A stretch of 64,000 nucleotides of DNA from Terriglobia bacterium (lineage in GTDB: Bacteria; Acidobacteriota; Terriglobia; 20CM-2-55-15), in contig CBDCLE010000007.1 in NCBI GenBank assembly GCA_965218585.1, forward strand, positions 39,241 through 103,240, in the 5' to 3' direction. Below, piece by piece: positions 1 to 64,000 of this stretch; the first letter of the stretch is position 1, and each line of letters opens with the position of its first letter. The notes beneath the pieces are model-generated. The model was not told the origin of the DNA. It saw nothing but the letters and a program-made list of their open reading frames with translations, and did no database searches. The position numbers and the translations under genes are program-made.

Positions 1-1550
1 AGGAACTTCTGGAATGTTGCGGGAGTCAGCTTACGCGGCCGAAAGCGCACGCCTAACGATGCGAGTGTGTCGCTGAGTTCTCCCACCTTCTCCGGGTCCG
101 GACGCTCGTGGACGCGGAACATCGTCGCCGGCATTTCGGTCTCGAGCAATCGCGCAACGGCTTCGTTGGCCGAGATCATGAACTCTTCGATCATGCGATG
201 GGAAAAATAGCGCTCGGCCTTGACGATGCCTTCGACCAGCCCTTCTTCGTCATAGGTCAGCTCGGGTTCGGGAAGATCGAAGTCGATGGTTCCTCGCTTG
301 ATCCGATGTTGTCGCAGCAGATAAGCCGCGCGTTCGAGTAACTCGATGGCTCCTACCATCCGCCGGTGCCGCTTTCTGGAGGGACCATCGCCGTCCAGAA
401 TCTTCTGGACGGTTTCGTAGTCCATACGTTCTTCGGAACGGATCACGCTTTCATGAAACGTCTGTCCGAGGATCGATCCGTCAGCTCCGATTTCGAGGAC
501 AACGCTCATCGTGAGCCGGTCCGTACGTGGATTGAGCGAGCAGATATCGTTGGAGAGTCTTTCGGGCAACATCGGCACAACGCTATCGGGGAAATACACG
601 GAACAGCCGCGTTCTCGAGCGTCCTTGTCAGTGGCAGAACCGGGCGCTACGAAGTGGGAGACGTCTGCGATATGGACACCCAGGCGGAATCCACCGTCTT
701 CGAGTTCTTCGACGTCGACTGCATCGTCGAAGTCACGGGCTGTGGCCGGATCGATTGTCAGGGTTCCCCTGTCCCTGAAGTCATCTCGCGCGAGGATGGC
801 CTCTTCGCTGAGAGCCACTGGAAGTTTGGAGACTTCTTCCTCGACTGCTTGAGGAAAATCGACACTCAATCCGTACTTCTTAATGATGACGTTCGTCTCG
901 ACATCGGGATCGTCGATGAAGCCCAGGACCGAGACAAGCTCTCCAGCGGGCCAGGTTGATTCGGAACCGAAACGGGTCAACTCGATCTCGACGATCTTGT
1001 CCTTGTGTTCGGACACCTCCCCTTTGATCAGGATCTTTTCCGACAGCTTCTCGTCGGCCGGAGACAGGAAGTAGGTTCGCCCGTCGTATCGAACCTGTCC
1101 CACGACTTTTGTTCGAGCTCGTTCCTCTACACGGATGACCCTGCCCTCGACATTCTTCAAGGAGACGATCGCTATGGCGACGCGGTCGCCGTCCATCGAT
1201 GAACCAACTTTTGGGGGCGGGATGAAGATGTCGCCGGTTATACCTGGAATACTTTCTTCGAGAGTGACGAAACCGTAGCTGTCGGCGTGGAGCGAGATGC
1301 GTCCCGTATAGAGTGCCACTGAGGGCGGCGCCTCATAACGGTTTCCCTTGTGGCGGACGAGCTTTTCCTCTTTGACCAGCTGGTCGAGGATGTCCTTGAT
1401 CTGCTTGCGATCCGTCTTGTCGGCTCCGAAGTCGTCTAGGATATGGCGAAAGCCGGCAGACCGTTCGGGTTGGTTACGAATGTAGGCGAGAAGGCTTTCC
1501 TTGGAGAAATCTCCGCCCTCGATTCTCTTTCGTGGTTTGCTCCCTGCCAC
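1..1550 (-). CDS. rnr: Ribonuclease R (5' part; runs off the left edge)
   Basis: Manual minus-strand translation from GTG 1550 gives an N-terminal wHTH-like region, cold-shock domains (HADSYGFV, DIFIPP) and the RNB catalytic motif TIDPATARDFDDAV. It is missing from the ORF track, consistent with no stop codon inside the window. Confidence 0.93.
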   Translation of the reverse strand, partial: MAGSKPRKRIEGGDFSKESLLAYIRNQPERSAGFRHILDDFGADKTDRKQIKDILDQLVKEEKLVRHKGNRYEAPPSVALYTGRISLHADSYGFVTLEESIPGITGDIFIPPPKVGSSMDGDRVAIAIVSLKNVEGRVIRVEERARTKVVGQVRYDGRTYFLSPADEKLSEKILIKGEVSEHKDKIVEIELTRFGSESTWPAGELVSVLGFIDDPDVETNVIIKKYGLSVDFPQAVEEEVSKLPVALSEEAILARDDFRDRGTLTIDPATARDFDDAVDVEELEDGGFRLGVHIADVSHFVAPGSATDKDARERGCSVYFPDSVVPMLPERLSNDICSLNPRTDRLTMSVVLEIGADGSILGQTFHESVIRSEERMDYETVQKILDGDGPSRKRHRRMVGAIELLERAAYLLRQHRIKRGTIDFDLPEPELTYDEEGLVEGIVKAERYFSHRMIEEFMISANEAVARLLETEMPATMFRVHERPDPEKVGELSDTLASLGVRFRPRKLTPATFQKF

Positions 1551-1599
1551 CTCACCACTTGTGTCACATCCAGCGGCTGTTTACAAACGGCCGGCTCGG

Positions 1600-1628
1600 T
1601 TGACTTCGCTGACTGGTCGCTTTACATT
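1600..1628 (+). promoter_or_regulatory. Sigma70-like promoter for tRNA-Leu
   Basis: TTGACT-N17-TACATT ending 10 bp before the tRNA 5' end. Confidence 0.65.
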
Positions 1629-1638
1629 GAAAGTCCAG

Positions 1639-1722
1639 GCCGAAATGGCGGAATTGGTAGACGCGCTAGATTCAGGATCTAGTGGGGGCAACCCCGTGGA
1701 GGTTCGAGTCCTCTTTTCGGCA
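1639..1722 (+). tRNA. tRNA-Leu (anticodon CAG)
   Basis: GCCGAAA/TTTCGGC acceptor stem, anticodon arm CTAGA-TTCAGGA-TCTAG, long variable arm, GTTCGAGTCC T-arm; CCA not encoded. Confidence 0.96.
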
Positions 1723-1951
1723 TTATTCGAATCAACCACTTAATGCCCCTAAATCCGTCATCCCCGCTCCGCATGCGCGGGTGTCGTCCAGTTTTTCTCC
1801 AGTCCCCTTTGACCGGAGTGTTCGACTGACCTCGACAACGCGGTCATCGAGGATCACGTCGCTAACGAACTCCGTGCTAGCAAGACTAGCCCCGGAGATC
1901 TGACTGTTTTGTTGACCTGAAATCTCGCCTGTAGTCTTATTCATCCGATGG

Positions 1952-2017
1952 ATGAAACTCGGCCACTACGAAATTCTCTCAGCCCTCGGCAAGGGTGGAA
2001 TGAGAGAAGTGTCGCGT
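1952..2017 (+). pseudogene. Remnant of a Hanks-type Ser/Thr kinase N-terminus
   Basis: MKLGHYEILSALGKGGMREV resembles kinase subdomain I (YEIxxxLGxGGMGEVY), then similarity stops. Confidence 0.7.
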
Positions 2018-2139
2018 ACTTCGAGCCCTTGGGAGACACGCCATTTCGGGCGCTGCAGGCGGATAAGGCACTCAAGGACTAGCGGCCTGTTTCCGGCTAC
2101 AAAATCTAACACCACACCGACACCTCAGGAGAACTAGCG

Positions 2140-2655
2140 ATGAAGTACCGTTTCCCAGCCCGCATGTTGCCCGGCACCATAGTCGTTTTATTACTCGCAG
2201 GCTGCAGCAGCTCGGGATCGAGTTTCGAATACATTCACCTGCCAGGCACGGAGCCGGCGGCTGGAGCGAATATGCCGTTTACGTCCGCCATTCGAGTGGC
2301 CTCAGGAAACATCGTGTTCCTGTCGGGGATTACGGCCGCGCCGGTTCCGCACAGTCATCCCCACATACCCTCGGAGTTCGATCACCTGGACTTCAGCGCT
2401 ACAGCTCAAGCCGAGGCCGTTATGGAGGGGTTGCAGAGTACGATAGAGGCTGCGGGCGGCGAGCTCACCGACATCATTCAGGTGACACGTTTCACCGTCG
2501 ACATCGACGCGAATCAGGATGCAATCAACGCCGTCATGAACCGCCACTGGGGCGAGGACCATCGGCCCGCGAGCACTACCGTGGAGATCGTCCGGCTTGC
2601 GACCGATCCTCGCTTCGTCCTGGAGGTTGAGGCCGTCGCCGTCTTGTCCAAATGA
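2140..2655 (+). CDS. RidA/YjgF-family protein with a lipoprotein signal
   Basis: Lipobox LLAGC; VFLSG, RPASTTV and LEVEAVA RidA motifs; AGGAGA RBS. Confidence 0.85.
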   Translation: MKYRFPARMLPGTIVVLLLAGCSSSGSSFEYIHLPGTEPAAGANMPFTSAIRVASGNIVFLSGITAAPVPHSHPHIPSEFDHLDFSATAQAEAVMEGLQSTIEAAGGELTDIIQVTRFTVDIDANQDAINAVMNRHWGEDHRPASTTVEIVRLATDPRFVLEVEAVAVLSK

Positions 2656-2776
2656 TGTCTAGCCCGGTTTGAACGCGAAGCCAGACCTGCCCGCGCCCTG
2701 CGGAATCTCAGCGCCGTTTCGATGGATTCGTTCCGGTCGAATCCGTGTAGATCAGCAGGCACATCACGGTCTAGTC

Positions 2777-3445
2777 TTACTCTAACTCCGCAGCAGTCTT
2801 CTGGACTAATATGTCCTTGATTGCCGCCTCCCAGTCGCCGGGTAAGAATCCGAACGGCCCTTGTTCCGAGTGGTAGGTGATCCTGCCTTCCGCGTCCAGC
2901 AGAAACAGCCGATCGGGGAACGCTCGGTAAGCGTCTTCCACTTGGTTGCTCATATCATCAAGCGCCATAGGCATTTTCAAATTGAGCCGGAGAACGCACG
3001 TTGCTGCCTCCTCGGCACGGTCCTCGATCTCAATGTGTTGGTTGATAACGATGCCTTCTGCGGCATTGTTGCTGGAGCGGTAGCCGCCGACGCTGTCCTC
3101 GGGATGGGCTTCCTTGATGTATAGGCACAGGAACTGAACATCATCTCGGTAGGTTTCGAAAATCTCGTTCAGGCGCACGGCCTGCTCACGAAAAGGCGGT
3201 CACGTATATGATCCCATGAGGAGCGCCATCGGTTTTCCCCTGGACGAGGATAAGCTGAACATCTCCCCGGTCCGCGCGCCCTCCGGTGTCAGCATTTCCA
3301 CCTCGAAGTCGGGCGCCGCCGTGCCGACCTTGGGCACACCTTTGTCTCGCTCCTTCTTGTAAGTTAGATACTTGGTAAATTCCTCTTGTGAAATGCCGAA
3401 TTCGATCGCCAGGTCGCGTGCCATATTGTTATCGATTTTTGCCAT
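2777..3445 (-). CDS. Iodothyronine deiodinase-like thioredoxin-fold selenoprotein (Sec at UGA 3202-3200)
   Basis: ORFs 3200..3544 and 2777..3178 are in one frame, joined by GSYT-[TGA]-PPFREQ; downstream LYIKEAHP deiodinase motif; ATG 3445 has a GGAGA RBS. Confidence 0.88.
3164..3193 (-). promoter_or_regulatory. Bacterial SECIS-like hairpin
   Basis: Just 3' of the UGA the mRNA reads UUCGU-GAG-CAGGC-CGUGC-GCCUG-A-ACGAG, a two-part stem-loop with G in the apical loop. Confidence 0.7.
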
Positions 3446-3689
3446 CTCGGTTTCTCCCTGAACAAGGATACGTCGAATTTCAGTATTGGTCGAGTCGGCA
3501 ACTCCCTCCGACCTCTCCCGCTCTTCGCGCTCTCCTCGACTCAATTAAACTCAATTTTTCACGCCTTTCACCTCAGTATTGGAATGAGAAAGCCGACTGG
3601 TGACGTTCTCCCCGATCCGCTGCGCTACAATGTTCCACCAGGATCGATTTACGACACGGAAGACTCATCCGCCGATTGGAGGGCATGTC

Positions 3690-4277
3690 ATGTTACGAAC
3701 GTCAGCCTTACTCTGTTCGCTGCCTCTATTGCTCGTTGCTTGCGGAGGTGGCGAACCGGCATCGTCCGGGGTCGAGGCGGCAGCACCAGCCCAGGAAGTG
3801 AACGACGGTTGGAGGGAACCGAGTCCGGATGGACTGCCCACCACCACCGCAGGTTCGCCCGAAGAGGTCGGACGGTATATTGCGGTCGTCGCGCTTTGTA
3901 ATGACTGCCACACGCCGAACTGGCTGCCAGCAGGTGACGTCCCCGAGGATCAATGGCTCACAGGTAGCCCGGTCGGCTATGAGGGGCCCTGGGGTGTAAC
4001 GTTCCCGTCGAATCTGCGCCTGTCCGCCCAGGACCGTACGGAGGACGAATGGGTCGAAATGTTACAAACGCGGTCGGCCCGCGATCCGATGCCCTGGATC
4101 GCTGTCAATCAAATGTCCGAGAGTGATTCGCGGGCCTTCTATCGCTTCCTGCGCAGTCTGGGCCCGGCGGGCGAACGTATGCCGAACGCGATCATGGCCG
4201 GCCAGACGATCACGGAGCCCTATGTATCGCTTCGAGCCTGGGATCCGAACACCACGCTCCAGGCCGTACCAAACTAG
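3690..4277 (+). CDS. c-type cytochrome lipoprotein
   Basis: Lipobox LLVAC; single haem motif CNDCH; GPWG..PSNL and PMPW (candidate Met ligand). Confidence 0.85.
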   Translation: MLRTSALLCSLPLLLVACGGGEPASSGVEAAAPAQEVNDGWREPSPDGLPTTTAGSPEEVGRYIAVVALCNDCHTPNWLPAGDVPEDQWLTGSPVGYEGPWGVTFPSNLRLSAQDRTEDEWVEMLQTRSARDPMPWIAVNQMSESDSRAFYRFLRSLGPAGERMPNAIMAGQTITEPYVSLRAWDPNTTLQAVPN

Positions 4278-4422
4278 TAACGGCCGGTAGCTGCTTATCG
4301 TACAAAGAAGAAGTCTTCTGTTTGCAACAGCACCCTGCGACTCGCTGAGGCTGGAACCTTCGACGAGCTGGCTGAGGGGGAAGGTGTCTTTGGTTCCTTG
4401 ATGGCCAAACAGCGGACCTAGT

Positions 4423-5445
4423 TTGGAATCCGCAGGGCAGCTGGACCAAGGGAAGTTGGAAATCGCCGTTAAGCACGAAATCCAGAGCCTTCCTCGTTTT
4501 TGCAGGCTCTACCGATCCGCTTTCAGTAGCGGCCACGGTGGAAGTGTCGGGCGGCTTGGGCAAGCCTTCAGCCGCCTCGCGTACTACGCCATGGATCTGT
4601 TCGACATTGGTGATTCGACTATCCGGGCCAGGATCAATGTTCGCGGTGAGATGAAGACGGTCCAGCTGAACGGGAGGAACCGACAGTTCAACCCTCTCTA
4701 TTTTGCAAAGTACGCCCTGGCTTACGAACCGGAAGTCGCGCTGGCGATCAAAGACTTTTACAGTGATGACATGGTATTCCTCGATGTCGGCAGTAACTGG
4801 GGATACTTCTCCATTCACGTAGCCTCCCAAACCGATTTCAAAGGGATCGTTCACGCGTTTGAACCCTTTCCGGCCTCGTTCGCGGATCTGGACCGGCTCG
4901 TCTCCGACCTCGGTCTGGCCGGGTCCGTTTCCTGCCATCCGATTGCGCTTGGCGCTGAAGAGACGGAGCTTTCGATGACAAATCCAAGGCACAGCGGGTT
5001 GGCGATGCTGGACAGGGATGCCAAAGGCCCCCGGGTTCCGGTACGAACTCTGGACTCTCTGAGTTTTGGGAGAGTCGATCTGATCAAGATGGACCTTGAA
5101 GGTTTTGAATATGATTTTCTAAGAGGGGGTGATGCAACCATCGCCAGCCACCGCCCTGTCATCGTATTCGAGAGCGACACCAAGCACGAAAACTCGGCGA
5201 GGACTCTATCCGTGTTCGACGACCTGTCTTACCGGTTGTTCATTCCACGTATCGGAATTGAGACCGAGAGGGGGCGTATTGAGACGTTCCAGCTTTACGA
5301 ATTGGATGCGACCAGGCTCGATGAATACCGGAACTACTACGATCCGATCACTCCCGAGTCGCGGAACGAACATGCCGGATACCTGAATCTGGTGGCGATA
5401 CCAGCAGAAAGAGAAGGTACGATAGATCGGATGTTTAAGAGGTAA
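4423..5445 (+). CDS. FkbM-family SAM-dependent methyltransferase
   Basis: FLDVGSNWG, VHAFEP and LIKMDLEGFE motifs; start codon uncertain. Confidence 0.88.
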   Translation: MESAGQLDQGKLEIAVKHEIQSLPRFCRLYRSAFSSGHGGSVGRLGQAFSRLAYYAMDLFDIGDSTIRARINVRGEMKTVQLNGRNRQFNPLYFAKYALAYEPEVALAIKDFYSDDMVFLDVGSNWGYFSIHVASQTDFKGIVHAFEPFPASFADLDRLVSDLGLAGSVSCHPIALGAEETELSMTNPRHSGLAMLDRDAKGPRVPVRTLDSLSFGRVDLIKMDLEGFEYDFLRGGDATIASHRPVIVFESDTKHENSARTLSVFDDLSYRLFIPRIGIETERGRIETFQLYELDATRLDEYRNYYDPITPESRNEHAGYLNLVAIPAEREGTIDRMFKR

Positions 5446-5524
5446 CGGCTATCGAGCCTCCTTCATTCGACGTGTGTTAGCCGAACTCGGGAGTCGTCGA
5501 TAGCCATAGATCAGAGGGAGAATC

Positions 5525-6064
5525 ATGACGACACGCATTGCAAGATCGGCCGTTTTTTGCATGGCCCTGGTTGCGGCATTCCTTCTGGGATTCGCTCTCG
5601 ACACGCCCGGGCGAGCCCAGACCCTGACCGACGCCGAACAACTGGAGGCCAATAAGCAACTCCTGCTGGATTTCTTCGCCTTCCAGGGCGGGACCCGGGA
5701 AGAACGATCAGAGCTTTTCATGGTCGAGGATTACATCCAGCACAACCCGAGATTTCTCCGGATGGACGAAATCACGGGTGCCACTGGCCGGGAGGCCTGG
5801 CTGAGAGCTGGAGAAGAAGGACGCAATCGCGGTATTCGATTGGTGGACCTCGGTGGCATCCCCTTGCGCGATCCTGTGATCGTGATGGCAGAGGGAGATC
5901 TGGTCACCGCGATCTACAAAGGTGTGCTACCGGACCCCGATGACGCGAGCCGAACGTATGAAGCTTTCGCCTTCGAGACCGTTAGAGTCCGCGACGGCAA
6001 GTTTGCCGAACACTGGGATCAGGTTGCGCTGGCCGAGGGTTGGATGGAACCGCGCCAGGAATAG
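5525..6064 (+). CDS. Exported SnoaL/NTF2-like protein
   Basis: Signal peptide; NKQLLLDFF, DYIQHNP, AEGDLV and DGKFAEHWD motifs. Confidence 0.8.
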   Translation: MTTRIARSAVFCMALVAAFLLGFALDTPGRAQTLTDAEQLEANKQLLLDFFAFQGGTREERSELFMVEDYIQHNPRFLRMDEITGATGREAWLRAGEEGRNRGIRLVDLGGIPLRDPVIVMAEGDLVTAIYKGVLPDPDDASRTYEAFAFETVRVRDGKFAEHWDQVALAEGWMEPRQE

Positions 6065-7148
6065 GAAAGACGAGTTGATTCCTATCGGATTGAGAACGGT
6101 ATCACGAAGTAGTCGGTATCCAGTCCGGCATCGACCGGTTCGAGCGCGCTGATTTCGAACGGCGCGCCTATCCGGTTACCGGCAAGGTCTTCCAGAAACG
6201 AGAACACGAGGATCGAATGTTCCCCCCCGGCCCATTCTTCGTGAGGAAGAAAGGTCCACTCGGTCTCACCTTCGCTGATCTCAATCTCTCCTTCGATCGG
6301 ATCACCCGATCGGGTTGTTACTTTTAGCGCACGCGACAGGAGGCCATGGTCCAGCGGCTCGGGAAACGACACTACCAGGCCTTCACGCGTACCCTTCCCG
6401 GGGAGCTCGGACAAATCCCAGCGCACCAGGTCGATCGGTTCCATGTCGGGTGGACCCACGCGGAACTCCTTCTGAAATCCCGCTATGAGCGGATTACCCT
6501 CCGCGTCGGGCCAGGCGCTGTCGACCAGGAGCGTATAACGTTGCGCCCTCGGCCACGGATCGGCCCAGTTCATCGCTGAGCACCAGGCCCTGCTTGATGC
6601 GGCCGGGATCGAAAAAGACCGTGTAGCGTTGCCGCGCAGGATCCCACAATCCCGTTCCCAGAACATCGCCCAGGGGAAGGAATGCCGACCGGACTTCGTG
6701 GCCAGTCTCATCGAGTAGTTTGACGTAGGGTAGACCGCTGCTGGCGCGCATGGGTTCCGAGAAGTAGATGTATACCTTGAGCTGATTTTCGGGCAGGACG
6801 CTTGCGGTCGGATAGACACGCGCCACTCGCGCAGTGGGCGTTGTTGCCCGAGCCGGCAGAGCCACGACCGAAACCCCTGGCAAGCGCGTCTTCGCGTCGA
6901 CATAAGGAGAGGGATCGAAAGTTACGACGTAGGCGCGCCCCGGGTCGAGAGGAAACATCGGGGTGAAGCGAACGAGGCCCTCTTCGATGGAGTAGGATCC
7001 GAGTACCGGCGGAATACCCGCGGTGGCCTCGAGCGTGTCTTGCTGGACGGCGATTCGTAGGACCTGTTCCCATTGCCCGCGATTCAGCTTCAAGCCGTCC
7101 AGAGCAGCGAGGGTTCCTGAATCGAGGCCTTGCACTTCGATCGAACTA

Positions 7149-7962
7149 GGGTGTGTTAACACTAACGTAGTGCCTCGACGATGAGTGCGAAGTGAAGGAA
7201 GGCGAGGAACATGACGTCGAGTTTATCGAAACGGGAGAAGATACGCCGAAAACCCTTGAGTCGGCGGAAGAGCCTCTCGACTTCGTTCCTGCGGCGGTAG
7301 AGCACGCGGTCGTATTCCCACGGCTCCAGGCGGTTGCGCTTGGGCGGCACGACGGGAATCCACCCAAAATCCAGAGCCAATTGGCGGGTCTGGTCGTCCT
7401 GGTAGGCACGGTCCATCAGCAGCGGCAGCGGCGCGGGCAACGGCCCCAGGCCGGCGAGCAGATCGCGGCCCTGCGGGGCGTCGTGCGCTTGGCCGGGCGA
7501 GAGCGCAAACGTTATCGCCGTTCGAGCATTCGCGGCAACCAGATGAATCTTGGTGGTCCATCCACCGCGGGATTTGCCGATCGCTTGCGGACCGTTTTTT
7601 TTAACGCTCCCGTGCCGTCGGGATGCACCTTCACAATGGTCGAGTCCATCGAAACGGCTTCCACCCGGATGCGCACCAGTTGCTCGCGCTGGAGTTTTTC
7701 GAAGACGGCGTCGAGCACCCCGTTCTTGGACCAGCGGTTCATCCGGGTGTAGATGGTGTGCCAGTTGCCAAAGCGCTTGGGCAGACCGCGCCACTTGCAG
7801 CCCTGCTCAGCCACATACAAAATGGCGTTCAAGACCGTCAGGTTCGAAAGACTGACGTTGCCCCGCTGACGCGGCAGTTCCGGCTCGATGCGACAATACT
7901 GCTCCTGTGTGATCTCCATGCCTGATTATAAAACATTCATGCTCATTAGTGTTAACACGCTC
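7149..7962 (-). mobile_element. IS5-family insertion sequence (IS427-like)
   Basis: Ends GGGTGTGTTAACACTAA and TTAGTGTTAACACGCTC form an imperfect TIR; inserted in CTAG with TA duplicated. Confidence 0.92.
7162..7919 (-). CDS. IS5 transposase OrfA/OrfB with a probable programmed frameshift
   Basis: OrfA 7512..7919 (WRGLPKRFGNW, MDSTIVKVH) and OrfB 7162..7794 (GKSRGGWTTKIH, DRAY, RNEVERLFRRLK); A8 slippery run at 7595-7602. Confidence 0.9.
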
Positions 7963-8170
7963 TAGATTCGCCGTTTGGAGAAACTGCCAGACGAATCTCA
8001 GGAACGGGGCCCGCGATCGAACCCGAATCCGCAGTGCCGTCCCTCTGGCCACACCCCGATGCCAGGACCGAAATCAGCAGGAGGCCAAGCCACACGCAAG
8101 TGTGGCGCGGGTCTTGGGAGACTCGCGCCACATTAAGCCAACTGAGGTACATCGTTCTTTGACGTAGACG

Positions 8171-9319
8171 TCAGGGAAGCGCTATCACGTCGAGATCGGT
8201 TGCACCCGAGCCGTTGCGTATCGCAATCACTCCTGAAGTTTCGTCCAGCATGGCGAGTTGCAACGTTCCTTCCATATGGTCGATGGATTCAAACGGCACT
8301 CCAGCGATGTCTTCCGCTTCGGCCACTCTTTCGGTGATTGCTTCCTGATGTGCCACGTCATCCATCGTCATTTTCATCACGCCCTTGCTGACAGTCGTGA
8401 TCAGCAGAATATCCTCACCGCCCTGCTCGTACACGATCATGTCCAGCGGGCGGTTGAACGCGCCCATCTCGGCGATCGTCGTGCCTCTGACTTTTCCGGT
8501 GAGGGCGTTCCCGGCAGCGAGAGCGGCGGTCGAGAATCGAACCAGCGGTGTACAGAAATACCCGGCGATCAGGTTCTGCTCGCCGTCCATGTCATAGGGT
8601 ACGAACGTATAGACGGGAGCCCGCGTTTCGAACGCGCCGTGCGAGGCGTGCCAGATTTCGACGCTGCTTCCCGTTCCAGCTCCCGAAAACGGGTAGGCCA
8701 CCGAGCGCAGCTTGGACACGAATTCCTCATTCGAGAGCCCCGACACAAGAAGTTGGCCGTCAAGGTACACCATGTCCGTGACCGTCTCCATCCGCCGGTT
8801 CTCGGCGCCTGAGTATACCGGCCGCGGTCTGGACCGTCGACTGGGCGACACGAAGTCGTCCGCAGGGTTGGGCAACTCCACCTGCGTGTATGCGATCTGA
8901 TCGAGCGCAATGACGTCGATCGTTCCCGCGCCGTCTACCCGCAGCAACACAGGAGCACCGCGCTCACCCGTTCCGCGTGAGACTGAGAGAAACGTATTCC
9001 TCGAGTCGGGACTCACGGCGATGTCGTTGATCAGAATCTCATCCGCGTCTGTGCCCAACATGGCGGCAATTTTCTGGTCGAGGCCGTCAACGGATGCTGT
9101 CCCTTGAGCAGAGCCCAATTCTTCATCCCCCAGCCGGAGGGCGAAGATCCTCGCTGCCATGTTGTCGGCTATGAAGAGCGTGTTTTCTGGACCGAACGCG
9201 AGCGGCCCGGCCGACGTCAGGTTCGGGTTTACGGTCGGTTGACGCTGAGCCGACGACCAGGACGTTGCAAGGATTAGAATGACGATAATCCCGCTGATGG
9301 TAAATAACCACTTTCTCAT
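8171..9319 (-). CDS. Exported hypothetical protein (beta-propeller-like)
   Basis: Signal peptide; GPLAFGP..LFIAD, SGLSNEEF and CTPLV segments; lies 18 bp upstream of the interrupted lipoprotein gene. Confidence 0.7.
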   Translation of the reverse strand: MRKWLFTISGIIVILILATSWSSAQRQPTVNPNLTSAGPLAFGPENTLFIADNMAARIFALRLGDEELGSAQGTASVDGLDQKIAAMLGTDADEILINDIAVSPDSRNTFLSVSRGTGERGAPVLLRVDGAGTIDVIALDQIAYTQVELPNPADDFVSPSRRSRPRPVYSGAENRRMETVTDMVYLDGQLLVSGLSNEEFVSKLRSVAYPFSGAGTGSSVEIWHASHGAFETRAPVYTFVPYDMDGEQNLIAGYFCTPLVRFSTAALAAGNALTGKVRGTTIAEMGAFNRPLDMIVYEQGGEDILLITTVSKGVMKMTMDDVAHQEAITERVAEAEDIAGVPFESIDHMEGTLQLAMLDETSGVIAIRNGSGATDLDVIALP

Positions 9320-9391
9320 TGTGTTTCTCCCTCTCGAAACGATTAATCGATTGTAGTTGCCAGAAACCGAATGTGAGCGACCATTCCAGTC

Positions 9392-10330
9392 TCAGCGAAC
9401 CTCGTTAACGCGCTCTAAAAAATCCTGCACAGCAATGGTGGCCGCCTCGCCGGGCTGTCCAACGGCCTGGTTAATGCTGTTATGATTCTTGTCCCACAGC
9501 GGCACCATTTCTGTCTGAAAACCGGCTGAACGCAGGGGTTCGGCCATCATTTCGTTCTGTTCCTGGCTATTCACACCGCCGATCCGGGTTCCACCGCCGA
9601 CGAAAATCATGAAGAACGGAGGGATGGCCTTGTCGGCAGAGACCTGGGTGACGGGCGAAGCCTTCGCCCATACGGCAGGATCGGTGCCGAACATTCCTGC
9701 CAGTCCCTGGGGGCTTCTCTGCCGGAGTTCGTAACCTGCGGCATCGATCGGGATGACGCCCTTGAGGAGCGACAGGTCCTTGCCGGCGTTTTCCAGAAAG
9801 TCGGCGTCAGTCGCCACCTGGGCGGCCATAACGCCGCCGACGTCCCACCCCATGAGGACGATTGTTTCAGGATCGCCCCCGTAGTCATCGACGTTGTCAT
9901 CGAGCCAGGCCAGTGCGTTGGCGATGTCCTGCGTGTTGTCCGGATACCGCGCTTCCGGTGTCAGGCGGTAATTGACGCTGACGAAGACATAGCCCATTTC
10001 GTGCGTGAAGTACCCGGGCTTGGAATCCAGCTCCGCCAGGTCGGCCTTGTCGCCGCTGCCAAACCCTCCACCGTGCGCGTAGACCAGGACCGGCGCTCCG
10101 TCCGGCATCGGTTCCGGAACGTAGATGTCCAGACTCGTGAGTGATGTGTCGGCAGTAGAGTCGTCGTACACGATGTCCTGATACCACGTCAACTGAATGT
10201 TGTAGAAGGGAGGTACGCCTCCATCCATATGGAGGTGACGCGTCCCGGATTCGTGCGCCAGGAGCGTGGACCCCGTGGCTGCGATTCCGAGCAACATAAC
10301 TGCTGAGGCTGCCAAAATTTTGATCCGCAT
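9392..10330 (-). CDS. Exported HGGG-type alpha/beta hydrolase with an atypical GWDVG elbow
   Basis: LDIYVP, HGGGF, SVNYRL and YGGDP motifs; GWDVGG replaces GHSAGG; C-terminal NHNS His. Confidence 0.85.
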   Translation of the reverse strand: MRIKILAASAVMLLGIAATGSTLLAHESGTRHLHMDGGVPPFYNIQLTWYQDIVYDDSTADTSLTSLDIYVPEPMPDGAPVLVYAHGGGFGSGDKADLAELDSKPGYFTHEMGYVFVSVNYRLTPEARYPDNTQDIANALAWLDDNVDDYGGDPETIVLMGWDVGGVMAAQVATDADFLENAGKDLSLLKGVIPIDAAGYELRQRSPQGLAGMFGTDPAVWAKASPVTQVSADKAIPPFFMIFVGGGTRIGGVNSQEQNEMMAEPLRSAGFQTEMVPLWDKNHNSINQAVGQPGEAATIAVQDFLERVNEVR

Positions 10331-10423
10331 AAACTTCCTCCCCTTTTGCCGAATGACCCAGTGAAGCGGAGTATAAAATGATGGCAGTTTTACTTCAACT
10401 TATCGAGGAAGGAAATTCGGCTC

Positions 10424-11203
10424 ATGAATAAAAAGCGCGTTCTCATAGCCCTCGCGGCTGTGGTCGGAGTTCTGGTAATAACGGTTGGGGCTTTGGTGGC
10501 CTCCACGTTTATGGGGCTTCAGGGTATTCCGGAAAATTTTGAATTAAACGAAGTCCATCTCGTTGTGGATGATTTTGTGGGACTCGGCCTGGTCGAGGCC
10601 GGAGGAGGAGAGGTTGCCCTGATAGACGCGGGCATCGATCCCGAGGGAACAGCTATTCTGGAAGCGCTGTCCGGATTGGGTATGGGTCCCGAGGCGGTCA
10701 CGGCGATCTTCCTGACACACGGACATCCGGATCACACGGCTGCCTCCCGGTTGTTTCCCAACGCCGAGGTCATGGCGATGGCCGAAGATGTCGATCTTGT
10801 AGCCGGACGGGTGAGGCCAGGGAGTCCTCTGGGGAGGGTCATGCCGTCCTCCCCGACGGGAATCGAAGTGACGCGGCCTTTGCGTGACCTGGAAACTTTT
10901 CAGGTAGGTGAGACCGAAGTGCGTGCCTATCACATGCCCGGACATTCTTCTGGAAGTGCCGCCTATCTCGTCAATGGCCTGCTCTTCCTTGGCGACGAAG
11001 CCAATGCTTCGAGCGATGGTGAACTGGAAGGGACGCGATGGTTCGTGAGTGAAGATGTAGATCAGGCCGACGCCTCGCTGGTTCGCCTGGAGCAGCAGCT
11101 TCGACAGGAGAACGCCGATGTCGATGCGATCGTATTTGCGCATTCCGGAGTTCTCACCGAAGGCATCGAACCGCTGACCGCTTTTGCCGAAGACAATCAA
11201 TAG
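10424..11203 (+). CDS. MBL-fold hydrolase (exported or membrane-anchored)
   Basis: THGHPDH, PGHS, LGD and FAHS motifs; N-terminal hydrophobic segment. Confidence 0.88.
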   Translation: MNKKRVLIALAAVVGVLVITVGALVASTFMGLQGIPENFELNEVHLVVDDFVGLGLVEAGGGEVALIDAGIDPEGTAILEALSGLGMGPEAVTAIFLTHGHPDHTAASRLFPNAEVMAMAEDVDLVAGRVRPGSPLGRVMPSSPTGIEVTRPLRDLETFQVGETEVRAYHMPGHSSGSAAYLVNGLLFLGDEANASSDGELEGTRWFVSEDVDQADASLVRLEQQLRQENADVDAIVFAHSGVLTEGIEPLTAFAEDNQ

Positions 11204-11227
11204 GTTTCCTTGCAGAGTTAAGGACAC

Positions 11228-11257
11228 AAAAAAAGCGCCCCATCGCGGGGCGCTTTT
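11228..11257. terminator. Bidirectional intrinsic terminator
   Basis: AAAAGCGCCCC-ATCGC-GGGGCGCTTTT between convergent MBL genes. Confidence 0.8.
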
Positions 11258-11279
11258 GCGTTGTATCCAGTATGCGTTA

Positions 11280-12380
11280 CTAATTGCTGGTGAGATCCGT
11301 GTAAACCGCTTCGACGAAGTCTTCCGTCGTCCAGAAGGCGTTGGAGCCGCCGCCCCACCGCACGTCGTAATCGGAGGTCAACCCTTCACTCTGAGTTTGT
11401 TCCAGCGTTAAGCCACGGTTGATCGCATCTGCGATGCGGTCTCGCAGGATCGTCGTCATGTCCCGGTAGTAACCCACGTCGCCGAGGTCGGACATACGCC
11501 CATGTCCGGGGATGATGATCGTGCCGCCTTCAAGGCGGAACTCGGCGAACCCGAGATCCAGGATGTAGTTCAAGGAGTCGATGATTCCCTGGATGCTCCC
11601 GCCACTGTCGAGGTCGACGATCGGATACGACGTCTGAGTGAAGATGTCTCCGGTCGAAATCACATCCGATCTCCGGAACCAGACCATCGAGTCGCCGTCG
11701 GTATGGGCGTTGGGTTGATGGATCATCTGGACGCCTTCACCGTTGAAATAAGGCAGCTTGTAGTACTCACCGATGTAGGTTTCGGTGGGCCACAGCTCCA
11801 AATCCACCTCGGTTTCAGGACTGTCACCAAACCCGTTGCTCATCCGCAAGAGCACGTTTTCGTGCGCCACGATTGACGCGGTTTCGATGACATCCCGGAC
11901 ACTGCCGAGAATATTGCCGGCGGAGATCGTCGCTCCGGCTCGCGCCAATGCCCCGTTGCCTCCGGTGTGGTCGCCATGCCGGTGTGTGTTCAGAACCCAG
12001 CGAATCGGCTTGGGCGGCGCGTTGGTCTCCATGATCAGTTCCAGTGAAGAACGCGAATCGGCTCCGAAGCGACCGTAGCTGGCGCGCTCTGCCGGCTGGA
12101 TTGAAAGCAGGTTCGCGAGGCTCTGGATCACTTCCAGAATGTCATCGCTTCTGCCGGCGAGACCGGTATCCACCAGCAGCGTTCCGTCCAGTCCGACCGA
12201 GGCGGTGGTGTTGCCGCCCGCACCCGCGATCATGTAAATCGGGCCCCTCACGTGGAGCACGTCCAGTTCGGCTGCCTGCGCGTCGGCGCGCTCGGTCAGG
12301 CCGGTCGTGAAGACAACGCCGAGGGCCAAGGCCGTCAGAGCGCCGAGTCCGACCCAATGAGTGAGAATCTTTAGCTTCAT
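11280..12380 (-). CDS. Exported MBL-fold hydrolase (cyclase-like); start codon lies in the IS1595 TSD
   Basis: GAGGN, THRHGDHTGGN, AHTDGD, TGD and IPGHG motifs; signal peptide; paralogue of 28853..29785. Confidence 0.88.
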   Translation of the reverse strand: MKLKILTHWVGLGALTALALGVVFTTGLTERADAQAAELDVLHVRGPIYMIAGAGGNTTASVGLDGTLLVDTGLAGRSDDILEVIQSLANLLSIQPAERASYGRFGADSRSSLELIMETNAPPKPIRWVLNTHRHGDHTGGNGALARAGATISAGNILGSVRDVIETASIVAHENVLLRMSNGFGDSPETEVDLELWPTETYIGEYYKLPYFNGEGVQMIHQPNAHTDGDSMVWFRRSDVISTGDIFTQTSYPIVDLDSGGSIQGIIDSLNYILDLGFAEFRLEGGTIIIPGHGRMSDLGDVGYYRDMTTILRDRIADAINRGLTLEQTQSEGLTSDYDVRWGGGSNAFWTTEDFVEAVYTDLTSN

Positions 12381-12479
12381 GTTTCGGAATTTCCTAGTTT
12401 AAGGTCTTGGCGCAAAGCCTCCACCGTGCGATAATCGTTTTGTTAATAAGCGATTCCACACGATGAAAGGCAAAGCGTC

Positions 12480-13040
12480 ATGAACATTGTACAGGTTTTC
12501 GAGCGGTTCCCCACCCAACAATCCTGCATCAACCATCTTGAGAAAGCCCGCTGGGGCGGAAAGCCCCGCTGCCCATACTGCGGGTCCGGGAATACGGCCC
12601 GGTCGCAGCACCGCCACCGCTGCTACACCTGCAAGACTTCGTTCAGTGTAACGGTCGGCACGATCTTCCACCATACGCACCTTCCCCTTCAGAAGTGGTT
12701 CCTGGCCGTTACGCTGATGCTGAACGCGAAGAAGGGACTCTCCGCACTCCAACTCTCCCGCGATATCGAAGCCAACAAGAACACGGCTTGGCGGATCTCA
12801 ATGCAGATTCGCAAAGCCATGAGGCAATCCGCCCAGCGTAGCCTTCTGACCGGCATTGTCGAGATGGATGAAACCTACATCGGCGGAAAGCCGAGGAAGG
12901 GCGGGCCACCCTCCAAGCCGGGACGCGGCACGAAGAAAACTCCTGTTGTCGGGGCAGCCGAGCGCGGCGGGCGAGTCACGGCGAAAGTGACGAAGAAATC
13001 CTGGTTTCGACTGAAATCAAGCGTGTTTCTATTCCGGTAA
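12480..13040 (+). pseudogene. IS1595 transposase, C-terminally truncated
   Basis: Zn ribbon CPYC..CYTC, GTIFH and VEMDETYIGGK; similarity is lost near 13000, before the later catalytic motifs. Confidence 0.88.
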
Positions 13041-13221
13041 GTCTGCCCTCGACGCCAGCCATCCGGGTCTCCAATGCGATCATGCGATTCTCGACCCCTG
13101 TCATCCTGCCCTGAATATCTCTCAAGAGCGCATAGATATTGTTCGCGGTTTCATTCAGGGTCGCATTCAATGTCTGAATCGATGCTTCCAATGCGGTGAG
13201 CTTTTCTTCCGTTGTTGCCAT
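12976..13221 (-). CDS. Small coiled-coil passenger protein
   Basis: Heptad repeats RMTGVEN/RMIALET/RMAGVEG/RLTGIET/RLISVET; AGGAGA RBS; 3' end overlaps the truncated transposase. Confidence 0.65.
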   Translation of the reverse strand: MATTEEKLTALEASIQTLNATLNETANNIYALLRDIQGRMTGVENRMIALETRMAGVEGRLTGIETRLISVETRISSSLSP

Positions 13222-13251
13222 TGCTTTCTCCTTTCAAGAGAAGAAGCAATC

Positions 13252-13680
13252 TTACCTCAAGGACCCACCGCTTGCCCCCTGGAGAAGACAGTGAACGGCA
13301 GAACCCCGATATATGTAGACTGTCATGCCAAGTGAAATCTCTTCATAATACACACAGGCTTGGCTCCCGATTTTTTCCACCTCGATATATCCAGCACCGC
13401 TAGGTTCGATGGAATAGTGATAGATCGCCTGAGGGTTTCTTGGAGGAATATATATCAGTGGCCGTCCGCCTCGACTTTCCCAAAAATAGTTGTCGCCATT
13501 CTTGACAATCCGAGTGCGGAATTCCAGTGTTTCATCGGCAGTCAGCAGAGCACGATTGGCGCTGTCCACATCTGTAATGACTCTGACATAGGGATGGCCA
13601 TCAAAAATCGTATCGGACTGACCGAGCATCGGCAAGGCGCACGCCAGCACCAAAAGCGCGATCAAAAACAGTCTGTGCAT
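13252..13680 (-). CDS. Exported hypothetical passenger protein
   Basis: ATG 13680 with AGGAGG RBS; signal peptide MHRLFLIALLVLACALPMLG. Confidence 0.65.
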   Translation of the reverse strand: MHRLFLIALLVLACALPMLGQSDTIFDGHPYVRVITDVDSANRALLTADETLEFRTRIVKNGDNYFWESRGGRPLIYIPPRNPQAIYHYSIEPSGAGYIEVEKIGSQACVYYEEISLGMTVYIYRGSAVHCLLQGASGGSLR

Positions 13681-13872
13681 TTGGAACCTCCTGGACGGAT
13701 CGCCAACCGGCCTACACAGGAGGATGAACAGAGAGAGGCTTGTGAAGTAGAATACTTTGTAGGCCGACTCTTCCTCCTGCATAGGACGAGTTGGCTTAGA
13801 GGCCGCTAAGTGCTTGAACACTTGGCGGCTTCGACCCACTTCCGCAAGTCTAGCAGATTTCCTTTAGAGCGG

Positions 13873-14775
13873 TTACTCAAAAGGCAGCTCAATGTTGGTA
13901 TTGATCTTCGGGAATACGCGCTGAAGCCGTCTCCTGAACTCGTTCCACCCACCTTTCGCTTGTACTACGGACTTCATCAGAGCAATAACGCCGTTGAGGT
14001 GTTTTTGAAGTGCCGGATGCCCAATGTCATAGGTGAGCCACTGATGGTGTCGCGCCTTGCGGGCTCCGCGCTCTGTCTTCGGGTTCAGTTGCTCAAGCTC
14101 CTCACGGACGCCAGGGGCCAGCCGGTCCCACACTATATCGTTTGTGTAGATTCCCACTACCTGTGGCCGATTGATTTTCATGCCTTGCCATTCCCAACCG
14201 CGAAGTCTGAAAATCTCCTTGTAGAACACGTCAGGGAATCGCTTGGCCCATTTTGCCTGCTCAGCCAAAAGATACTTATCGAGGATCTCTTGCAGGGCCC
14301 GACGGTCCCTGATCTCTTGGTAGCCAGTCGCTTCATCAATAAGGGCGGCAATTCCGACATGAGCAAGACCACGAATCAAAAGGTGCGCCTGGACCGCAAC
14401 ATGGAGTTGGTTCTTTGTAAGAACCCCGGCTTCTTCGGCGTCTATGAAGACGTTGCATACTGCGGGCAATAATTTGTCGGCGTACCCATAGGCCGAACCA
14501 CCTTTTAACCTGTTGAATTCTATCTGACTCGACGTCACGCTTAACTTGCCTGGAATGAACGGGCTTAGGTTCTTTGCCGTCAGGAATGCGGGCATGTTGA
14601 CGTCAGCGTCATAATACTTTCGCCCCTTAGCCTGTCTCGCCCTCCCCAGGGCCCTCATAAATCCGCTCTGAGTTATCAATCTCCGGCCGTCTTCCAGCAC
14701 AGCGCATGGAATCTCAACCCGGCCGTTCGCGAGAACGATAACTCCCTCATGTGTCGCCTTTGGCAAGCTCTTCAT
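13873..14775 (-). CDS. P63C-domain protein (phage Mx8 p63-like)
   Basis: IPCAVLEDGRRLI, GLAHVGIAALIDEATGYQ, WAKRFPDVFY and HHQWLT motifs; ATG overlaps the stop of the upstream transposase remnant (ATGA). Confidence 0.85.
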   Translation of the reverse strand: MKSLPKATHEGVIVLANGRVEIPCAVLEDGRRLITQSGFMRALGRARQAKGRKYYDADVNMPAFLTAKNLSPFIPGKLSVTSSQIEFNRLKGGSAYGYADKLLPAVCNVFIDAEEAGVLTKNQLHVAVQAHLLIRGLAHVGIAALIDEATGYQEIRDRRALQEILDKYLLAEQAKWAKRFPDVFYKEIFRLRGWEWQGMKINRPQVVGIYTNDIVWDRLAPGVREELEQLNPKTERGARKARHHQWLTYDIGHPALQKHLNGVIALMKSVVQAKGGWNEFRRRLQRVFPKINTNIELPFE

Positions 14776-14890
14776 ATTCGCAGCCCTCTGTCGATGGTGC
14801 GGTCGAAGGCTTCCCACGGGGCCGCGTCGCGCAGGTTGTAGCGGTAGCAGAACTCATCCACATACTTCTGCAGGTGCCGACGCCAGACCC
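14772..14890 (-). pseudogene. C-terminal fragment of a second IS1595 transposase
   Basis: Translation GVWRRHLQKYVDEFCYRYNLRDAAPWEAFDRTIDRGLRI* contains the HLxxYxxEFxxRxN IS1595 motif. Confidence 0.8.
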
Positions 14891-15040
14891 CGATACACTC
14901 TACCTGATCCCCTGAGACAGGGGACCTTAAACTAGGAAATTCCGTCATGTTTTACTCCGACAGTTGTTTCGATACAGATGCTCTGAACCGGGCGTTCCCG
15001 GTAGAGACCGGGTGAGGGACATCCTCGGCCCGGCGTGTTT

Positions 15041-15083
15041 GAGGGGCCGGAAGCAAGGGCAAACTGTATGCTTCCGGCCCCTC
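15041..15083. repeat. 15-bp perfect inverted repeat (hairpin) between operon genes
   Basis: GAGGGGCCGGAAGCA-N13-TGCTTCCGGCCCCTC; a second hairpin lies at about 15008-15033. Confidence 0.6.
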
Positions 15084-15119
15084 AGGGTTGCCATGCCACC
15101 GAGCGAAACGCAGTGGATC

Positions 15120-15986
15120 CTACTCTTCTTCCTCTTCCTGAAACTGGCTCAGACTTTCCGCGATCTCTCCCACGCGGATCTGCTGTTGGAATTCAGGGTA
15201 TATCGTCTCGACGCCACCGCGCGCGGCATGCAGCGGTACCTGGAACCGCCAGGAATACTCGTTCCCTTGCGGATGATCGCCCTGCAGGTAATGCGGTACT
15301 TCGCCCTTTTCCCGAATGATTTCAGTCGTTGCGTAGCAGGGGTAGGGCGACATCGTCGTTGTCGGTGCGTTCCGGTATTCGGTGGTCCGAACGAGAGGCT
15401 CGGTCAGGTACAGTGGATCGTAGACGATGGTCGTTAAGCTCATGATGTTGTCGCGCCGACGGACATAGCGGATCACTTCGGCTTCGTCGCTTGCGGGAAG
15501 GCCGTTGCGACGGATGATGTTTTCTTTCACGTGCGTCGTCCGAATCCGCAGCGCATTGCCCACCCACTGGCCGGTCGAAAAGCCGTTCCATGTGTGAGGC
15601 GCATTTTCGGATGGATGCGGACGGCCATCCATGTAGATCCAGGTTTCGGTCCCACGAACAGTGTTCCAGCGCCACGCCGTGGTGTCGCGTGTTACCGGAT
15701 CAATCACGCGCTCCAGCTGGATCCGTGATGGGTCGCGGTTGACGTAGGCGATTCCGTGTGGCCGGCACTGCCATTCGGGCAGCGTGATCCAGGACGCGCT
15801 CCAGGTGTCACCCTTCATGCGGGCCGCGTCGTTGACCGGAAGGCCCATGTATTCGCCGGCAAACGGGTGGCCTTCGAAATTGTCTTCCGAACGAAAGGGC
15901 GTCCAGTCGCCCGAGAGATCAATCTGAGCAAAGGCCGGCGCGGAAAGCAGCAAGACGGCCCCTGCGATCGTAAGGATCGATTTCAT
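15120..15986 (-). CDS. Exported Cys-pair hypothetical protein, subfamily A
   Basis: Signal peptide; DLSGDW, GLPVNDAAR, QCRPH, DGRPHP, GFSTGQW and DPLYLTEP motifs; paralogue of 29826..30767. Confidence 0.8.
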   Translation of the reverse strand: MKSILTIAGAVLLLSAPAFAQIDLSGDWTPFRSEDNFEGHPFAGEYMGLPVNDAARMKGDTWSASWITLPEWQCRPHGIAYVNRDPSRIQLERVIDPVTRDTTAWRWNTVRGTETWIYMDGRPHPSENAPHTWNGFSTGQWVGNALRIRTTHVKENIIRRNGLPASDEAEVIRYVRRRDNIMSLTTIVYDPLYLTEPLVRTTEYRNAPTTTMSPYPCYATTEIIREKGEVPHYLQGDHPQGNEYSWRFQVPLHAARGGVETIYPEFQQQIRVGEIAESLSQFQEEEEE

Positions 15987-16035
15987 AGCTTCTCCTCTAT
16001 GGATAACGTGGCAACGTTCACGTCAGTCAAGTTTA

Positions 16036-16890
16036 TCAGAAACCCTGTCTGCCTGGGATAAGTCGTCCACCCTCCTGGGGGATGTAGACCTCGCAGGGCC
16101 GTGGGTCGAATTTGGAATCGACCGCTTCCTTCTTGAAACCGTAGCTGCGGACATACGTGCCCGTCAGGTAGACCGGGTCATCCACCATGAGCGTCACCAG
16201 CAGATAGGTGTTGCCGTCCGGTTCATCAACGACGTTCCAGTACTCTCTCATCGTCGCCTGATCGCTGTAGGGTACTCCGTCGAGTGTGAAGTAATACCCC
16301 GGAATAACGTTGGAGGTGTTGATCGACAACTCACCACCGGGATTTCGCGCAGCGACAGGGGCGCCAAAGCCGCCCCGGCCCTGGGGCCGCCCTGCGAAGA
16401 CCCATTGGGCCACTGAGTGTCCCTGTCGGCTGGGCGCTCCCGGTTCGCGTGCACTGGGTCCAAAGTGGAGCATCCGCGTCTGCATCCCGTTGTCGGTGTC
16501 GACCTGCAGCGTGTTCGGATCGGCCCAGGTGATGTTCAACCGGGTCGGAACGCGCATGATCCCCATGGCTCCATAGGATTTACACAGGTCCCCCGCGGCG
16601 ATATCCCCCTCGGGATCCCAGCTATCGGCCATGTTTCGGCCCTCGATATTGAGTGTGACGCCGGTTCGGCCGTACTCACCCTTCACGCCCACGCCCATTC
16701 GAAAACGCCAGTCCTCGGTCACCATCGAGACCCAGTAGCCGGTCGCGTCGATCGGGGCAACGGTCTGGGCGGGGGGTGGGGGACCGCCCTGCCCTCTGCC
16801 TCGTTGAGCTTCCAGGCTGCTTGATGCAACCAGAATCATCCCTACAGCAGCAAAAACTGCCACGGTTTTGCGTCGAATCACATGCTTCAT
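16036..16890 (-). CDS. Exported Cys-pair hypothetical protein, subfamily B
   Basis: Signal peptide; DATGYWVS..EDWRFRM, CKSYGA, QGHSVAQW, GVPYS, DPVYL and C-terminal PC; paralogue of 28080..28856. Confidence 0.8.
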   Translation of the reverse strand: MKHVIRRKTVAVFAAVGMILVASSSLEAQRGRGQGGPPPPAQTVAPIDATGYWVSMVTEDWRFRMGVGVKGEYGRTGVTLNIEGRNMADSWDPEGDIAAGDLCKSYGAMGIMRVPTRLNITWADPNTLQVDTDNGMQTRMLHFGPSAREPGAPSRQGHSVAQWVFAGRPQGRGGFGAPVAARNPGGELSINTSNVIPGYYFTLDGVPYSDQATMREYWNVVDEPDGNTYLLVTLMVDDPVYLTGTYVRSYGFKKEAVDSKFDPRPCEVYIPQEGGRLIPGRQGF

Positions 16891-17642
16891 TCGCTTTCCC
16901 TAACTCTTAGTATAGATTTCCAGATTTCCCGGATTTTGCGGCCTGCAGCCGCCAAATCAGTTGGTGGTTGATGTGCTGAAGTTACCGGGCGTGTGGCCTG
17001 CGTGTCAATCACTTTATTCTCTTACGTCTCAAAGGTTTGGTCGGTTACTTCACTACCACAGAAAAAAAGATTTCGGTCGGTCGGGGAATTCGCCTGACAT
17101 CTCGTTTTAAAGGTCGCGACGTCCCAGAAAAAAAGTCTGCCCTGTGGGGGTAGAGTATATGTTGTAACAAGAAACATTATCAATCCGCTCTCGATCTTTT
17201 CGCCGAATCAAGGCACCCAACTTCCTCTCCCATCTTTTCCATCCAGACCGGCTACTTTTGACACATGACAACCGACCCGACCAAGGCATTCGATCACATC
17301 ACGCCGCATCTACCGACTAAACAAGGGGCCGCAGGAGAAATTCTGGGGTTTTTTGTTCCGGCTGATCTGCCCTGCCGATCGATTTCCTCTTGAAAATTTT
17401 CGTCTTTGGCGATATACCCCCCCTAGGTACCCTGAATCGCAGGTCTTCGAAGAATTTCGTAGGGAGGCCTGTGTGTGACCGCCCACGGCTGCGGGCGGGG
17501 GCAAGTCGCCTTGCGCGGGTGCCAGCACCGTGAGGTGTTGTGGTATCAGGATTGAAGGGATTAGGTGGAGGCTGTAGCTCTTATCGCTTTTTTTAAGAAG
17601 CCCAGCTAGGGTCTCTGTGCATCAAGTCAATTAGGAGGAAAG

Positions 17643-20600
17643 ATGAAGCGAGTATTCACTACTCTGTTTTTCGCGACGTTCATTCTGGCGTTGACGTGCA
17701 ATCCAGCCTGGTCGCAGGCTACTGCACAGATCAACGGCACGGTGAGCGATGCGACCGGTGCTGTGTTGCCCGGTGTGGACATCACGGCCACCCAGACGGA
17801 CACAGGCATCGTTCGCTCGGCCGTCACTAACGAGACCGGATCCTACGTGTTGCCGAATCTGGCATTGGGTCCGTATCAGCTCGAGGTGTCGTTGCCGGGC
17901 TTTCAGACCTTTGTCCAAACCGGAATCGTATTGACGGTCAACGACAATCCGGTGATCAACGCGGCCCTGCAAGTGGGCCAGGTGGCGCAGACGATCGAAG
18001 TTCAGGCCACCGCGGCGCTGGTCGAGACCCGCTCGGTCGGGATCGGCACTTTAATAGAAAATGAGCGCATTCTGGAGCTTCCGCTCAACGGCCGCAACGT
18101 GGCTGAGTTGATCGAGCTGTCCGGAGGCGCCGTCGAAACCAGGGACCAGGACAGCAGCCGTTATTTCGGCGGGACGCCCATCGTCGTCGTCGGCGGGGGT
18201 CTGGGCGTCAGCACGGATGTCACGCTGGACGGCGCGGTCCATACCGATCGATTTACCCAGGGCGGCTTTCCACTGCCGTTTCCGGATGCGCTGCAGGAGT
18301 TCCGCGTGGAGACCAGCGGCCTCTCTGCAGAGAACCGGACCTCGGCGTCGGTCGGAGCCGTGACCAAGTCGGGGACCAACGAGGTCCACGGCAACGCGTT
18401 CTGGTTCGTACGGAACGACCTGTTTAACGCGCGGCCCTATTTTTCTCCGACAGAAAGCACGCTCAAGCGCAACCAGTTCGGGGGCACCGTCGGCGGGCCG
18501 ATCGTGCAAAACAAAGTGTTTTTCTTTGCTGGTTATCAGCGGACGACATTGCGCTCGGACCCGGGTACCCGGCGCGCGTTCACGCCGACCGCCGCCATGC
18601 GGAGCGGGGACTTCACAGCTTTTGCTTCACCGGCCTGTGGTCGTAATAATTTGAGCTGGGCACCCAATGGCGTCGAGCTCTTCAACAACAACGTCATCGA
18701 TCCGGCGAACTTCTCTTCCATCTCGAATGCCATCCTGGCCGACGTTCCGGTCTCGGCCGATCCATGTGGGGAGGTTTTCTTTGGCATCATCAACGCTCGG
18801 GATGACGCCCAGGCCATCGGGCGGGTCGATTGGCAGGCCAGTGACAACCACTCCATCTTCGGGCGGTTGATGTGGGCCACCACCGACATCGCGCCAGGTT
18901 ACATACAGGGCAACCTGCTGACCGCGAACCAGGCGTCGCGAGACAACTTCTTCCAGGCCTATACGCTGGGTTCGACGTATCTGATCGGGGCCAACACGGT
19001 CCAGTCGGCCCGGTTGGTGGTCAATCGAGTCTCGGTCAAGCGCCTGGGCCAGGACACGGGTTTTGACCCGACACGGCTTGGAATTAATGTCAACCATTAC
19101 ATTCCCTACCTTCAGATGAGCATCTCGGACGGCTTCACTTCGGCCGGTCCTGTGGCCCTGGATGGCCAGACCCATACGACCGAGTTCCAGTTGACCGAGG
19201 ATCTGAGCATGATCCGGGGCGACCACCAGATATCGGTTGGCGGGACCGTCGTCCACGGCCGGTCGAACACGTATTCGAACGTCCGTTCCTCCTCCGACTA
19301 CAATTTTGATGGCGGGAACACCGGCGAGGGTTTGGCTGACTTCATGGTCGGAGCCCTAGGTCGTCTCCGTGTGAGTGCCCCGAACCGGTTCTTCCGGAAG
19401 AAAACGCTTCTCGGAATCTACGGGACCGATTCGTGGAGAGTGACGCCGAATGTGACTCTCAACTATGGTCTGCGCTGGGAGCCGGACATGCCCATGACCG
19501 ATGTTCAGGACATCGGTATTTTCAATTTCGATATCGACCGGTTCCGTCAGGGCATCGGGTCCAACACCTACCCCCTGGCCCCGGCCGGCTATGCGGCGCC
19601 CGGGGATCCGGGTTTCCCCGGTAACACGGGACGGCACGCACAGTGGGGGCAGCTCTCACCCCGCTTCGGACTGGCATGGGACGTGAGGGGAGACGGGCGC
19701 ACCTCGATCCGGGTGTCCGGCTCGATGACCAAGGAATCCATGCCGCTGCAGTTTGCGGCCGGGATTGCCGCCACGGCGCCTCCCTGGGCGGCGGGTGTGG
19801 CGATCACGGATCCGGTCGGCGGGTTCGCCGATCCCTACCTGGGCTTCCCCGGGGGCGATCCGTTCCCGATCGGCGACTTGACGACGGTCGCCTTTCCGCG
19901 AGGCACCGAGATTGTCAGCGTTCCCTACGATTTCCCCAACCCGACCGTCTACGGATGGAACGCCGCCGTCCAGCAGCAGATCGGGCAGGACTGGATGGTG
20001 TCGGGAAGCTACATCGGCACGCAGCTGATCCACCTGTGGATCCAGGGACCGGGCAATCGCGGCATTTACTTCCCCGGCACGGCGAACGCCAGCGGGGAGT
20101 GCACGGCCCAGGGCTTTACCCTGACCGGCCTCAGCGCGGGCGCCACCTGCTCCACATCGCGCAACACCTTCGACCGCCGCGTCTTGAGCCTGATTGATTC
20201 CTCGAAAGCAGTTTTCGGAGCCGTCGGGGCTATGGACGCCGGGGGCACACAGTCCTATCACGGACTGGTCCTCTCCCTCCAGCGTCGGGCCGCCACGGGC
20301 GTGACGGTCAACATGAACTACACCTGGTCGCATTGCATCACGGACGATATTCGGGGCGGTGACGGGGTTGGAAATCCGTTCCCGGGCACCACCTATACTC
20401 ATTTCAACGACCGGAACGCCGACCGCGGCAATTGCCTGGCGGACCGCCGGCACATTGTCAATCTGACTTCAGTGGCCCGGACTCCCGAATTTGAAAACCC
20501 CACGACGCGCAAGGTCCTATCGGGCTGGCAGTTGTCGGGGATCTTCAGAATATCCTCCGGGCAACCCCTGGACATCCAGAATAACTCGGGGCCTTCGGGC

Positions 20601-20972
20601 GACAGGGCGCTGGCCGACCAAGATAGTCAGCGGCCGAACCAGATCCTCAGCAACGTGTACGGGTCCGATGGCGGCCCGGGCACAAACTTCCTCAATCAGG
20701 CTGCGTTCGCTCCCCAGGCGATCGGTACACTCGGTGACGTGGGCAAAAACAGTGTCCGGGGGCTCAAGAACTGGGCCTTGGACCTGTCGCTTTCGAGAAC
20801 GTTCGACTTCGCCGAGTCTCAGTCGCTGGAGTTCCGGGCCGAGGCCTATAACATCACCAACAGCTTCCGGGCGAACAATCCCGAGAGACGCATTCTCAGG
20901 AGCACTTTCGGCCGGATCCGCAGTGCTCAGGATTCGCGGATCCTGCAGTTCGCGCTCAAGTACGCCTTCTAG
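17643..20972 (+). CDS. Oar-type TonB-dependent transporter with an N-terminal carboxypeptidase-regulatory-like domain
   Basis: GTVSDATGAVLPG, LPLNGRN, DALQEFRV, TKSGTN..HG, NQFGG, YGLRWE and C-terminal LQFALKYAF; AGGAGG RBS. Confidence 0.93.
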   Translation: MKRVFTTLFFATFILALTCNPAWSQATAQINGTVSDATGAVLPGVDITATQTDTGIVRSAVTNETGSYVLPNLALGPYQLEVSLPGFQTFVQTGIVLTVNDNPVINAALQVGQVAQTIEVQATAALVETRSVGIGTLIENERILELPLNGRNVAELIELSGGAVETRDQDSSRYFGGTPIVVVGGGLGVSTDVTLDGAVHTDRFTQGGFPLPFPDALQEFRVETSGLSAENRTSASVGAVTKSGTNEVHGNAFWFVRNDLFNARPYFSPTESTLKRNQFGGTVGGPIVQNKVFFFAGYQRTTLRSDPGTRRAFTPTAAMRSGDFTAFASPACGRNNLSWAPNGVELFNNNVIDPANFSSISNAILADVPVSADPCGEVFFGIINARDDAQAIGRVDWQASDNHSIFGRLMWATTDIAPGYIQGNLLTANQASRDNFFQAYTLGSTYLIGANTVQSARLVVNRVSVKRLGQDTGFDPTRLGINVNHYIPYLQMSISDGFTSAGPVALDGQTHTTEFQLTEDLSMIRGDHQISVGGTVVHGRSNTYSNVRSSSDYNFDGGNTGEGLADFMVGALGRLRVSAPNRFFRKKTLLGIYGTDSWRVTPNVTLNYGLRWEPDMPMTDVQDIGIFNFDIDRFRQGIGSNTYPLAPAGYAAPGDPGFPGNTGRHAQWGQLSPRFGLAWDVRGDGRTSIRVSGSMTKESMPLQFAAGIAATAPPWAAGVAITDPVGGFADPYLGFPGGDPFPIGDLTTVAFPRGTEIVSVPYDFPNPTVYGWNAAVQQQIGQDWMVSGSYIGTQLIHLWIQGPGNRGIYFPGTANASGECTAQGFTLTGLSAGATCSTSRNTFDRRVLSLIDSSKAVFGAVGAMDAGGTQSYHGLVLSLQRRAATGVTVNMNYTWSHCITDDIRGGDGVGNPFPGTTYTHFNDRNADRGNCLADRRHIVNLTSVARTPEFENPTTRKVLSGWQLSGIFRISSGQPLDIQNNSGPSGDRALADQDSQRPNQILSNVYGSDGGPGTNFLNQAAFAPQAIGTLGDVGKNSVRGLKNWALDLSLSRTFDFAESQSLEFRAEAYNITNSFRANNPERRILRSTFGRIRSAQDSRILQFALKYAF

Positions 20973-20991
20973 GCGGACGTTTCTTTCAGTC

Positions 20992-21021
20992 TCGGCGGGT
21001 GGGGTTTCCCTCACCCGCCGA
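20992..21021 (+). terminator. Putative terminator hairpin after the transporter gene
   Basis: CGGCGGGTG..CACCCGCCG stem directly after the stop codon. Confidence 0.55.
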
Positions 21022-21033
21022 ATACGGCTTTAC

Positions 21034-21076
21034 TTTTCAAGGTTGAGGAAACTCCCAGTCTCCTCAACCTTGAAAA
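21034..21076. repeat. 16-bp perfect AT-rich inverted repeat
   Basis: TTTTCAAGGTTGAGGA-N11-TCCTCAACCTTGAAAA. Confidence 0.7.
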
Positions 21077-21344
21077 CGTTCTAGCCCGCTTTTTTCGCGG
21101 TTGTCGTCACGAAGTGTCGGAGACGCCGTCAGGACAAGGTGCGCGAGGGAGGCGTACTTTACAGTACGTCGAAGAGCCCGACCACCAAACGCAGTAATGA
21201 GCGGATGTATACCCCACTGCAGCAGACCATTGGTGAGAAATGCGGGCCAGTGTTTTACAGTGACAGCCAGAAACGGTCTGAAATCCCAAGACCGGAGTCC
21301 GGACCCAACCTACGATATGACAGCCGCGTGTAATCCGTGAGGTT

Positions 21345-22170
21345 ATGGATATGGTATTGCGTCAAGCAGTGACGATTGCATCGGGCCGTACAACGTTTAA
21401 AGTGGCCATCACGAGTTCTCTCGTGATGGTTGTTTTGATGGTTGGCGCCCCGAACCTGGCGGCCCAGTCGCCGGCCGAACTGGGTGAGCTGCCAGATGTC
21501 AGTGGGACCTGGCGGATCGTAAGCCGGAGCAAGCCGCCCGCGTGTGCTCCCGGGTTCGTAATCGAAGAAGACGAGCGGCAGCTGCCGCGCTACGGCTGCA
21601 GGTTGGACTGGTCCGACCACATCAACGCCAGGACCCGGGCGTGGTTCCGATTCCATGACGAACCGGTAGAAGGCAAGTTCTACTGTGTGCCCGAATCCAT
21701 CCCCAGCACTCTGGCGCGTGTCCAGCCAGTACGAATAACCCGGCGAGGCGACAGAGTGGTTATAGAGTCTGAGGGGAGCATGGCATACAACGTTATTCGC
21801 ACTGTCTGGACAGACGGCCGTCCCCATCCGCCGCCGGGCGACGTCGCCTACTACGGACATTCGATCGGCCGTTATGAAGGCGATGCATTGATCGTCGAGA
21901 CGCAAAACTTCACGTTTGATCCCAACGGAATGGGACTATCAGGGGCAGGTTCCCTCGTCTTGGGCAAAGCGCCTCACCGAGCGTTATTCCCTCGTCGGGC
22001 CGGACCACCTGCGGATGGAGCTGACTGTAGAAGACCCCGTGTTTCTGACGCGGCCCTATACCGAAACCTTTGAATACGAACGGACGGACCAGGAGGTCCG
22101 GCGGATTAACGACTGCGATCCCGGTAGCCGCCGCCGCTCCGCTCGGGATGCTTCCGCCCAAGTATCGTGA
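21345..22170 (+). CDS. Exported Cys-pair hypothetical protein (frameshift near 21930)
   Basis: PDVSGTW, YCVP, DGRPHP and GHSIGRYEGDAL in one frame; VPSS, EDPVFLTRP and NDC in frame 21916..22170. Confidence 0.72.
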
Positions 22171-22266
22171 TGATTAGTCTACGGTAGTTGGAGTGGGAGC
22201 GAACGTAGATCACGATAGGAATGGGGGAGAGACGAATAGGGTTCACACCGACCAGAGGAGGCTCTT

Positions 22267-23466
22267 ATGCTAGGTTCACGCGTACTGGGTTGTGCGGTTA
22301 TTTTAGGCTCACTGTGTTTGTTTGCGGCCGGCCAGAGTGAAGACCCGATCGTGTTGGAGCGCTCGGGTGCAAGCTGCTTCGATGATCCGAATTGTATCAA
22401 TCGTCTGCATCCGGCGATTCCCATGGCCGCCAGCGCCGAATCCGGTCAGCAGATCGTCTTCAAGACACGCAACCCAGGCATAACTGGGGGTCCACCGCGC
22501 AGCATCTTCCACGCACTGTCCGGGCCGGTGGAAATCATCGGTGCCGAAGCGGGGGATACGATTGCGATTACGATCGTCAGTGTGGTGCCCTTTGGCGACG
22601 GTGGGACGTCCATTACCACCGGTGGTCTCCTCGCGGATCAGTTTCCGGACGGAGGGAGTGTACGCTGGAACCTCGGGACGGACTATGCGACCTCGGACGA
22701 CATCCCCAACGTACGCATTCCCAACAGGGGATTTCCCGGCGTCATCACTGTCTTGCCCGGACTGGATCAGATCGAGGAATATCTTGATCGTGAGTTCGCG
22801 GGTGCAGCCCTCGGGGGACGCAGCCATTTGCCGGAACCCATCAATGCCGTACCTGCTGATATCTGCGGTCCCGACAGCCCCGTCAGAGACGAATGCATAC
22901 GGACCGGACCCCCCCGTGAACACGGTGGCAATATGGATATCCAGTACCACAGTGCCGGTACAACCGTATATCTTCCTTGCTACATAGATGGATGTGGCCT
23001 TGCCATCGGTGACGTGCACTATGCCCAGGGTGACGGCGAAGTTGCGGGGACAGCCGTCGAGATGAACGCGGATGTGACTGTGGAAGTCGAGGTGTTGGCC
23101 GATAGCAAGGCGATGACACACGGCCCTCATTTTGAAGGGTCGGTCGAGGTCTTGGCTCCGGCGACCGGACGTTTTTATGCGACCATCGGTCTGCCCTTTA
23201 AGGAAGAGGGTGAGGTCCCGTTGCACTTGGAGTACTTACAGTCACCGGTGGCCGCGGACCTGGCCTATTTGTCTGATGACCTGTTCCTGGCGGCGCGGAA
23301 CGCACTGATGGAAATGATCGAATATATGACCGAGAATCACGGCTTGACGCGTGAACAGGCTTATATTGTGGCGAGCGCTGCCGTGGATCTGAGGATCGGT
23401 CAGATTGTGGATGCCGGGCACATCAATGTAACCGCGATCCTGCCCCTCGACATTTTTATCGAATAG
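22267..23466 (+). CDS. Acetamidase/formamidase (FmdA/AmdA) family protein with a signal peptide
   Basis: HALSGPV, PPREHGGNMD, GDVHYAQGDGEV and EQAY..S..VDL motifs. Confidence 0.9.
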   Translation: MLGSRVLGCAVILGSLCLFAAGQSEDPIVLERSGASCFDDPNCINRLHPAIPMAASAESGQQIVFKTRNPGITGGPPRSIFHALSGPVEIIGAEAGDTIAITIVSVVPFGDGGTSITTGGLLADQFPDGGSVRWNLGTDYATSDDIPNVRIPNRGFPGVITVLPGLDQIEEYLDREFAGAALGGRSHLPEPINAVPADICGPDSPVRDECIRTGPPREHGGNMDIQYHSAGTTVYLPCYIDGCGLAIGDVHYAQGDGEVAGTAVEMNADVTVEVEVLADSKAMTHGPHFEGSVEVLAPATGRFYATIGLPFKEEGEVPLHLEYLQSPVAADLAYLSDDLFLAARNALMEMIEYMTENHGLTREQAYIVASAAVDLRIGQIVDAGHINVTAILPLDIFIE

Positions 23467-23481
23467 ACGTTTTTCCCGGAA

Positions 23482-24973
23482 CTAGTGCAGTCGGTCTGGG
23501 AAAGGCAGACCGACTGCACGTTTCACTTCCGCCAGCTCCTGGGCTGCACCTTCCGGTGGGTTCGTCAAGAGGCTGACGACTACAGTAGCTGCGAACCCGG
23601 CCAGAAATCCTGGGATCATTTCATAGAGGTCGTACGTCATCGACTTCAGCGACACCACCCACACCATTGCGGCGACAAATCCGGCAACCATTCCGGCAAC
23701 GGCCCCTGCCTTCGTCGTCCGCTTCCAGAACAGAGCACACAATATGACCGGCGTGAACGCCGACGCCAGGCCCGCCCAGGCGAAGAGAACAAAATAGAAA
23801 ATGACCCGGACTTCGCCCAGAGCGAAACCGACGGCCAGAAGACCGATCACGACAGTTGTGACCTTGCCGATCGTCGATATCTGGACGGGGGTCAGCCGGG
23901 GTCTGTAGATCCTTCTGGATGATGTCCCGGGCGATTACTGATGAAGCAAGCAGGACCAGCGAATCAACAGTGGACATCGAGGCCGCCAGGACGATGACGA
24001 GGAAGATGCCGGTGAAAACGGCAGGGAAGAGCTCCGTCGTCATGACGGGCAGAATCGTCTCGGGGTCGGCGAGTCCGGGGAAAACAGCCCGGCCCGCCAT
24101 TCCAGCGAAAACCGCACCGAGGTCGAAGACAATCACCGCGATCACGGCGATCAGCCCCCCATCGACGATGTCTCGCTGGCTCCGGGCAGACATGAAACGC
24201 ACCAGGAGTTGGGGCGCTCCCAGGAAAGCAAAGCCGATTGCGACGAAACTGATCACGCTGATGACGCCCGGGAGAGTCAGACCGAACGTGCCCATCGGTG
24301 CAAGAAGCGCGGGATCCTCGGCGCGAAGTACGGTCATCGTCTCGCTCCACCCGCCGGCTGCCCCCAGACCCACGAACGGGAGGACCAGCAGACCCAGAAA
24401 CATCAGGACGCCCTGCAGAAGGTCGCTATAAGCGACCGCCTGGAGGCCGCCCACAGCGGTATAGAACAAGATAATCGCGGCTGCGATGAGAATTCCGGTG
24501 ACTCTCTCGAAGTTCAGAAAAGAGTTGAACGCAGTACCCAGGGCGTTGAATTGAGCGGCCGTGTAGGCCGTCACCATACTGAAGATGATGATCAGGCTGA
24601 CCCATCTGAAAATGTGGGTTGTATCTTTGAATCTGGATTCAAGGAAATCGGGGACCGTGACCGAGTCATACCGGTCTGTGTATTCCTTGAAACGGGATGC
24701 CACCCACACCCACCCGAGTGTCACTCCCAGGACTTCTCCAAAGACGATCCACAGTGCATGGATCCCTATCGCATAGCCCATGCCAGTCAGTCCCAGCAGA
24801 AGCCATGCGCTTTCCCCTGTGGCGTTTGTGGAGAACGCGATCACCCAGGAAGGAAGTCGCTTACCGGCGACATAGTATCCCGCAACGTCTCGCGAGGCGC
24901 GCCGGCTCCAGAGACCGATGCCCAACAGCGCGAACCCGTAAACGAGGAGAACAATTGCGATCGGAGCGGGCAT
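23482..24973 (-). CDS. Sodium:solute symporter, PutP-like (frameshift near 23900)
   Basis: ATGESAW, YTAVGG..AVAYSD..QG, PQLLVRFM and AASMSTVDS; C-terminus FAWAGL..YEMIPGF in the next frame. Confidence 0.85.
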
Positions 24974-25086
24974 CTATTTTCGCCCCCCGCGGGTTTTTTG
25001 TGACCGGAAGAATGCGAGTTCTATTCCGAGTCCGATTCCCACGGCAGCGAAAAGCAGCAGCCATGCACCTATCGATAACCCTGCGA

Positions 25087-26404
25087 TCACCGACTAGCGC
25101 TCACGGCATCACATGCCCGGCTGATTCGATCGATGCCATCCTCGATCTGGTCGGCGCTCACCAGCATCGAGGGGGCGAGGCGAACAACTTGCCCATGCAG
25201 GCCTGATAATCCGATCAATAGTCCTTGCTCTCGGGTAGCCTCGAGAAACTTCCCGGCAAGGGCCGGGTCGGGAGTCTTGCTGACCGGATCCGTGACTATT
25301 TCCATGCCTAACATGAGGCCGAGACCGCGAACCTCACCGATCCACTCGTGCCTGTCCATCAGAGCATCGAGGCCGGCCCTGAGCTGCGCCCCCCTTTCCC
25401 TCGAGCGTTGTGGGACATTTTCACGGACCATCACCTCGTTCGTAGCGATGGCCGCTGCCATGGCGATCGGGTTCCCTCCAAAAGTCGAAATGGTCTTGCT
25501 TTCCCAGGCGTCTGCGATCTCCGGTTTAGCGATAGTCGCCCCCACGGGCATTCCGTTTGCGACGGTCTTCGCCATCACCATGATGTCGGGTTCCACGCCC
25601 CAGTGCGAGATGCCGAACCAGTGATCTCCCGTGCGGCCGAAGCCGGTCTGGACTTCGTCAGAGATGAACAACCCTCCGTAGGACCGGATGATTTCTGCGG
25701 CCCGTTGGAAATATCCGGGTGGCGGCACGATGAATCCACCGATTCCCTGAACCGTCTCGGCGAAAAACGCAGCTGGTTTTCCGTTTGTCGTAGTCAGGAT
25801 TGCGTCTTCAAGATCCTCGCCGAACCGGTCGACGCATTCCTCGTCGCAGGGCGACTTGAAGGGGCAGCGATACGGGTAAGGTGACATGACGTGTTTGATC
25901 CCGGGCATCGAGGAGGGGAGAGGGCGCCACCCATGATGCCCGGTCATGTTCGTCGTCAACGTACTGCGTCCCGAGTACCCGAGGCGGAGCGCTATGATTT
26001 CACTTCGACCCGTATACAGGCACGCCAGCATGACCGCGGTCTCCACGGCTTCCGTGCCGCTGTTTGTGAAGAACGTCTTCTTCAGGTCGCCGGGGGCGAT
26101 ATTCGCAAGGCGACGGGCCATCTCGACCTGATTTTCGGTAAGGTACAGCGTTGAGGTGTGCCCTAACCTGCCGAGCTGTTCGCGCACACGCTCGACGACT
26201 TCACCGTGACAATGACCAATCCCTGTAGTCAAAATCCCTGCGAAGAAGTCGAGATACTCCCGGCCCTCGGAATCCACTACTTCGCACCCGCGGCCTTCAA
26301 CCAGGACAATCGGCTCCTCGTAATATGGCGGGGGCGCAAGGAAAGAGGAATTCATCGCGACCGGCTTTGACCTCCGCTGTAGGTGTAGTTTTAGTGACTT
26401 TCAT
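25087..26404 (-). CDS. Class III PLP aminotransferase (beta-alanine/omega-amino acid type)
   Basis: YLDFFAG, NSGTEA, DEVQTGFGRTG, MAK and TFGGNP; true start is probably ATG 26404 with a frameshift near 26330. Confidence 0.9.
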
Positions 26405-26432
26405 ATCTTGTCCTCTTGAGTCGGCTCGGAAC

Positions 26433-27884
26433 TCACCACTTCGAGATCACGACGCGTTTGTCAGTATAGAACTCAATCGCGTCCCGACCCTGGGCCTTGA
26501 GATCGCCATAAAACGAACCTTTGGACCCGCCGAAGGGGAAAAAGGCCATGGGAGCGACGACTCCGATGTTGACGCCGATCATACTGATACCCGCCCGATA
26601 CCGAAACTCCCTGGCGGTTCTCCCGCTCGCGGTGAAGATTGAAGTGGCATTGCCATAATGGTTTTCGTGGAGAATGGCCAGGGCATCGTCCAGGCTTGCC
26701 ACGTGGCTGAGGCCGGCAACCGGCCCGAAGATCTCCTCCTTGCCAATGACCATGCCGGGTTTCACATTTTCAAAAACTGTGGGACCGACCCAATGGCCCG
26801 ATGGGTGAGACGACACCGCCCGGTTCCGTCCATCAAGGACCAGTTCGCTTCCCTCCTCCACTCCGCGATCGATGAACGTCCGGACCCGGTCCCGATGCCG
26901 TGCGGAAATCAACGGGCCCATATCGCTATCGTCCTCCAGGCCATCACCGAGTTTCAACGATGCGGCGCCGTCCAGAATGCGCTCGCGCATCGGCTGGTAC
27001 GCTTCCCCGACTCCAACGACCACGCTTCCTGCAAGACAGCGCTGCCCGGACGAGGCGTACACTGACGAAAGAACCGCCCCTGCGGTCTGGTCAAAGTCCG
27101 CATCGGGAAAAACGACAATGTGATTCTTTGCGCCCCCCAGGGCCTGCACGCGTTTTCCCTCTGCCGCCGCCGTTGCATAAATGCTCCTGGCGATGGGGCT
27201 CGATCCGACGAAGGAAACGCCGACGATGTCCGGGTGAGCAATCAGAGCGTCCACTACCGCCCGGTCGCCATGCACGACGTTGAGTACGCCGGGAGGTAAC
27301 CCGGCTCGAGCGGCCAGATCAACGATCTGCTGATGCGTGAGTGGGTCCTGTTCGCTTGGTTTGAGTACGACGGTGTTTCCGGTGGCCACAGCGTAAGGCC
27401 AGAACCAAAGGGGGATCATGACGGGAAAGTTGTACGGCGTAATCGCCGCGAAAACTCCGAGCGGTTGACGAATCGTTTCGCAGTCTATCCCGGCCGCGAT
27501 ATCCTCCAGTGTCGTCCCCTGCATCAACGTTGGAATGCCGCAGGCATGCTCCACGTTCTCGATGCCTCTGCGGATTTCGCCCCTGGACTCGGAGACTATT
27601 TTCCCGTGCTCGAGCGTCAGGTTTCGAGCCAGGCCTTCGAGATTTTCTTCCAGCAACATCTTGAGCCGAAACAGAACGCGGGCTCGGTCCACCGGCGGTG
27701 TTTCGCGCCATCCCGGAAACGCTCGCTTGGCGGCTTCGACGGCCCCGCCGACCTCGTCTGAACCGCTGAGCGGAACGCGTGCAATCGTCTCTGTTGTGAG
27801 GGGATTCTCGACCGGGAGAGTGTCCACGCCAGATGCGTCGACCCACTTTCCTGAAATGAAATTCGGTATGGGTGTTTCCGTCAT
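26433..27884 (-). CDS. mmsA: CoA-acylating (methyl)malonate-semialdehyde dehydrogenase
   Basis: ITPYNFP, KPSE, SFVGSS, KRVQALGGAKNH, GQRCLA, EEIFGPV and GVNIGV..P..FFPFGG. Confidence 0.9.
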   Translation of the reverse strand: MTETPIPNFISGKWVDASGVDTLPVENPLTTETIARVPLSGSDEVGGAVEAAKRAFPGWRETPPVDRARVLFRLKMLLEENLEGLARNLTLEHGKIVSESRGEIRRGIENVEHACGIPTLMQGTTLEDIAAGIDCETIRQPLGVFAAITPYNFPVMIPLWFWPYAVATGNTVVLKPSEQDPLTHQQIVDLAARAGLPPGVLNVVHGDRAVVDALIAHPDIVGVSFVGSSPIARSIYATAAAEGKRVQALGGAKNHIVVFPDADFDQTAGAVLSSVYASSGQRCLAGSVVVGVGEAYQPMRERILDGAASLKLGDGLEDDSDMGPLISARHRDRVRTFIDRGVEEGSELVLDGRNRAVSSHPSGHWVGPTVFENVKPGMVIGKEEIFGPVAGLSHVASLDDALAILHENHYGNATSIFTASGRTAREFRYRAGISMIGVNIGVVAPMAFFPFGGSKGSFYGDLKAQGRDAIEFYTDKRVVISKW

Positions 27885-28079
27885 TTCCGATCTCCGAGGA
27901 TGATGCCCTCGTCCGCAGGGTAGGAGGCGCCCGCGGTCGTCACTGTCTGGAGAGTGACGTGGATCATTATAGGTGGGCTGGGGGCCTGAGAGAGCAGGAT
28001 TGGCCCCACAGCGGGTGGCCGAGTTGCGTCCAACAAGCGTGCGCCGGTGAGAAGTCTCTTTACGGGTACGACCTTGCGA

Positions 28080-28856
28080 TCAATACGCCGTGCACGGCTC
28101 AGGATTCCAGCCCGAATCGTCGGCCTCGCGTTTGTAATCCGTAGTCGTCACAAACGGAACGGCCAGATATACCGGATCCTCGACGAAGGTGGTAATGGTG
28201 AACCATTCAGTACCATCGACCGCGGTAAAAGTATCGAAGTATTCGGTTACGGTCGTCTGGTCGCTATACGGAACACCGTTCTTGCGCAGGTACCCCGCCA
28301 GCAGATTCGAAGTCTCCACTATCAAAGTTTTGCTTTGAGTACCGATTCGGGGTTCGGTGCCTGCGCCGTTGAGACCGAAAGGAGGCGGACCCACACCCGA
28401 ATCCCACTGCGCAGCCGAATGGCCCTGGCGACTTGCTTCTCCCGGCTCTCCAGGATTGAACTGGAGCAAACGCGTCTGCATGCCGTAGTCTTTTTCAATC
28501 TTGAGCGTGTTGTCGTCTTCCCAGCTGACCTGAATCCGGCCCGGCATTCGCATCAGTCCCGGCGCACCGTATGCGATACATGCAAGTCCGGCGGCCTCAT
28601 CTCGTGCCGGATCCCAGTTGTCGACGCTGTCACGGCCGATGGAGCGAAGAGGGATGCTGTGTGCGTCGCCTCTGAGTGGCGTGACCATCCGCCAACGCCA
28701 GTCCTCCATGATGGGAGAGACCCAATTACCGGTGAGATCGGTCGGGGCCGCCTCGCGCGGGGAGTCCTGCGCCTGGGCCGTCGGAGCAAAAGCCAACGAT
28801 ACAAGCAACGATAAAAACAGTGTTGCGGTCAAAAAGTCAGTCCTTGAGGTCGTCAT
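28080..28856 (-). CDS. Exported Cys-pair hypothetical protein, subfamily B
   Basis: DLTGNWVS..EDWRWRM, CIAYGA, QGHSAAQW, NGVPYS, EDPVYL and PEPC; start overlaps the MBL stop (ATGA). Confidence 0.8.
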   Translation of the reverse strand: MTTSRTDFLTATLFLSLLVSLAFAPTAQAQDSPREAAPTDLTGNWVSPIMEDWRWRMVTPLRGDAHSIPLRSIGRDSVDNWDPARDEAAGLACIAYGAPGLMRMPGRIQVSWEDDNTLKIEKDYGMQTRLLQFNPGEPGEASRQGHSAAQWDSGVGPPPFGLNGAGTEPRIGTQSKTLIVETSNLLAGYLRKNGVPYSDQTTVTEYFDTFTAVDGTEWFTITTFVEDPVYLAVPFVTTTDYKREADDSGWNPEPCTAY

Positions 28857-29785
28857 TGCGCGTTCACCAAGCTTTGATGGATAGCCTCGACAAGTCCCTC
28901 CGCGGTAACGAAGCTATTATCGTTGACGAATTCGGGGTCGTAATCCCGTGAGGGTCCGTCGGCCTGAATCTGGGCTAACGACATCCCGCGATCGATCATG
29001 TCCTGAATGCGTTCTGAAATGATCACGACCATGTTGCGATACTCGGTCACATCGGACTCATCGGCGAGACGCCCGTGTCCCGGGATCACGTAGGTGCCGC
29101 CCTCCGAGTTCTTCGCGGGTACGGCCAACTCCATAATGTGGTTCAGCGCGTCGATCAAACCCTGGACCGTCCCGCCTCTCTCGACGTCAATGAACGGATA
29201 GCCGTTCGGCACGTAAATATCTCCTGTGCTGATGACGTCCGACCCCCGAAACAGTATGATCGAGTCGCCGCCCGTGTGCGCGGCCGGTTCATGGTAGATA
29301 AAAATGGGTTCGCCATTGAAGTGTATATCCCTGCCCGGCCCGTCGTAGCTGTCGAGCGGCAGGGCGCCTTCCGGAACCGCGTCCGGGTCCTCTCGCTCGA
29401 GCGCAACCATCCCAACCAAAGTGTTGAGATGCGCGATGATCGAAAATGGTTCTATGCTGGTGCCGGGAGCCAGTTGGCGAAACCGTGCGTTCCCGCCCAC
29501 GTGATCCGAGTGCATATGCGTATTGACCACGTAGCGTAGGGGGCCGTCCGTCAACGTCCCCACGGCTTCCAGTATTTTGTCTGCAAGCTGTGCGAATTGA
29601 GAATCCACCAGGAACACACCGTCCGGTCCGACCTGCACCGTCGTGTTCCCTCCGGCGCCGACCAACATGTAGACGTTGCCCTTGACATGTCTGAGTCGAA
29701 TCTCAACGTCATCCAGGTTCGCCTGACCCCACAGGACCGGGCTTGTCAGGGACAGAACAGCCAGAAAAAAGACGAACTTTTTCAT
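28853..29785 (-). CDS. Exported MBL-fold hydrolase (cyclase-like)
   Basis: GAGGN, THMHSDHVGGN, AHTGGD, TGD and IPGHG; signal peptide from ATG 29785. Confidence 0.88.
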   Translation of the reverse strand: MKKFVFFLAVLSLTSPVLWGQANLDDVEIRLRHVKGNVYMLVGAGGNTTVQVGPDGVFLVDSQFAQLADKILEAVGTLTDGPLRYVVNTHMHSDHVGGNARFRQLAPGTSIEPFSIIAHLNTLVGMVALEREDPDAVPEGALPLDSYDGPGRDIHFNGEPIFIYHEPAAHTGGDSIILFRGSDVISTGDIYVPNGYPFIDVERGGTVQGLIDALNHIMELAVPAKNSEGGTYVIPGHGRLADESDVTEYRNMVVIISERIQDMIDRGMSLAQIQADGPSRDYDPEFVNDNSFVTAEGLVEAIHQSLVNAQ

Positions 29786-29825
29786 GCTCTTTCCAACAAT
29801 CACGGCGGGTGCGCGCCCCGGGGGT

Positions 29826-30767
29826 TTAGTCATCCCGCTGACCCAAAGAGCCCAACACACATGAGGCGTTGTTCTCAAGGCAGGCGCAATACCGGGTGCA
29901 CATCTGCGGTTGATCCTCTGGCAGCACCAGGCGATCGCGATACTCCGGATAGATCGTTTCACTGCCGCCACGCGCACCGTCTAACGGCAATCCATACCAG
30001 TCGGCCACCTGGGTCAAAAACGGGTTCTCTCCAGGCAGGTAGTGAGGCACGTCGTTGACCTCGCCCGGCAGCTCGTCGACATATTCGCAGATGTACCGGC
30101 CCAGTCGTTGTCCGGGTTCGAGCCTCCAGGTCTGAGAGCGAACCATCGGCTCCGTCAAAAATGCCGGATCCTCTATCGTCATCGTGATGGTCAGGAAGTC
30201 GCCGTGACGGACCCAATGATCGGTGAATGTCGCCAGTTCACTGCGTGGCAAGCCGTTGCGCCGAAGATAACTCTTCTTGAGGTGTGTTGTGCGGACGTTG
30301 AGCATATTCTGGTCCCAGCTGCCGGTCGAGAACCCCGCCCACGTGTGCGGTTCCAGATTGTCGGGATGCTCGCGCCCATCGAGCCAGATCGTGCGGTCGG
30401 TCTCGTATGAGTTTATGCGGAGCTTAATCGCAATCAGACGCTGCGTTAACGGATCCCTTATCTCGTCTACGCGCATATTGGCCAGAGCGCGCATTCTAAA
30501 ATCGCCCCCGTGGGGCCGGCACTGGTATTGCGTCACTGCCGATGTCCGGGCGGGGTCAAAGCTATCGGCCTGAAGGCGCGCCGCGTCGTTGATGGGTATC
30601 CCGGCATAGTCGCCGGTTTCATCCCCGGCAACACGCACAGCGTGCTCTTCATGATAGACAGGCGCCCAGTTTCCAGAAAAGCTGACCTGTGCAATAGCTG
30701 TCCCGGAGAAAGTGACCGTTAAAGCCATCATCCAAGCACAACGTTTTATATCCAGAATCTTACGCAT
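29826..30767 (-). CDS. Exported Cys-pair hypothetical protein, subfamily A
   Basis: FSGNW, GIPINDAAR, QCRPH, DGREHP, GFSTGSW and EDPAFLTEP; Cys-rich tail CTRYCAC...C. Confidence 0.8.
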   Translation of the reverse strand: MRKILDIKRCAWMMALTVTFSGTAIAQVSFSGNWAPVYHEEHAVRVAGDETGDYAGIPINDAARLQADSFDPARTSAVTQYQCRPHGGDFRMRALANMRVDEIRDPLTQRLIAIKLRINSYETDRTIWLDGREHPDNLEPHTWAGFSTGSWDQNMLNVRTTHLKKSYLRRNGLPRSELATFTDHWVRHGDFLTITMTIEDPAFLTEPMVRSQTWRLEPGQRLGRYICEYVDELPGEVNDVPHYLPGENPFLTQVADWYGLPLDGARGGSETIYPEYRDRLVLPEDQPQMCTRYCACLENNASCVLGSLGQRDD

Positions 30768-30858
30768 TGCTTTCTTCTCCCGTAGATTGGCTCGTCAGAA
30801 GGAGTCTGATTGTCTAGGTTTCCCGTCATTCTCCAGCTGACTCCGTTTGCTAACTGAG

Positions 30859-31338
30859 TTACTCGTCGATGTGCCCGACCCGTTGTCCCGAACTGCGGCT
30901 GTTGGACGGCCGCGTGTGTCTTTCTAGGTGGTACTTATCGCCGCCGATGTCGCCGTTGGGATCTCCCCAGCCAAAGCCGTCGGACGGCCGTAAGATTGTC
31001 CGCATACGCAAGATCTTGCGGTCGGCCATGTTAAGTCCGGGGTTCCCACTGATGATGATGTGGTCCCCGGGTCTCAGCGAAGCCCGGGTCAGGCCCTGGC
31101 TTCCCAGTGGGCCCGCCCCATCCCACTCGACGCCCCAGCGCACCATCTCACCGTTTTCGTCGGGAGCCAGCACATGGATCCAGGAGTGTGGATTGCGTAA
31201 GAGGAACTGGACCAGCTGCCCTTCGATCTCGATCGAACTATCCTCATCGTAGAGGGAGGTGAAAGAATGGTGAGCATATACTGTCGACCCGAATACCAAC
31301 ATGCCAACAACCACCAGAGTCATGCAATTGAATTTCAT
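30859..31338 (-). CDS. DUF6152-like exported protein
   Basis: Signal peptide ending VYA, then HHSF; NPHSW, W.VE and L.PGD motifs. Confidence 0.78.
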   Translation of the reverse strand: MKFNCMTLVVVGMLVFGSTVYAHHSFTSLYDEDSSIEIEGQLVQFLLRNPHSWIHVLAPDENGEMVRWGVEWDGAGPLGSQGLTRASLRPGDHIIISGNPGLNMADRKILRMRTILRPSDGFGWGDPNGDIGGDKYHLERHTRPSNSRSSGQRVGHIDE

Positions 31339-31457
31339 CCGGCTTCCTCCTCGAAGAGGGAAGTTATCTTACAGCCTTCCGCAGGATAATGCTGAATTGT
31401 ACCGTTCTTCTGCCCGCCTCTCTACTGATTTATTGTTAGCAGGTTTTAGTATCGCGG

Positions 31458-31583
31458 ACGTTCAACATCACGGACACCGCGCGGCCGGACAATCCTGAAA
31501 ACACGGTCACGAGTGGGAGCTCCGGACTGGTCCGCCACGTGCAGGATGCGCGTGTCATGCAGTTTGCTCTGAAGTACGTCTTC
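31458..31583 (+). pseudogene. Orphan C-terminal fragment of an Oar-type TonB-dependent transporter
   Basis: TFNITDTARPDNP..VQDARVMQFALKYVF parallels the C-terminus of 17643..20972; CAA sits where the stop would be. Confidence 0.75.
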
Positions 31584-31605
31584 CAAATTGTCAGTGCTTT
31601 AGTTA

Positions 31606-31634
31606 AGGGCGGCGGGGTTTAACCCCGCCGCTCT
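31606..31634 (+). terminator. Terminator hairpin after the transporter remnant
   Basis: GCGGCGGGGTT-T-AACCCCGCCGC stem. Confidence 0.65.
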
Positions 31635-31944
31635 ATTTCGTTTCCAACCGCCCTCGCATCGCACTTCACGCCCGAGGGACACGTCTGTCCCCAGAATCGC
31701 CGGCAGTACATACCGTACCTGATGTGGGTAGGTGTTCGGGCTTCAAGTGTCGTGTTGTCAAATATTTAACTCCGAACCTTCCCGACCGTATTGACACCTC
31801 GCTTCGGCCTCGGCTAACTGAATGAGATACGAAGAATCGTCCGTGTAAACCAAAGTGCAGACGAAAGCGATGCACTCACGGACGACCCGACGGTCGTGGC
31901 AGTGTGTCCCGCCGTCATTAATTAATGTGGGTAAGGAGGATCCT

Positions 31945-32477
31945 TTGAAAAGAATTTTCATGTTAATCGCGATCTGCTCCCTCGCCAGTGGTATGGCCTT
32001 TGGCCAGGCGACGGGGCAGCTCAGCGGTCTTGTGACAGACCAGACCGGGGCGTTGTTGCCCGGCGTGGATGTGACACTGACGCAGGCCGATACTGGCGCG
32101 GTACGAAGTGCCATAACCAACGAGACCGGAGCGTATGCGTTCCCGGCGTTGCAGCCAGCCGTTTACGTGCTGGAAGTGTCTCTGCCGGGATTCCAGACCT
32201 TCAGGCAGACCAGCGTCGAATTGCAGGTTGGTGCCAATCTGGTGATCGACGCGTCGTTGCAGGTCGGGCAGGTCGCCCAGACGATCGAGGTCGTGGCGAA
32301 CTCGGAACTCCAGGTGGAGACTCGAGCGATGGCCATCTCCGAGGTCATCGAAAACGAACGGATCATCGAGCTGCCGCTGGCCGCCCGTGACGTGACCTCG
32401 CTGCTCACCCTGGCGGGCCAGGGCGCATGGCGGGAACACCGGCGAGGGTTTGGCTGACTTCATGGTCGGAGCCCTAG
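31945..32477 (+). pseudogene. N-terminal fragment of an Oar-type TonB-dependent transporter, truncated at IS1182
   Basis: AAGGAGG RBS and TTG start; GLVTDQTGALLPG...IELPLAAR; ends in a 52-bp segment identical to 19309..19360. Confidence 0.85.
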
Positions 32478-33132
32478 GAGTCTGCGCGGCAGAAGGACCG
32501 AAATTGGGCGGGAATGGATGGAAGATAGGGCATGCCACGAACTTACCGAGCCTATATTCCAGAACAGAGCCTGCTGATGCCACCGTCGCTGAGCGATTGG
32601 CTGGCCGAAGATCACCTGTCGTACTTCATATCGGATGCTGTGGACGCGATGGATTTGAGCGGGTTCGAACAGAGGCATGGAACTGACGGGCCTGGCAATC
32701 AGGCCTTCGATCCGCGGATGATGGTGAAGGTGATGATCTATGGGTACGGGACCGGAGTGTTTTCATCCAGGAAGATCGCAGCGAAGTTGAGAGAAGATGT
32801 GGCGTTCCGGATGTTGGGAGCCGAGAACTTTCCCGCGCACCGAACGATCTCGGATTTTCGCAAACTGCATCTTGAGGAGTTCGGGAAGCTGTTTGTGCAA
32901 GTGGTGATGATGGCGCGAGAAGCGGGTTTGGTGAAGATGGGGACGGTAGCGGTGGACGGAACCAAGATGCGGGCGAATGCGAGCAAACGCAAAGCGATGA
33001 GCTATCAACGCATGAAGAAGCAGGAGACCGAGTTGGGTGAGCAGATTCGGGATCTGTTGAACCGGGCGACCGCGACCGATGAGGACGAAGACCAGCGTTA
33101 CGGCAAGGACCGGCGCGGAGACGAACTACCCT

Positions 33133-34668
33133 GGGAGTAACGTAAAAGTTGTGTTTCGTGATTTCCAGTTGAGAGAGAATGATAGATTCGTCGTCCGGGC
33201 TGTGGGAACTGTGCGGACGCCGGAGGTGTTCCAAGGGCCTGTGGAAATCATCAAGAAGAAGCCGCCGAAGGCGACCGATTCCCCCGATTTCCATAGGCCC
33301 GGCAGTTTCCACAGCCCCCGTCGCCCGCTGAAATTGAAGCGGGCTCCAGTTCACGCTGGAGCCCTAGACCTGAGTCATCAGTTATTCAGTTATGGAGTTG
33401 AACCCAATGTCTACAGATCCGAATGAAAGCGTACCATCAGAACAGATTTCTGAATCCACAAAAACACAGATCCAGACCCTGCTGGCCTCCGGGCTGGCCG
33501 ATCTGAGCCTGCGCGAGGTACTGGGGACCCTGTTGTCGGGCCTCAGTGTGGCCGAACGGGACCTGCATCTTGAACACCGCCCCGACGACCGTCCCAATGG
33601 TTTTTACGATCGCTCCCTCCAAGTGGGCAGCGTTCCGATCGATATCCGTGTCCCTCGAACCCGTAACGGGGATTTCCGTCCCGCGAACCTACCATCCCCG
33701 TATCAGCGCGGCTACCCTGAAGAAGTCGAGTCCATCTTGCTGGGACTGCTGGCCTCATCCCGTTCGGTCAATGCGGCCCGGGAGGCGCTTCAGAAGATGG
33801 GCCTGTCCGGGTCCCAACAGGATCTGGAACGGGTGGCGTCGGGCCTGATCGAAGAACTCGATCTTGGCAACAGCCGGCCACTGGACACGGATCTGCTGGC
33901 CCTATTCGTGGATGGCAAGTACGTCGAACTCCGCGACGGCGACCGGCTGCGTCCGGCCTGTATCTACCTGGTGGTGGGTCTAGGCCGCGACGGCAAGAAG
34001 CGTGTCCTGGCCTGCATTGCCAAACCCGGCCGCGAGAATCTCGAAGACTGGAAGGGGGTTCTCCGCTCTCTGATCGAGCGCGGTCTCCGACGCGTCATGA
34101 TCTTCGTCCAGGACGATTTCTCCGGCCTTCTCAAGGTCAGCGAAGGCTTCTTTCCCAATGCTGATATCCAGCTCTGTACCGTCCACATGCAGCGCAATGC
34201 TAAGAGCCATCTCTCCAAATCCGACGCCGCCGAGTTTCAGCAACGCTTCCGTGCCATCAAGTCCTCCTGGTGTGAGGATGTCGGCAACCAAGGGTTCGAG
34301 GAACTCTGTGACCGCTTCGCCCAGCACTATCCCTCCTGGATCGCGGGGCTCCGCAAGAAACGGACTCACTATCTCGCCTTCCTCAAGTATCCCGACCTCA
34401 TGCGCAAATCGTTTTCCACCACCAACCTCGTCGAGGCCGTCAACGGACAACTGGAAATTATGCGCCGCAATTCGGGCGGCTACTTTCACTCCGAAGACAC
34501 CCTCAAGTTCAAACTCGGCTTGGCCGTCTCTCACCTCCACAACGGCCGTTGGAAATCTCCGGCCACTTCCATCCATTCCGCTCTTCATCAGCTCAACGCC
34601 ATGTTCCAATCCCGCTTTGAGGAGGACTTATGATCCCCTCCTCAAACACAACTTTCTTGACAAGAGCC
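33133..34668 (+). mobile_element. IS256-family element nested in IS1182
   Basis: Imperfect TIRs sharing AAAGTTGTGTTT; direct repeat ACTACCC at 33125-33131 and 34669-34675. Confidence 0.87.
33392..34633 (+). CDS. IS256 transposase
   Basis: RPNGFY, VPRTR, FVDG, QDD, QLCTVH and TTNLVEAVN motifs. Confidence 0.92.
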   Translation: MELNPMSTDPNESVPSEQISESTKTQIQTLLASGLADLSLREVLGTLLSGLSVAERDLHLEHRPDDRPNGFYDRSLQVGSVPIDIRVPRTRNGDFRPANLPSPYQRGYPEEVESILLGLLASSRSVNAAREALQKMGLSGSQQDLERVASGLIEELDLGNSRPLDTDLLALFVDGKYVELRDGDRLRPACIYLVVGLGRDGKKRVLACIAKPGRENLEDWKGVLRSLIERGLRRVMIFVQDDFSGLLKVSEGFFPNADIQLCTVHMQRNAKSHLSKSDAAEFQQRFRAIKSSWCEDVGNQGFEELCDRFAQHYPSWIAGLRKKRTHYLAFLKYPDLMRKSFSTTNLVEAVNGQLEIMRRNSGGYFHSEDTLKFKLGLAVSHLHNGRWKSPATSIHSALHQLNAMFQSRFEEDL

Positions 34669-35563
34669 ACTACCCGACGGGTTGGCGACCCGTAAGAAGC
34701 GTCTGGCCACGATCCAGGCGGCGATGAAGCGACTCGAGGAACGTCAGATGGCTGCGGACCAGGAAGCCGGACGGAAACCGGGAGACGACGAACCGGGAAG
34801 CGGAAAGAAGGGCAAGCCATTCAAACGCCCCATGGGCGAGCCCAAGCCCAAGGCCCAGGAGAACTTCACCGATCCAGAAAGCCGGATCATGAAGACCTCC
34901 ACGGAAGGGTTCCAGCAATGTTACAACGCGCAGGCGATGGTGGATTCCGAGGCCCGGATCATCGTGGCGACCACGGTGAGCGACAATGCGTCGGATGTGG
35001 GGCAGTTGGAGCCGACTCTGGATGCGGTGAACAACAACCTGGGAGAGTCTCCAGGCCGCGTGCTCGCTGATGCGGGGTATCGATCCGAGTCGAATCTGGG
35101 GATGTTAGAACAACGCCAAATTGATGGGTATGTCGCCATGGGGCGGGAGAAGGACCTGGACGATGCCCCCCTCCCGCCACAAGATACCGCGCTTGGTCGG
35201 ATGACGAGAAAGATGAAATCCCCGTCTGGGCGTGATCGCTACCGGGCCAGAAAGCACATTGGTGAACCGCCCTTCGGGTGGATCAAATCGGTGCTCGGAT
35301 TCCGACAGTTCAGTCTGCGAGGTTTGGACAAGGTGACCTGTGAGTGGAACCTGGTGACTCTAGCAGTGAACTTACGACGGATGAACGGGAAGATCGAATG
35401 GGCCTAATCCGGAAAACCGGGACCGCCACCCTTATCACACGGCTTACTACTGGAGTCCGCACCGGTCTGAGTTCATCATAACGGCAGAATCGGTCCGGTC
35501 GCCTCCGACAACACGATCAAATCCCAATAAATCCAGGTTCTTTCCGCTCTGCCGCGCAGACTC

Positions 35564-36460
35564 CTAGGCCTGGAGGAACGCTACGTCCAGGAGTGGCTCA
35601 AGGCCATGGTCAGTTCCGGTTACGTGGAACACGACTCGGAACACGACACCTATTCGATGACCGAAGAGCAGCGCGCCGTCCTCGCCGACGACGCCTCTCC
35701 CGTCTTTGCAGCCGGCGTATTCCAGTTCGCTCTGCCGTCACTGATGCAGACCGACCGCCTGATCGAGTCCTTCAAGAAGGGCGGGGGTATTTCGTACTCG
35801 GAATTCGGCGATGAGATCCCCGAGGCGATCGACCGAATGCATCGGCCGTGGTTCGACCACCAACTCACATCAAAATGGATACCGGGAGCGGGAAACATTC
35901 AGGAAAGACTGGAGACAGGAATCCATGTTATGGACGTCGGTTGCGGTCTGGGTCGATCGACAGTTGCATTGGCTGAGTTCTTCCCTCGATCGACTGTCTT
36001 GGGTATCGATCCCCATCGGGAAAGTATCGACGAAGCGCTCAGTCTGGCAGAGGAAAAAGGCGCAACCAACGCGGAGTTCAGGGCCGTCAGCCTGGAAGAC
36101 CTGCCGGGCAACGAGCGATTCGACCTGATCCTGGCCATCGATTGCATCCACGACATGCACGACCCGGTGGGCGCGCTCGGGGATATCCGGAGGCTGTTAG
36201 ACGATGGTGGAGTGCTGTTCTGGTCCGAACCCACCGGAAGCCACGAGCCCATGGAAAACCGCGATCCGGTTGGCAAGATGCGCGCTAACCTCAGCCCGTA
36301 TCACTGTCTCACGGTGTCGCTGGCATCGGGGGGCGCCGGATTGGGAACGATTATCGGAGAGGCCGGTGCGAGGACGCTGGCCGAGGAAGCCGGTTTTTCA
36401 CAGTTCGAGAAATTAGACATCGAGAGTGCGATGCAACAATTCTTCCTCCTTAAGGACTAG
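35564..36460 (+). pseudogene. Class I SAM methyltransferase with a wHTH N-terminus, 5'-truncated by IS1182
   Basis: The frame starts at the IS boundary with LGLEERYVQEWLKAMV; MDVGCGLG and DCIHDM motifs; native start is missing. Confidence 0.8.
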
Positions 36461-37191
36461 AGTGTCAGCTTTCCGGCACGAATACGCCCTTCCCGCCTGA
36501 CGTGAGAGTTGTCTTTCACTACGTAACTCGTTCAAAAGAGGAACTAATATCTAGTAATTATAGGTAATATAGTTATTGGCAGTCGAATTGCTCTTTCTCC
36601 CCTCGGAAAGCACGGATCTATTTCCACGCACCGACAAGGAGCCCGCGTGAGCGACACACAGATTACCCTTCAGGTCCAGCATGAAGAAAAGTCCGGGGAC
36701 TTCGAACTGGACTTTCATGAGTGGAACGATTCGACGATCGAAATCGGGTTTACGGATCGTCTGTATGACAACACCGGTACGATTCGTTTCGATGGACGAA
36801 CTTCGCGGGCAGTCATTACCAGCCGGAATCCCTATACCGGCATCCTGGCGGAACCCGAAGCCCACGATCGGTACTTCGGTTTCATCGTGAGTGCCTTTTC
36901 CCATGCTTTTACATTTGGGTGGTCGCCAGAACCCGGTCAGATGGTCACCTACGACGAGTCCTATCACCGGGGCAACAACTACACTGAAGGCGACCCGGTA
37001 GAGGTCGAAATCAAGATCGTCCAGACCGACCTGATCAAGGAGCTCGCCAACCCCGGCAAGTGCGTCATCGCGGGCTGTTCAAACGGCGAACTCGTCCGGC
37101 AATGCCGAAGCCAGGGCATCGACGCTCACGGTTTTGATGTCATTCCCAATTTGAAGGACATCGCGTTCAAAGAAGTCCGCGACTATCTCCG

Positions 37192-38577
37192 GAGTTATAA
37201 CCGAATCTGGTGTTTAAGGGATTGAGGAAGAGCGGCGTATCTGGTTGATTTGTTGTTTACCAGACTTCAAAGCAACCAAGGGAGATACGCCACTATGAGC
37301 AAGAGTAACGTGAATGGACCGGAGGGTCGAGAGACGATTGAGGATCCGATAACAGAGCTACTACGAGTTGGAGCTCAGCAACTGATCCAACGCGCGGTGG
37401 AAACCGAATTGGCGGAACTGCTATCCCACCACGGCGATCGGAGAACCGAGACGGGCAACGCCGGGGTGGTGCGCAACGGTTATCTGCCTGAACGTGAACT
37501 GCAGACCGGTTTGGGGCCGGTAACGGTCCAGATCCCGAAAGTCCGAGCGAAGACTGGCGACCCGGTAACGTTCCGGTCGGCCCTGGTACCTCCCTACATT
37601 CGGAAAACGAAATCGCTGGAAGCAGCGGTGCCGTGGTTGTATTTGAAAGGCGTCTCCAGCGGCGAGATGGGTGACGCTCTAAAAGTTCTTGTCGGACCCC
37701 AGGCGCAGGGCCTGTCGGCGAGCACGGTATCGCGGTTGAAACAGGTCTGGGCCGAGCAGTACCGCCGGGGATGCGAGGAGCGATTGGATGCCGATCGCTG
37801 GGTCTATGTCTGGGCCGACGGTATCTACAGCGGACTGCGGGCCGAAGAAACCAAGTTGTGCGCACTGGTGGTGATCGGCGCGAATCAACGCGGAGAGAAA
37901 CGTTTTCTGGCAATCGAAGACGGTGTCCGGGAATCGACACAGAGTTGGCGCGAGGTCTTGTTAAAGCTGAAGTCGCGTGGGATGAATATCCCGAAGTTGG
38001 CCATCGGAGACGGTGCGATGGGATTCTGGGCCGCACTGGAGGAAATCTATCCCGAGACACGTCACCAACGTTGCTGGATGCACAAGACCATGAACGTACT
38101 GAACGGGCTCCCGAAGTCGGCCCAGGCGAAGGCGAAACAGGCTTTGCACGCGATCTGGCGGGCTCAGACACAGGCAGACGCCGAGAAGGCATTCGATCTG
38201 TTCATTGAAACCTATGAGCCGAAGTATCCGAAAGCCACTCGCTGCCTCCAGAAAGACAAAGAAGAACTGCTGGCCTTCTTCAACTTCCCGGCCAAGCACT
38301 GGCAGAGCATCCGAACGACCAATCCCATTGAGTCGACTTTTGCTACCATTCGCCACCGAACCAAGCGATCCAGGGGTTGCCTGACGCGGGTTGGCATGCT
38401 GCACATGATGTTCAAACTGGGACAGTGCGCTCAGAAGAACTGGCGACGATTACGAGGATTCGATGATCTGCCCAAGGTGATTACTGGAGTGAAATTCAAC
38501 GATGGAATCGAAGTGACCCACGTCGATCAGGCCGCCGCTTGAGTCAATCGGCAAAACACCACTTTTGACAATAACTC
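37192..38577 (+). mobile_element. IS256-family element
   Basis: Ends GAGTTAT...ATAACTC; 9-bp TSD CTATCTCCG at 37183-37191 and 38578-38586. Confidence 0.92.
37295..38542 (+). CDS. IS256 transposase
   Basis: VRNGYLPER, WADGI, IGDGAMGFW, QRCWMHK and RTTNPIESTF motifs. Confidence 0.94.
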   Translation: MSKSNVNGPEGRETIEDPITELLRVGAQQLIQRAVETELAELLSHHGDRRTETGNAGVVRNGYLPERELQTGLGPVTVQIPKVRAKTGDPVTFRSALVPPYIRKTKSLEAAVPWLYLKGVSSGEMGDALKVLVGPQAQGLSASTVSRLKQVWAEQYRRGCEERLDADRWVYVWADGIYSGLRAEETKLCALVVIGANQRGEKRFLAIEDGVRESTQSWREVLLKLKSRGMNIPKLAIGDGAMGFWAALEEIYPETRHQRCWMHKTMNVLNGLPKSAQAKAKQALHAIWRAQTQADAEKAFDLFIETYEPKYPKATRCLQKDKEELLAFFNFPAKHWQSIRTTNPIESTFATIRHRTKRSRGCLTRVGMLHMMFKLGQCAQKNWRRLRGFDDLPKVITGVKFNDGIEVTHVDQAAA

Positions 38578-38987
38578 CTATCTCCGCGTCGGCTCGCTCA
38601 CCGATATTCCCTACGATGCGAACGACGGGTTCGACACACTGATCGCCGTCGACGTCCTGGAACACCTTCCCGAGACCGAAATTCCCGCAATGGTCGAAGA
38701 ATGGACGCGCATGGGCTTCGAGAAGCTCGTCCTCCTCATCAACCTCAACCAGTTCTGGTTTCCCGGTCACATCACGCTACGGCCTCTCTCATGGTGGGAA
38801 CAGCAGTGGAAGTCTCGATACAGGCTGAGCCAGACTCTGCGGAGAGACGAACATCTACCCCTCGTCTACAGCAACAGCGGTCTATACAATCAGCAGTGGA
38901 CCCTATGGGAACGGGTGTTGATGTAAGAAGTTCTCCGAAGGCGACCTCATCCGACAGTATTCTAGTCTTCCTGCCGAAGTAACTAAA

Positions 38988-39064
38988 GGGACAGACTACT
39001 CAATCCCCAAATTGACCTCCAGATTTCCCGTCATCGTGAATTCGGGGATTGAGTAGTCTGTCCC
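38988..39064. repeat. REP/MITE-like 26-bp inverted repeat; another arm copy at 49860..49886
   Basis: GGGACAGACTACTCAATCCCC(A/G)AATT arms with one mismatch. Confidence 0.75.
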
Positions 39065-39089
39065 CATAATTCTATGATTCCCACTGCCA

Positions 39090-40127
39090 ATGACCTCACT
39101 CGATGGCATAAGCAACATTCTTGCAATTCGTCTTTCGGGAATCGGCGATGTCATCCTGATGATGCCGGCACTCGCCGAGCTCAAGCGTGCGTTTCCCAAA
39201 GCAAGTCTGACGCTGATTACCGGAAGTCAATGCGTGACCATTGCCGAACTGTGTCCGTATATCGACAATGTCGTTCCCGTGGACCGTAAGGCGCTCAAGA
39301 ACAAACCCAAACTGAGGGCCGCTCGCGAGATCTATTCCCTGATCCGAAACGTTCGGACCGACGACTTTGACCTTGTTATCGATTTTCACAGCCTGCGTGA
39401 AACGAACCTGATTACATGGGTTTCCGGTGCACCCCAGCGCTTAGGATTGAAACGGTCCGAGCGTGCGTACCTGTCGTTCTGCTTCAACCTTGAACCCGCT
39501 GTCCAAAATAACGACCTCCACATGCAAGACACGTTCAGGGCCCTCGCCCGAGGCGTACCCGGCCTGGAATCATCCGATGACATGAATGGCCCTGTGATCG
39601 AGATCCCATCCGAAGCGAAGGCTGTCGCGACTCGGCTCGCTGTTGAGGGTCCAGTTGTCGCTTTGAACGTCGGTGCATCCAGAGCACCGCGACGATGGGC
39701 CGCTGAACGATTTTCGACCCTCGCTTCTCACGCCGTGGATCACCTGGGAGCCTCGGTGCTAATCATCGGCGGGGCCTCTCCTGAAGAGGAGGCCGTGGCC
39801 CGCGAGGTCCAGAACGGCGCGGGCAACGTCGAGCGTGTGCATCTTGCAAACGGTTTGAGTTTTCCGGAGGTAGCCGCGGCAATCGACCTGGTGGATCTAC
39901 TGGTGAGCAACGACTCCGGACCCATGCATCTGGGACCGGCACTGGGGGTTCCTACGATCGGGATATTCGCGGGTGGATCGCCCAGGCACTACCACCCGTC
40001 GGGGCCTTTGGACCAGTATGTCGAGGGAAATTCGATGGATGAGATTCCAGTCGAAGCGGTGGTTCAGGTCCTCGATGAGGTCTGGGCGCAGATAGAAGGA
40101 AGGCGGGAGTCTTTAGGGAAAAGGTAG
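39090..40127 (+). CDS. Glycosyltransferase family 9 (LPS heptosyltransferase-like)
   Basis: IRLSGIGDV, FDLVIDF, RRW and VSNDSGPMHL motifs. Confidence 0.92.
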   Translation: MTSLDGISNILAIRLSGIGDVILMMPALAELKRAFPKASLTLITGSQCVTIAELCPYIDNVVPVDRKALKNKPKLRAAREIYSLIRNVRTDDFDLVIDFHSLRETNLITWVSGAPQRLGLKRSERAYLSFCFNLEPAVQNNDLHMQDTFRALARGVPGLESSDDMNGPVIEIPSEAKAVATRLAVEGPVVALNVGASRAPRRWAAERFSTLASHAVDHLGASVLIIGGASPEEEAVAREVQNGAGNVERVHLANGLSFPEVAAAIDLVDLLVSNDSGPMHLGPALGVPTIGIFAGGSPRHYHPSGPLDQYVEGNSMDEIPVEAVVQVLDEVWAQIEGRRESLGKR

Positions 40128-40144
40128 GGGCAGGTCACTCTTTT

Positions 40145-40531
40145 TTAGCGTGGCACGACGGCTGTACCTTCGATCTCAACCTTGGCACCCGGGACCATAA
40201 GTGCCGTCACCCCGACCAACGTCATGGCGGGATAGTGGTCACCGATCACCTCGCGGTAGGCATTTCCGAGGTCGGACCGGCTGGCCATATATTCCTCGAC
40301 ATCGGTCACGAACCAGGTAAGGCGCGTAAGGTAGCCCGCACGCGCATGGCCCTCTTCCAGTACCGTTACGATATTTCGTAGTGCCTGACGGGTCTGGTTA
40401 ACGAAGTCGGGACTCACTATGCGCTGGCTTGCGTCCCAGCCCACCTGACCTGCTACGAAGATGCTCCGGCCCTCGGCCTCCACACCATTCGCATATCCTT
40501 TAGGGTTCGGCCAATCCGGTGGTTGGAGCAT
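40145..40531 (-). CDS. RidA-family protein
   Basis: PKGYANG, FVAGQVGW, HYPAMTLV and VEIEGTA motifs. Confidence 0.88.
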   Translation of the reverse strand: MLQPPDWPNPKGYANGVEAEGRSIFVAGQVGWDASQRIVSPDFVNQTRQALRNIVTVLEEGHARAGYLTRLTWFVTDVEEYMASRSDLGNAYREVIGDHYPAMTLVGVTALMVPGAKVEIEGTAVVPR

Positions 40532-40542
40532 CCGCACCGAGG

Positions 40543-42114
40543 TCAGTTCGCTCGAAGCCAGGTTTCCTGCTCGCCAAGAAACGTCTCGACCGATTCCAGT
40601 TCGCCGCATGCCGCTATGTGACAGTCAGGACGGATGAGATAGGCTCGGCCACGCTCCCCGCCATCGTAGCGGCTTCGTGCGTCGCCCTCATCTGGGATCA
40701 TCCAGTCATGTGGCTGATCCCCTTTGCCCACCAGTGCATACGCAATTCCCTTCGTTTTGAATCGGCCTGCGAAGGTCGACTCCAGTGCACTCGCCCGCCG
40801 AATGACCTCACTCTCCGGTTCATCGGGCAAGACCATCAGCAGCACGTAACTGTCTGCAGGTACCAGATCGTAAACACGCCGGGAGCTTGAAATCATCCCG
40901 TCCGGTGCTCGATCGCCGACCTTCAAGCCCTGCGAGTCATCATCTTCACTACGGTAGGTATAGGAAATACCGGCAATCTGGCTGACGGCTCGCTTGTTCC
41001 AGTCGTCGGCTTCCATCAGCTCGATACGGTCAGCCATCTTGGCGCCGTGCGCCATGATGATGTTGTGCATGTAGTTAGTACCTTCGAGCATCTGGCGCGC
41101 CACCGGTCCCCGTTCGGTCCCATAGGTGTCCAGAAGCGATTCGTGGGCGAGCCCCCCCACGACCATGGCCAGCTTCCACCCCAGGTTGAACGCGTCTCCC
41201 ATGGCAACGTTCATCCCCTGCCCGCCTGCAGGAGAGTTGACATGCGCGGCATCCCCGACCAGAAACAGCGACCCGAGACGGTACGAATTGGCCTGGCGCC
41301 GGGCGTTTCGAAAGTTTGTGGCCCACAGCGGCTCGCCCAAACGCACCTTGCCTCCGAAATGCTGGTCGACGACCTCCTGAAATGCTTCCCGAGCCTGCTC
41401 CGCTGGAATGCCTTCGCTCTTGTCGCTGATCAGCACGCGAAAATTCGTGCCCGGCAGCTTGTTGATCAGGAGCATGTGATCTTTCGCAATGTAATAATGG
41501 ATCGCGTCTAAGGAGCCGTCGAATCCGTCGAGCGGCACGTCCACCATCCGCATCATGCCTTCATAGCGCTCGCCGTCGAATGGAATGTCCATCTTTTCGC
41601 GCACGGTGCTGTAAAACCCGTCACATGCGACCAACCATCGGACTTCGGCAACTTCGTCTTTCCCTGTGTCGGTGTGCCTGATCGTCACTTTCAAACCTTC
41701 ACCGATGGGTTCGAACCCCGTGAGCTCGCGATTCCATTCAGTCCGGATACCGCGCGCCGCCATCGCGTCACGCAGGATGGCCTCTGTGTCCTCCTGGCTC
41801 AGCGTCAGGCAGTAGGGAAACGTGCTGTCGAGCTCCCGAAAATCGAGCCTTGGAGTATCGGACATGCCGGGAAAGTGATAGTCCATCGAATAGGTCTTGA
41901 TGCCCTTTTCGACAAACGTGTCGGCGATACCCATCTGGCCGAGAAACTCGAGCGTCCGGGCATGTACGGTGAAGGCACGAGACGTCGTTTCAGGTTGGGC
42001 AAGCCTGTCGATGACGCGCGCCCTCACGCCCAGCTCCGCCAACCGGCACGCCATTACCATCCCGGAAGGACCGCCACCTACTATGAGGATCTGGTTGGTC
42101 TCGTCAGTCGCCAT
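40543..42114 (-). CDS. FAD-dependent monooxygenase (PheA/TfdB-like)
   Basis: GGGPSG, ACDG..S.VR, GDAAH.NSPAGGQGMN..D.FNLGWKL and C-terminal GDRAPD/LIRPD. Confidence 0.9.
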   Translation of the reverse strand: MATDETNQILIVGGGPSGMVMACRLAELGVRARVIDRLAQPETTSRAFTVHARTLEFLGQMGIADTFVEKGIKTYSMDYHFPGMSDTPRLDFRELDSTFPYCLTLSQEDTEAILRDAMAARGIRTEWNRELTGFEPIGEGLKVTIRHTDTGKDEVAEVRWLVACDGFYSTVREKMDIPFDGERYEGMMRMVDVPLDGFDGSLDAIHYYIAKDHMLLINKLPGTNFRVLISDKSEGIPAEQAREAFQEVVDQHFGGKVRLGEPLWATNFRNARRQANSYRLGSLFLVGDAAHVNSPAGGQGMNVAMGDAFNLGWKLAMVVGGLAHESLLDTYGTERGPVARQMLEGTNYMHNIIMAHGAKMADRIELMEADDWNKRAVSQIAGISYTYRSEDDDSQGLKVGDRAPDGMISSSRRVYDLVPADSYVLLMVLPDEPESEVIRRASALESTFAGRFKTKGIAYALVGKGDQPHDWMIPDEGDARSRYDGGERGRAYLIRPDCHIAACGELESVETFLGEQETWLRAN

Positions 42115-42476
42115 GGAAATATCCGAGAGGCAATCCTAACAGAGTTGTGGCGGCGGCATGATGTGGGCTGGATAACTTCAGGCCGCTTTTTCGTGCCTGT
42201 GTGGAAATTCAAGAGCTTTCCCGTCAACGACCGTCAACCGCTCGGGCACGGCACCGTCTTGACCTCAAATACTCCGCCAAACCTGGAAGTCAAGCCATTT
42301 ATTGTCTATAGCTTAAGCAGGATCGCGGGTACAGATCGGATGTCCCTACTGTATGATCCATTCACACTAAACAGTTGTAAGAGCGATGTCACTTCAGGGC
42401 AAGTCGTAAAAGTCTTGGTCTGGGACATGCCGATAAGTGTTGAGTGCCAAGGTCTTACGGAGCAAGAGGACACACC

Positions 42477-44587
42477 ATGAATATTCCACATCGAGTGCAG
42501 CCGGGAAGCGGATCCTTCGATCTCCGCCTGTGCCACCCAACCCCTCCCGTAGGAAGGCCCCGGCATCGGAGGCTTTCCTTCAAACCCTTTATTGCCAGCC
42601 TGTTGCTGCTGTGGGCCTCCGTCCTCGGCCCAGCCGTGGTTGCCAAGGGACAGGCGATCGAAGACTTGTCGAACCTGAGCCTGGAAGACCTCATGAACAT
42701 AGAGGTCACGACTGTAGGCCGGCGTCCGCAACCTCTCTCCGAGGCCGCCGCGGCCGCCTACGTCATTACGAGTGATGAAATTCGGCGTTCGGGAGCAACC
42801 AGCGTGCCCGATGCCCTGCGTATGGTGCCGGGCCTCCAGATCGCCAAACTCGATGCCAACAAGTGGGCTATCAGCGCTCGGGGTTTTAACGGACGGTTCG
42901 CCAACAAGCTTCTGGTTCTGATCGACGGACGGACGGTCTACACCCCACTCTTCTCAGGTGTCTATTGGGACGCCCAGGACATCCTGCTCGAGGACGTGGA
43001 CCGGATCGAAGTCATCCGTGGACCGGGTGCGACGCTCTGGGGAACGAACGCCGTCAACGGAGTCATCAACATCATCACGAAAGCTGCGTCGGAATCGCAG
43101 GGAGTGCTGGTGCCGGCGGCGGTTCGGAAGAACGCGGATTCGTCTCAGCCCGATACGGCGGCCGCGATAACAACCTCAACTACCGTGTGTACACCCAGTA
43201 TTTCGAACGCGACGATGGCCAGACCGCCGTCCGGGTGCCTGGCTTCGACGACCGGCGACTCACAAAAGGCGGCTTTCGGGTCGACTGGAACGGCGGCGCC
43301 GCAGATTCGTTGACGTTTCAGGGAGACATCTATTCGGGCAGGGCCAGCCAGATGGTGACGGTGCCAACGGTTGTACCGCCTTTCGGAGAAGTGTTCGACG
43401 GCGATATCGATACGGGTGGGGGAAACCTGATGGCGCGCTGGAACCATCTGTTTTCTTCCTCTTCGATGGATCTGCAGTTCTATTACGACCGGACAGAGCG
43501 AAGCGAGGTGCTCCTCGGCCGCGAGGACCGCAACACGTTCGACATCGACTTTCAGCACCAGGTTTCTATAGGCGACTCGCAGGAGCTGGTTTGGGGGCTG
43601 GGTTTTCGGTCCACAGCCGATTCGCTGACGGCCTCGAGGGTGGCCATGCTCAATCCGCCCGAACGAACCGTCACATATTTGAGTGGCTTCGTTCAACACG
43701 ACTTCCCACTGTCATCGACGACACGGCTGACGCTGGGCACAAAGGTGGAGTACAACAGCTTCACGGAAAACGAAGTCCAGCCCAACGCCCGTTTCCTCTG
43801 GAATCCCGATCCACAGATGTCGGCTTGGTTCGCGGTCTCGAGAGCCGTGCGGATGCCATCCCGAGCGGAACGTGACATGGTCCTCCTCAGAGCAGGTTTC
43901 CCTCCTGGAGATCCGCTCAATCCATCACTTTTTCCGGCACTCGTGACGATCGCGGGGAGTCAGGACTATGAATCCGAAAACCTCATCGCGTATGAAGGCG
44001 GCTGGCGCTACCAGTTCGGTGAAGTCGCTTCCCTTGATTTCGCTGGGTTCTACAACAGCTATGACGACTTGTTTACGAGTGAGCCGCTCGCGCCGGTTTT
44101 TGGGCTGACGCCGGGACCCCATCTCACTATTCCCAGCCTCGTCGGCAACCTGTCGGATGGGGAAACGTACGGTTTTGAAGGAGTCGCCGAGATCCGTCCG
44201 CTCAGCGAGTGGAGGATTCAGGGGACCTACAGCTATCTGCACACGAACCTGGACCTGAAGCCTGGCAGTGGCTCGTTTGTAACGCCACCGTTGTTCGAAG
44301 GAATGAATCCGAAGCACCAGGTCTCGGTCCGCTCGTCTATCGACATCCGCGATGACCTCGAATTGGATCTCAACTTCAGGTGGGTCGACTCGCTCCCTTC
44401 GATTCAAGTCGCAGACTACTTCAGCGGAGGAGCCCGCCTCGGATGGAGGCCGGTTCCGAACGTCGAACTGTCGATTGTGGGAAGCGATTTGTTGGCACCA
44501 CAACACTCGGAATTTGCACCGGTGTTCCTGGACACCCAGTCCGACGTTGAACGGTCGGTGTATGGAAAAGTCACTTTGGAGTTTTAG
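42477..44587 (+). CDS. TonB-dependent receptor, YfiR-associated type (frameshift near 43115)
   Basis: LSLEDLMNIEV, ARGFNG, LIDGR and RIEVIRGPG..WG.NAVNGVINIIT plug; barrel in frame 42965..44587 ends in F. Confidence 0.87.
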
Positions 44588-44611
44588 AGGAACGAATCAT
44601 CAGGTTTAAAG

Positions 44612-45166
44612 ATGACTCCGCGATCACATAACCGTTTCCAACTCTGGGGCCTCTGTCTCCTGATCTGTTGGATTGGTTTGTCTCCCGGGTATGCCCAACA
44701 GATCGGGGTGGCCGGCGAGTATGACCTGAAAGCGGCTATGGTCTTCAGATTCGTTTCGTTCGTCGAATGGCCGGAACAAGCCTTCGAAACACCGGATGCA
44801 CCGTTTGTGATTGGAGTCTACGGAACAGATCCGTCCGGAACCGCTCTGCGGAGCAGCGTAGAGAGCCAGAGCGTCGGTGAGCGCCAGTTCGAGGTCCGTC
44901 CGTGGGCCGCGGACGGTGATGACGGACCTCTGCACGTTCTCTTCATACCGCGAGGAAAAACGCTTCCCGAGCCCGAGCGAAACCGGCTCAGCGATGCCCC
45001 CGTTCTGATCGTCAGCGAAACAGAAGATCCGTCCTTACGGGGAATAATTAATCTGGTTATCGAAGACAATCGGGTACGATTCGAGATCAGCCGACAAGCC
45101 GCGGGTCGAGCGGGACTGAGGCTCAGTTCGCAGTTGTTGGGTCTCGCCCGAATCGTCGATGAATAG
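44612..45166 (+). CDS. YfiR/HmsC (DUF4154)-family periplasmic protein
   Basis: EYDLKAA..F..FVEWP, RVRFEI and L.LSSQLL.LA motifs. Confidence 0.88.
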   Translation: MTPRSHNRFQLWGLCLLICWIGLSPGYAQQIGVAGEYDLKAAMVFRFVSFVEWPEQAFETPDAPFVIGVYGTDPSGTALRSSVESQSVGERQFEVRPWAADGDDGPLHVLFIPRGKTLPEPERNRLSDAPVLIVSETEDPSLRGIINLVIEDNRVRFEISRQAAGRAGLRLSSQLLGLARIVDE

Positions 45167-45189
45167 CCGCTTTATTGGGATGGAACGAA

Positions 45190-45922
45190 ATGGGACGTAC
45201 CAATAGACGAACCCTTCCGATTCGCCAGAGACTCGCACGGACTACTCTGCTGAGTAGCGGCCTGGTCGTCTTGCTCGCCTCAGCCGGACTGTTGACATAC
45301 GACCTGATCGAGTTCCGCCGCTCACTGACTCAAGACCTGACAACCCAAGCCGAAATCATCGGCGCCAACGTCACGGCCGCCCTTGCGTTTCAGGATGATC
45401 GCGCAGCAACCGAGATTCTGGAAGCGTTGGAAGCCAAACGCGAAATTCTGCTCGCCGTACTGACGTCTTCAGACTCCGGAGAGCTGGCTCGATACGAACT
45501 TGCAGGTTCTGAGGCAGTTCTTCCGAGCGAGCCACTCGGCTCTCCCGGTTTTCGATTTGCGGATAATCGTCTTGAGGTGCTCCACGAAATTCGACTGCAA
45601 GGTGCCCCGATCGGTGAGCTGTACCTGCAGTCGGATACGAGCCAGTGGTTTTCGCGACTACAGACCTATGCCGTTCTGGTCGCGTTCCTGACACTGGTAT
45701 CAGGTGCGCTCACTGTTCTGCTGTCCTCCCGCGTGCAGACGCACGTAGCCGACCCGATCGCAAACCTCGAACGGACAATGCGGAAAGTAACTCTGGATCG
45801 GGATTACTCTCTCCGCACGACTGATACTGCGGATGGAGAAATCGGGTCGCTCATCGACGGCTTCAATTCCATGCTGGGAGAGATCGAGGACAGGAATCTC
45901 GCCTTGCAGGGAGCCAATCAGG
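45190..45922 (+). pseudogene. CHASE8/HAMP membrane sensor truncated by IS21
   Basis: TM, periplasmic AALAF.D...A.EIL, TM, then HAMP (DYSLR..GEIGSL..FNSML); the output domain is missing. Confidence 0.82.
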
Positions 45923-47913
45923 TGTTGATTTGCACCCAAAACTGATCCACTTAAAGCGGGTATTTGCATCGAAATTTGACCCACGTGTATACCCATTCCT
46001 GCCGATTAACAGAGCAGGAGGGCAAAGGAGTGATAGACGTGGCGATATTGAGTGTGATCAGACGCTGGCATGTACGAGAGGGCGTATCGATTCGAGAGAT
46101 CAGCAGGCGAACGAAGCTGTCGCGTAATACGATCCGGAAGCACTTGGCGAACGGCGCTCTGGAGGCGGTCTATCCGAAGCGCAGGAGCCGGAGCAAAGTG
46201 GACGGCTACGCCGAGTTGCTGGCGTCGTGGCTGAAGCGGGAATCGGCCCGGGGTCGCAAGGAGCGGCGTAATCTCAAGCAGCTGCACGGCGAGTTGATGA
46301 AGCTTGGCTACACGGGGTCCTATGACCGTGGTGTTTGCGCCCGGCGAAGCGTTCCAGTTCGACTGGAGCGAGGACTGGGTGGTCATCGGCGGTGAACGCA
46401 CGAAGCTGATGGTGGCGCAAGTTCAAACTCTGCCACAGCCGGGCGTTCATGCTGCCCCAGGTGGTCAACGCCCGGTTCAAGGCGATGGTGAGCCATTTCC
46501 TGTTCGAAGCGGAGTTCTGCACGCCTGGCGCCGGATGGGAGAAAGGCCAGATCGAGAAGAACGTCCGGGACGCGCGGCCCCGTCTGTTCCATGACGCGCC
46601 TGAGTTTGCTGGCTTCCGTGACGTGAACGTGTGGCTTGAGCGGCGATGCCGGGGTCTCTGGGACGAGATCCATCACCCGGAGCAGCCCCAGCGTACAGTC
46701 GCCGAGGTCTGGGCCGATGAGCACGCGCATCTGATGCGCATGCCGACGCCGTTCGATGGCTTTGTCGAGCACACCAAGCGTGTTTCTCCGGCCTGCCTTA
46801 TCGCCTTCGCGCGTAATCGCTACAGCGTGCCGGCCGCGTTTGCCAACCGGCCGGTCAGTGTCCGCGTCTACGCCGAACGCATCGTGATTGCCGCCGAAGG
46901 CCAGGTCATCGCTGAGCATCCGCGGGTGATCGCGCGCGGGCGCGACTGCCGGTCAGGGCGAACCGTCTACGACTGGCGCCACTACCTGAGCGTCCTCCAA
47001 CGAAAACCGGGCGCGTTGAGGAACGGCGCTCCCTTCGCCGAGCTTCCCCAACCTTTCAAGCGCCTCCAGGCGGCGCGGCTCAAGCGACCTGGCGGGGACC
47101 GGGAGATGGTGGGAGATCCTGGGCGCTGGTGCTGCACCACGATGAGCCGGCGGTGCTGCGTGCCGCCGAGATCGCACTCGCAGCCGGGGCCGCCTCCAAG
47201 CAACATGTGCTCAATATCTTGAGCCGGTTACTGGAAGCCTCGCCGCCCAGCCTCATCGATATACCCGATGCGTTGACACTGCTCAATGAACCGAAGGCCG
47301 ATGTTCATCGCTACGACCGCTTGAGAGGAGATGGCCATGTCATCTGAATCTCTGGTCAGCGCGCTGAGGTCGCTCAAACTCCATGGCATGGCGCAAGCGG
47401 TCGATGAACTCGCGCGGCAAGGCGCTCCGGCTTTTCTCAAACATAGAGCCCATGCTCCACACCTTAACCGAGGCCGAGGTCGCCGAGCGCGAGGTCCGCT
47501 CCATCAACTACCAGATGAGGACCGCCCGCTTCCCAGCCTATCGCGACCTCTCCAACTTCGACTTCAATGAAAGCCCCGTTGATGAGGCACTGCTCAGCTC
47601 ACTGTATCGATGTGACTTCGTCGCCGACGCTCACAACATCGTGATGATCGGCGGACCGGGCACCGGCAAGACCCATCTCGCCACGGCCATCGGCGTGCAG
47701 GCCATCACTCACCATCGCCTCAGAGTCCGGTTCTTCTCCACTATCGAACTCGTCAACACGCTGGAACAGGAGAAAGCCAAGGGTAAGACTGGGCAGATCG
47801 CCAACCGGCTCCTGCAAGTCGATTTGGTCATTCTCGATGAACTCGGCTATCTGCCGTTCTCGCAGGCCGGCGGCGCCTTGCTGTTCCACCTGCTGAGCAA
47901 ACTCTACGAGCGC
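45923..47913 (+). mobile_element. Degenerate IS21-family element (istA/istB remnants)
   Basis: TGT end with two internal repeats; istA from GTG 46030 (GEAFQFDWSE, GWEKGQIE) with apparent internal deletions; istB (GGPGTGKT, LDELGY) truncated after KLYER; no right end found. Confidence 0.87.
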
Positions 47914-48296
47914 GCCGAAGCATCTGCGCCAGACCAAATGGAGCAGCGAACTGATCCCGGGCGCACGTTCAGCGCGCAATATTTGCGCATGCAGCCTGAC
48001 CACCTTGACGTGCAGTGAAAGGCCATGGTATATCCACACACGTTTCGGAGTTGATACATAGCGGACAGCGTTCGACATGCGGGAACATAGGTGGTGCAAA
48101 ATTTGCCCGATGTAGAGCGAGCCCACGTAAATCCGAACCGACTGTTGTAGGAACCCCTTCCCTGCTTCTTGCGGACAGGCCAGAACACGTTTTGGGATAT
48201 ATCGTGTTCGCGAGAAATTGGGGGCAGGTAGACGTAACTGACCAAAGATGCCGGCAGATAGACTGGCGTTAGCGGCTATGAAATTGGAGGCTAGAA

Positions 48297-49262
48297 ATGG
48301 CAGATAAGAAAAATCATCGCGGTCGCGGGTGCGACCGGTGCACAGGGCGGCGGATTGTGCCGGGCTATCTTAAACGATAAGGACAGCGAGTTCGCCGTGC
48401 GGGCCCTCACGCGTAATCCCAACAGCGACAAGGCCAAGGCCCTCGCCGATCTGGGCGCGGAGGTTGTGGCCGCTGATCTCGATGACGAAGAATCTGTAAC
48501 AGAGGCGTTCAAAGGCGCCTATGGCGCCTACTGCGTCACGTTTTTCTGGGAACACTTCTCGGTCGTCAAGGAGCAGGGCCATGCCCGCACCCTGGCCCGC
48601 GCCGCGAAAGCGAACGACGTCAAGCACGTCATCTGGTCGACGTTGGAAGACACACGGGAATGGGTACCTCTCAGCGACGATCGCATGCCCCACCCTCCAG
48701 GGCAAATACAAAGTCCCCCACTACGATTCAAAGGGCTCGATCGATCACTTCTTCACCGACTTAGGACTTCCGGTGACGTTGATGCGAACGTCCTTTTACT
48801 GGGACAGCCTGTACATGTTCAAGATGGGCCCGTCGCAGGGAAAAGGGGACGAATATGAGCTGACGTTCCCGATGGGAGACAAGCAGATCCCCGGCATCGC
48901 CGCTGAAGACATCGGTGGGTGTGCGTACGGCATCTTCAAGGCGGGCCGATAAGTACATCGGCGAGACCGTCGGGCTCGTCGGAGAGAACCTTACCGGCGA
49001 GGAGATGGCCGGGAAACTGGCCACAGGTATGGGCCTCAACGTGAAATACTTCTCAGTGTCGCCGGACACGTACCGCGGCTTTTACTTCCCCGGCTCAGAC
49101 GACATTGGCAACATGTTCCAGGTCTGGGCCGATTTCGAGACGGAGTATACTGGGGAACCGGAGCTACGAACTGACGAAGGAACTCAACCCCAACCTGAGG
49201 ACGTTCGACCAGTGGCTCAAGGAATTCGGACACAACCTCCAACCCAGGATCACCGGCCAAGG
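48297..49262 (+). CDS. NmrA/HSCARG-family NAD(P)-binding protein (several frameshifts)
   Basis: GATGAQGG, WSTLED, PHYDSKG and GNMFQ spread over several frames; paralogue of 55542..56480; extra A in the run near 48310. Confidence 0.8.
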
Positions 49263-49267
49263 ATCTC

Positions 49268-49759
49268 ATGCAGTGGTCTCTCGACCATCACATGCTGTCA
49301 CGGCAACTCTACTTCTATATCAGCATTCCGGTCCAAGGACCGACGCGCGTGATGCAGCAAGTCGAGGTTCACCTCCAACACTTGTACCGACTGGAGCGGG
49401 AAGGTCTGCTGTACGCTGCGGGCCCATTCTCGGATTGCAACTCCGATGCGGACTTCGCCGGGGGAGGCATCATCATCCTTCGAGCCAAGAACATGGAGCA
49501 CGCCAAGCAGATCGCGGATTCGGATCCCTTCCACGTGACGGGCTGCCGAACCTACCAGTTATACCCCTGGGTCAATAACGAAGGCCGAGACCAGATCGAT
49601 TTCACCAAGTCCACCATGGAGGTCAAATACTGGGATGGTGGGTTGGAGTCGATCCATGAGAAGGATCAAGAAAGTCGCAGCCAATGGGGTAAGAATGACC
49701 CGAAAGACGACGACTTACCGCGATATACCCGGTGGGTAACGGAAATCGGGCACAAGTAA
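49268..49759 (+). CDS. YciI-like domain protein (possibly fused to NmrA)
   Basis: HLQHL..LE..G.LYAAGP, GIIIL.A, A.SDPFH and W..NEG motifs. Confidence 0.75.
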   Translation: MQWSLDHHMLSRQLYFYISIPVQGPTRVMQQVEVHLQHLYRLEREGLLYAAGPFSDCNSDADFAGGGIIILRAKNMEHAKQIADSDPFHVTGCRTYQLYPWVNNEGRDQIDFTKSTMEVKYWDGGLESIHEKDQESRSQWGKNDPKDDDLPRYTRWVTEIGHK

Positions 49760-49784
49760 GCCAGCCAGAGCTGTAACGAACCCT

Positions 49785-49823
49785 AAAAGGCCTGCGCCGA
49801 GATCATCCTGGTACAGGCCTTTT
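49785..49823. terminator. Bidirectional terminator-like hairpin
   Basis: AAAAGGCCTG...CAGGCCTTTT. Confidence 0.6.
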
Positions 49824-49958
49824 GTTTTTGGTCGTGGTGGAATGTTGTCCGCCAGATAAGGGGACAGACTACTCAATCCCCGAATTCGGGGCACCGAACA
49901 CCCATCAGAAACTGCAGGGCAGGCGTCTATTCGCATGCGGCCTAAATAAAATCGATCT

Positions 49959-49983
49959 GGGCGGTCATAGACCGCCCCTACAG
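49959..49983 (-). repeat. GTAG-type REP element
   Basis: Minus strand reads CTGTAG-G-GGCGGTC-TAT-GACCGCCC. Confidence 0.7.
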
Positions 49984-50033
49984 TTCAGATGAGCGCTCTT
50001 GGAAGATTGTCTGGGACGGGAATGGTCTATGAC

Positions 50034-50789
50034 CTAAACAACACCATAGCCGCCGTCAGCGCGAATGATCTCGCCTGCAATCCAGGTGGCCCCCGGATCG
50101 GCCAGGTTCACGATCCAGCGGGCCACGTCTTCGGGCTGCCCAATGCGACTCAAGGGGACCGCTTCCGCTAGCTGCTTGTTCGCCGCCTCGACCATCTCCG
50201 GCGAGAATCCAGACTTCGAGAGAATGGGCGTATCGACCGGACCCGGCGCGACACAGTTAACCCGTATCTTCTGTGGGGCAAGCTCCAGAGCCAGACATCG
50301 TGTGACGTGTTCCAGTGCGGCCTTGCTGGCGCAGTAAGCCGTCGCACCCGCACCCGCCTTCTGAGCCATCGTGCTGGAGACGTTCACGACGGTTCCTTCA
50401 GCCTTCGCCAGTTCCGCCAGGCAGTATCGAATCAAGAGCATCGGTCCGGTGATGTTGGTCCGCCACATCTGATCCAGAAACTCTGACTCCACCGAATCGA
50501 CAGGGGACATGCCGAACATGCCGGCATTGTTGACGAGAATGTCGAGCCGTCCCCCCCATTCGATCGCCCTTTCGGCCAGGGCCTTCACGTCATCGGTCTT
50601 CGCCATGTCCGCGACAACGCATTCGACATTCGCATTTTCAGCTTTGACCGCTTCCAGGGTTGAAGCCGTTCGTCCCGAAACGACCACCCGGCATCCGCGT
50701 TCGGCCATCATCAGGGCTGCGGAACGGCCCATTCCGGTTCCTCCACCAGTCACCAGAGCCACCTTCCCCGCAAAAGAGTCATCAGACAT
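50034..50789 (-). CDS. SDR oxidoreductase
   Basis: TGGGTGMG, NNAG, YCASK, PG and DGG motifs. Confidence 0.92.
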   Translation of the reverse strand: MSDDSFAGKVALVTGGGTGMGRSAALMMAERGCRVVVSGRTASTLEAVKAENANVECVVADMAKTDDVKALAERAIEWGGRLDILVNNAGMFGMSPVDSVESEFLDQMWRTNITGPMLLIRYCLAELAKAEGTVVNVSSTMAQKAGAGATAYCASKAALEHVTRCLALELAPQKIRVNCVAPGPVDTPILSKSGFSPEMVEAANKQLAEAVPLSRIGQPEDVARWIVNLADPGATWIAGEIIRADGGYGVV

Positions 50790-50806
50790 ATAGATTTTTC
50801 TCCCTT

Positions 50807-52357
50807 TTACTGAACCACCGGACACGACGGAAGAAAAAATCTGGACTCTTCCGTACACAACTCCTCGGTCGCTTCCCGTTGCCTGTCAAGGGTCTCGAGG
50901 ACCTCGGCATACGGCCGCACTTCGCCATGAATCGGAACGTCCCGCTCGACCCTCAGGTTGCGCATGGAGACGTTATCGGGGTACACACCCCGCCACCAAT
51001 AAATCTCCCAGGACACGTCAAAAAGGTCTGCCTGAATGGAAAGGCCCTCGCCCGGAACATGCGCGAAAAGAGCTTCCGACATGTGGTCATCACCGACTAT
51101 GTGGTACAGATCCACCTCCATCGAATTGTCGGCGAGTTCCATTTCGTCGTCCACACCGACAAACCTGAATGGCATCGGGTTTCGGCTGAGAAAGTCGGGT
51201 TCGATGGTGGACGGCCGTCGAACGATCTCGCTGAACATGTCCCGGGTGGCGCGGTGGGCAATTATTGTAAGTCCTTCTCCGACTGCGGCCCGAACTCCAC
51301 CGGAGTGATCGAAGTGGTGATGCGACACTATAGCTTCGGTAAGCGGTTTGTCAGGCACCAAAGACCGCGCCGTGGCGATCAGGGCTCGCGTCCACGCTTC
51401 GTTCAGCGGCACCTCGAACATCGTCAGATGGTCTTCGAACTCAAAGACAGTCGAGTTGTGTCCCCGGTTGCCGTGCAGCAACCACACGCCATCGGCGATC
51501 GCATCGGCTTGAACCATTGGAACGAACGGGCCTGCAGGTGTGGCCGACCTTACCGCCTGGGGTGCGGCCAGATCATCGATCGCCACATCCACCGAATTCC
51601 GGCCCACGGCTATCGAACGCTCGATCAGGTTCCTGAAGTCGATGACCGTGTTAAATCCTGTGGGCATCCTGACGCCTTCAATTCGAACCCAGCCGGTAAA
51701 GGAAGTCTGATAGGTGAGGTCGCGAAGCGTCTCGTGATTGGCCGTCCAACTGACCCATACGGGCAGGTCCGTCTCCCTGTCGATTGCGAGGATATACCGG
51801 GTGCCGCCGGAGGGAGTGACATCGACGAGTTGCAGATTGCCCTGCGTCCGCAGGTTGTCCACCTCGGTCGACCCGTCGAGCGCGACACGGACCAGTGCTA
51901 CGGGATGCGTGTAGAGTTCCCTCCGAAGCAGGGCGGCCGTATTCTCGTTTGCCAGGCGGGCGTTACCGTTGGCGGCCACGTTATAGGCGACATCTCCGTC
52001 GAGAACAGCTGTATTCACGTTTGTGCCAAGCACGCTGCTGCGCAAAGCAAACGACGCCCAGTTCTGGTTGCGCTGACGCGTGCGGACTCGCATGTTCTCA
52101 AGATCGATGGTCCTTTCGTAGTCCAGGATGTTTGTCCACCTCTGAGGAGCACTGACGAGGGCGGAAGCGTTACCGCCCCCTGTCTGCTGGGCAATCTGAC
52201 CAAAGCCCTCGATCTTCAGGGTCCGGATGGACTGTATCCGTTCCTGGCCGCCGAGCGCTTCGGCGGCATTTCTGATGACCGCGGCCGCGGGCGATTGGCC
52301 GAAGACCTGCACGCACATGGCGCCGACAAGTAATAACGTCCACATACTCTTTCGCAT
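50807..52357 (-). CDS. Large exported MBL-fold hydrolase
   Basis: Signal peptide, AAEALGG, SHHHFDHSGG, ADL and PIHG motifs. Confidence 0.87.
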   Translation of the reverse strand: MRKSMWTLLLVGAMCVQVFGQSPAAAVIRNAAEALGGQERIQSIRTLKIEGFGQIAQQTGGGNASALVSAPQRWTNILDYERTIDLENMRVRTRQRNQNWASFALRSSVLGTNVNTAVLDGDVAYNVAANGNARLANENTAALLRRELYTHPVALVRVALDGSTEVDNLRTQGNLQLVDVTPSGGTRYILAIDRETDLPVWVSWTANHETLRDLTYQTSFTGWVRIEGVRMPTGFNTVIDFRNLIERSIAVGRNSVDVAIDDLAAPQAVRSATPAGPFVPMVQADAIADGVWLLHGNRGHNSTVFEFEDHLTMFEVPLNEAWTRALIATARSLVPDKPLTEAIVSHHHFDHSGGVRAAVGEGLTIIAHRATRDMFSEIVRRPSTIEPDFLSRNPMPFRFVGVDDEMELADNSMEVDLYHIVGDDHMSEALFAHVPGEGLSIQADLFDVSWEIYWWRGVYPDNVSMRNLRVERDVPIHGEVRPYAEVLETLDRQREATEELCTEESRFFLPSCPVVQ

Positions 52358-52377
52358 TACAGCCTCCCTGGACTGAA

Positions 52378-53921
52378 TCAATTCACAAAAGGACAGCCGG
52401 AAAGAAACTGTCCTTCAAGGCCCTGGCACAACTGCTGGGCCCGCTCCTGCTTCTCATCGAGACTCAGGAGCACTTCGGGAAATGGTGTGATCGGACCGTG
52501 AATCGGAACGTCGCGTTCCACCGTCAGATTGCGCATTCGAACATTGTCTTCGTAGACTTCCCGCCACCAATAGCCCTGCCAGGAAAGATCGAAAAGGTCG
52601 GCCTGTACCACAATCCGCGCACTCGGCACGTAGCCCATGAGTGCTTCGACCATGTGGTGGTTCCCGATGATGTGGTAGAGATCGATCGCCATGGAATCGT
52701 CTTCCAGCCTGAGATGATCGTCGATCCCCACGAACTTGAACGGCGCCGGATTCCGGCCGAGGTGATCGGGATCGACAGTGGATGGCCGCGCGGCGATCTC
52801 GGCAAACATGTCTTCGGTGCCCCGATGGGCGATGATCGTCAAGCCTTCGGCAACCGCGGCCCGGAGGCCACCGGAGTGGTCGAAGTGGTGGTGGGACACG
52901 ATAGCTTCGGTCAAAGGTTTATCCGGAACCAGGGACCGGGCGGTTTCAATCAGGGCAAGCGTCCACGCCTCGTTCACAGGCACCTCGAACAAGGTCAGAT
53001 GATCCTCGAATTCAAACACGACCCCGTTATGCCCCCGGTTACCTCGGAGTAACCAGATTCCGTCGTCCACGGCTTGAGCTTCGACCCTGGGAACAAAGGG
53101 AGGTGGCGGGGAGGCGGCCCGGACCGAAGCTGGAGCGGCCAGATCGTCGATCGATCCATCCACCGTGTTCCGGTTCACGTAGAGCTTGCTCTGGACGACG
53201 TTCCTGAAGTCAATCGTCGTATTGAATCCCATCGGCATCCGGACGCCGTCGATCGGCACGTATCCGGAAAAGGCCGTCTGATAGGCCACATCAGCCAGCA
53301 TGGGGTCGTGGACCATCCATCTCACCGACGTGGGCAGGCCCGTCTCCCTGTCAACGGAGAGAGTAAATTCTTCGCCTTCCCCGGTCGTGATATCGACAAG
53401 CTGTTGATCTCCCTGATTGCGGAGGTTGTCGACGCGGGCTGCAGGGTCGAGCGCGGCGTGAACAAGGGCAACAGGATGCGTGAGCATCTCGATCCGCAGG
53501 TTCGCCGCATTACCTCCGCGTCTGGCCTCGCCTTCTGGGTTGACCGTGTATGCAATGTCGCCATCAAGAACGTTAGTCGTTACGATATCCCCCAGACTCC
53601 GGCTGAGCGTCGCCGTCGAAGTAAAGGCCTGGCTGCGCTGGCGGACACGGACCCTTTCGTTTTCCAGGTCGATCGTCTTTTCATAGGCCTGAATGTTGTT
53701 CCAGACCTGAGGCGCATCGACCGAAGCCGAGGCATTGGCGCCGCCGTTCTGGGCTGCAACCTGACCATAACCCTCGATCTCAGAGTCCGGATGGACTGTA
53801 ACCGTTTCTGGCCCCCCAATGCTTCCGCTGCCGAACGGATCACGTCCGGCGCAGATTGACCCATCGCCTGTCCACACATTGCGGTCACGATCAGACAACC
53901 GATCCAGATGTTTTTTCGCAT
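52378..53921 (-). CDS. Large exported MBL-fold hydrolase, tandem paralogue (frameshifts near 53770-53820)
   Basis: N-terminus MRKNIW..AAEALGG in frame 53580..53960; SHHHFDHSGG and PIHG in the main frame. Confidence 0.82.
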
Positions 53922-53941
53922 GTCCAGCCTCCTTGAAAGAT

Positions 53942-53966
53942 GTGCGCTCATAGAGCGCACCTACAG
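53942..53966 (-). repeat. GTAG-type REP element
   Basis: Minus strand reads CTGTAG-GTGCGCTC-TAT-GAGCGCAC. Confidence 0.7.
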
Positions 53967-54046
53967 AAGAATGCAACCTGAGGGGAGCAGTATATGGCTC
54001 ATCAGCCACCAGATACGAACGATTTTCACCCTCCCCGGTTCACAAT

Positions 54047-54083
54047 AAAAAAGGCCCCGACCGCTTAAAGGCGGCGGGGCCTT
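54047..54083 (-). terminator. Intrinsic terminator of the MetE-like operon
   Basis: AAGGCCCCG..CGGGGCCTT stem followed by a T run on the minus strand. Confidence 0.7.
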
Positions 54084-54114
54084 CGACACATCTGAACAGT
54101 TGTGCCGATTCTCT

Positions 54115-54916
54115 TCAGCGAGCGTTGACGCTGTAGCCGCCATCGACGGCGATCTTCGCGCCATTGATGTAAGAACCGCGGTCGGAGGCAACGAACGCAC
54201 CAAGCCAGAAACCTCCTCCATGCTTGCCCATCGCCCGGCCAGGATGCCCATCTTCTGGCAAGCCGCATCGAGAAACTCCTGTTTGGTCTTGCCCATCTGC
54301 TTGCCCATGTTTTCGGCCCAGCCTCGCGCCACTCGGTCGCCACCAGGCCCCGGGACGATCGCGTTAACGGTGATGTTGTCCTGAGCAAGGTCTTGTGCCA
54401 GATAGCCGGTCCCGTGATTCATTGCCGAGTTGTTCAATCCATGCGTCAGGGCGGGAATCATAACGCTTGTTGCCGCGACCCCGCTGATATTGATGACCTC
54501 CCGCTTCCGTCCTTGGCCATGTTAGGCAGGAACGCCTGAATAACGCGGAGCATCCCCATCATCTTGAGGTTGATATCGTCCATCCAGTCCGAGTCTGGCC
54601 ACTCGATCTGCCGGTCCATCCGACGGATACCCGTACCCGCGTTGTTGACCAGAATATGGATAGTGGAAAACTGTTCGGTCGCCGCCCCCGCGGCCGCCTT
54701 GACCGATTCCATCTCTTTGATGTCGGCCGCAATCGCCAGCGTCTGGACGCCGAACTCTTTCGCGATTTCCGCCGCCGCCTCGTCCAGCAACTCTTTACCT
54801 CTGGCCAGCAACACGACGTTGACACCCTCAGCAGCCAGAGTTCGGGCGATGTTCTTCCCAATGCCCTTGCTTCCACCTGTTATTACCGCATTTCGTCCTT
54901 TGAGTCCGAGTTCCAT
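54115..54916 (-). CDS. SDR oxidoreductase (frameshifted)
   Basis: MELGLKGRNAVITGGSKGIG, NNAG, VNAIVPG and C-terminal YINGAKIAVDGG across frames; HGLNN in place of YxxxK. Confidence 0.8.
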
Positions 54917-54935
54917 ATATACCCCTTCGTGTTCA

Positions 54936-55421
54936 CTAACCCATCGGTTTCGATGGGTCGCGTCCTCCGGCCGAAAGCCAAGCATAACGATCGGTGTCGA
55001 GTCCCGCGTAGTCTGGATCCAGATAGATAAAACAGCGCTGAATAAGGAAATCCCGCACTTCGAAGACATCACACCAGCGGCCGGCATGCGTGACACCCGC
55101 GCGCCAGTGTCCGTCCACGTGCTCTCCCGCGCTGGTGCCTTCGACGACAAAGGTGTCGCTGCCCGTCATGTGGAAATTAAAAGTCGCGTAGTCGTGTCGG
55201 ATTCCTTTGATCAACGCTCCGAAGTCGGAGAAGAGCTGTCCGATCTCCTCCTTGCCGGTGGCAAGCCCCCACTTGGGAAAGTAAACCTGTCCGTCTTCGG
55301 CAAACAGATCCAGCATGCTGCCGCCGGACGAGGTCACACCTGCCTTGTCAAACGCCTTCAAGTACTCCATAGCGACAGACTTGCGTTGCTCGTCGGTCAT
55401 GGTCCCTCGAGTGATTGCCAT
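54936..55421 (-). CDS. SnoaL/NTF2-like protein
   Basis: LDLFAED..VYFP, VVEG, WCDVFEV and IYLDP motifs. Confidence 0.82.
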   Translation of the reverse strand: MAITRGTMTDEQRKSVAMEYLKAFDKAGVTSSGGSMLDLFAEDGQVYFPKWGLATGKEEIGQLFSDFGALIKGIRHDYATFNFHMTGSDTFVVEGTSAGEHVDGHWRAGVTHAGRWCDVFEVRDFLIQRCFIYLDPDYAGLDTDRYAWLSAGGRDPSKPMG

Positions 55422-55541
55422 TCCGAAACCTCCAAGAGTGAAGTCAGGGGAACCCATTAAAGGGACGAACCCTTGAGAATCAGAAATCGATTCCGCAGTG
55501 TCCGTCCCTGATCACATATCGATCTTCAACCAAGCCAGAAA

Positions 55542-56480
55542 CTAAGAGGACAACTTGTCCTTATATTTCGCAAGCCACTGGTCGAACGACAGCAGGCCGG
55601 GATTCAGAGCCCGACTGGTGTCGACGCTGCGATTCCCCATGTACTCATCGTTGAAGTCCGCCCAGACCTGGAACATGTTACCGATATCCTCAGCGCCCGG
55701 GAAACCGAAACTGCGATACATATCGGGTGGAACCGCATTGTATTTCACGTCAATACCCATTCCGCTCGAAAGCTTCTCGGCCATCTCGCCGCCGGTCAGG
55801 TTCTCGCCCGCGATGCCGATGGTCTTTCCTATATAGGAGCTGTCCTTGAAAACTCCGAGTGCGCAGGCCCCAATGTCTTCGGCTGCGATTCCCGGGATCT
55901 TCTTGTCACCCATCGGAAACGTGATCGCATACTGGCCATCCTCACCCTTCGCCGGTCCCATGCCAAAGCCATACATGTTGTCCCAGTAGAAGGACGTCCG
56001 CATGAAGGTCGTGGGGACTCCGGCGTCGGTGAAAACATGATCCATCTCACCCTTGGCATCGTAATGGGGGCAGGTGTATTTTTCCTGCAGGGTCGGCATC
56101 CGGTCGTCGGTGATCGGAACCCACTGCCTCATGTCTTCCAGAGTGGACCAGACCACGTGCTCGACGCCCGCGGCCTTCGCCGCATTGGCCAGAGTCTGGA
56201 CGTTGTCGTTTTCCTTCTGTGTTGAAAAATGTGCCCAGAAGAACGTCACACAGAACGCACCGTAAGCACCCTGAAAGGCACTCGTGATACTCGCTTCGTC
56301 GTCGAGGTCCGCCGAAACGACTTCGGCACCAGCGGAGGCCAGGGCTTTTGCGGCGTCACTGTTGGCATCGCGCGTGATGGCCCGGACCGCGAACGTGCCG
56401 TCAGCCAATATCGCACGAGCCATTCCACCGCCCTGCGCGCCTGTCGCGCCCATAACTGCAATAATCTTCTTATCTGCCAT
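55542..56480 (-). CDS. NmrA/HSCARG-family protein
   Basis: GATGAQGG, WSTLED and PHYDAKG motifs. Confidence 0.9.
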   Translation of the reverse strand: MADKKIIAVMGATGAQGGGMARAILADGTFAVRAITRDANSDAAKALASAGAEVVSADLDDEASITSAFQGAYGAFCVTFFWAHFSTQKENDNVQTLANAAKAAGVEHVVWSTLEDMRQWVPITDDRMPTLQEKYTCPHYDAKGEMDHVFTDAGVPTTFMRTSFYWDNMYGFGMGPAKGEDGQYAITFPMGDKKIPGIAAEDIGACALGVFKDSSYIGKTIGIAGENLTGGEMAEKLSSGMGIDVKYNAVPPDMYRSFGFPGAEDIGNMFQVWADFNDEYMGNRSVDTSRALNPGLLSFDQWLAKYKDKLSS

Positions 56481-56541
56481 TTCTGTCTTCTCCGTTCTGA
56501 TGATTATGGGTGACCCTCGGACGGCCACCCGGTTGAAAAAA

Positions 56542-57645
56542 TTACGAGCGACCGTTCAATTCCTTACGGACAATCGCTGCACCCTGCGCAAGTGCCTTGA
56601 GTTTCATCCTGGCGACCATCCGGGGAAGTGGCTTCATCCCGCAATCGGTGCTCAGGGTCACACGCTCCGGGGAAACCACATCGATAACCCTCCGAATGCG
56701 GTCGGCCACCTGCTCGGGTGTTTCGACCATCATCGTGCGGATATCGATGACACCAATCTGCACTTCCTTGTCCCTGGGTAGCGAGCTGAGACAGTCGATA
56801 TCGGACATGTCGCGATTCGCGAAGTCGAGGACGAATTGGTCGATGGGAACATCGTAGAAGTGAGGCAGAACGGTGGCGTAGTCACTGGGAACAACGGAAT
56901 TGCCCCACGCGTTTCCAAAGCAGAAATGCCAGCCGATCTTCGCATCGACGCCGTCGATGCACTGCGCGACGACCTCCCCGATCCAGTCATAATCCTTCTC
57001 GTCATTGGTAAAGACGGGGAGCCAGGCGCCAAGATCTTCCAACTGAAGGTAATTGGCTCCTGCCTCGACCAGTTCCTTCATCTCGGCGTTGAAGATCGGA
57101 GCGAGGGCAAAGCTGAGCTCGCGGGCATCCTTGTAATGCTCAAAGTAGACGTGCCAGGCGAGGTTGACCGGCCCGGCGCCGACGGAAACCTTCATCGGCT
57201 TCGTCGCATACTTCCTGCCAATCTTGTAGAGATCAGTCAAACGGATCGGTCCCCGCGAGACGGGACCATCGTTGACCACACCGCCCCAATCGGCAAGGAG
57301 TTCGATCTCCTTTGTCCGCTCTGCGGCTCCGATCTCCGAGGGATGTGCTTCCTTCGCGGCCTGAAATCCGGGAATCCGCTCGTACATGTACCAGCAGAAC
57401 GAGCCGATCACGCCGACGTAATCGTCGTAGGACATTTGGCCGTCAGTGATGATGTCGAGGCCAGCCTCCTCCTGATCGTGAATGACCGCCTGCGTGGCAT
57501 CGTGATAAGCCTCTTCGTGTCCCACCTCTTTAAACGCGACTCGAACGTCACGGCCAAGAAGCTCATATCTGTACCACGCCGGCCTTGGATACGATCCCAC
57601 CATGGTCGTTGGGAGTATCGTGTCGACGATTTTCTTAACAGGCAT
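56542..57645 (-). CDS. Single-barrel cobalamin-independent methionine synthase-like (MetE II family) Zn enzyme
   Basis: TMVGSYPRP, QEEAGLDIITDGQ, Zn ligands HFC and DCG, GVID and ETPE motifs. Confidence 0.88.
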   Translation of the reverse strand: MPVKKIVDTILPTTMVGSYPRPAWYRYELLGRDVRVAFKEVGHEEAYHDATQAVIHDQEEAGLDIITDGQMSYDDYVGVIGSFCWYMYERIPGFQAAKEAHPSEIGAAERTKEIELLADWGGVVNDGPVSRGPIRLTDLYKIGRKYATKPMKVSVGAGPVNLAWHVYFEHYKDARELSFALAPIFNAEMKELVEAGANYLQLEDLGAWLPVFTNDEKDYDWIGEVVAQCIDGVDAKIGWHFCFGNAWGNSVVPSDYATVLPHFYDVPIDQFVLDFANRDMSDIDCLSSLPRDKEVQIGVIDIRTMMVETPEQVADRIRRVIDVVSPERVTLSTDCGMKPLPRMVARMKLKALAQGAAIVRKELNGRS

Positions 57646-57810
57646 TCCGAACTCCTTCTTAACAAATATGAACGAGTGCTGAGGCTGGCTGGTTAAGGCT
57701 GAGCCCCGCAATCCTAGCGCACGCTTGGGGAGGACGTCAAGAGCTCGGGCCCAAGCTGTTAACTGCTAAAGTCAACCGGAATAGATTGATGGAGGTTCGG
57801 GAGACAGTTC

Positions 57811-57844
57811 CCGGCAAAATCTGCGTTAATTCAAATTACTGGCG
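57811..57844. promoter_or_regulatory. Repeated intergenic motif, copy 1
   Basis: CCGGCAAAATCTGCGTTA.TT.A..TTAC.GGCG, also present at 59697..59730. Confidence 0.6.
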
Positions 57845-57951
57845 GTCCGACCGAGGCCGAAGACCCATGCTCGAAGCCTGGCTAAAGTTCAGGTTTCGAG
57901 AGGCCCTTGGCCGACAGACCCGGGCCTCTCCGCGTCCCGAGGCGTGTCTTC

Positions 57952-58431
57952 CTACTGGCCAGCGGCCTCTGCTTCGACACTGGTGGTAAATCCCTGTTCC
58001 ATCCAGCCCTTCCAACGTTCGATCGTTCGATCGTCTCCCTGGCAGCCGGCGTCACTGGGGTTGAGAATCGAGCCGTCGTTCAATTGAACCCAACCCATAG
58101 CCCCGGCGGGTCGACCGTCCCGCAAGGGACAGTACATGAACGTCAAGACGTCGCCAGGCTCAAAGGTCGATCCGGTGATGCCCCTGCCCAACAGAGCAAC
58201 CGGGCCGGACGCTTCAAAGCCCCAGAGTGTGCTCTCTCCAGCTTCGCCCTCGACGTTCACATAAAGCCACGCATGGGGGTTGTTGAATGCCCAGCGAACG
58301 ACTTCACCGGAAACAAGGACCTGATTGCCGCGATCGAACTGCGAAAAGGAATGGTGGGCCTCGACTGTTGTCGCGAACAGGAGGCCAATGGCCAGCACCG
58401 TTAAGATCAACTTCTTCATCATTATCTCCAT
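57952..58431 (-). CDS. DUF6152-like exported protein
   Basis: Signal peptide ending VEA, then HHSF; NPHAW, WGFE, PGD and PLRDG motifs. Confidence 0.8.
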   Translation of the reverse strand: MEIMMKKLILTVLAIGLLFATTVEAHHSFSQFDRGNQVLVSGEVVRWAFNNPHAWLYVNVEGEAGESTLWGFEASGPVALLGRGITGSTFEPGDVLTFMYCPLRDGRPAGAMGWVQLNDGSILNPSDAGCQGDDRTIERWKGWMEQGFTTSVEAEAAGQ

Positions 58432-58475
58432 ATAGACAAATTGCGTTGAGACTACTCTTTTTCTATCCGGACGTT

Positions 58476-59453
58476 TCAGTTCGTCGGTAATTCCGTGTTG
58501 TAAATCGGATCGCGCGACTGGCCGGGAAGATCCGGGAACAGGCCCGATCCACGTACGTCCACGTAGCCTTCCTCTCCGGGCAGAAAGAAGCCGGTTGAAC
58601 CGTCGGCGTCCTGACGGGCGTTAGTAGCGCCGATGCATTCCCAATGCAAGACACGGTGACCCGCCTCTTCAATAGCTGTTCCCTGCCGAAAGGCGAAGAC
58701 GGCATGGATCGGTTTTTGAAGGGCGAACGAGTCGTAGAACGTCGCCTGAACTTCGAGTCTGAGGGTGCCATCCGGGTTGTTCTTCAGCTCCCAGATTTCC
58801 ACAGATTCGAACTGGTTGCTGGTCAGCGGCTGGTTTCGGGTGTACCCGGCTGGAAGCAGATCGACGGTATTCGTGATGAGCCGGTCTCCGTCCCAGAATC
58901 CTATGATGTCGCCATACCAGGAGTGGGTCCCGTAGACGTTACTGTGCTCGGCACCGATATAAATCCGGCGGATCCCGTTGCCAACGTCATTGATCTGCCA
59001 GGTCTGATCCGGGAGGTTGATGAACTCGTGAGTATAGGCCTGCCCCAGGTAGCGCGGATAGCCAGGCGCTTCGCACTGGGTTATACGATCGTATGTCGTA
59101 CCTCGCTCGGCCACGATCTCCCGGGTTTCCCTGAACTGCTGCTCATAGGCAGGGGTCAGTACGCCTTCGCGGATTTCCCCCTGGTCCAGAAATATCTGAT
59201 TTCTCGTGGTGCCCGCCGGCTGCCATAAACCGCTCCATTGCGGGACGGTCTCCATCGTGTGCTCGGTGCCGCCGTTGGCCTGCTCCAACAAATACGCATA
59301 GTGTTCCTCCGAAGTCTCAAACTCCATCGGAGGCAGAACAACTTCCAGTTGGGGACCTCCCCGTTGTGCCATGACTGTCGATGGAATGACGGTCAGAAGC
59401 AAAAGAACGAGACCGATCCAAGACAGGCCTTTGCTGAGTTTCATCGTCTTCAT
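58476..59453 (-). CDS. Exported Cys-pair hypothetical protein (divergent member)
   Basis: WSGLW, QCEAPGYP, RRIYI, WYGDIIGFWDGDRL and HWEC motifs. Confidence 0.75.
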   Translation of the reverse strand: MKTMKLSKGLSWIGLVLLLLTVIPSTVMAQRGGPQLEVVLPPMEFETSEEHYAYLLEQANGGTEHTMETVPQWSGLWQPAGTTRNQIFLDQGEIREGVLTPAYEQQFRETREIVAERGTTYDRITQCEAPGYPRYLGQAYTHEFINLPDQTWQINDVGNGIRRIYIGAEHSNVYGTHSWYGDIIGFWDGDRLITNTVDLLPAGYTRNQPLTSNQFESVEIWELKNNPDGTLRLEVQATFYDSFALQKPIHAVFAFRQGTAIEEAGHRVLHWECIGATNARQDADGSTGFFLPGEEGYVDVRGSGLFPDLPGQSRDPIYNTELPTN

Positions 59454-59696
59454 CCTCCGTGCTGGTGTCTCTTTTCTTTGTTGGCTGAACCTATCAGGTG
59501 AGGCACAACAGTGCCCCATATTAGAACATAATTAGGAATACTTTATGACACACGTAAATCGATTGCGAGACCTCTCTTCATAAACCTGCGATAGCGGGCA
59601 AGGAATGGCCTGTTGTTTTTCTGCCAAGTGCAGGTTTTGATCCACTCCCGACGGAAGCGGCCAATGCCTGTGTCCCTCGTCACCAATTACAAAGTT

Positions 59697-59730
59697 CCGG
59701 CAAAATCTGCGTTATTTGAGTTTACAGGCG
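59697..59730. promoter_or_regulatory. Repeated intergenic motif, copy 2
   Basis: The first 18 bp are identical to 57811..57828 and downstream positions are conserved. Confidence 0.6.
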
Positions 59731-59929
59731 ACCTCCATTTGGTCTAAAGTCCGCTGCTACAGGCTTAGCGGAGAACACGGGCGTCGCCCGACGCCGGAAC
59801 CGGCTCCGGATCGAGACCTTGTGCTCGAACAGCAGGTTCGGGGGGTCTTGTGCGCCCGTCCCAGTGCCTGCGACCGCGGCCGGATGACTTCATAACACAG
59901 CAAGAGTTTTTCCGAGGAGGAAGAGAATC

Positions 59930-60949
59930 ATGTCAGACAAAGAGCTAGCCCCGGTACCACTGGAGAAAATCTACGATGAGCACAGCCCAGCCATGCAGGA
60001 GGCTCTAGGGAGCCAGGGCTTCTTCACGCGTGAGATTCGGGACGGCATCTACCTGCTGACCGAGGGCTGGTATCACGTCCTGGTCATTCCGACCGATGAA
60101 GGCACTGTTGTCGTCGACGCCCCGCCGACGATCAGCCCCGATTTCTACAGGGGCGGAAACCTCGTCAAGGGCGTCCAGTCGATTTCCGATGCCCCCGTCA
60201 GCCACCTGATCTACAGCCACCATCATCACGACCATGTGGGTGCTGCAGGTGTTTTCAAAGAGGCTTTCCCCGACGTCAAGATCGTCGCCCAGGATTACTG
60301 CGCGAAGCTCGTGGCCGAGGCCAACGATCCGGGACGTCCGGTCCCGACCGAGACCTTCCAGGACAAGATGACTTTGAAGGTCGGCAAGCAGACGCTCGAT
60401 CTCCACTACAGAGGGGACATCCACTGCAACGGCAACATCTTCATCCACGCTCCCGATCAGAAGATCCTCATGGTGATCGACGTGATCTTCCCGGGCTGGG
60501 TTCCGTTCAGCAGTCTGGCCATGGCCAGCGACCTGAAAGGCTTCCTCCGTGGTCATGACGAAGTGCTTTCTTTCGATTTCGACACCCTGGTCAGCGGACA
60601 TCTGACACGTCTGGGAAACCGGGAAGACGTGAAGATCCAGCAGGAATACTTCAAGGACATGGAAACAACTGCGTTGAAGTACCTCGGCGAACGTTTCCGT
60701 GGCAGCGTGGATGACGCGAAACGAGAGGCGATGAAGACAAATCCCATGGACGTCGGCGATTTCATGACGATCGGCATGGACATCGGATTTGAAAACGCCT
60801 GGGCCGTCTTCGACAAGTACCTCAATCAGATCGCGGACAAGATCACCGAAGAAATCGAACCTCGGTGGCTTGGCAAGCTGGCCGCTGTGGACATTTTCAC
60901 GCGCTCCCACGCGTGGGAAATGCTGGAGAGGATGCGCATCGACGCATAG
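59930..60949 (+). CDS. Cytoplasmic MBL-fold hydrolase
   Basis: VDAP, YSHHHHDHVG, H, ID and SGH motifs; GAGGAG RBS; no signal peptide. Confidence 0.88.
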   Translation: MSDKELAPVPLEKIYDEHSPAMQEALGSQGFFTREIRDGIYLLTEGWYHVLVIPTDEGTVVVDAPPTISPDFYRGGNLVKGVQSISDAPVSHLIYSHHHHDHVGAAGVFKEAFPDVKIVAQDYCAKLVAEANDPGRPVPTETFQDKMTLKVGKQTLDLHYRGDIHCNGNIFIHAPDQKILMVIDVIFPGWVPFSSLAMASDLKGFLRGHDEVLSFDFDTLVSGHLTRLGNREDVKIQQEYFKDMETTALKYLGERFRGSVDDAKREAMKTNPMDVGDFMTIGMDIGFENAWAVFDKYLNQIADKITEEIEPRWLGKLAAVDIFTRSHAWEMLERMRIDA

Positions 60950-61074
60950 CGGACCAGCAGCAATCACGTCGGACGGACACTTACGGTTCAGTGTCCGTCC
61001 GCCTCTTCCAACCTGCCGGACCGAGAGGCACCGATTTCTGGCAGGTATTTTTGTGTCTGAACTGAAGAGACCTG

Positions 61075-61866
61075 ATGATCCGCGCTCAAGACCTCGTAAA
61101 GACCTTCGGCGAACATACAGCCGTCGATCACGTCTCGTTTGAAGTTCCGGAAGGGGAGATCTTCGCTTTTCTGGGGCCGAACGGCGCCGGAAAGACGACC
61201 ACGATCAAGATGCTGACCACCCTGCTCGCACCGACGAGCGGCACGGTGGAAATCGACGGCCTGGATCCGACCACCCACCAGAGCGAAATTCGGAAGCGCT
61301 TCGGCATCGTCTTTCAGGATCCCAGCCTCGACGACGAGTTGACCGCATGGGAAAACATGGAGTTCCATGCCGTTCTCTACAAAGTCCCACGCGAACTGCG
61401 GAACGAACGCACCCAACGACTTCTCAAACTCTTCGAACTCTGGGACCGGAAGGACGATCCCGTCAAACAGTTCTCGGGCGGGATGCGGCGGAGGCTGGAG
61501 ATCGCCCGGGGGCTGCTGCATACACCGCGGATCCTGTTTCTGGACGAACCCACGCTGGGACTCGATCCACAGACCCGCAACCAGCTTTGGACGCACGTCA
61601 AGAGACTGAACGAAGACGAACGCGTCACGGTGTTTCTGACGACGCACTACATGGAAGAGGCCGAACGCGTCGCTCACCGCATCGCAATCATCGACCACGG
61701 ACGCATCATCGCCCAGGGAAGCTCCGAAAAACTAAGGCAGGAAACCGGAACGGATACGCTGGAACAGGCCTTTCTGAAACTAACTGGCCACTCGATCCGG
61801 GAAGAAGAGGCCAATCCGATGGACCAGATGCGCAACATGTCGCGGCTGTGGAGGGGGAGGCGTTGA
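61075..61866 (+). CDS. ABC transporter ATP-binding protein (DrrA-like)
   Basis: GPNGAGKTT, FSGGMRRR, LDEPT and TTHY motifs. Confidence 0.93.
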   Translation: MIRAQDLVKTFGEHTAVDHVSFEVPEGEIFAFLGPNGAGKTTTIKMLTTLLAPTSGTVEIDGLDPTTHQSEIRKRFGIVFQDPSLDDELTAWENMEFHAVLYKVPRELRNERTQRLLKLFELWDRKDDPVKQFSGGMRRRLEIARGLLHTPRILFLDEPTLGLDPQTRNQLWTHVKRLNEDERVTVFLTTHYMEEAERVAHRIAIIDHGRIIAQGSSEKLRQETGTDTLEQAFLKLTGHSIREEEANPMDQMRNMSRLWRGRR

Positions 61867-62608
61867 GCGTAATCTACATCCTGTGGCTCCGCCAGTTGAA
61901 GCGTTACGTCCGCTCCCGTCCACGCATCATCGCATCGCTCGGGCAGCCGTTACTGTTCCTGGTGGCGCTAGGCTTCGGATTCGGTCCGATTTTCGAACAG
62001 GCGGGTCAGGGCGATTACCTTCAGTTCCTCGCTCCAGGCGTGATCGCGATGAGTGTCTTGTTCACGGCGATCTTTTCGGGTATCGAACTCATTTGGGACA
62101 AGCAGTTCGGTTTTCTGAAGGAGACGCTGGTCGCGCCTGTGCCGCGGTTCCAGATTATGTTGGGAAGGACGCTGGGAGGAGCCACGGTGGCCATTTTCCA
62201 GGGTTTCATCGTCGTGTTCTTGTGCATGCTTGCCGGATTTCGGCCCACACAGGTGGCAACGCTGCCCCTGGCCATCGTGTTCATGGCGCTGATCGCAATC
62301 ATCTTCACGGCTCTAGGAACCGCCATAGCAGCCGTGCTGCCAGATTTCCAGGCGTTTCCGTCGTGATGAACCTGCTCGTGATGCCGATGTTCTTCCTCTC
62401 CGGCGCCCTGTTCCCACTCGCGAGCGTGCCGGACGCGCTGGTTCTGGTGGCAAGTATCGATCCGGTGGCTTACGGCGTGGACGGACTCCGGGCTTCTCTG
62501 GTCGGCATCGAGCATTGGGGAATCGGCATCGACCTTGCGGTTCTCTCGATCCTCAGCATGCTGTTCCTCTCCCTTGGCGCCTACCTGTTCTCCCGAATTG
62601 AGGCTTGA
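61863..62608 (+). CDS. ABC-2 permease (frameshift near 62360)
   Basis: FLAPG, WDKQFGFLKE.LVAP, then PMFFLSGALFP and P..YGVD.LR in the next frame. Confidence 0.85.
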
Positions 62609-62655
62609 TAGATTGAGACGGAGGAAAGCGACGCTGGAAAGGTCGACGGTAACTC

Positions 62656-63189
62656 TTAAGTGTTCGTCCCCTTCTCCGATCGGGCGACTTCTACGATATG
62701 GTGGCCCAGCTCGATTGCAGTCTCGATTCCGTCGGGAGGAATGGCTTCAACAGGAGACGAGTTTCGGCCACCCGCCTTGAGTCCCAGAGGTGCGATGGCT
62801 TTGGCAAACACTGTAAGTCCCGGTTCGCTCCCCAGGGCCACGCCTACTTTGCCTTCAAGCTTCCCCTCGGCTCCCATCTTGCCGAGGAGCTTCAAGTACC
62901 CGCTCCATTCCAGAGAAGACGCCGTGAACTCCGCCGGCACACCGAAAACGAGCACATCCGCCTCAAGAACATGATCCTCGGTGGGGCGCACATAATGGGC
63001 GTTCATGCGTTCCAATTCGGATTCGAACTCAGGAAACTTCTGAATTACCGCTGCCGTATCCGGGTCGGGCATCCGCCGCATCCGTATTGCTGCGCGACTC
63101 TGCACGGCTCCCACTGCGACAGACGTGGCCAGTTTCTCGGTTGCGCCACTGAGGGAGTGGAACGCTACCATAACGATGACTTGAGACAT
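62656..63189 (-). CDS. WrbA-like flavodoxin-fold protein (divergent)
   Basis: FHSLSGATEKLA..V..GA, AD..VFG.P and G.LEGKVG motifs. Confidence 0.7.
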   Translation of the reverse strand: MSQVIVMVAFHSLSGATEKLATSVAVGAVQSRAAIRMRRMPDPDTAAVIQKFPEFESELERMNAHYVRPTEDHVLEADVLVFGVPAEFTASSLEWSGYLKLLGKMGAEGKLEGKVGVALGSEPGLTVFAKAIAPLGLKAGGRNSSPVEAIPPDGIETAIELGHHIVEVARSEKGTNT

Positions 63190-63198
63190 CGAACGGCC

Positions 63199-63915
63199 TC
63201 AGGGTAAGTCGAAAACCAGGATTTCACCACCTTCTCCGCTTCCCTCGATAGAAAGCCGAGGCTTCGTCACTGATCGGCCGCTCCGTCACCCTGTCCTGGA
63301 GTGGACAGACCGTTGAGGGAAGCCTCGCTCACTTTCACAACCTGCACCCAGGCGTGACGTTCTGGGCGCGAGACTATGTTCTACCGACTCTCCCTCGCCA
63401 AGTTCGGTAACGAACAATCGGACGTCCTGATTGATGAACACGCCCTCGTTGGCTCCGACATCCGGTCCGGCCAGCAAACGCAACCGGCCTTTCTTCTCTT
63501 CGGGTGGGAATGCGATCTGCTGATAAGACGGAGTCAGGCCTTCCGATTTCGGCTCGATCCAGATCTGCATCATGCGGATCGGTTCACTCGGGGATTCGTT
63601 GTACTCACTGTGCACGATGCCGTTGCCCGCCGACATTGCCTGAATTTCGTTGGGCCCGATCGTATGTTCTTCCCCCATGTTGTCCCGATGCGAGAGGCTT
63701 CCCTCGAGGATATAGCTGATGATCTCCATATCGCGATGAGCATGGGGCCCAAAACCCATCCCCGGGCTGATGCGATCTTCGTTCATCACCCGGAGGGTAT
63801 GGAAAACCACGATATGCTCGGGATCGTAGTAGCCGGCAAAGGAAAACGTAAACTTGGCTTTCAGCCAGCCCTGGTCGGCCTGGCCCCGGTCTTCACTTTT
63901 GCGAATCGTGATCAT
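63199..63915 (-). CDS. Pirin-family protein, YhhW-like (frameshift in the 3' part)
   Basis: LRVMNED, HAHRDMEI, MSAG.GI.HSE and QIW; C-terminus ILVFDLP* in another frame. Confidence 0.88.
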
Positions 63916-63954
63916 CGGTTGATTGTCCTTTGAAGGTGGGCCGCTCCCCTGGCG

Positions 63955-64000
63955 CTATGCCTCCTCCGGACGTAACGCCATATCAAAATCGATAACGGTT
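63955..64000 (-). CDS. Probable 3' end of an upstream gene entering from the right edge
   Basis: Reads ...TVIDFDMALRPEEA* and ends 40 bp before the pirin start. Confidence 0.3.
   Translation of the reverse strand, partial: TVIDFDMALRPEEA

Follow-up and report, generated by a model that had tools for sequence, protein, structure and literature searches.

A stretch of 64,000 nucleotides from a Terriglobia genome (hereafter the window) carries, in three loci, six genes for small exported proteins accompanied by MBL-fold hydrolases, DUF6152 proteins and TonB-dependent transporters (TBDTs), and the question raised by this assemblage is what its members do together. The window contains three copies of a widespread bacterial gene set, unstudied so far, which consists of small exported barrel proteins, a metal-dependent hydrolase, a His-tipped helper protein and, sometimes, an outer-membrane transporter, and which probably serves in the handling of aromatic or greasy small molecules. 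Tentatively, and with a confidence that stays somewhat below even, the module is regarded here as a periplasmic multi-subunit hydrolase processing imported aromatic or hydrophobic compounds, whose substrate and chemistry we infer from fold, gene fusion and neighborhood, and whose ligand, metal and activity are all putative.

The three loci of the window

All genes occur at the coordinates given in the preliminary description. In locus 1, the exported MBL-fold hydrolase M1 (11280..12380), which passes PF00753 with 52.9 bits (cut-off 22.7), is encoded on the reverse strand together with A1, a barrel protein of subtype A (15120..15986; A-family HMM 436 bits), and B1, a barrel protein of subtype B (16036..16890; B-family HMM 338 bits). 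The genes of the B-A-MBL run described earlier are thus present, but the run is interrupted between A1 and M1 by an insertion (12480..14817) comprising an IS1595-type transposase fragment, a 195-aa ORF and a P63C-domain gene (Pfam PF12760/PF12762, PF10546). The forward strand carries an intact Oar-type TBDT (17643..20972; PF25183 577 bits, PF13620 76 bits) made of CarboxypepD_reg and OMP_b-brl_4 domains, and a barrel gene of a third subtype, named c here (21345..22170). This additional member behind the transporter, although present as reported, is frameshifted near 21911-21952: the c-HMM matches it at E 5.6e-59 over HMM positions 12-183 of 273 and its C-terminal piece, in the other frame to ~22170, at E 1.8e-25 (tblastn frames 3 then 1), which makes it either a pseudogene or a sequencing error.

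Locus 2, on the reverse strand, comprises B2 (28080..28856; B-family HMM 433 bits), the hydrolase M2 (28853..29785; PF00753 49.9 bits, again above the cut-off), A2 (29826..30767; A-family HMM 378 bits) and a DUF6152 protein (30859..31338; PF19649 68.3 bits, cut-off 27). The ATG of B2 overlaps the stop codon of M2, the ATGA at 28853-28856 noted beforehand being read directly from the sequence, and the most likely start of M2 is the ATG at 29785, preceding the signal peptide MKKFVFF, and not the GTG at 29977. On the forward strand, the TBDT remnants (31452..32503) were recovered by tblastn with the intact transporter as three pieces, one from the C-terminal end (31452-31583), one from the N-terminal part (31996-32418) and a short internal one (32429-32503); they are truncated by transposase genes that begin at 32532 (transposase Pfam matches at 32532-38542). 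Locus 3, also on the reverse strand, consists of a subtype-c barrel gene (58476..59453; c-HMM E 2.7e-36), with its start set at Met23 of a long ORF, directly upstream of a DUF6152 gene (57952..58431; PF19649 85.5 bits), the same c-DUF6152 pair being found across the genome.

The barrel proteins and DUF6152

The six proteins belong to one unnamed superfamily of exported, two-cysteine β-barrels with a predicted FABP/lipocalin-like (calycin) fold, distributed among the three subtypes A, B and c. Their kinship, initially proposed from an approximate signature, is apparent at several levels. By BLASTP, A1 and A2 share 37% identity (E 4.5e-62), B1 and B2 share 41% (E 2e-61), and A and B proteins share 24-26% (E 5e-8 to 3e-13), the A and B profiles matching each other with a probability of 99.9% (E 1e-31). 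The two divergent members, at 21345 and 58476, show weak BLASTP similarity (E 3e-4 to 0.013), and both are matched by the c-HMM, which derives from 33 paralogues elsewhere in the genome, the window copies being excluded. A G-x-W motif, both cysteines, G135, L146, T150 and S166 are invariant in the six-way alignment, and G-x-W and both cysteines are so in the wider family alignments too. Invariant polar residues occur in the W-Q-C-R-P-H, D-G-R-P-H, H-x-K and R-R-N-G motifs of A and in the E-D-W-R-W-R-M segment of B. A match to an already characterized family was looked for: none of the six barrels has a Pfam or NCBIfam match or a relative among PDB sequences at E≤1, no paper covers them, and a literature search for the word "DUF6152" found it in no paper, in agreement with the view of a recurring, uncharacterized module.

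The Foldseek assignment called for in the preliminary description places the AF2 model of A1 (pLDDT 82), a predicted 10-strand antiparallel barrel, among the calycin-type barrels, FABP, CRBP and SAHS chains occupying the top rows (best E 1.2e-3). With VIA-align, the model matches nanoKAZ (Z 8.0, rmsd 3.3, 115 aligned) and CRBP4 (Z 7.9), and the rows at Z≥5 among the matches listed are mostly calycin-type barrels; these fold matches of a predicted model are middling, with Z no higher than 8. An N-terminal G-x-W motif is also the signature of the lipocalins.

The many invariant His, Arg, Asp and Lys residues retained by the barrels look more like those of an enzyme than of a passive binder. It is conceivable, if unlikely, that the barrels are themselves the catalysts, cofactor-free or metal-assisted and acting on phenolic or hydrophobic substrates, the MBL then being a further subunit with a catalytic or scaffolding role. 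Precedents among enzymes of calycin fold are phenolic acid decarboxylase, spirocyclases and Oplophorus luciferase, and the A1 model matches the enzymes OlmO (Z 6.0) and AncPAD31 (Z 4.7) besides nanoKAZ. Moreover, about half of the MBL family has lost all three site-1 histidines together, so that these copies may not be classical binuclear hydrolases, and ~56 c-type barrel ORFs of this genome are devoid of any MBL of the module type. However, no catalytic motif of a known calycin enzyme was identified in the barrels, part of their conserved residues lies at the predicted A:B interface and not in a pocket, and both MBLs of the window, which share 38% identity (E 5e-74), keep the full HxHxDH / H / D / H metal site (NTHRHGDH, AHTDGD, GD and PGHGR in M1; NTHMHSDH, AHTGGD, GD and PGHGR in M2).

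DUF6152 is predicted to be an exported OB-fold protein in which cleavage of the signal peptide would leave an invariant N-terminal His-His. In the locus 2 protein the signal peptide ends with VYA and therefore the mature N-terminus would be HHSF; the A-H-H, N-P-H and Glu residues are invariant in an alignment of 23 DUF6152 sequences, and the AF2 model of the locus 3 protein (pLDDT 85) matches the OB-folds of SSB, PriB and LysRS, all of which renders plausible the metal-binding role previously suggested. DUF6152 and subtype c occur as a pair or in fusion. The 1-kb surroundings of barrel ORFs, which make up 6% of the genome, hold 60 of its 75 DUF6152 ORFs, and 11 full DUF6152+c fusions occur. 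The same invariant residues, together with the metal dependence of the partner MBLs, could belong to a periplasmic metal-handling network, in which DUF6152 and the barrels would traffic metal to exported MBLs and PQQ dehydrogenases and the TBDT would import a metal chelate. DUF6152, as a His-rich OB-fold, would in principle have its parallel in CusF, and the barrels in the lipocalin-like ZinT; 13 of the 22 PQQ-dehydrogenase-like genes are found no farther than 10 kb from c-DUF6152 genes (zone of 25% of the genome). Such a network is nevertheless quite improbable: metal supply would hardly call for 75 chaperone copies in one genome, the window shows neither a metal regulator nor a metal exporter, and the theme of the neighborhood is aromatic catabolism and not metal homeostasis.

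The A-MBL-B core and its surroundings

The 4.55 Mb genome contains ~115 barrel ORFs, 75 DUF6152 ORFs and 22 MBL ORFs of the module type, the barrel family also forming large tandem arrays, e.g., on contig C9 (15978-39246). Among 77 loci from genomes of other Acidobacteriota, which bear the labels Vicinamibacterales, Bryobacteraceae and Terriglobia, a pattern count found A, followed by the MBL (separate or fused) and then by (DUF6152) B on one strand, in 72. The trio is kept together as claimed, although in a canonical A-MBL-(DUF6152)-B order rather than freely shuffled. In this genome, both A and B lie within 3 kb of 16 of the 22 MBL ORFs. PF00753 is present in 110 of the 120 longer homologues of A among the matches listed, an A+MBL ORF occurs in this genome (C2:21437-23323), and three retrieved proteins of ~500 aa each are A-B fusions. 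The proposal that A and B form a heteromer, for which complex modelling had been recommended, agrees with these fusions and with the prediction for A1 (locus 1) and B2 (locus 2), modelled with alignments built for the present analysis: the score reached 0.82, against 0.00 for the best of three controls, a mark attained by 116 of 157 solved complexes and 2 of 215 mismatched pairs. Three runs share at least 70% of the contacts, with a partner pLDDT of at least 84, and in the predicted interface the conserved C-terminal tail of A meets the conserved E-D-W-R-W-R-M segment of B. Because A-MBL and A-B fusions occur elsewhere and an A:B interface is predicted, A, B and the MBL very probably form one complex. 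The conserved core of the module is A-MBL-B, not the transporter. As for RNA, the transcriptome check envisaged at the outset yielded only short metatranscriptome contigs from a close relative.

One specific Oar-type TBDT subfamily accompanies the module. Scores of 724-1012 bits versus the window TBDT were obtained for 19 ORFs in 18 related loci and for three others in this genome, whereas 84-214 bits is the range of the remaining full-length Oar-type TBDTs of this genome. All four subfamily members of the genome lie within 10 kb of an A-MBL-B unit, but only 4 of its 22 MBL ORFs of the module type have such a TBDT within 10 kb, and no TBDT occurs in 39 of the 77 outside loci within the sequence stretch available per locus; the "PUL-like" transporter link is therefore upheld only in part. 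The founding Oar protein of Myxococcus is reported to be needed for protein secretion, namely of the PopC protease, and not for import (PMC6434023). By analogy of architecture, the TBDT could export A, B and the MBL, which all possess signal peptides, as does DUF6152, and which would then act outside the cell, e.g., in the capture or hydrolysis of an extracellular substrate. Despite the dedicated subfamily adjoining the module, this reading is less probable still, since most A-MBL-B units have no such TBDT nearby, which cannot then be a general secretion route, and an inner-membrane transporter for aromatic acids and cytoplasmic gentisate genes next to the module agree with uptake.

These neighbors recur in the 77 outside loci (FAH hydrolase 32, bicupin 26, MFS transporter 23, PQQ dehydrogenase 16, carboxylesterase 15, cytochrome c 7); these genomes are related, and the counts are not independent observations. 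The bicupin representative scores above the cut-off of the gentisate 1,2-dioxygenase equivalog (531 against 442 bits), the MFS transporter is closest to aromatic-acid/H+ symporters, and at least eight distinct gene arrangements surround the module with the gentisate 1,2-dioxygenase, FAH hydrolase and aromatic-acid MFS genes recurring. Contig C1 of this genome carries, all on one strand and in this order, three TBDTs, FAH, bicupin, D, A, M, D and B; beside the three loci of the window, no gentisate genes were found. The earlier suggestion of non-sugar small molecules is backed by these gentisate-pathway neighbors, which its author had not seen. That there is no functional system, and that the clustering only records how a large paralogous family in a decaying genome was duplicated in tandem and shuffled by mobile elements, would accord with the tandem arrays and with a window full of transposases, frameshifts and gene remnants, but is close to refuted by the conserved order across three labelled groups and the common fusion proteins, along with a complex predicted with clean controls.

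Proposed mechanism and known systems

In the preferred reading of a periplasmic multi-subunit hydrolase, the dedicated Oar-type TBDT, in loci carrying one, would bring the substrate across the outer membrane, and the barrels would bind this small molecule, hydrophobic or aromatic in nature, and offer it for hydrolysis to the binuclear metal site of the MBL. DUF6152 would bind metal via its N-terminal His-His, the N-P-H histidine and the Glu, and act as metal donor or metal centre for the barrel or the enzyme. Hydrolysis would yield an aromatic acid, which the aromatic-acid/H+ MFS transporter would take up and which gentisate 1,2-dioxygenase, an FAH-family hydrolase and a maleate-isomerase-like protein would then process, the genes for this step lying in related loci and on contig C1 of this genome, not in the window. 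The kit is multiplied in the genome, presumably with one variant per substrate class.

A dedicated TBDT adjoining processing or catabolic genes is also encountered in polysaccharide utilization loci and in the DdvT system of Sphingobium sp. SYK-6, where the TBDT is reported to take up a lignin-derived aromatic dimer (PMC6874591). The module differs by an Oar-type instead of a SusC-type TBDT (the remnant scores 17.9 bits with TIGR04056, cut-off 368), no SusD-like gene was identified, and neither system has an equivalent of its proposed periplasmic A-MBL-B complex. Myxococcus xanthus Oar shares with the window TBDT an N-terminal CarboxypepD_reg followed by a large barrel, a likeness of architecture; Oar is reported to be linked to protein secretion (PMC6434023), whereas the context of the module suggests small-molecule import.

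The SoxH-related zinc metallohydrolases of the "quinoprotein relay system" (TIGR04558/TIGR04559) are the best NCBIfam matches of both MBLs, and PQQ dehydrogenase (16/77) and cytochrome c (7/77) genes follow A-MBL-B units. Membership of the window MBLs in these two families was rejected, their 33-68 bits falling far under the cut-offs of 280-300.

With the calycin-type barrels (FABP/CRBP, SAHS, nitrobindin, lipocalins), which provide the best structural matches, the module barrels share the predicted 10-strand antiparallel barrel and the N-terminal G-x-W. They stand outside the sequence families of these proteins, are about twice their size with long conserved insertions and tails, are exported, and possess a conserved Cys pair and many invariant charged residues; in addition, they are proposed, from modelling, to work as an A/B heteromer bound to an enzyme. 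The alkylsulfatase SdsA1 combines an MBL with an SCP-2-like domain. No alkylsulfatase domain was detected by Pfam, and the putative binding part of the module is a calycin barrel instead of SCP-2, but the module resembles SdsA1-type hydrolases in associating a binuclear MBL unit with a part that binds lipids or hydrophobic ligands, a role that would fall here to a separate or fused barrel protein.

Barrel proteins and their loci in the window

All the gene positions named in the preliminary description were recovered by ORF listing and translation. Locus 1, on the minus strand, comprises B1 (16036-16890) and A1 (15120-15986), which encode exported two-cysteine barrel proteins, and M1 (11280-12380), a gene of the metallo-β-lactamase fold (MBL). 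These genes, formerly presented as a B-A-MBL run, are indeed present but are not contiguous, a transposase fragment and a P63C-domain gene (12480-14817) lying between A1 and M1. Divergent from them, an intact TonB-dependent transporter (TBDT) of 1109 aa is encoded on the plus strand (17643-20972), and is followed by the divergent barrel gene starting at 21345, which a profile of its subtype recognizes as a family member but which is not an intact gene, being frameshifted near 21911-21952 with its C-terminus in another frame. Locus 2, also on the minus strand, consists of DUF6152 (30859-31338), A2 (29826-30767), M2 (28853-29785) and B2 (28080-28856), with the ATGA overlap already noticed between M2 and B2; it diverges from TBDT remnants, which do exist and resolve into three pieces bounded by a transposase block. 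Locus 3, again on the minus strand, consists of the barrel gene named after position 58476, followed by a second DUF6152 gene (57952-58431). According to Pfam, the window loci are accompanied by an esterase, a formamidase-like gene, a symporter, an aminotransferase and an aldehyde dehydrogenase, and locus 3 by a MetE-like gene, an NmrA-like gene and an SDR.

The sodium:solute symporter gene (23200-24973, minus strand) also looks frameshifted, its last transmembrane segments occurring in another frame downstream of about 23620. Taken with the 21345 gene and the TBDT remnants, this points to either gene decay or assembly indel errors; sequencing errors are a possible cause of the frameshifts. 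At least seven transposase genes or fragments occur in the 64 kb (at 7512-7919, 12480-13040, 32532-38542 and 46449-48018), belonging to the IS4/5, IS1595, DUF772, Mutator (two), DDE_Tnp_1 and Mu-like/IS21 IstB types, and two of this set interrupt the module loci. Other hydrolases are found near the loci at 9392-11203, 50807-52381 and 59930-60949, namely a BD-FAE/Abhydrolase_3 esterase and three MBL-fold genes which fall outside the subfamily associated with A and B. The sole RF00177 match of the genome, a 16S rRNA gene 79.5% identical to that of E. coli, is located about 10 kb upstream of the window (contig C7, 27970-29497); this identity does not assign a phylum, but the labels of the closest homologues indicate that the genome is probably one of Acidobacteriota.

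The six exported proteins, previously grouped by an approximate signature, do belong to one family. By BLASTP, A1 and A2 share 37% identity (E 4.5e-62) and B1 and B2 41% (E 2e-61), A and B barrels being 24-26% identical (E 5e-8 to 3e-13); the A and B profiles match each other with a probability of 99.9% (E 1e-31). The two outliers, 21345 and 58476, show weak BLASTP similarity to the rest, and are matched at E 5.6e-59 and 2.7e-36, respectively, by an HMM (c-HMM) built from 33 paralogues elsewhere in the genome, the window copies being left out. The six barrels therefore divide into three subtypes, A, B and c, and the existence of a single exported barrel superfamily with these subtypes is strongly indicated. 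A G-x-W motif and both cysteines are invariant.

The barrels fall outside every curated family, solved relative or paper found. At E<=0.01, no Pfam or NCBIfam family matched any of the six proteins; Pfam, NCBIfam and PDB profile searches did not place them among the curated lipocalin/FABP sequence families; and the A and B profiles retrieved no PDB chain at E<=1. In the ESM Atlas, B2 and the 58476 protein gave only unnamed clusters; the closest clusters bearing a name (DUF6152, carried by 25% of members, and DUF3471) scored 0.77-0.78, under the lead level. Word searches of the literature, which could miss a paper, yielded none on the barrel families and none containing the word DUF6152; a search combining the features of the module brought up only work on siderophores and resistance. 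At the structural level, the AlphaFold2 model of A1, derived from an alignment of 47 sequences, has a pLDDT of 82 and about ten strands. The top Foldseek hits are FABP, CRBP and SAHS chains (best E 1.2e-3, probability 1.00), and VIA-align gives Z 8.0 to nanoKAZ (rmsd 3.3 over 115 residues) and 7.9 to CRBP4, both over model residues 18-208, followed at lower levels by nitrobindin, lipocalins and several calycin-fold enzymes. The predicted structure is a closed antiparallel β-barrel within the 8-10 strands of calycins, and since the list of matches is consistent, though with moderate scores, A1 is read as a probable calycin-like barrel of about twice the usual size.

The A-MBL-B unit and its distribution

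A scan of one genome per species gave 590 pattern matches, 529 of which were relatives of A; the best 77 loci were kept, all labelled Acidobacteriota except one Bifidobacteriaceae and one "uncultured bacterium". The proposed co-localization of A, B and MBL extends to these genomes: by a pattern count based on our own rough gene calls, 72 of the 77 loci carry, in this order and on one strand, A, MBL (separate or fused), optionally DUF6152, and B, DUF6152 being present in 22 loci. Fusion proteins further tie A, B, MBL and DUF6152 together. Of the proteins retrieved, three with a length of about 500 aa are A-B fusions, and PF00753 occurred on 110 of the 120 homologues of A listed in a search for longer proteins; the present genome contains one 628-aa ORF fusing A and MBL, and 11 full fusions of DUF6152 and c. 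A heteromeric association of A and B, suggested earlier, is also supported by structure prediction, the cross-locus pair A1 + B2, modelled from our own alignments, scoring 0.82 against 0.00 for the best of three controls; 116 of 157 solved complexes attain this mark, as do 2 of 215 mismatched pairs. At least 70% of contacts agree between runs, the partner pLDDT is at least 84, and the predicted interface involves the conserved C-terminal tail of A (261-267) and a conserved B segment (46-58). A1 is thus predicted to bind B2, and a conserved A-MBL-B operon, complete with fusion proteins and a predicted interface between A and B, is strongly indicated.

Concerning the MBL partner, PF00753 scores 52.9 and 49.9 bits on the two window proteins (cut-off 22.7), and the five metal-ligand motifs (D, HxHxDH, H, D, H) are all present in both, in agreement with the MBL superfamily. 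Among 81 members of the MBL family, about half have substitutions at all three site-1 His together (the first two of HxHxDH, and the third one), with the site-2 ligands kept; this joint loss suggests, from the alignment, two functional classes. The alignment of this genome with the 77 loci distinguishes a canonical type, NTHxHxDH ... AHTDGD, and a site-1-less type, and tandem units in Vicinamibacterales-labelled loci (e.g., L003) contain one unit per type. Identity with class B (B1/B2/B3) β-lactamases was rejected, the best NCBIfam scores being 19-36 bits against cut-offs of 100-240, as was identity with the SoxH-related quinoprotein-relay metallohydrolases (TIGR04558/9; 33-68 bits against 280-300). 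The nearest solved sequences are remote, with E 2e-6 at best.

When six-frame ORFs of the 4.55-Mb assembly were scored with custom HMMs, 27 A, 18 B, 22 MBL of the module type and 75 DUF6152 ORFs were counted, the last with 70 Pfam matches over the cut-off, and with none in 14 control genomes. The c-HMM matched 115 ORFs, and the barrel superfamily accounts for some 115 ORFs against about 4000 genes by a rough gene call. Of the 22 MBL ORFs, 16 have both A and B within 3 kb; of the 75 DUF6152 ORFs, 60 have a barrel ORF no more than 1 kb away, the corresponding zone covering 6% of the genome. The largest cluster of the family in this genome is a 23-kb array (contig C9, 15978-39246), which holds six A-MBL-(DUF6152)-B units and has four A genes in tandem. 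Of 24 genomes of the same family, 17 carry B, against none of 16 from other families of its class; across the phylum, DUF6152 was present in 14 of the 151 genomes sampled, this one counted. The barrel superfamily is both large and wholly unannotated: the B profile alone reaches 3306 clusters when these are drawn at 50% identity (634 with E<=1e-30), and no fewer than 7798 when they are drawn at 90%. Metatranscriptome contigs of 151-459 nt, 93-99% alike, cover parts of B2, M2, A2 and the DUF6152/A2 junction (two runs of one study); since DNA carry-over is possible, they give only a hint of transcription of locus 2 relatives, and the parts without RNA cover are uninformative.

Transporter and catabolic neighbours

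The intact TBDT displays the Oar-type architecture, with an N-terminal CarboxypepD_reg domain (PF13620, 76 bits) followed by an OMP_b-brl_4 barrel (PF25183, 577 bits, profile positions 1-838 of 838). The transporters adjoining A-MBL-B units form one subfamily. Measured against the window's intact TBDT, its members (19 ORFs from 18 related loci, and three more of this genome) reach 724-1012 bits, and the remaining full-length Oar-type TBDTs of the genome 84-214 bits. Each of the four subfamily members of the genome has a unit no farther than 10 kb away, but only 4 of the 22 MBL ORFs have such a TBDT within that distance; among the 77 loci, an upstream same-strand TBDT occurs in 26 and none was seen in the examined stretch of 39. 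The TBDT thus depends on the module and not the module on the TBDT, and a dedicated transporter subfamily accompanying the module is strongly indicated. The PUL-like character advanced earlier does not extend to the SusC/SusD pairing of polysaccharide utilization loci, the intact TBDT having no NCBIfam match and a remnant scoring 17.9 bits against 368 for TIGR04056; no SusD-like family occurs among the Pfam matches of the window. In one Vicinamibacterales-labelled locus (L006, 8047-8306), the stop codon of the TBDT is immediately followed by arrays of 24-nt tandem repeats, beyond which comes an aromatic-acid MFS transporter gene in divergent orientation.

Neighbours in the 77 loci were clustered after a codon-usage gene call, spurious high-GC ORFs swamping a clustering of raw ORFs from the TBDT-A gap. 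The commonest families are FAH-family hydrolases (32 loci), bicupins (26), MFS transporters (23), PQQ dehydrogenases (16), carboxylesterases (15), SnoaL-like proteins (12) and arylmalonate-decarboxylase/maleate-isomerase-like proteins (10). The representative bicupin scores 531 bits on the equivalog model for gentisate 1,2-dioxygenase, above its cut-off of 442, and the MFS representative is closest to aromatic-acid/H+ symporters, under their cut-off. Gentisate-type neighbours occur in at least eight arrangements (e.g., downstream on the same or the opposite strand, upstream, or between the TBDT and the unit), a variety that speaks against synteny simply handed down by descent, with the reservation that the counts, coming from related genomes, are not independent. 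In this genome, two of three bicupin and two of four FAH genes have a unit no farther than 10 kb away (a zone of 9.7%), and contig C1 shows the order TBDT (three), FAH, bicupin, DUF6152, A, MBL, DUF6152, B; beside the window's own loci, no gentisate-pathway genes (bicupin, FAH etc.) were found. That these genes are recurrent neighbours of the module is strongly indicated, and they point to aromatic catabolism.

Other genes keep company with the c-DUF6152 pairs. The genome contains 22 PQQ-dependent dehydrogenase-like genes, 13 of them within 10 kb of c-DUF6152 genes (a zone of 25%) and several directly adjoining them; in related loci, cytochrome c and PQQ dehydrogenase follow a second A-MBL-B unit. 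Single-domain MetE-like (Meth_synt_2) genes also adjoin c-DUF6152 pairs, such as the window copy beside locus 3 (56542-57711, minus strand); five of the seven in the genome lie within 10 kb of such a pair, and the family occurs in 5 of the 77 related loci.

DUF6152, candidate functions and known systems

Both window DUF6152 proteins, recognized as such from the outset, pass PF19649 (68.3 and 85.5 bits, cut-off 27). The family HMM was built from short ORFs only, since fusion proteins drew in the barrel domain. An AlphaFold2 model from 23 sequences (pLDDT 85) predicts an OB-fold, matching SSB at a VIA Z of 7.8 and reaching a Foldseek E of 2e-3, the matches listed being nucleic-acid-binding OB-folds; DUF6152 as a predicted OB-fold partner of the barrels is strongly indicated. 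The sequence A-H-H is invariant at the predicted signal-peptide cleavage site (A-x-A|H-H), so that the mature protein would start with His-His; N-P-H and a Glu are also invariant, and these residues together suggest metal binding.

In the preferred reading, the barrels would act in the periplasm by offering the MBL a hydrophobic or aromatic substrate, DUF6152 would hold a metal, the TBDT would import the substrate, and the product would enter the gentisate pathway. The uptake of a lignin-derived aromatic by the TBDT DdvT offers a precedent (PMC6874591). Alternatively, the barrels themselves could be the enzymes, an unlikely option to be weighed with both the calycin-fold enzymes among the matches of A1 and the ligand motifs of the MBLs. 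Distinctly improbable is a new periplasmic metalloenzyme made of barrels and DUF6152, with a histidine-brace-like centre on the free N-terminal His-His and the calycin barrel as substrate chamber, where c-DUF6152 pairs and fusions would be diversified oxidative or hydrolytic catalysts for aromatic or recalcitrant small molecules, and A-MBL-B a three-subunit branch with its own TonB transporter. A periplasmic metal-trafficking network, compatible with a metal on DUF6152 and to be set beside the aromatic-type neighbours, appears equally improbable. Export of the module proteins by the TBDT, in the manner reported for Oar (PMC6434023), is slightly less probable still: the Oar-type architecture is shared, but about half of the related loci show no transporter in the stretch examined. 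Mere paralogy without a functional system is hardly credible beside the fusions and the predicted A:B interface.

Should substrate presentation to the MBL prove true, the periplasmic complex, its dedicated transporter and the gentisate link would provide a testable entry to the uptake and processing of aromatic or plant compounds in soil Acidobacteriota, which are abundant but poorly understood degraders, together with a first function for DUF6152 and a first substrate class for Oar-type transporters. With respect to known systems, a kinship of DUF6152 with the CusF-like periplasmic metallochaperones, which possess a five-strand OB barrel and a defined metal site, would fit its predicted OB-fold, but the listed matches are of the nucleic-acid-binding kind and a metal site is suggested only by the invariant residues. 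As to the histidine-brace copper proteins (LPMO, CopC-like), in which the N-terminal His and a second His hold copper, the predicted mature form of DUF6152 would likewise begin with an invariant His, but the predicted OB-fold is unlike their immunoglobulin-like or cupredoxin-like folds. The folds and the general logic of a transporter coupled to periplasmic processing are familiar, whereas the components and their assembly are not.
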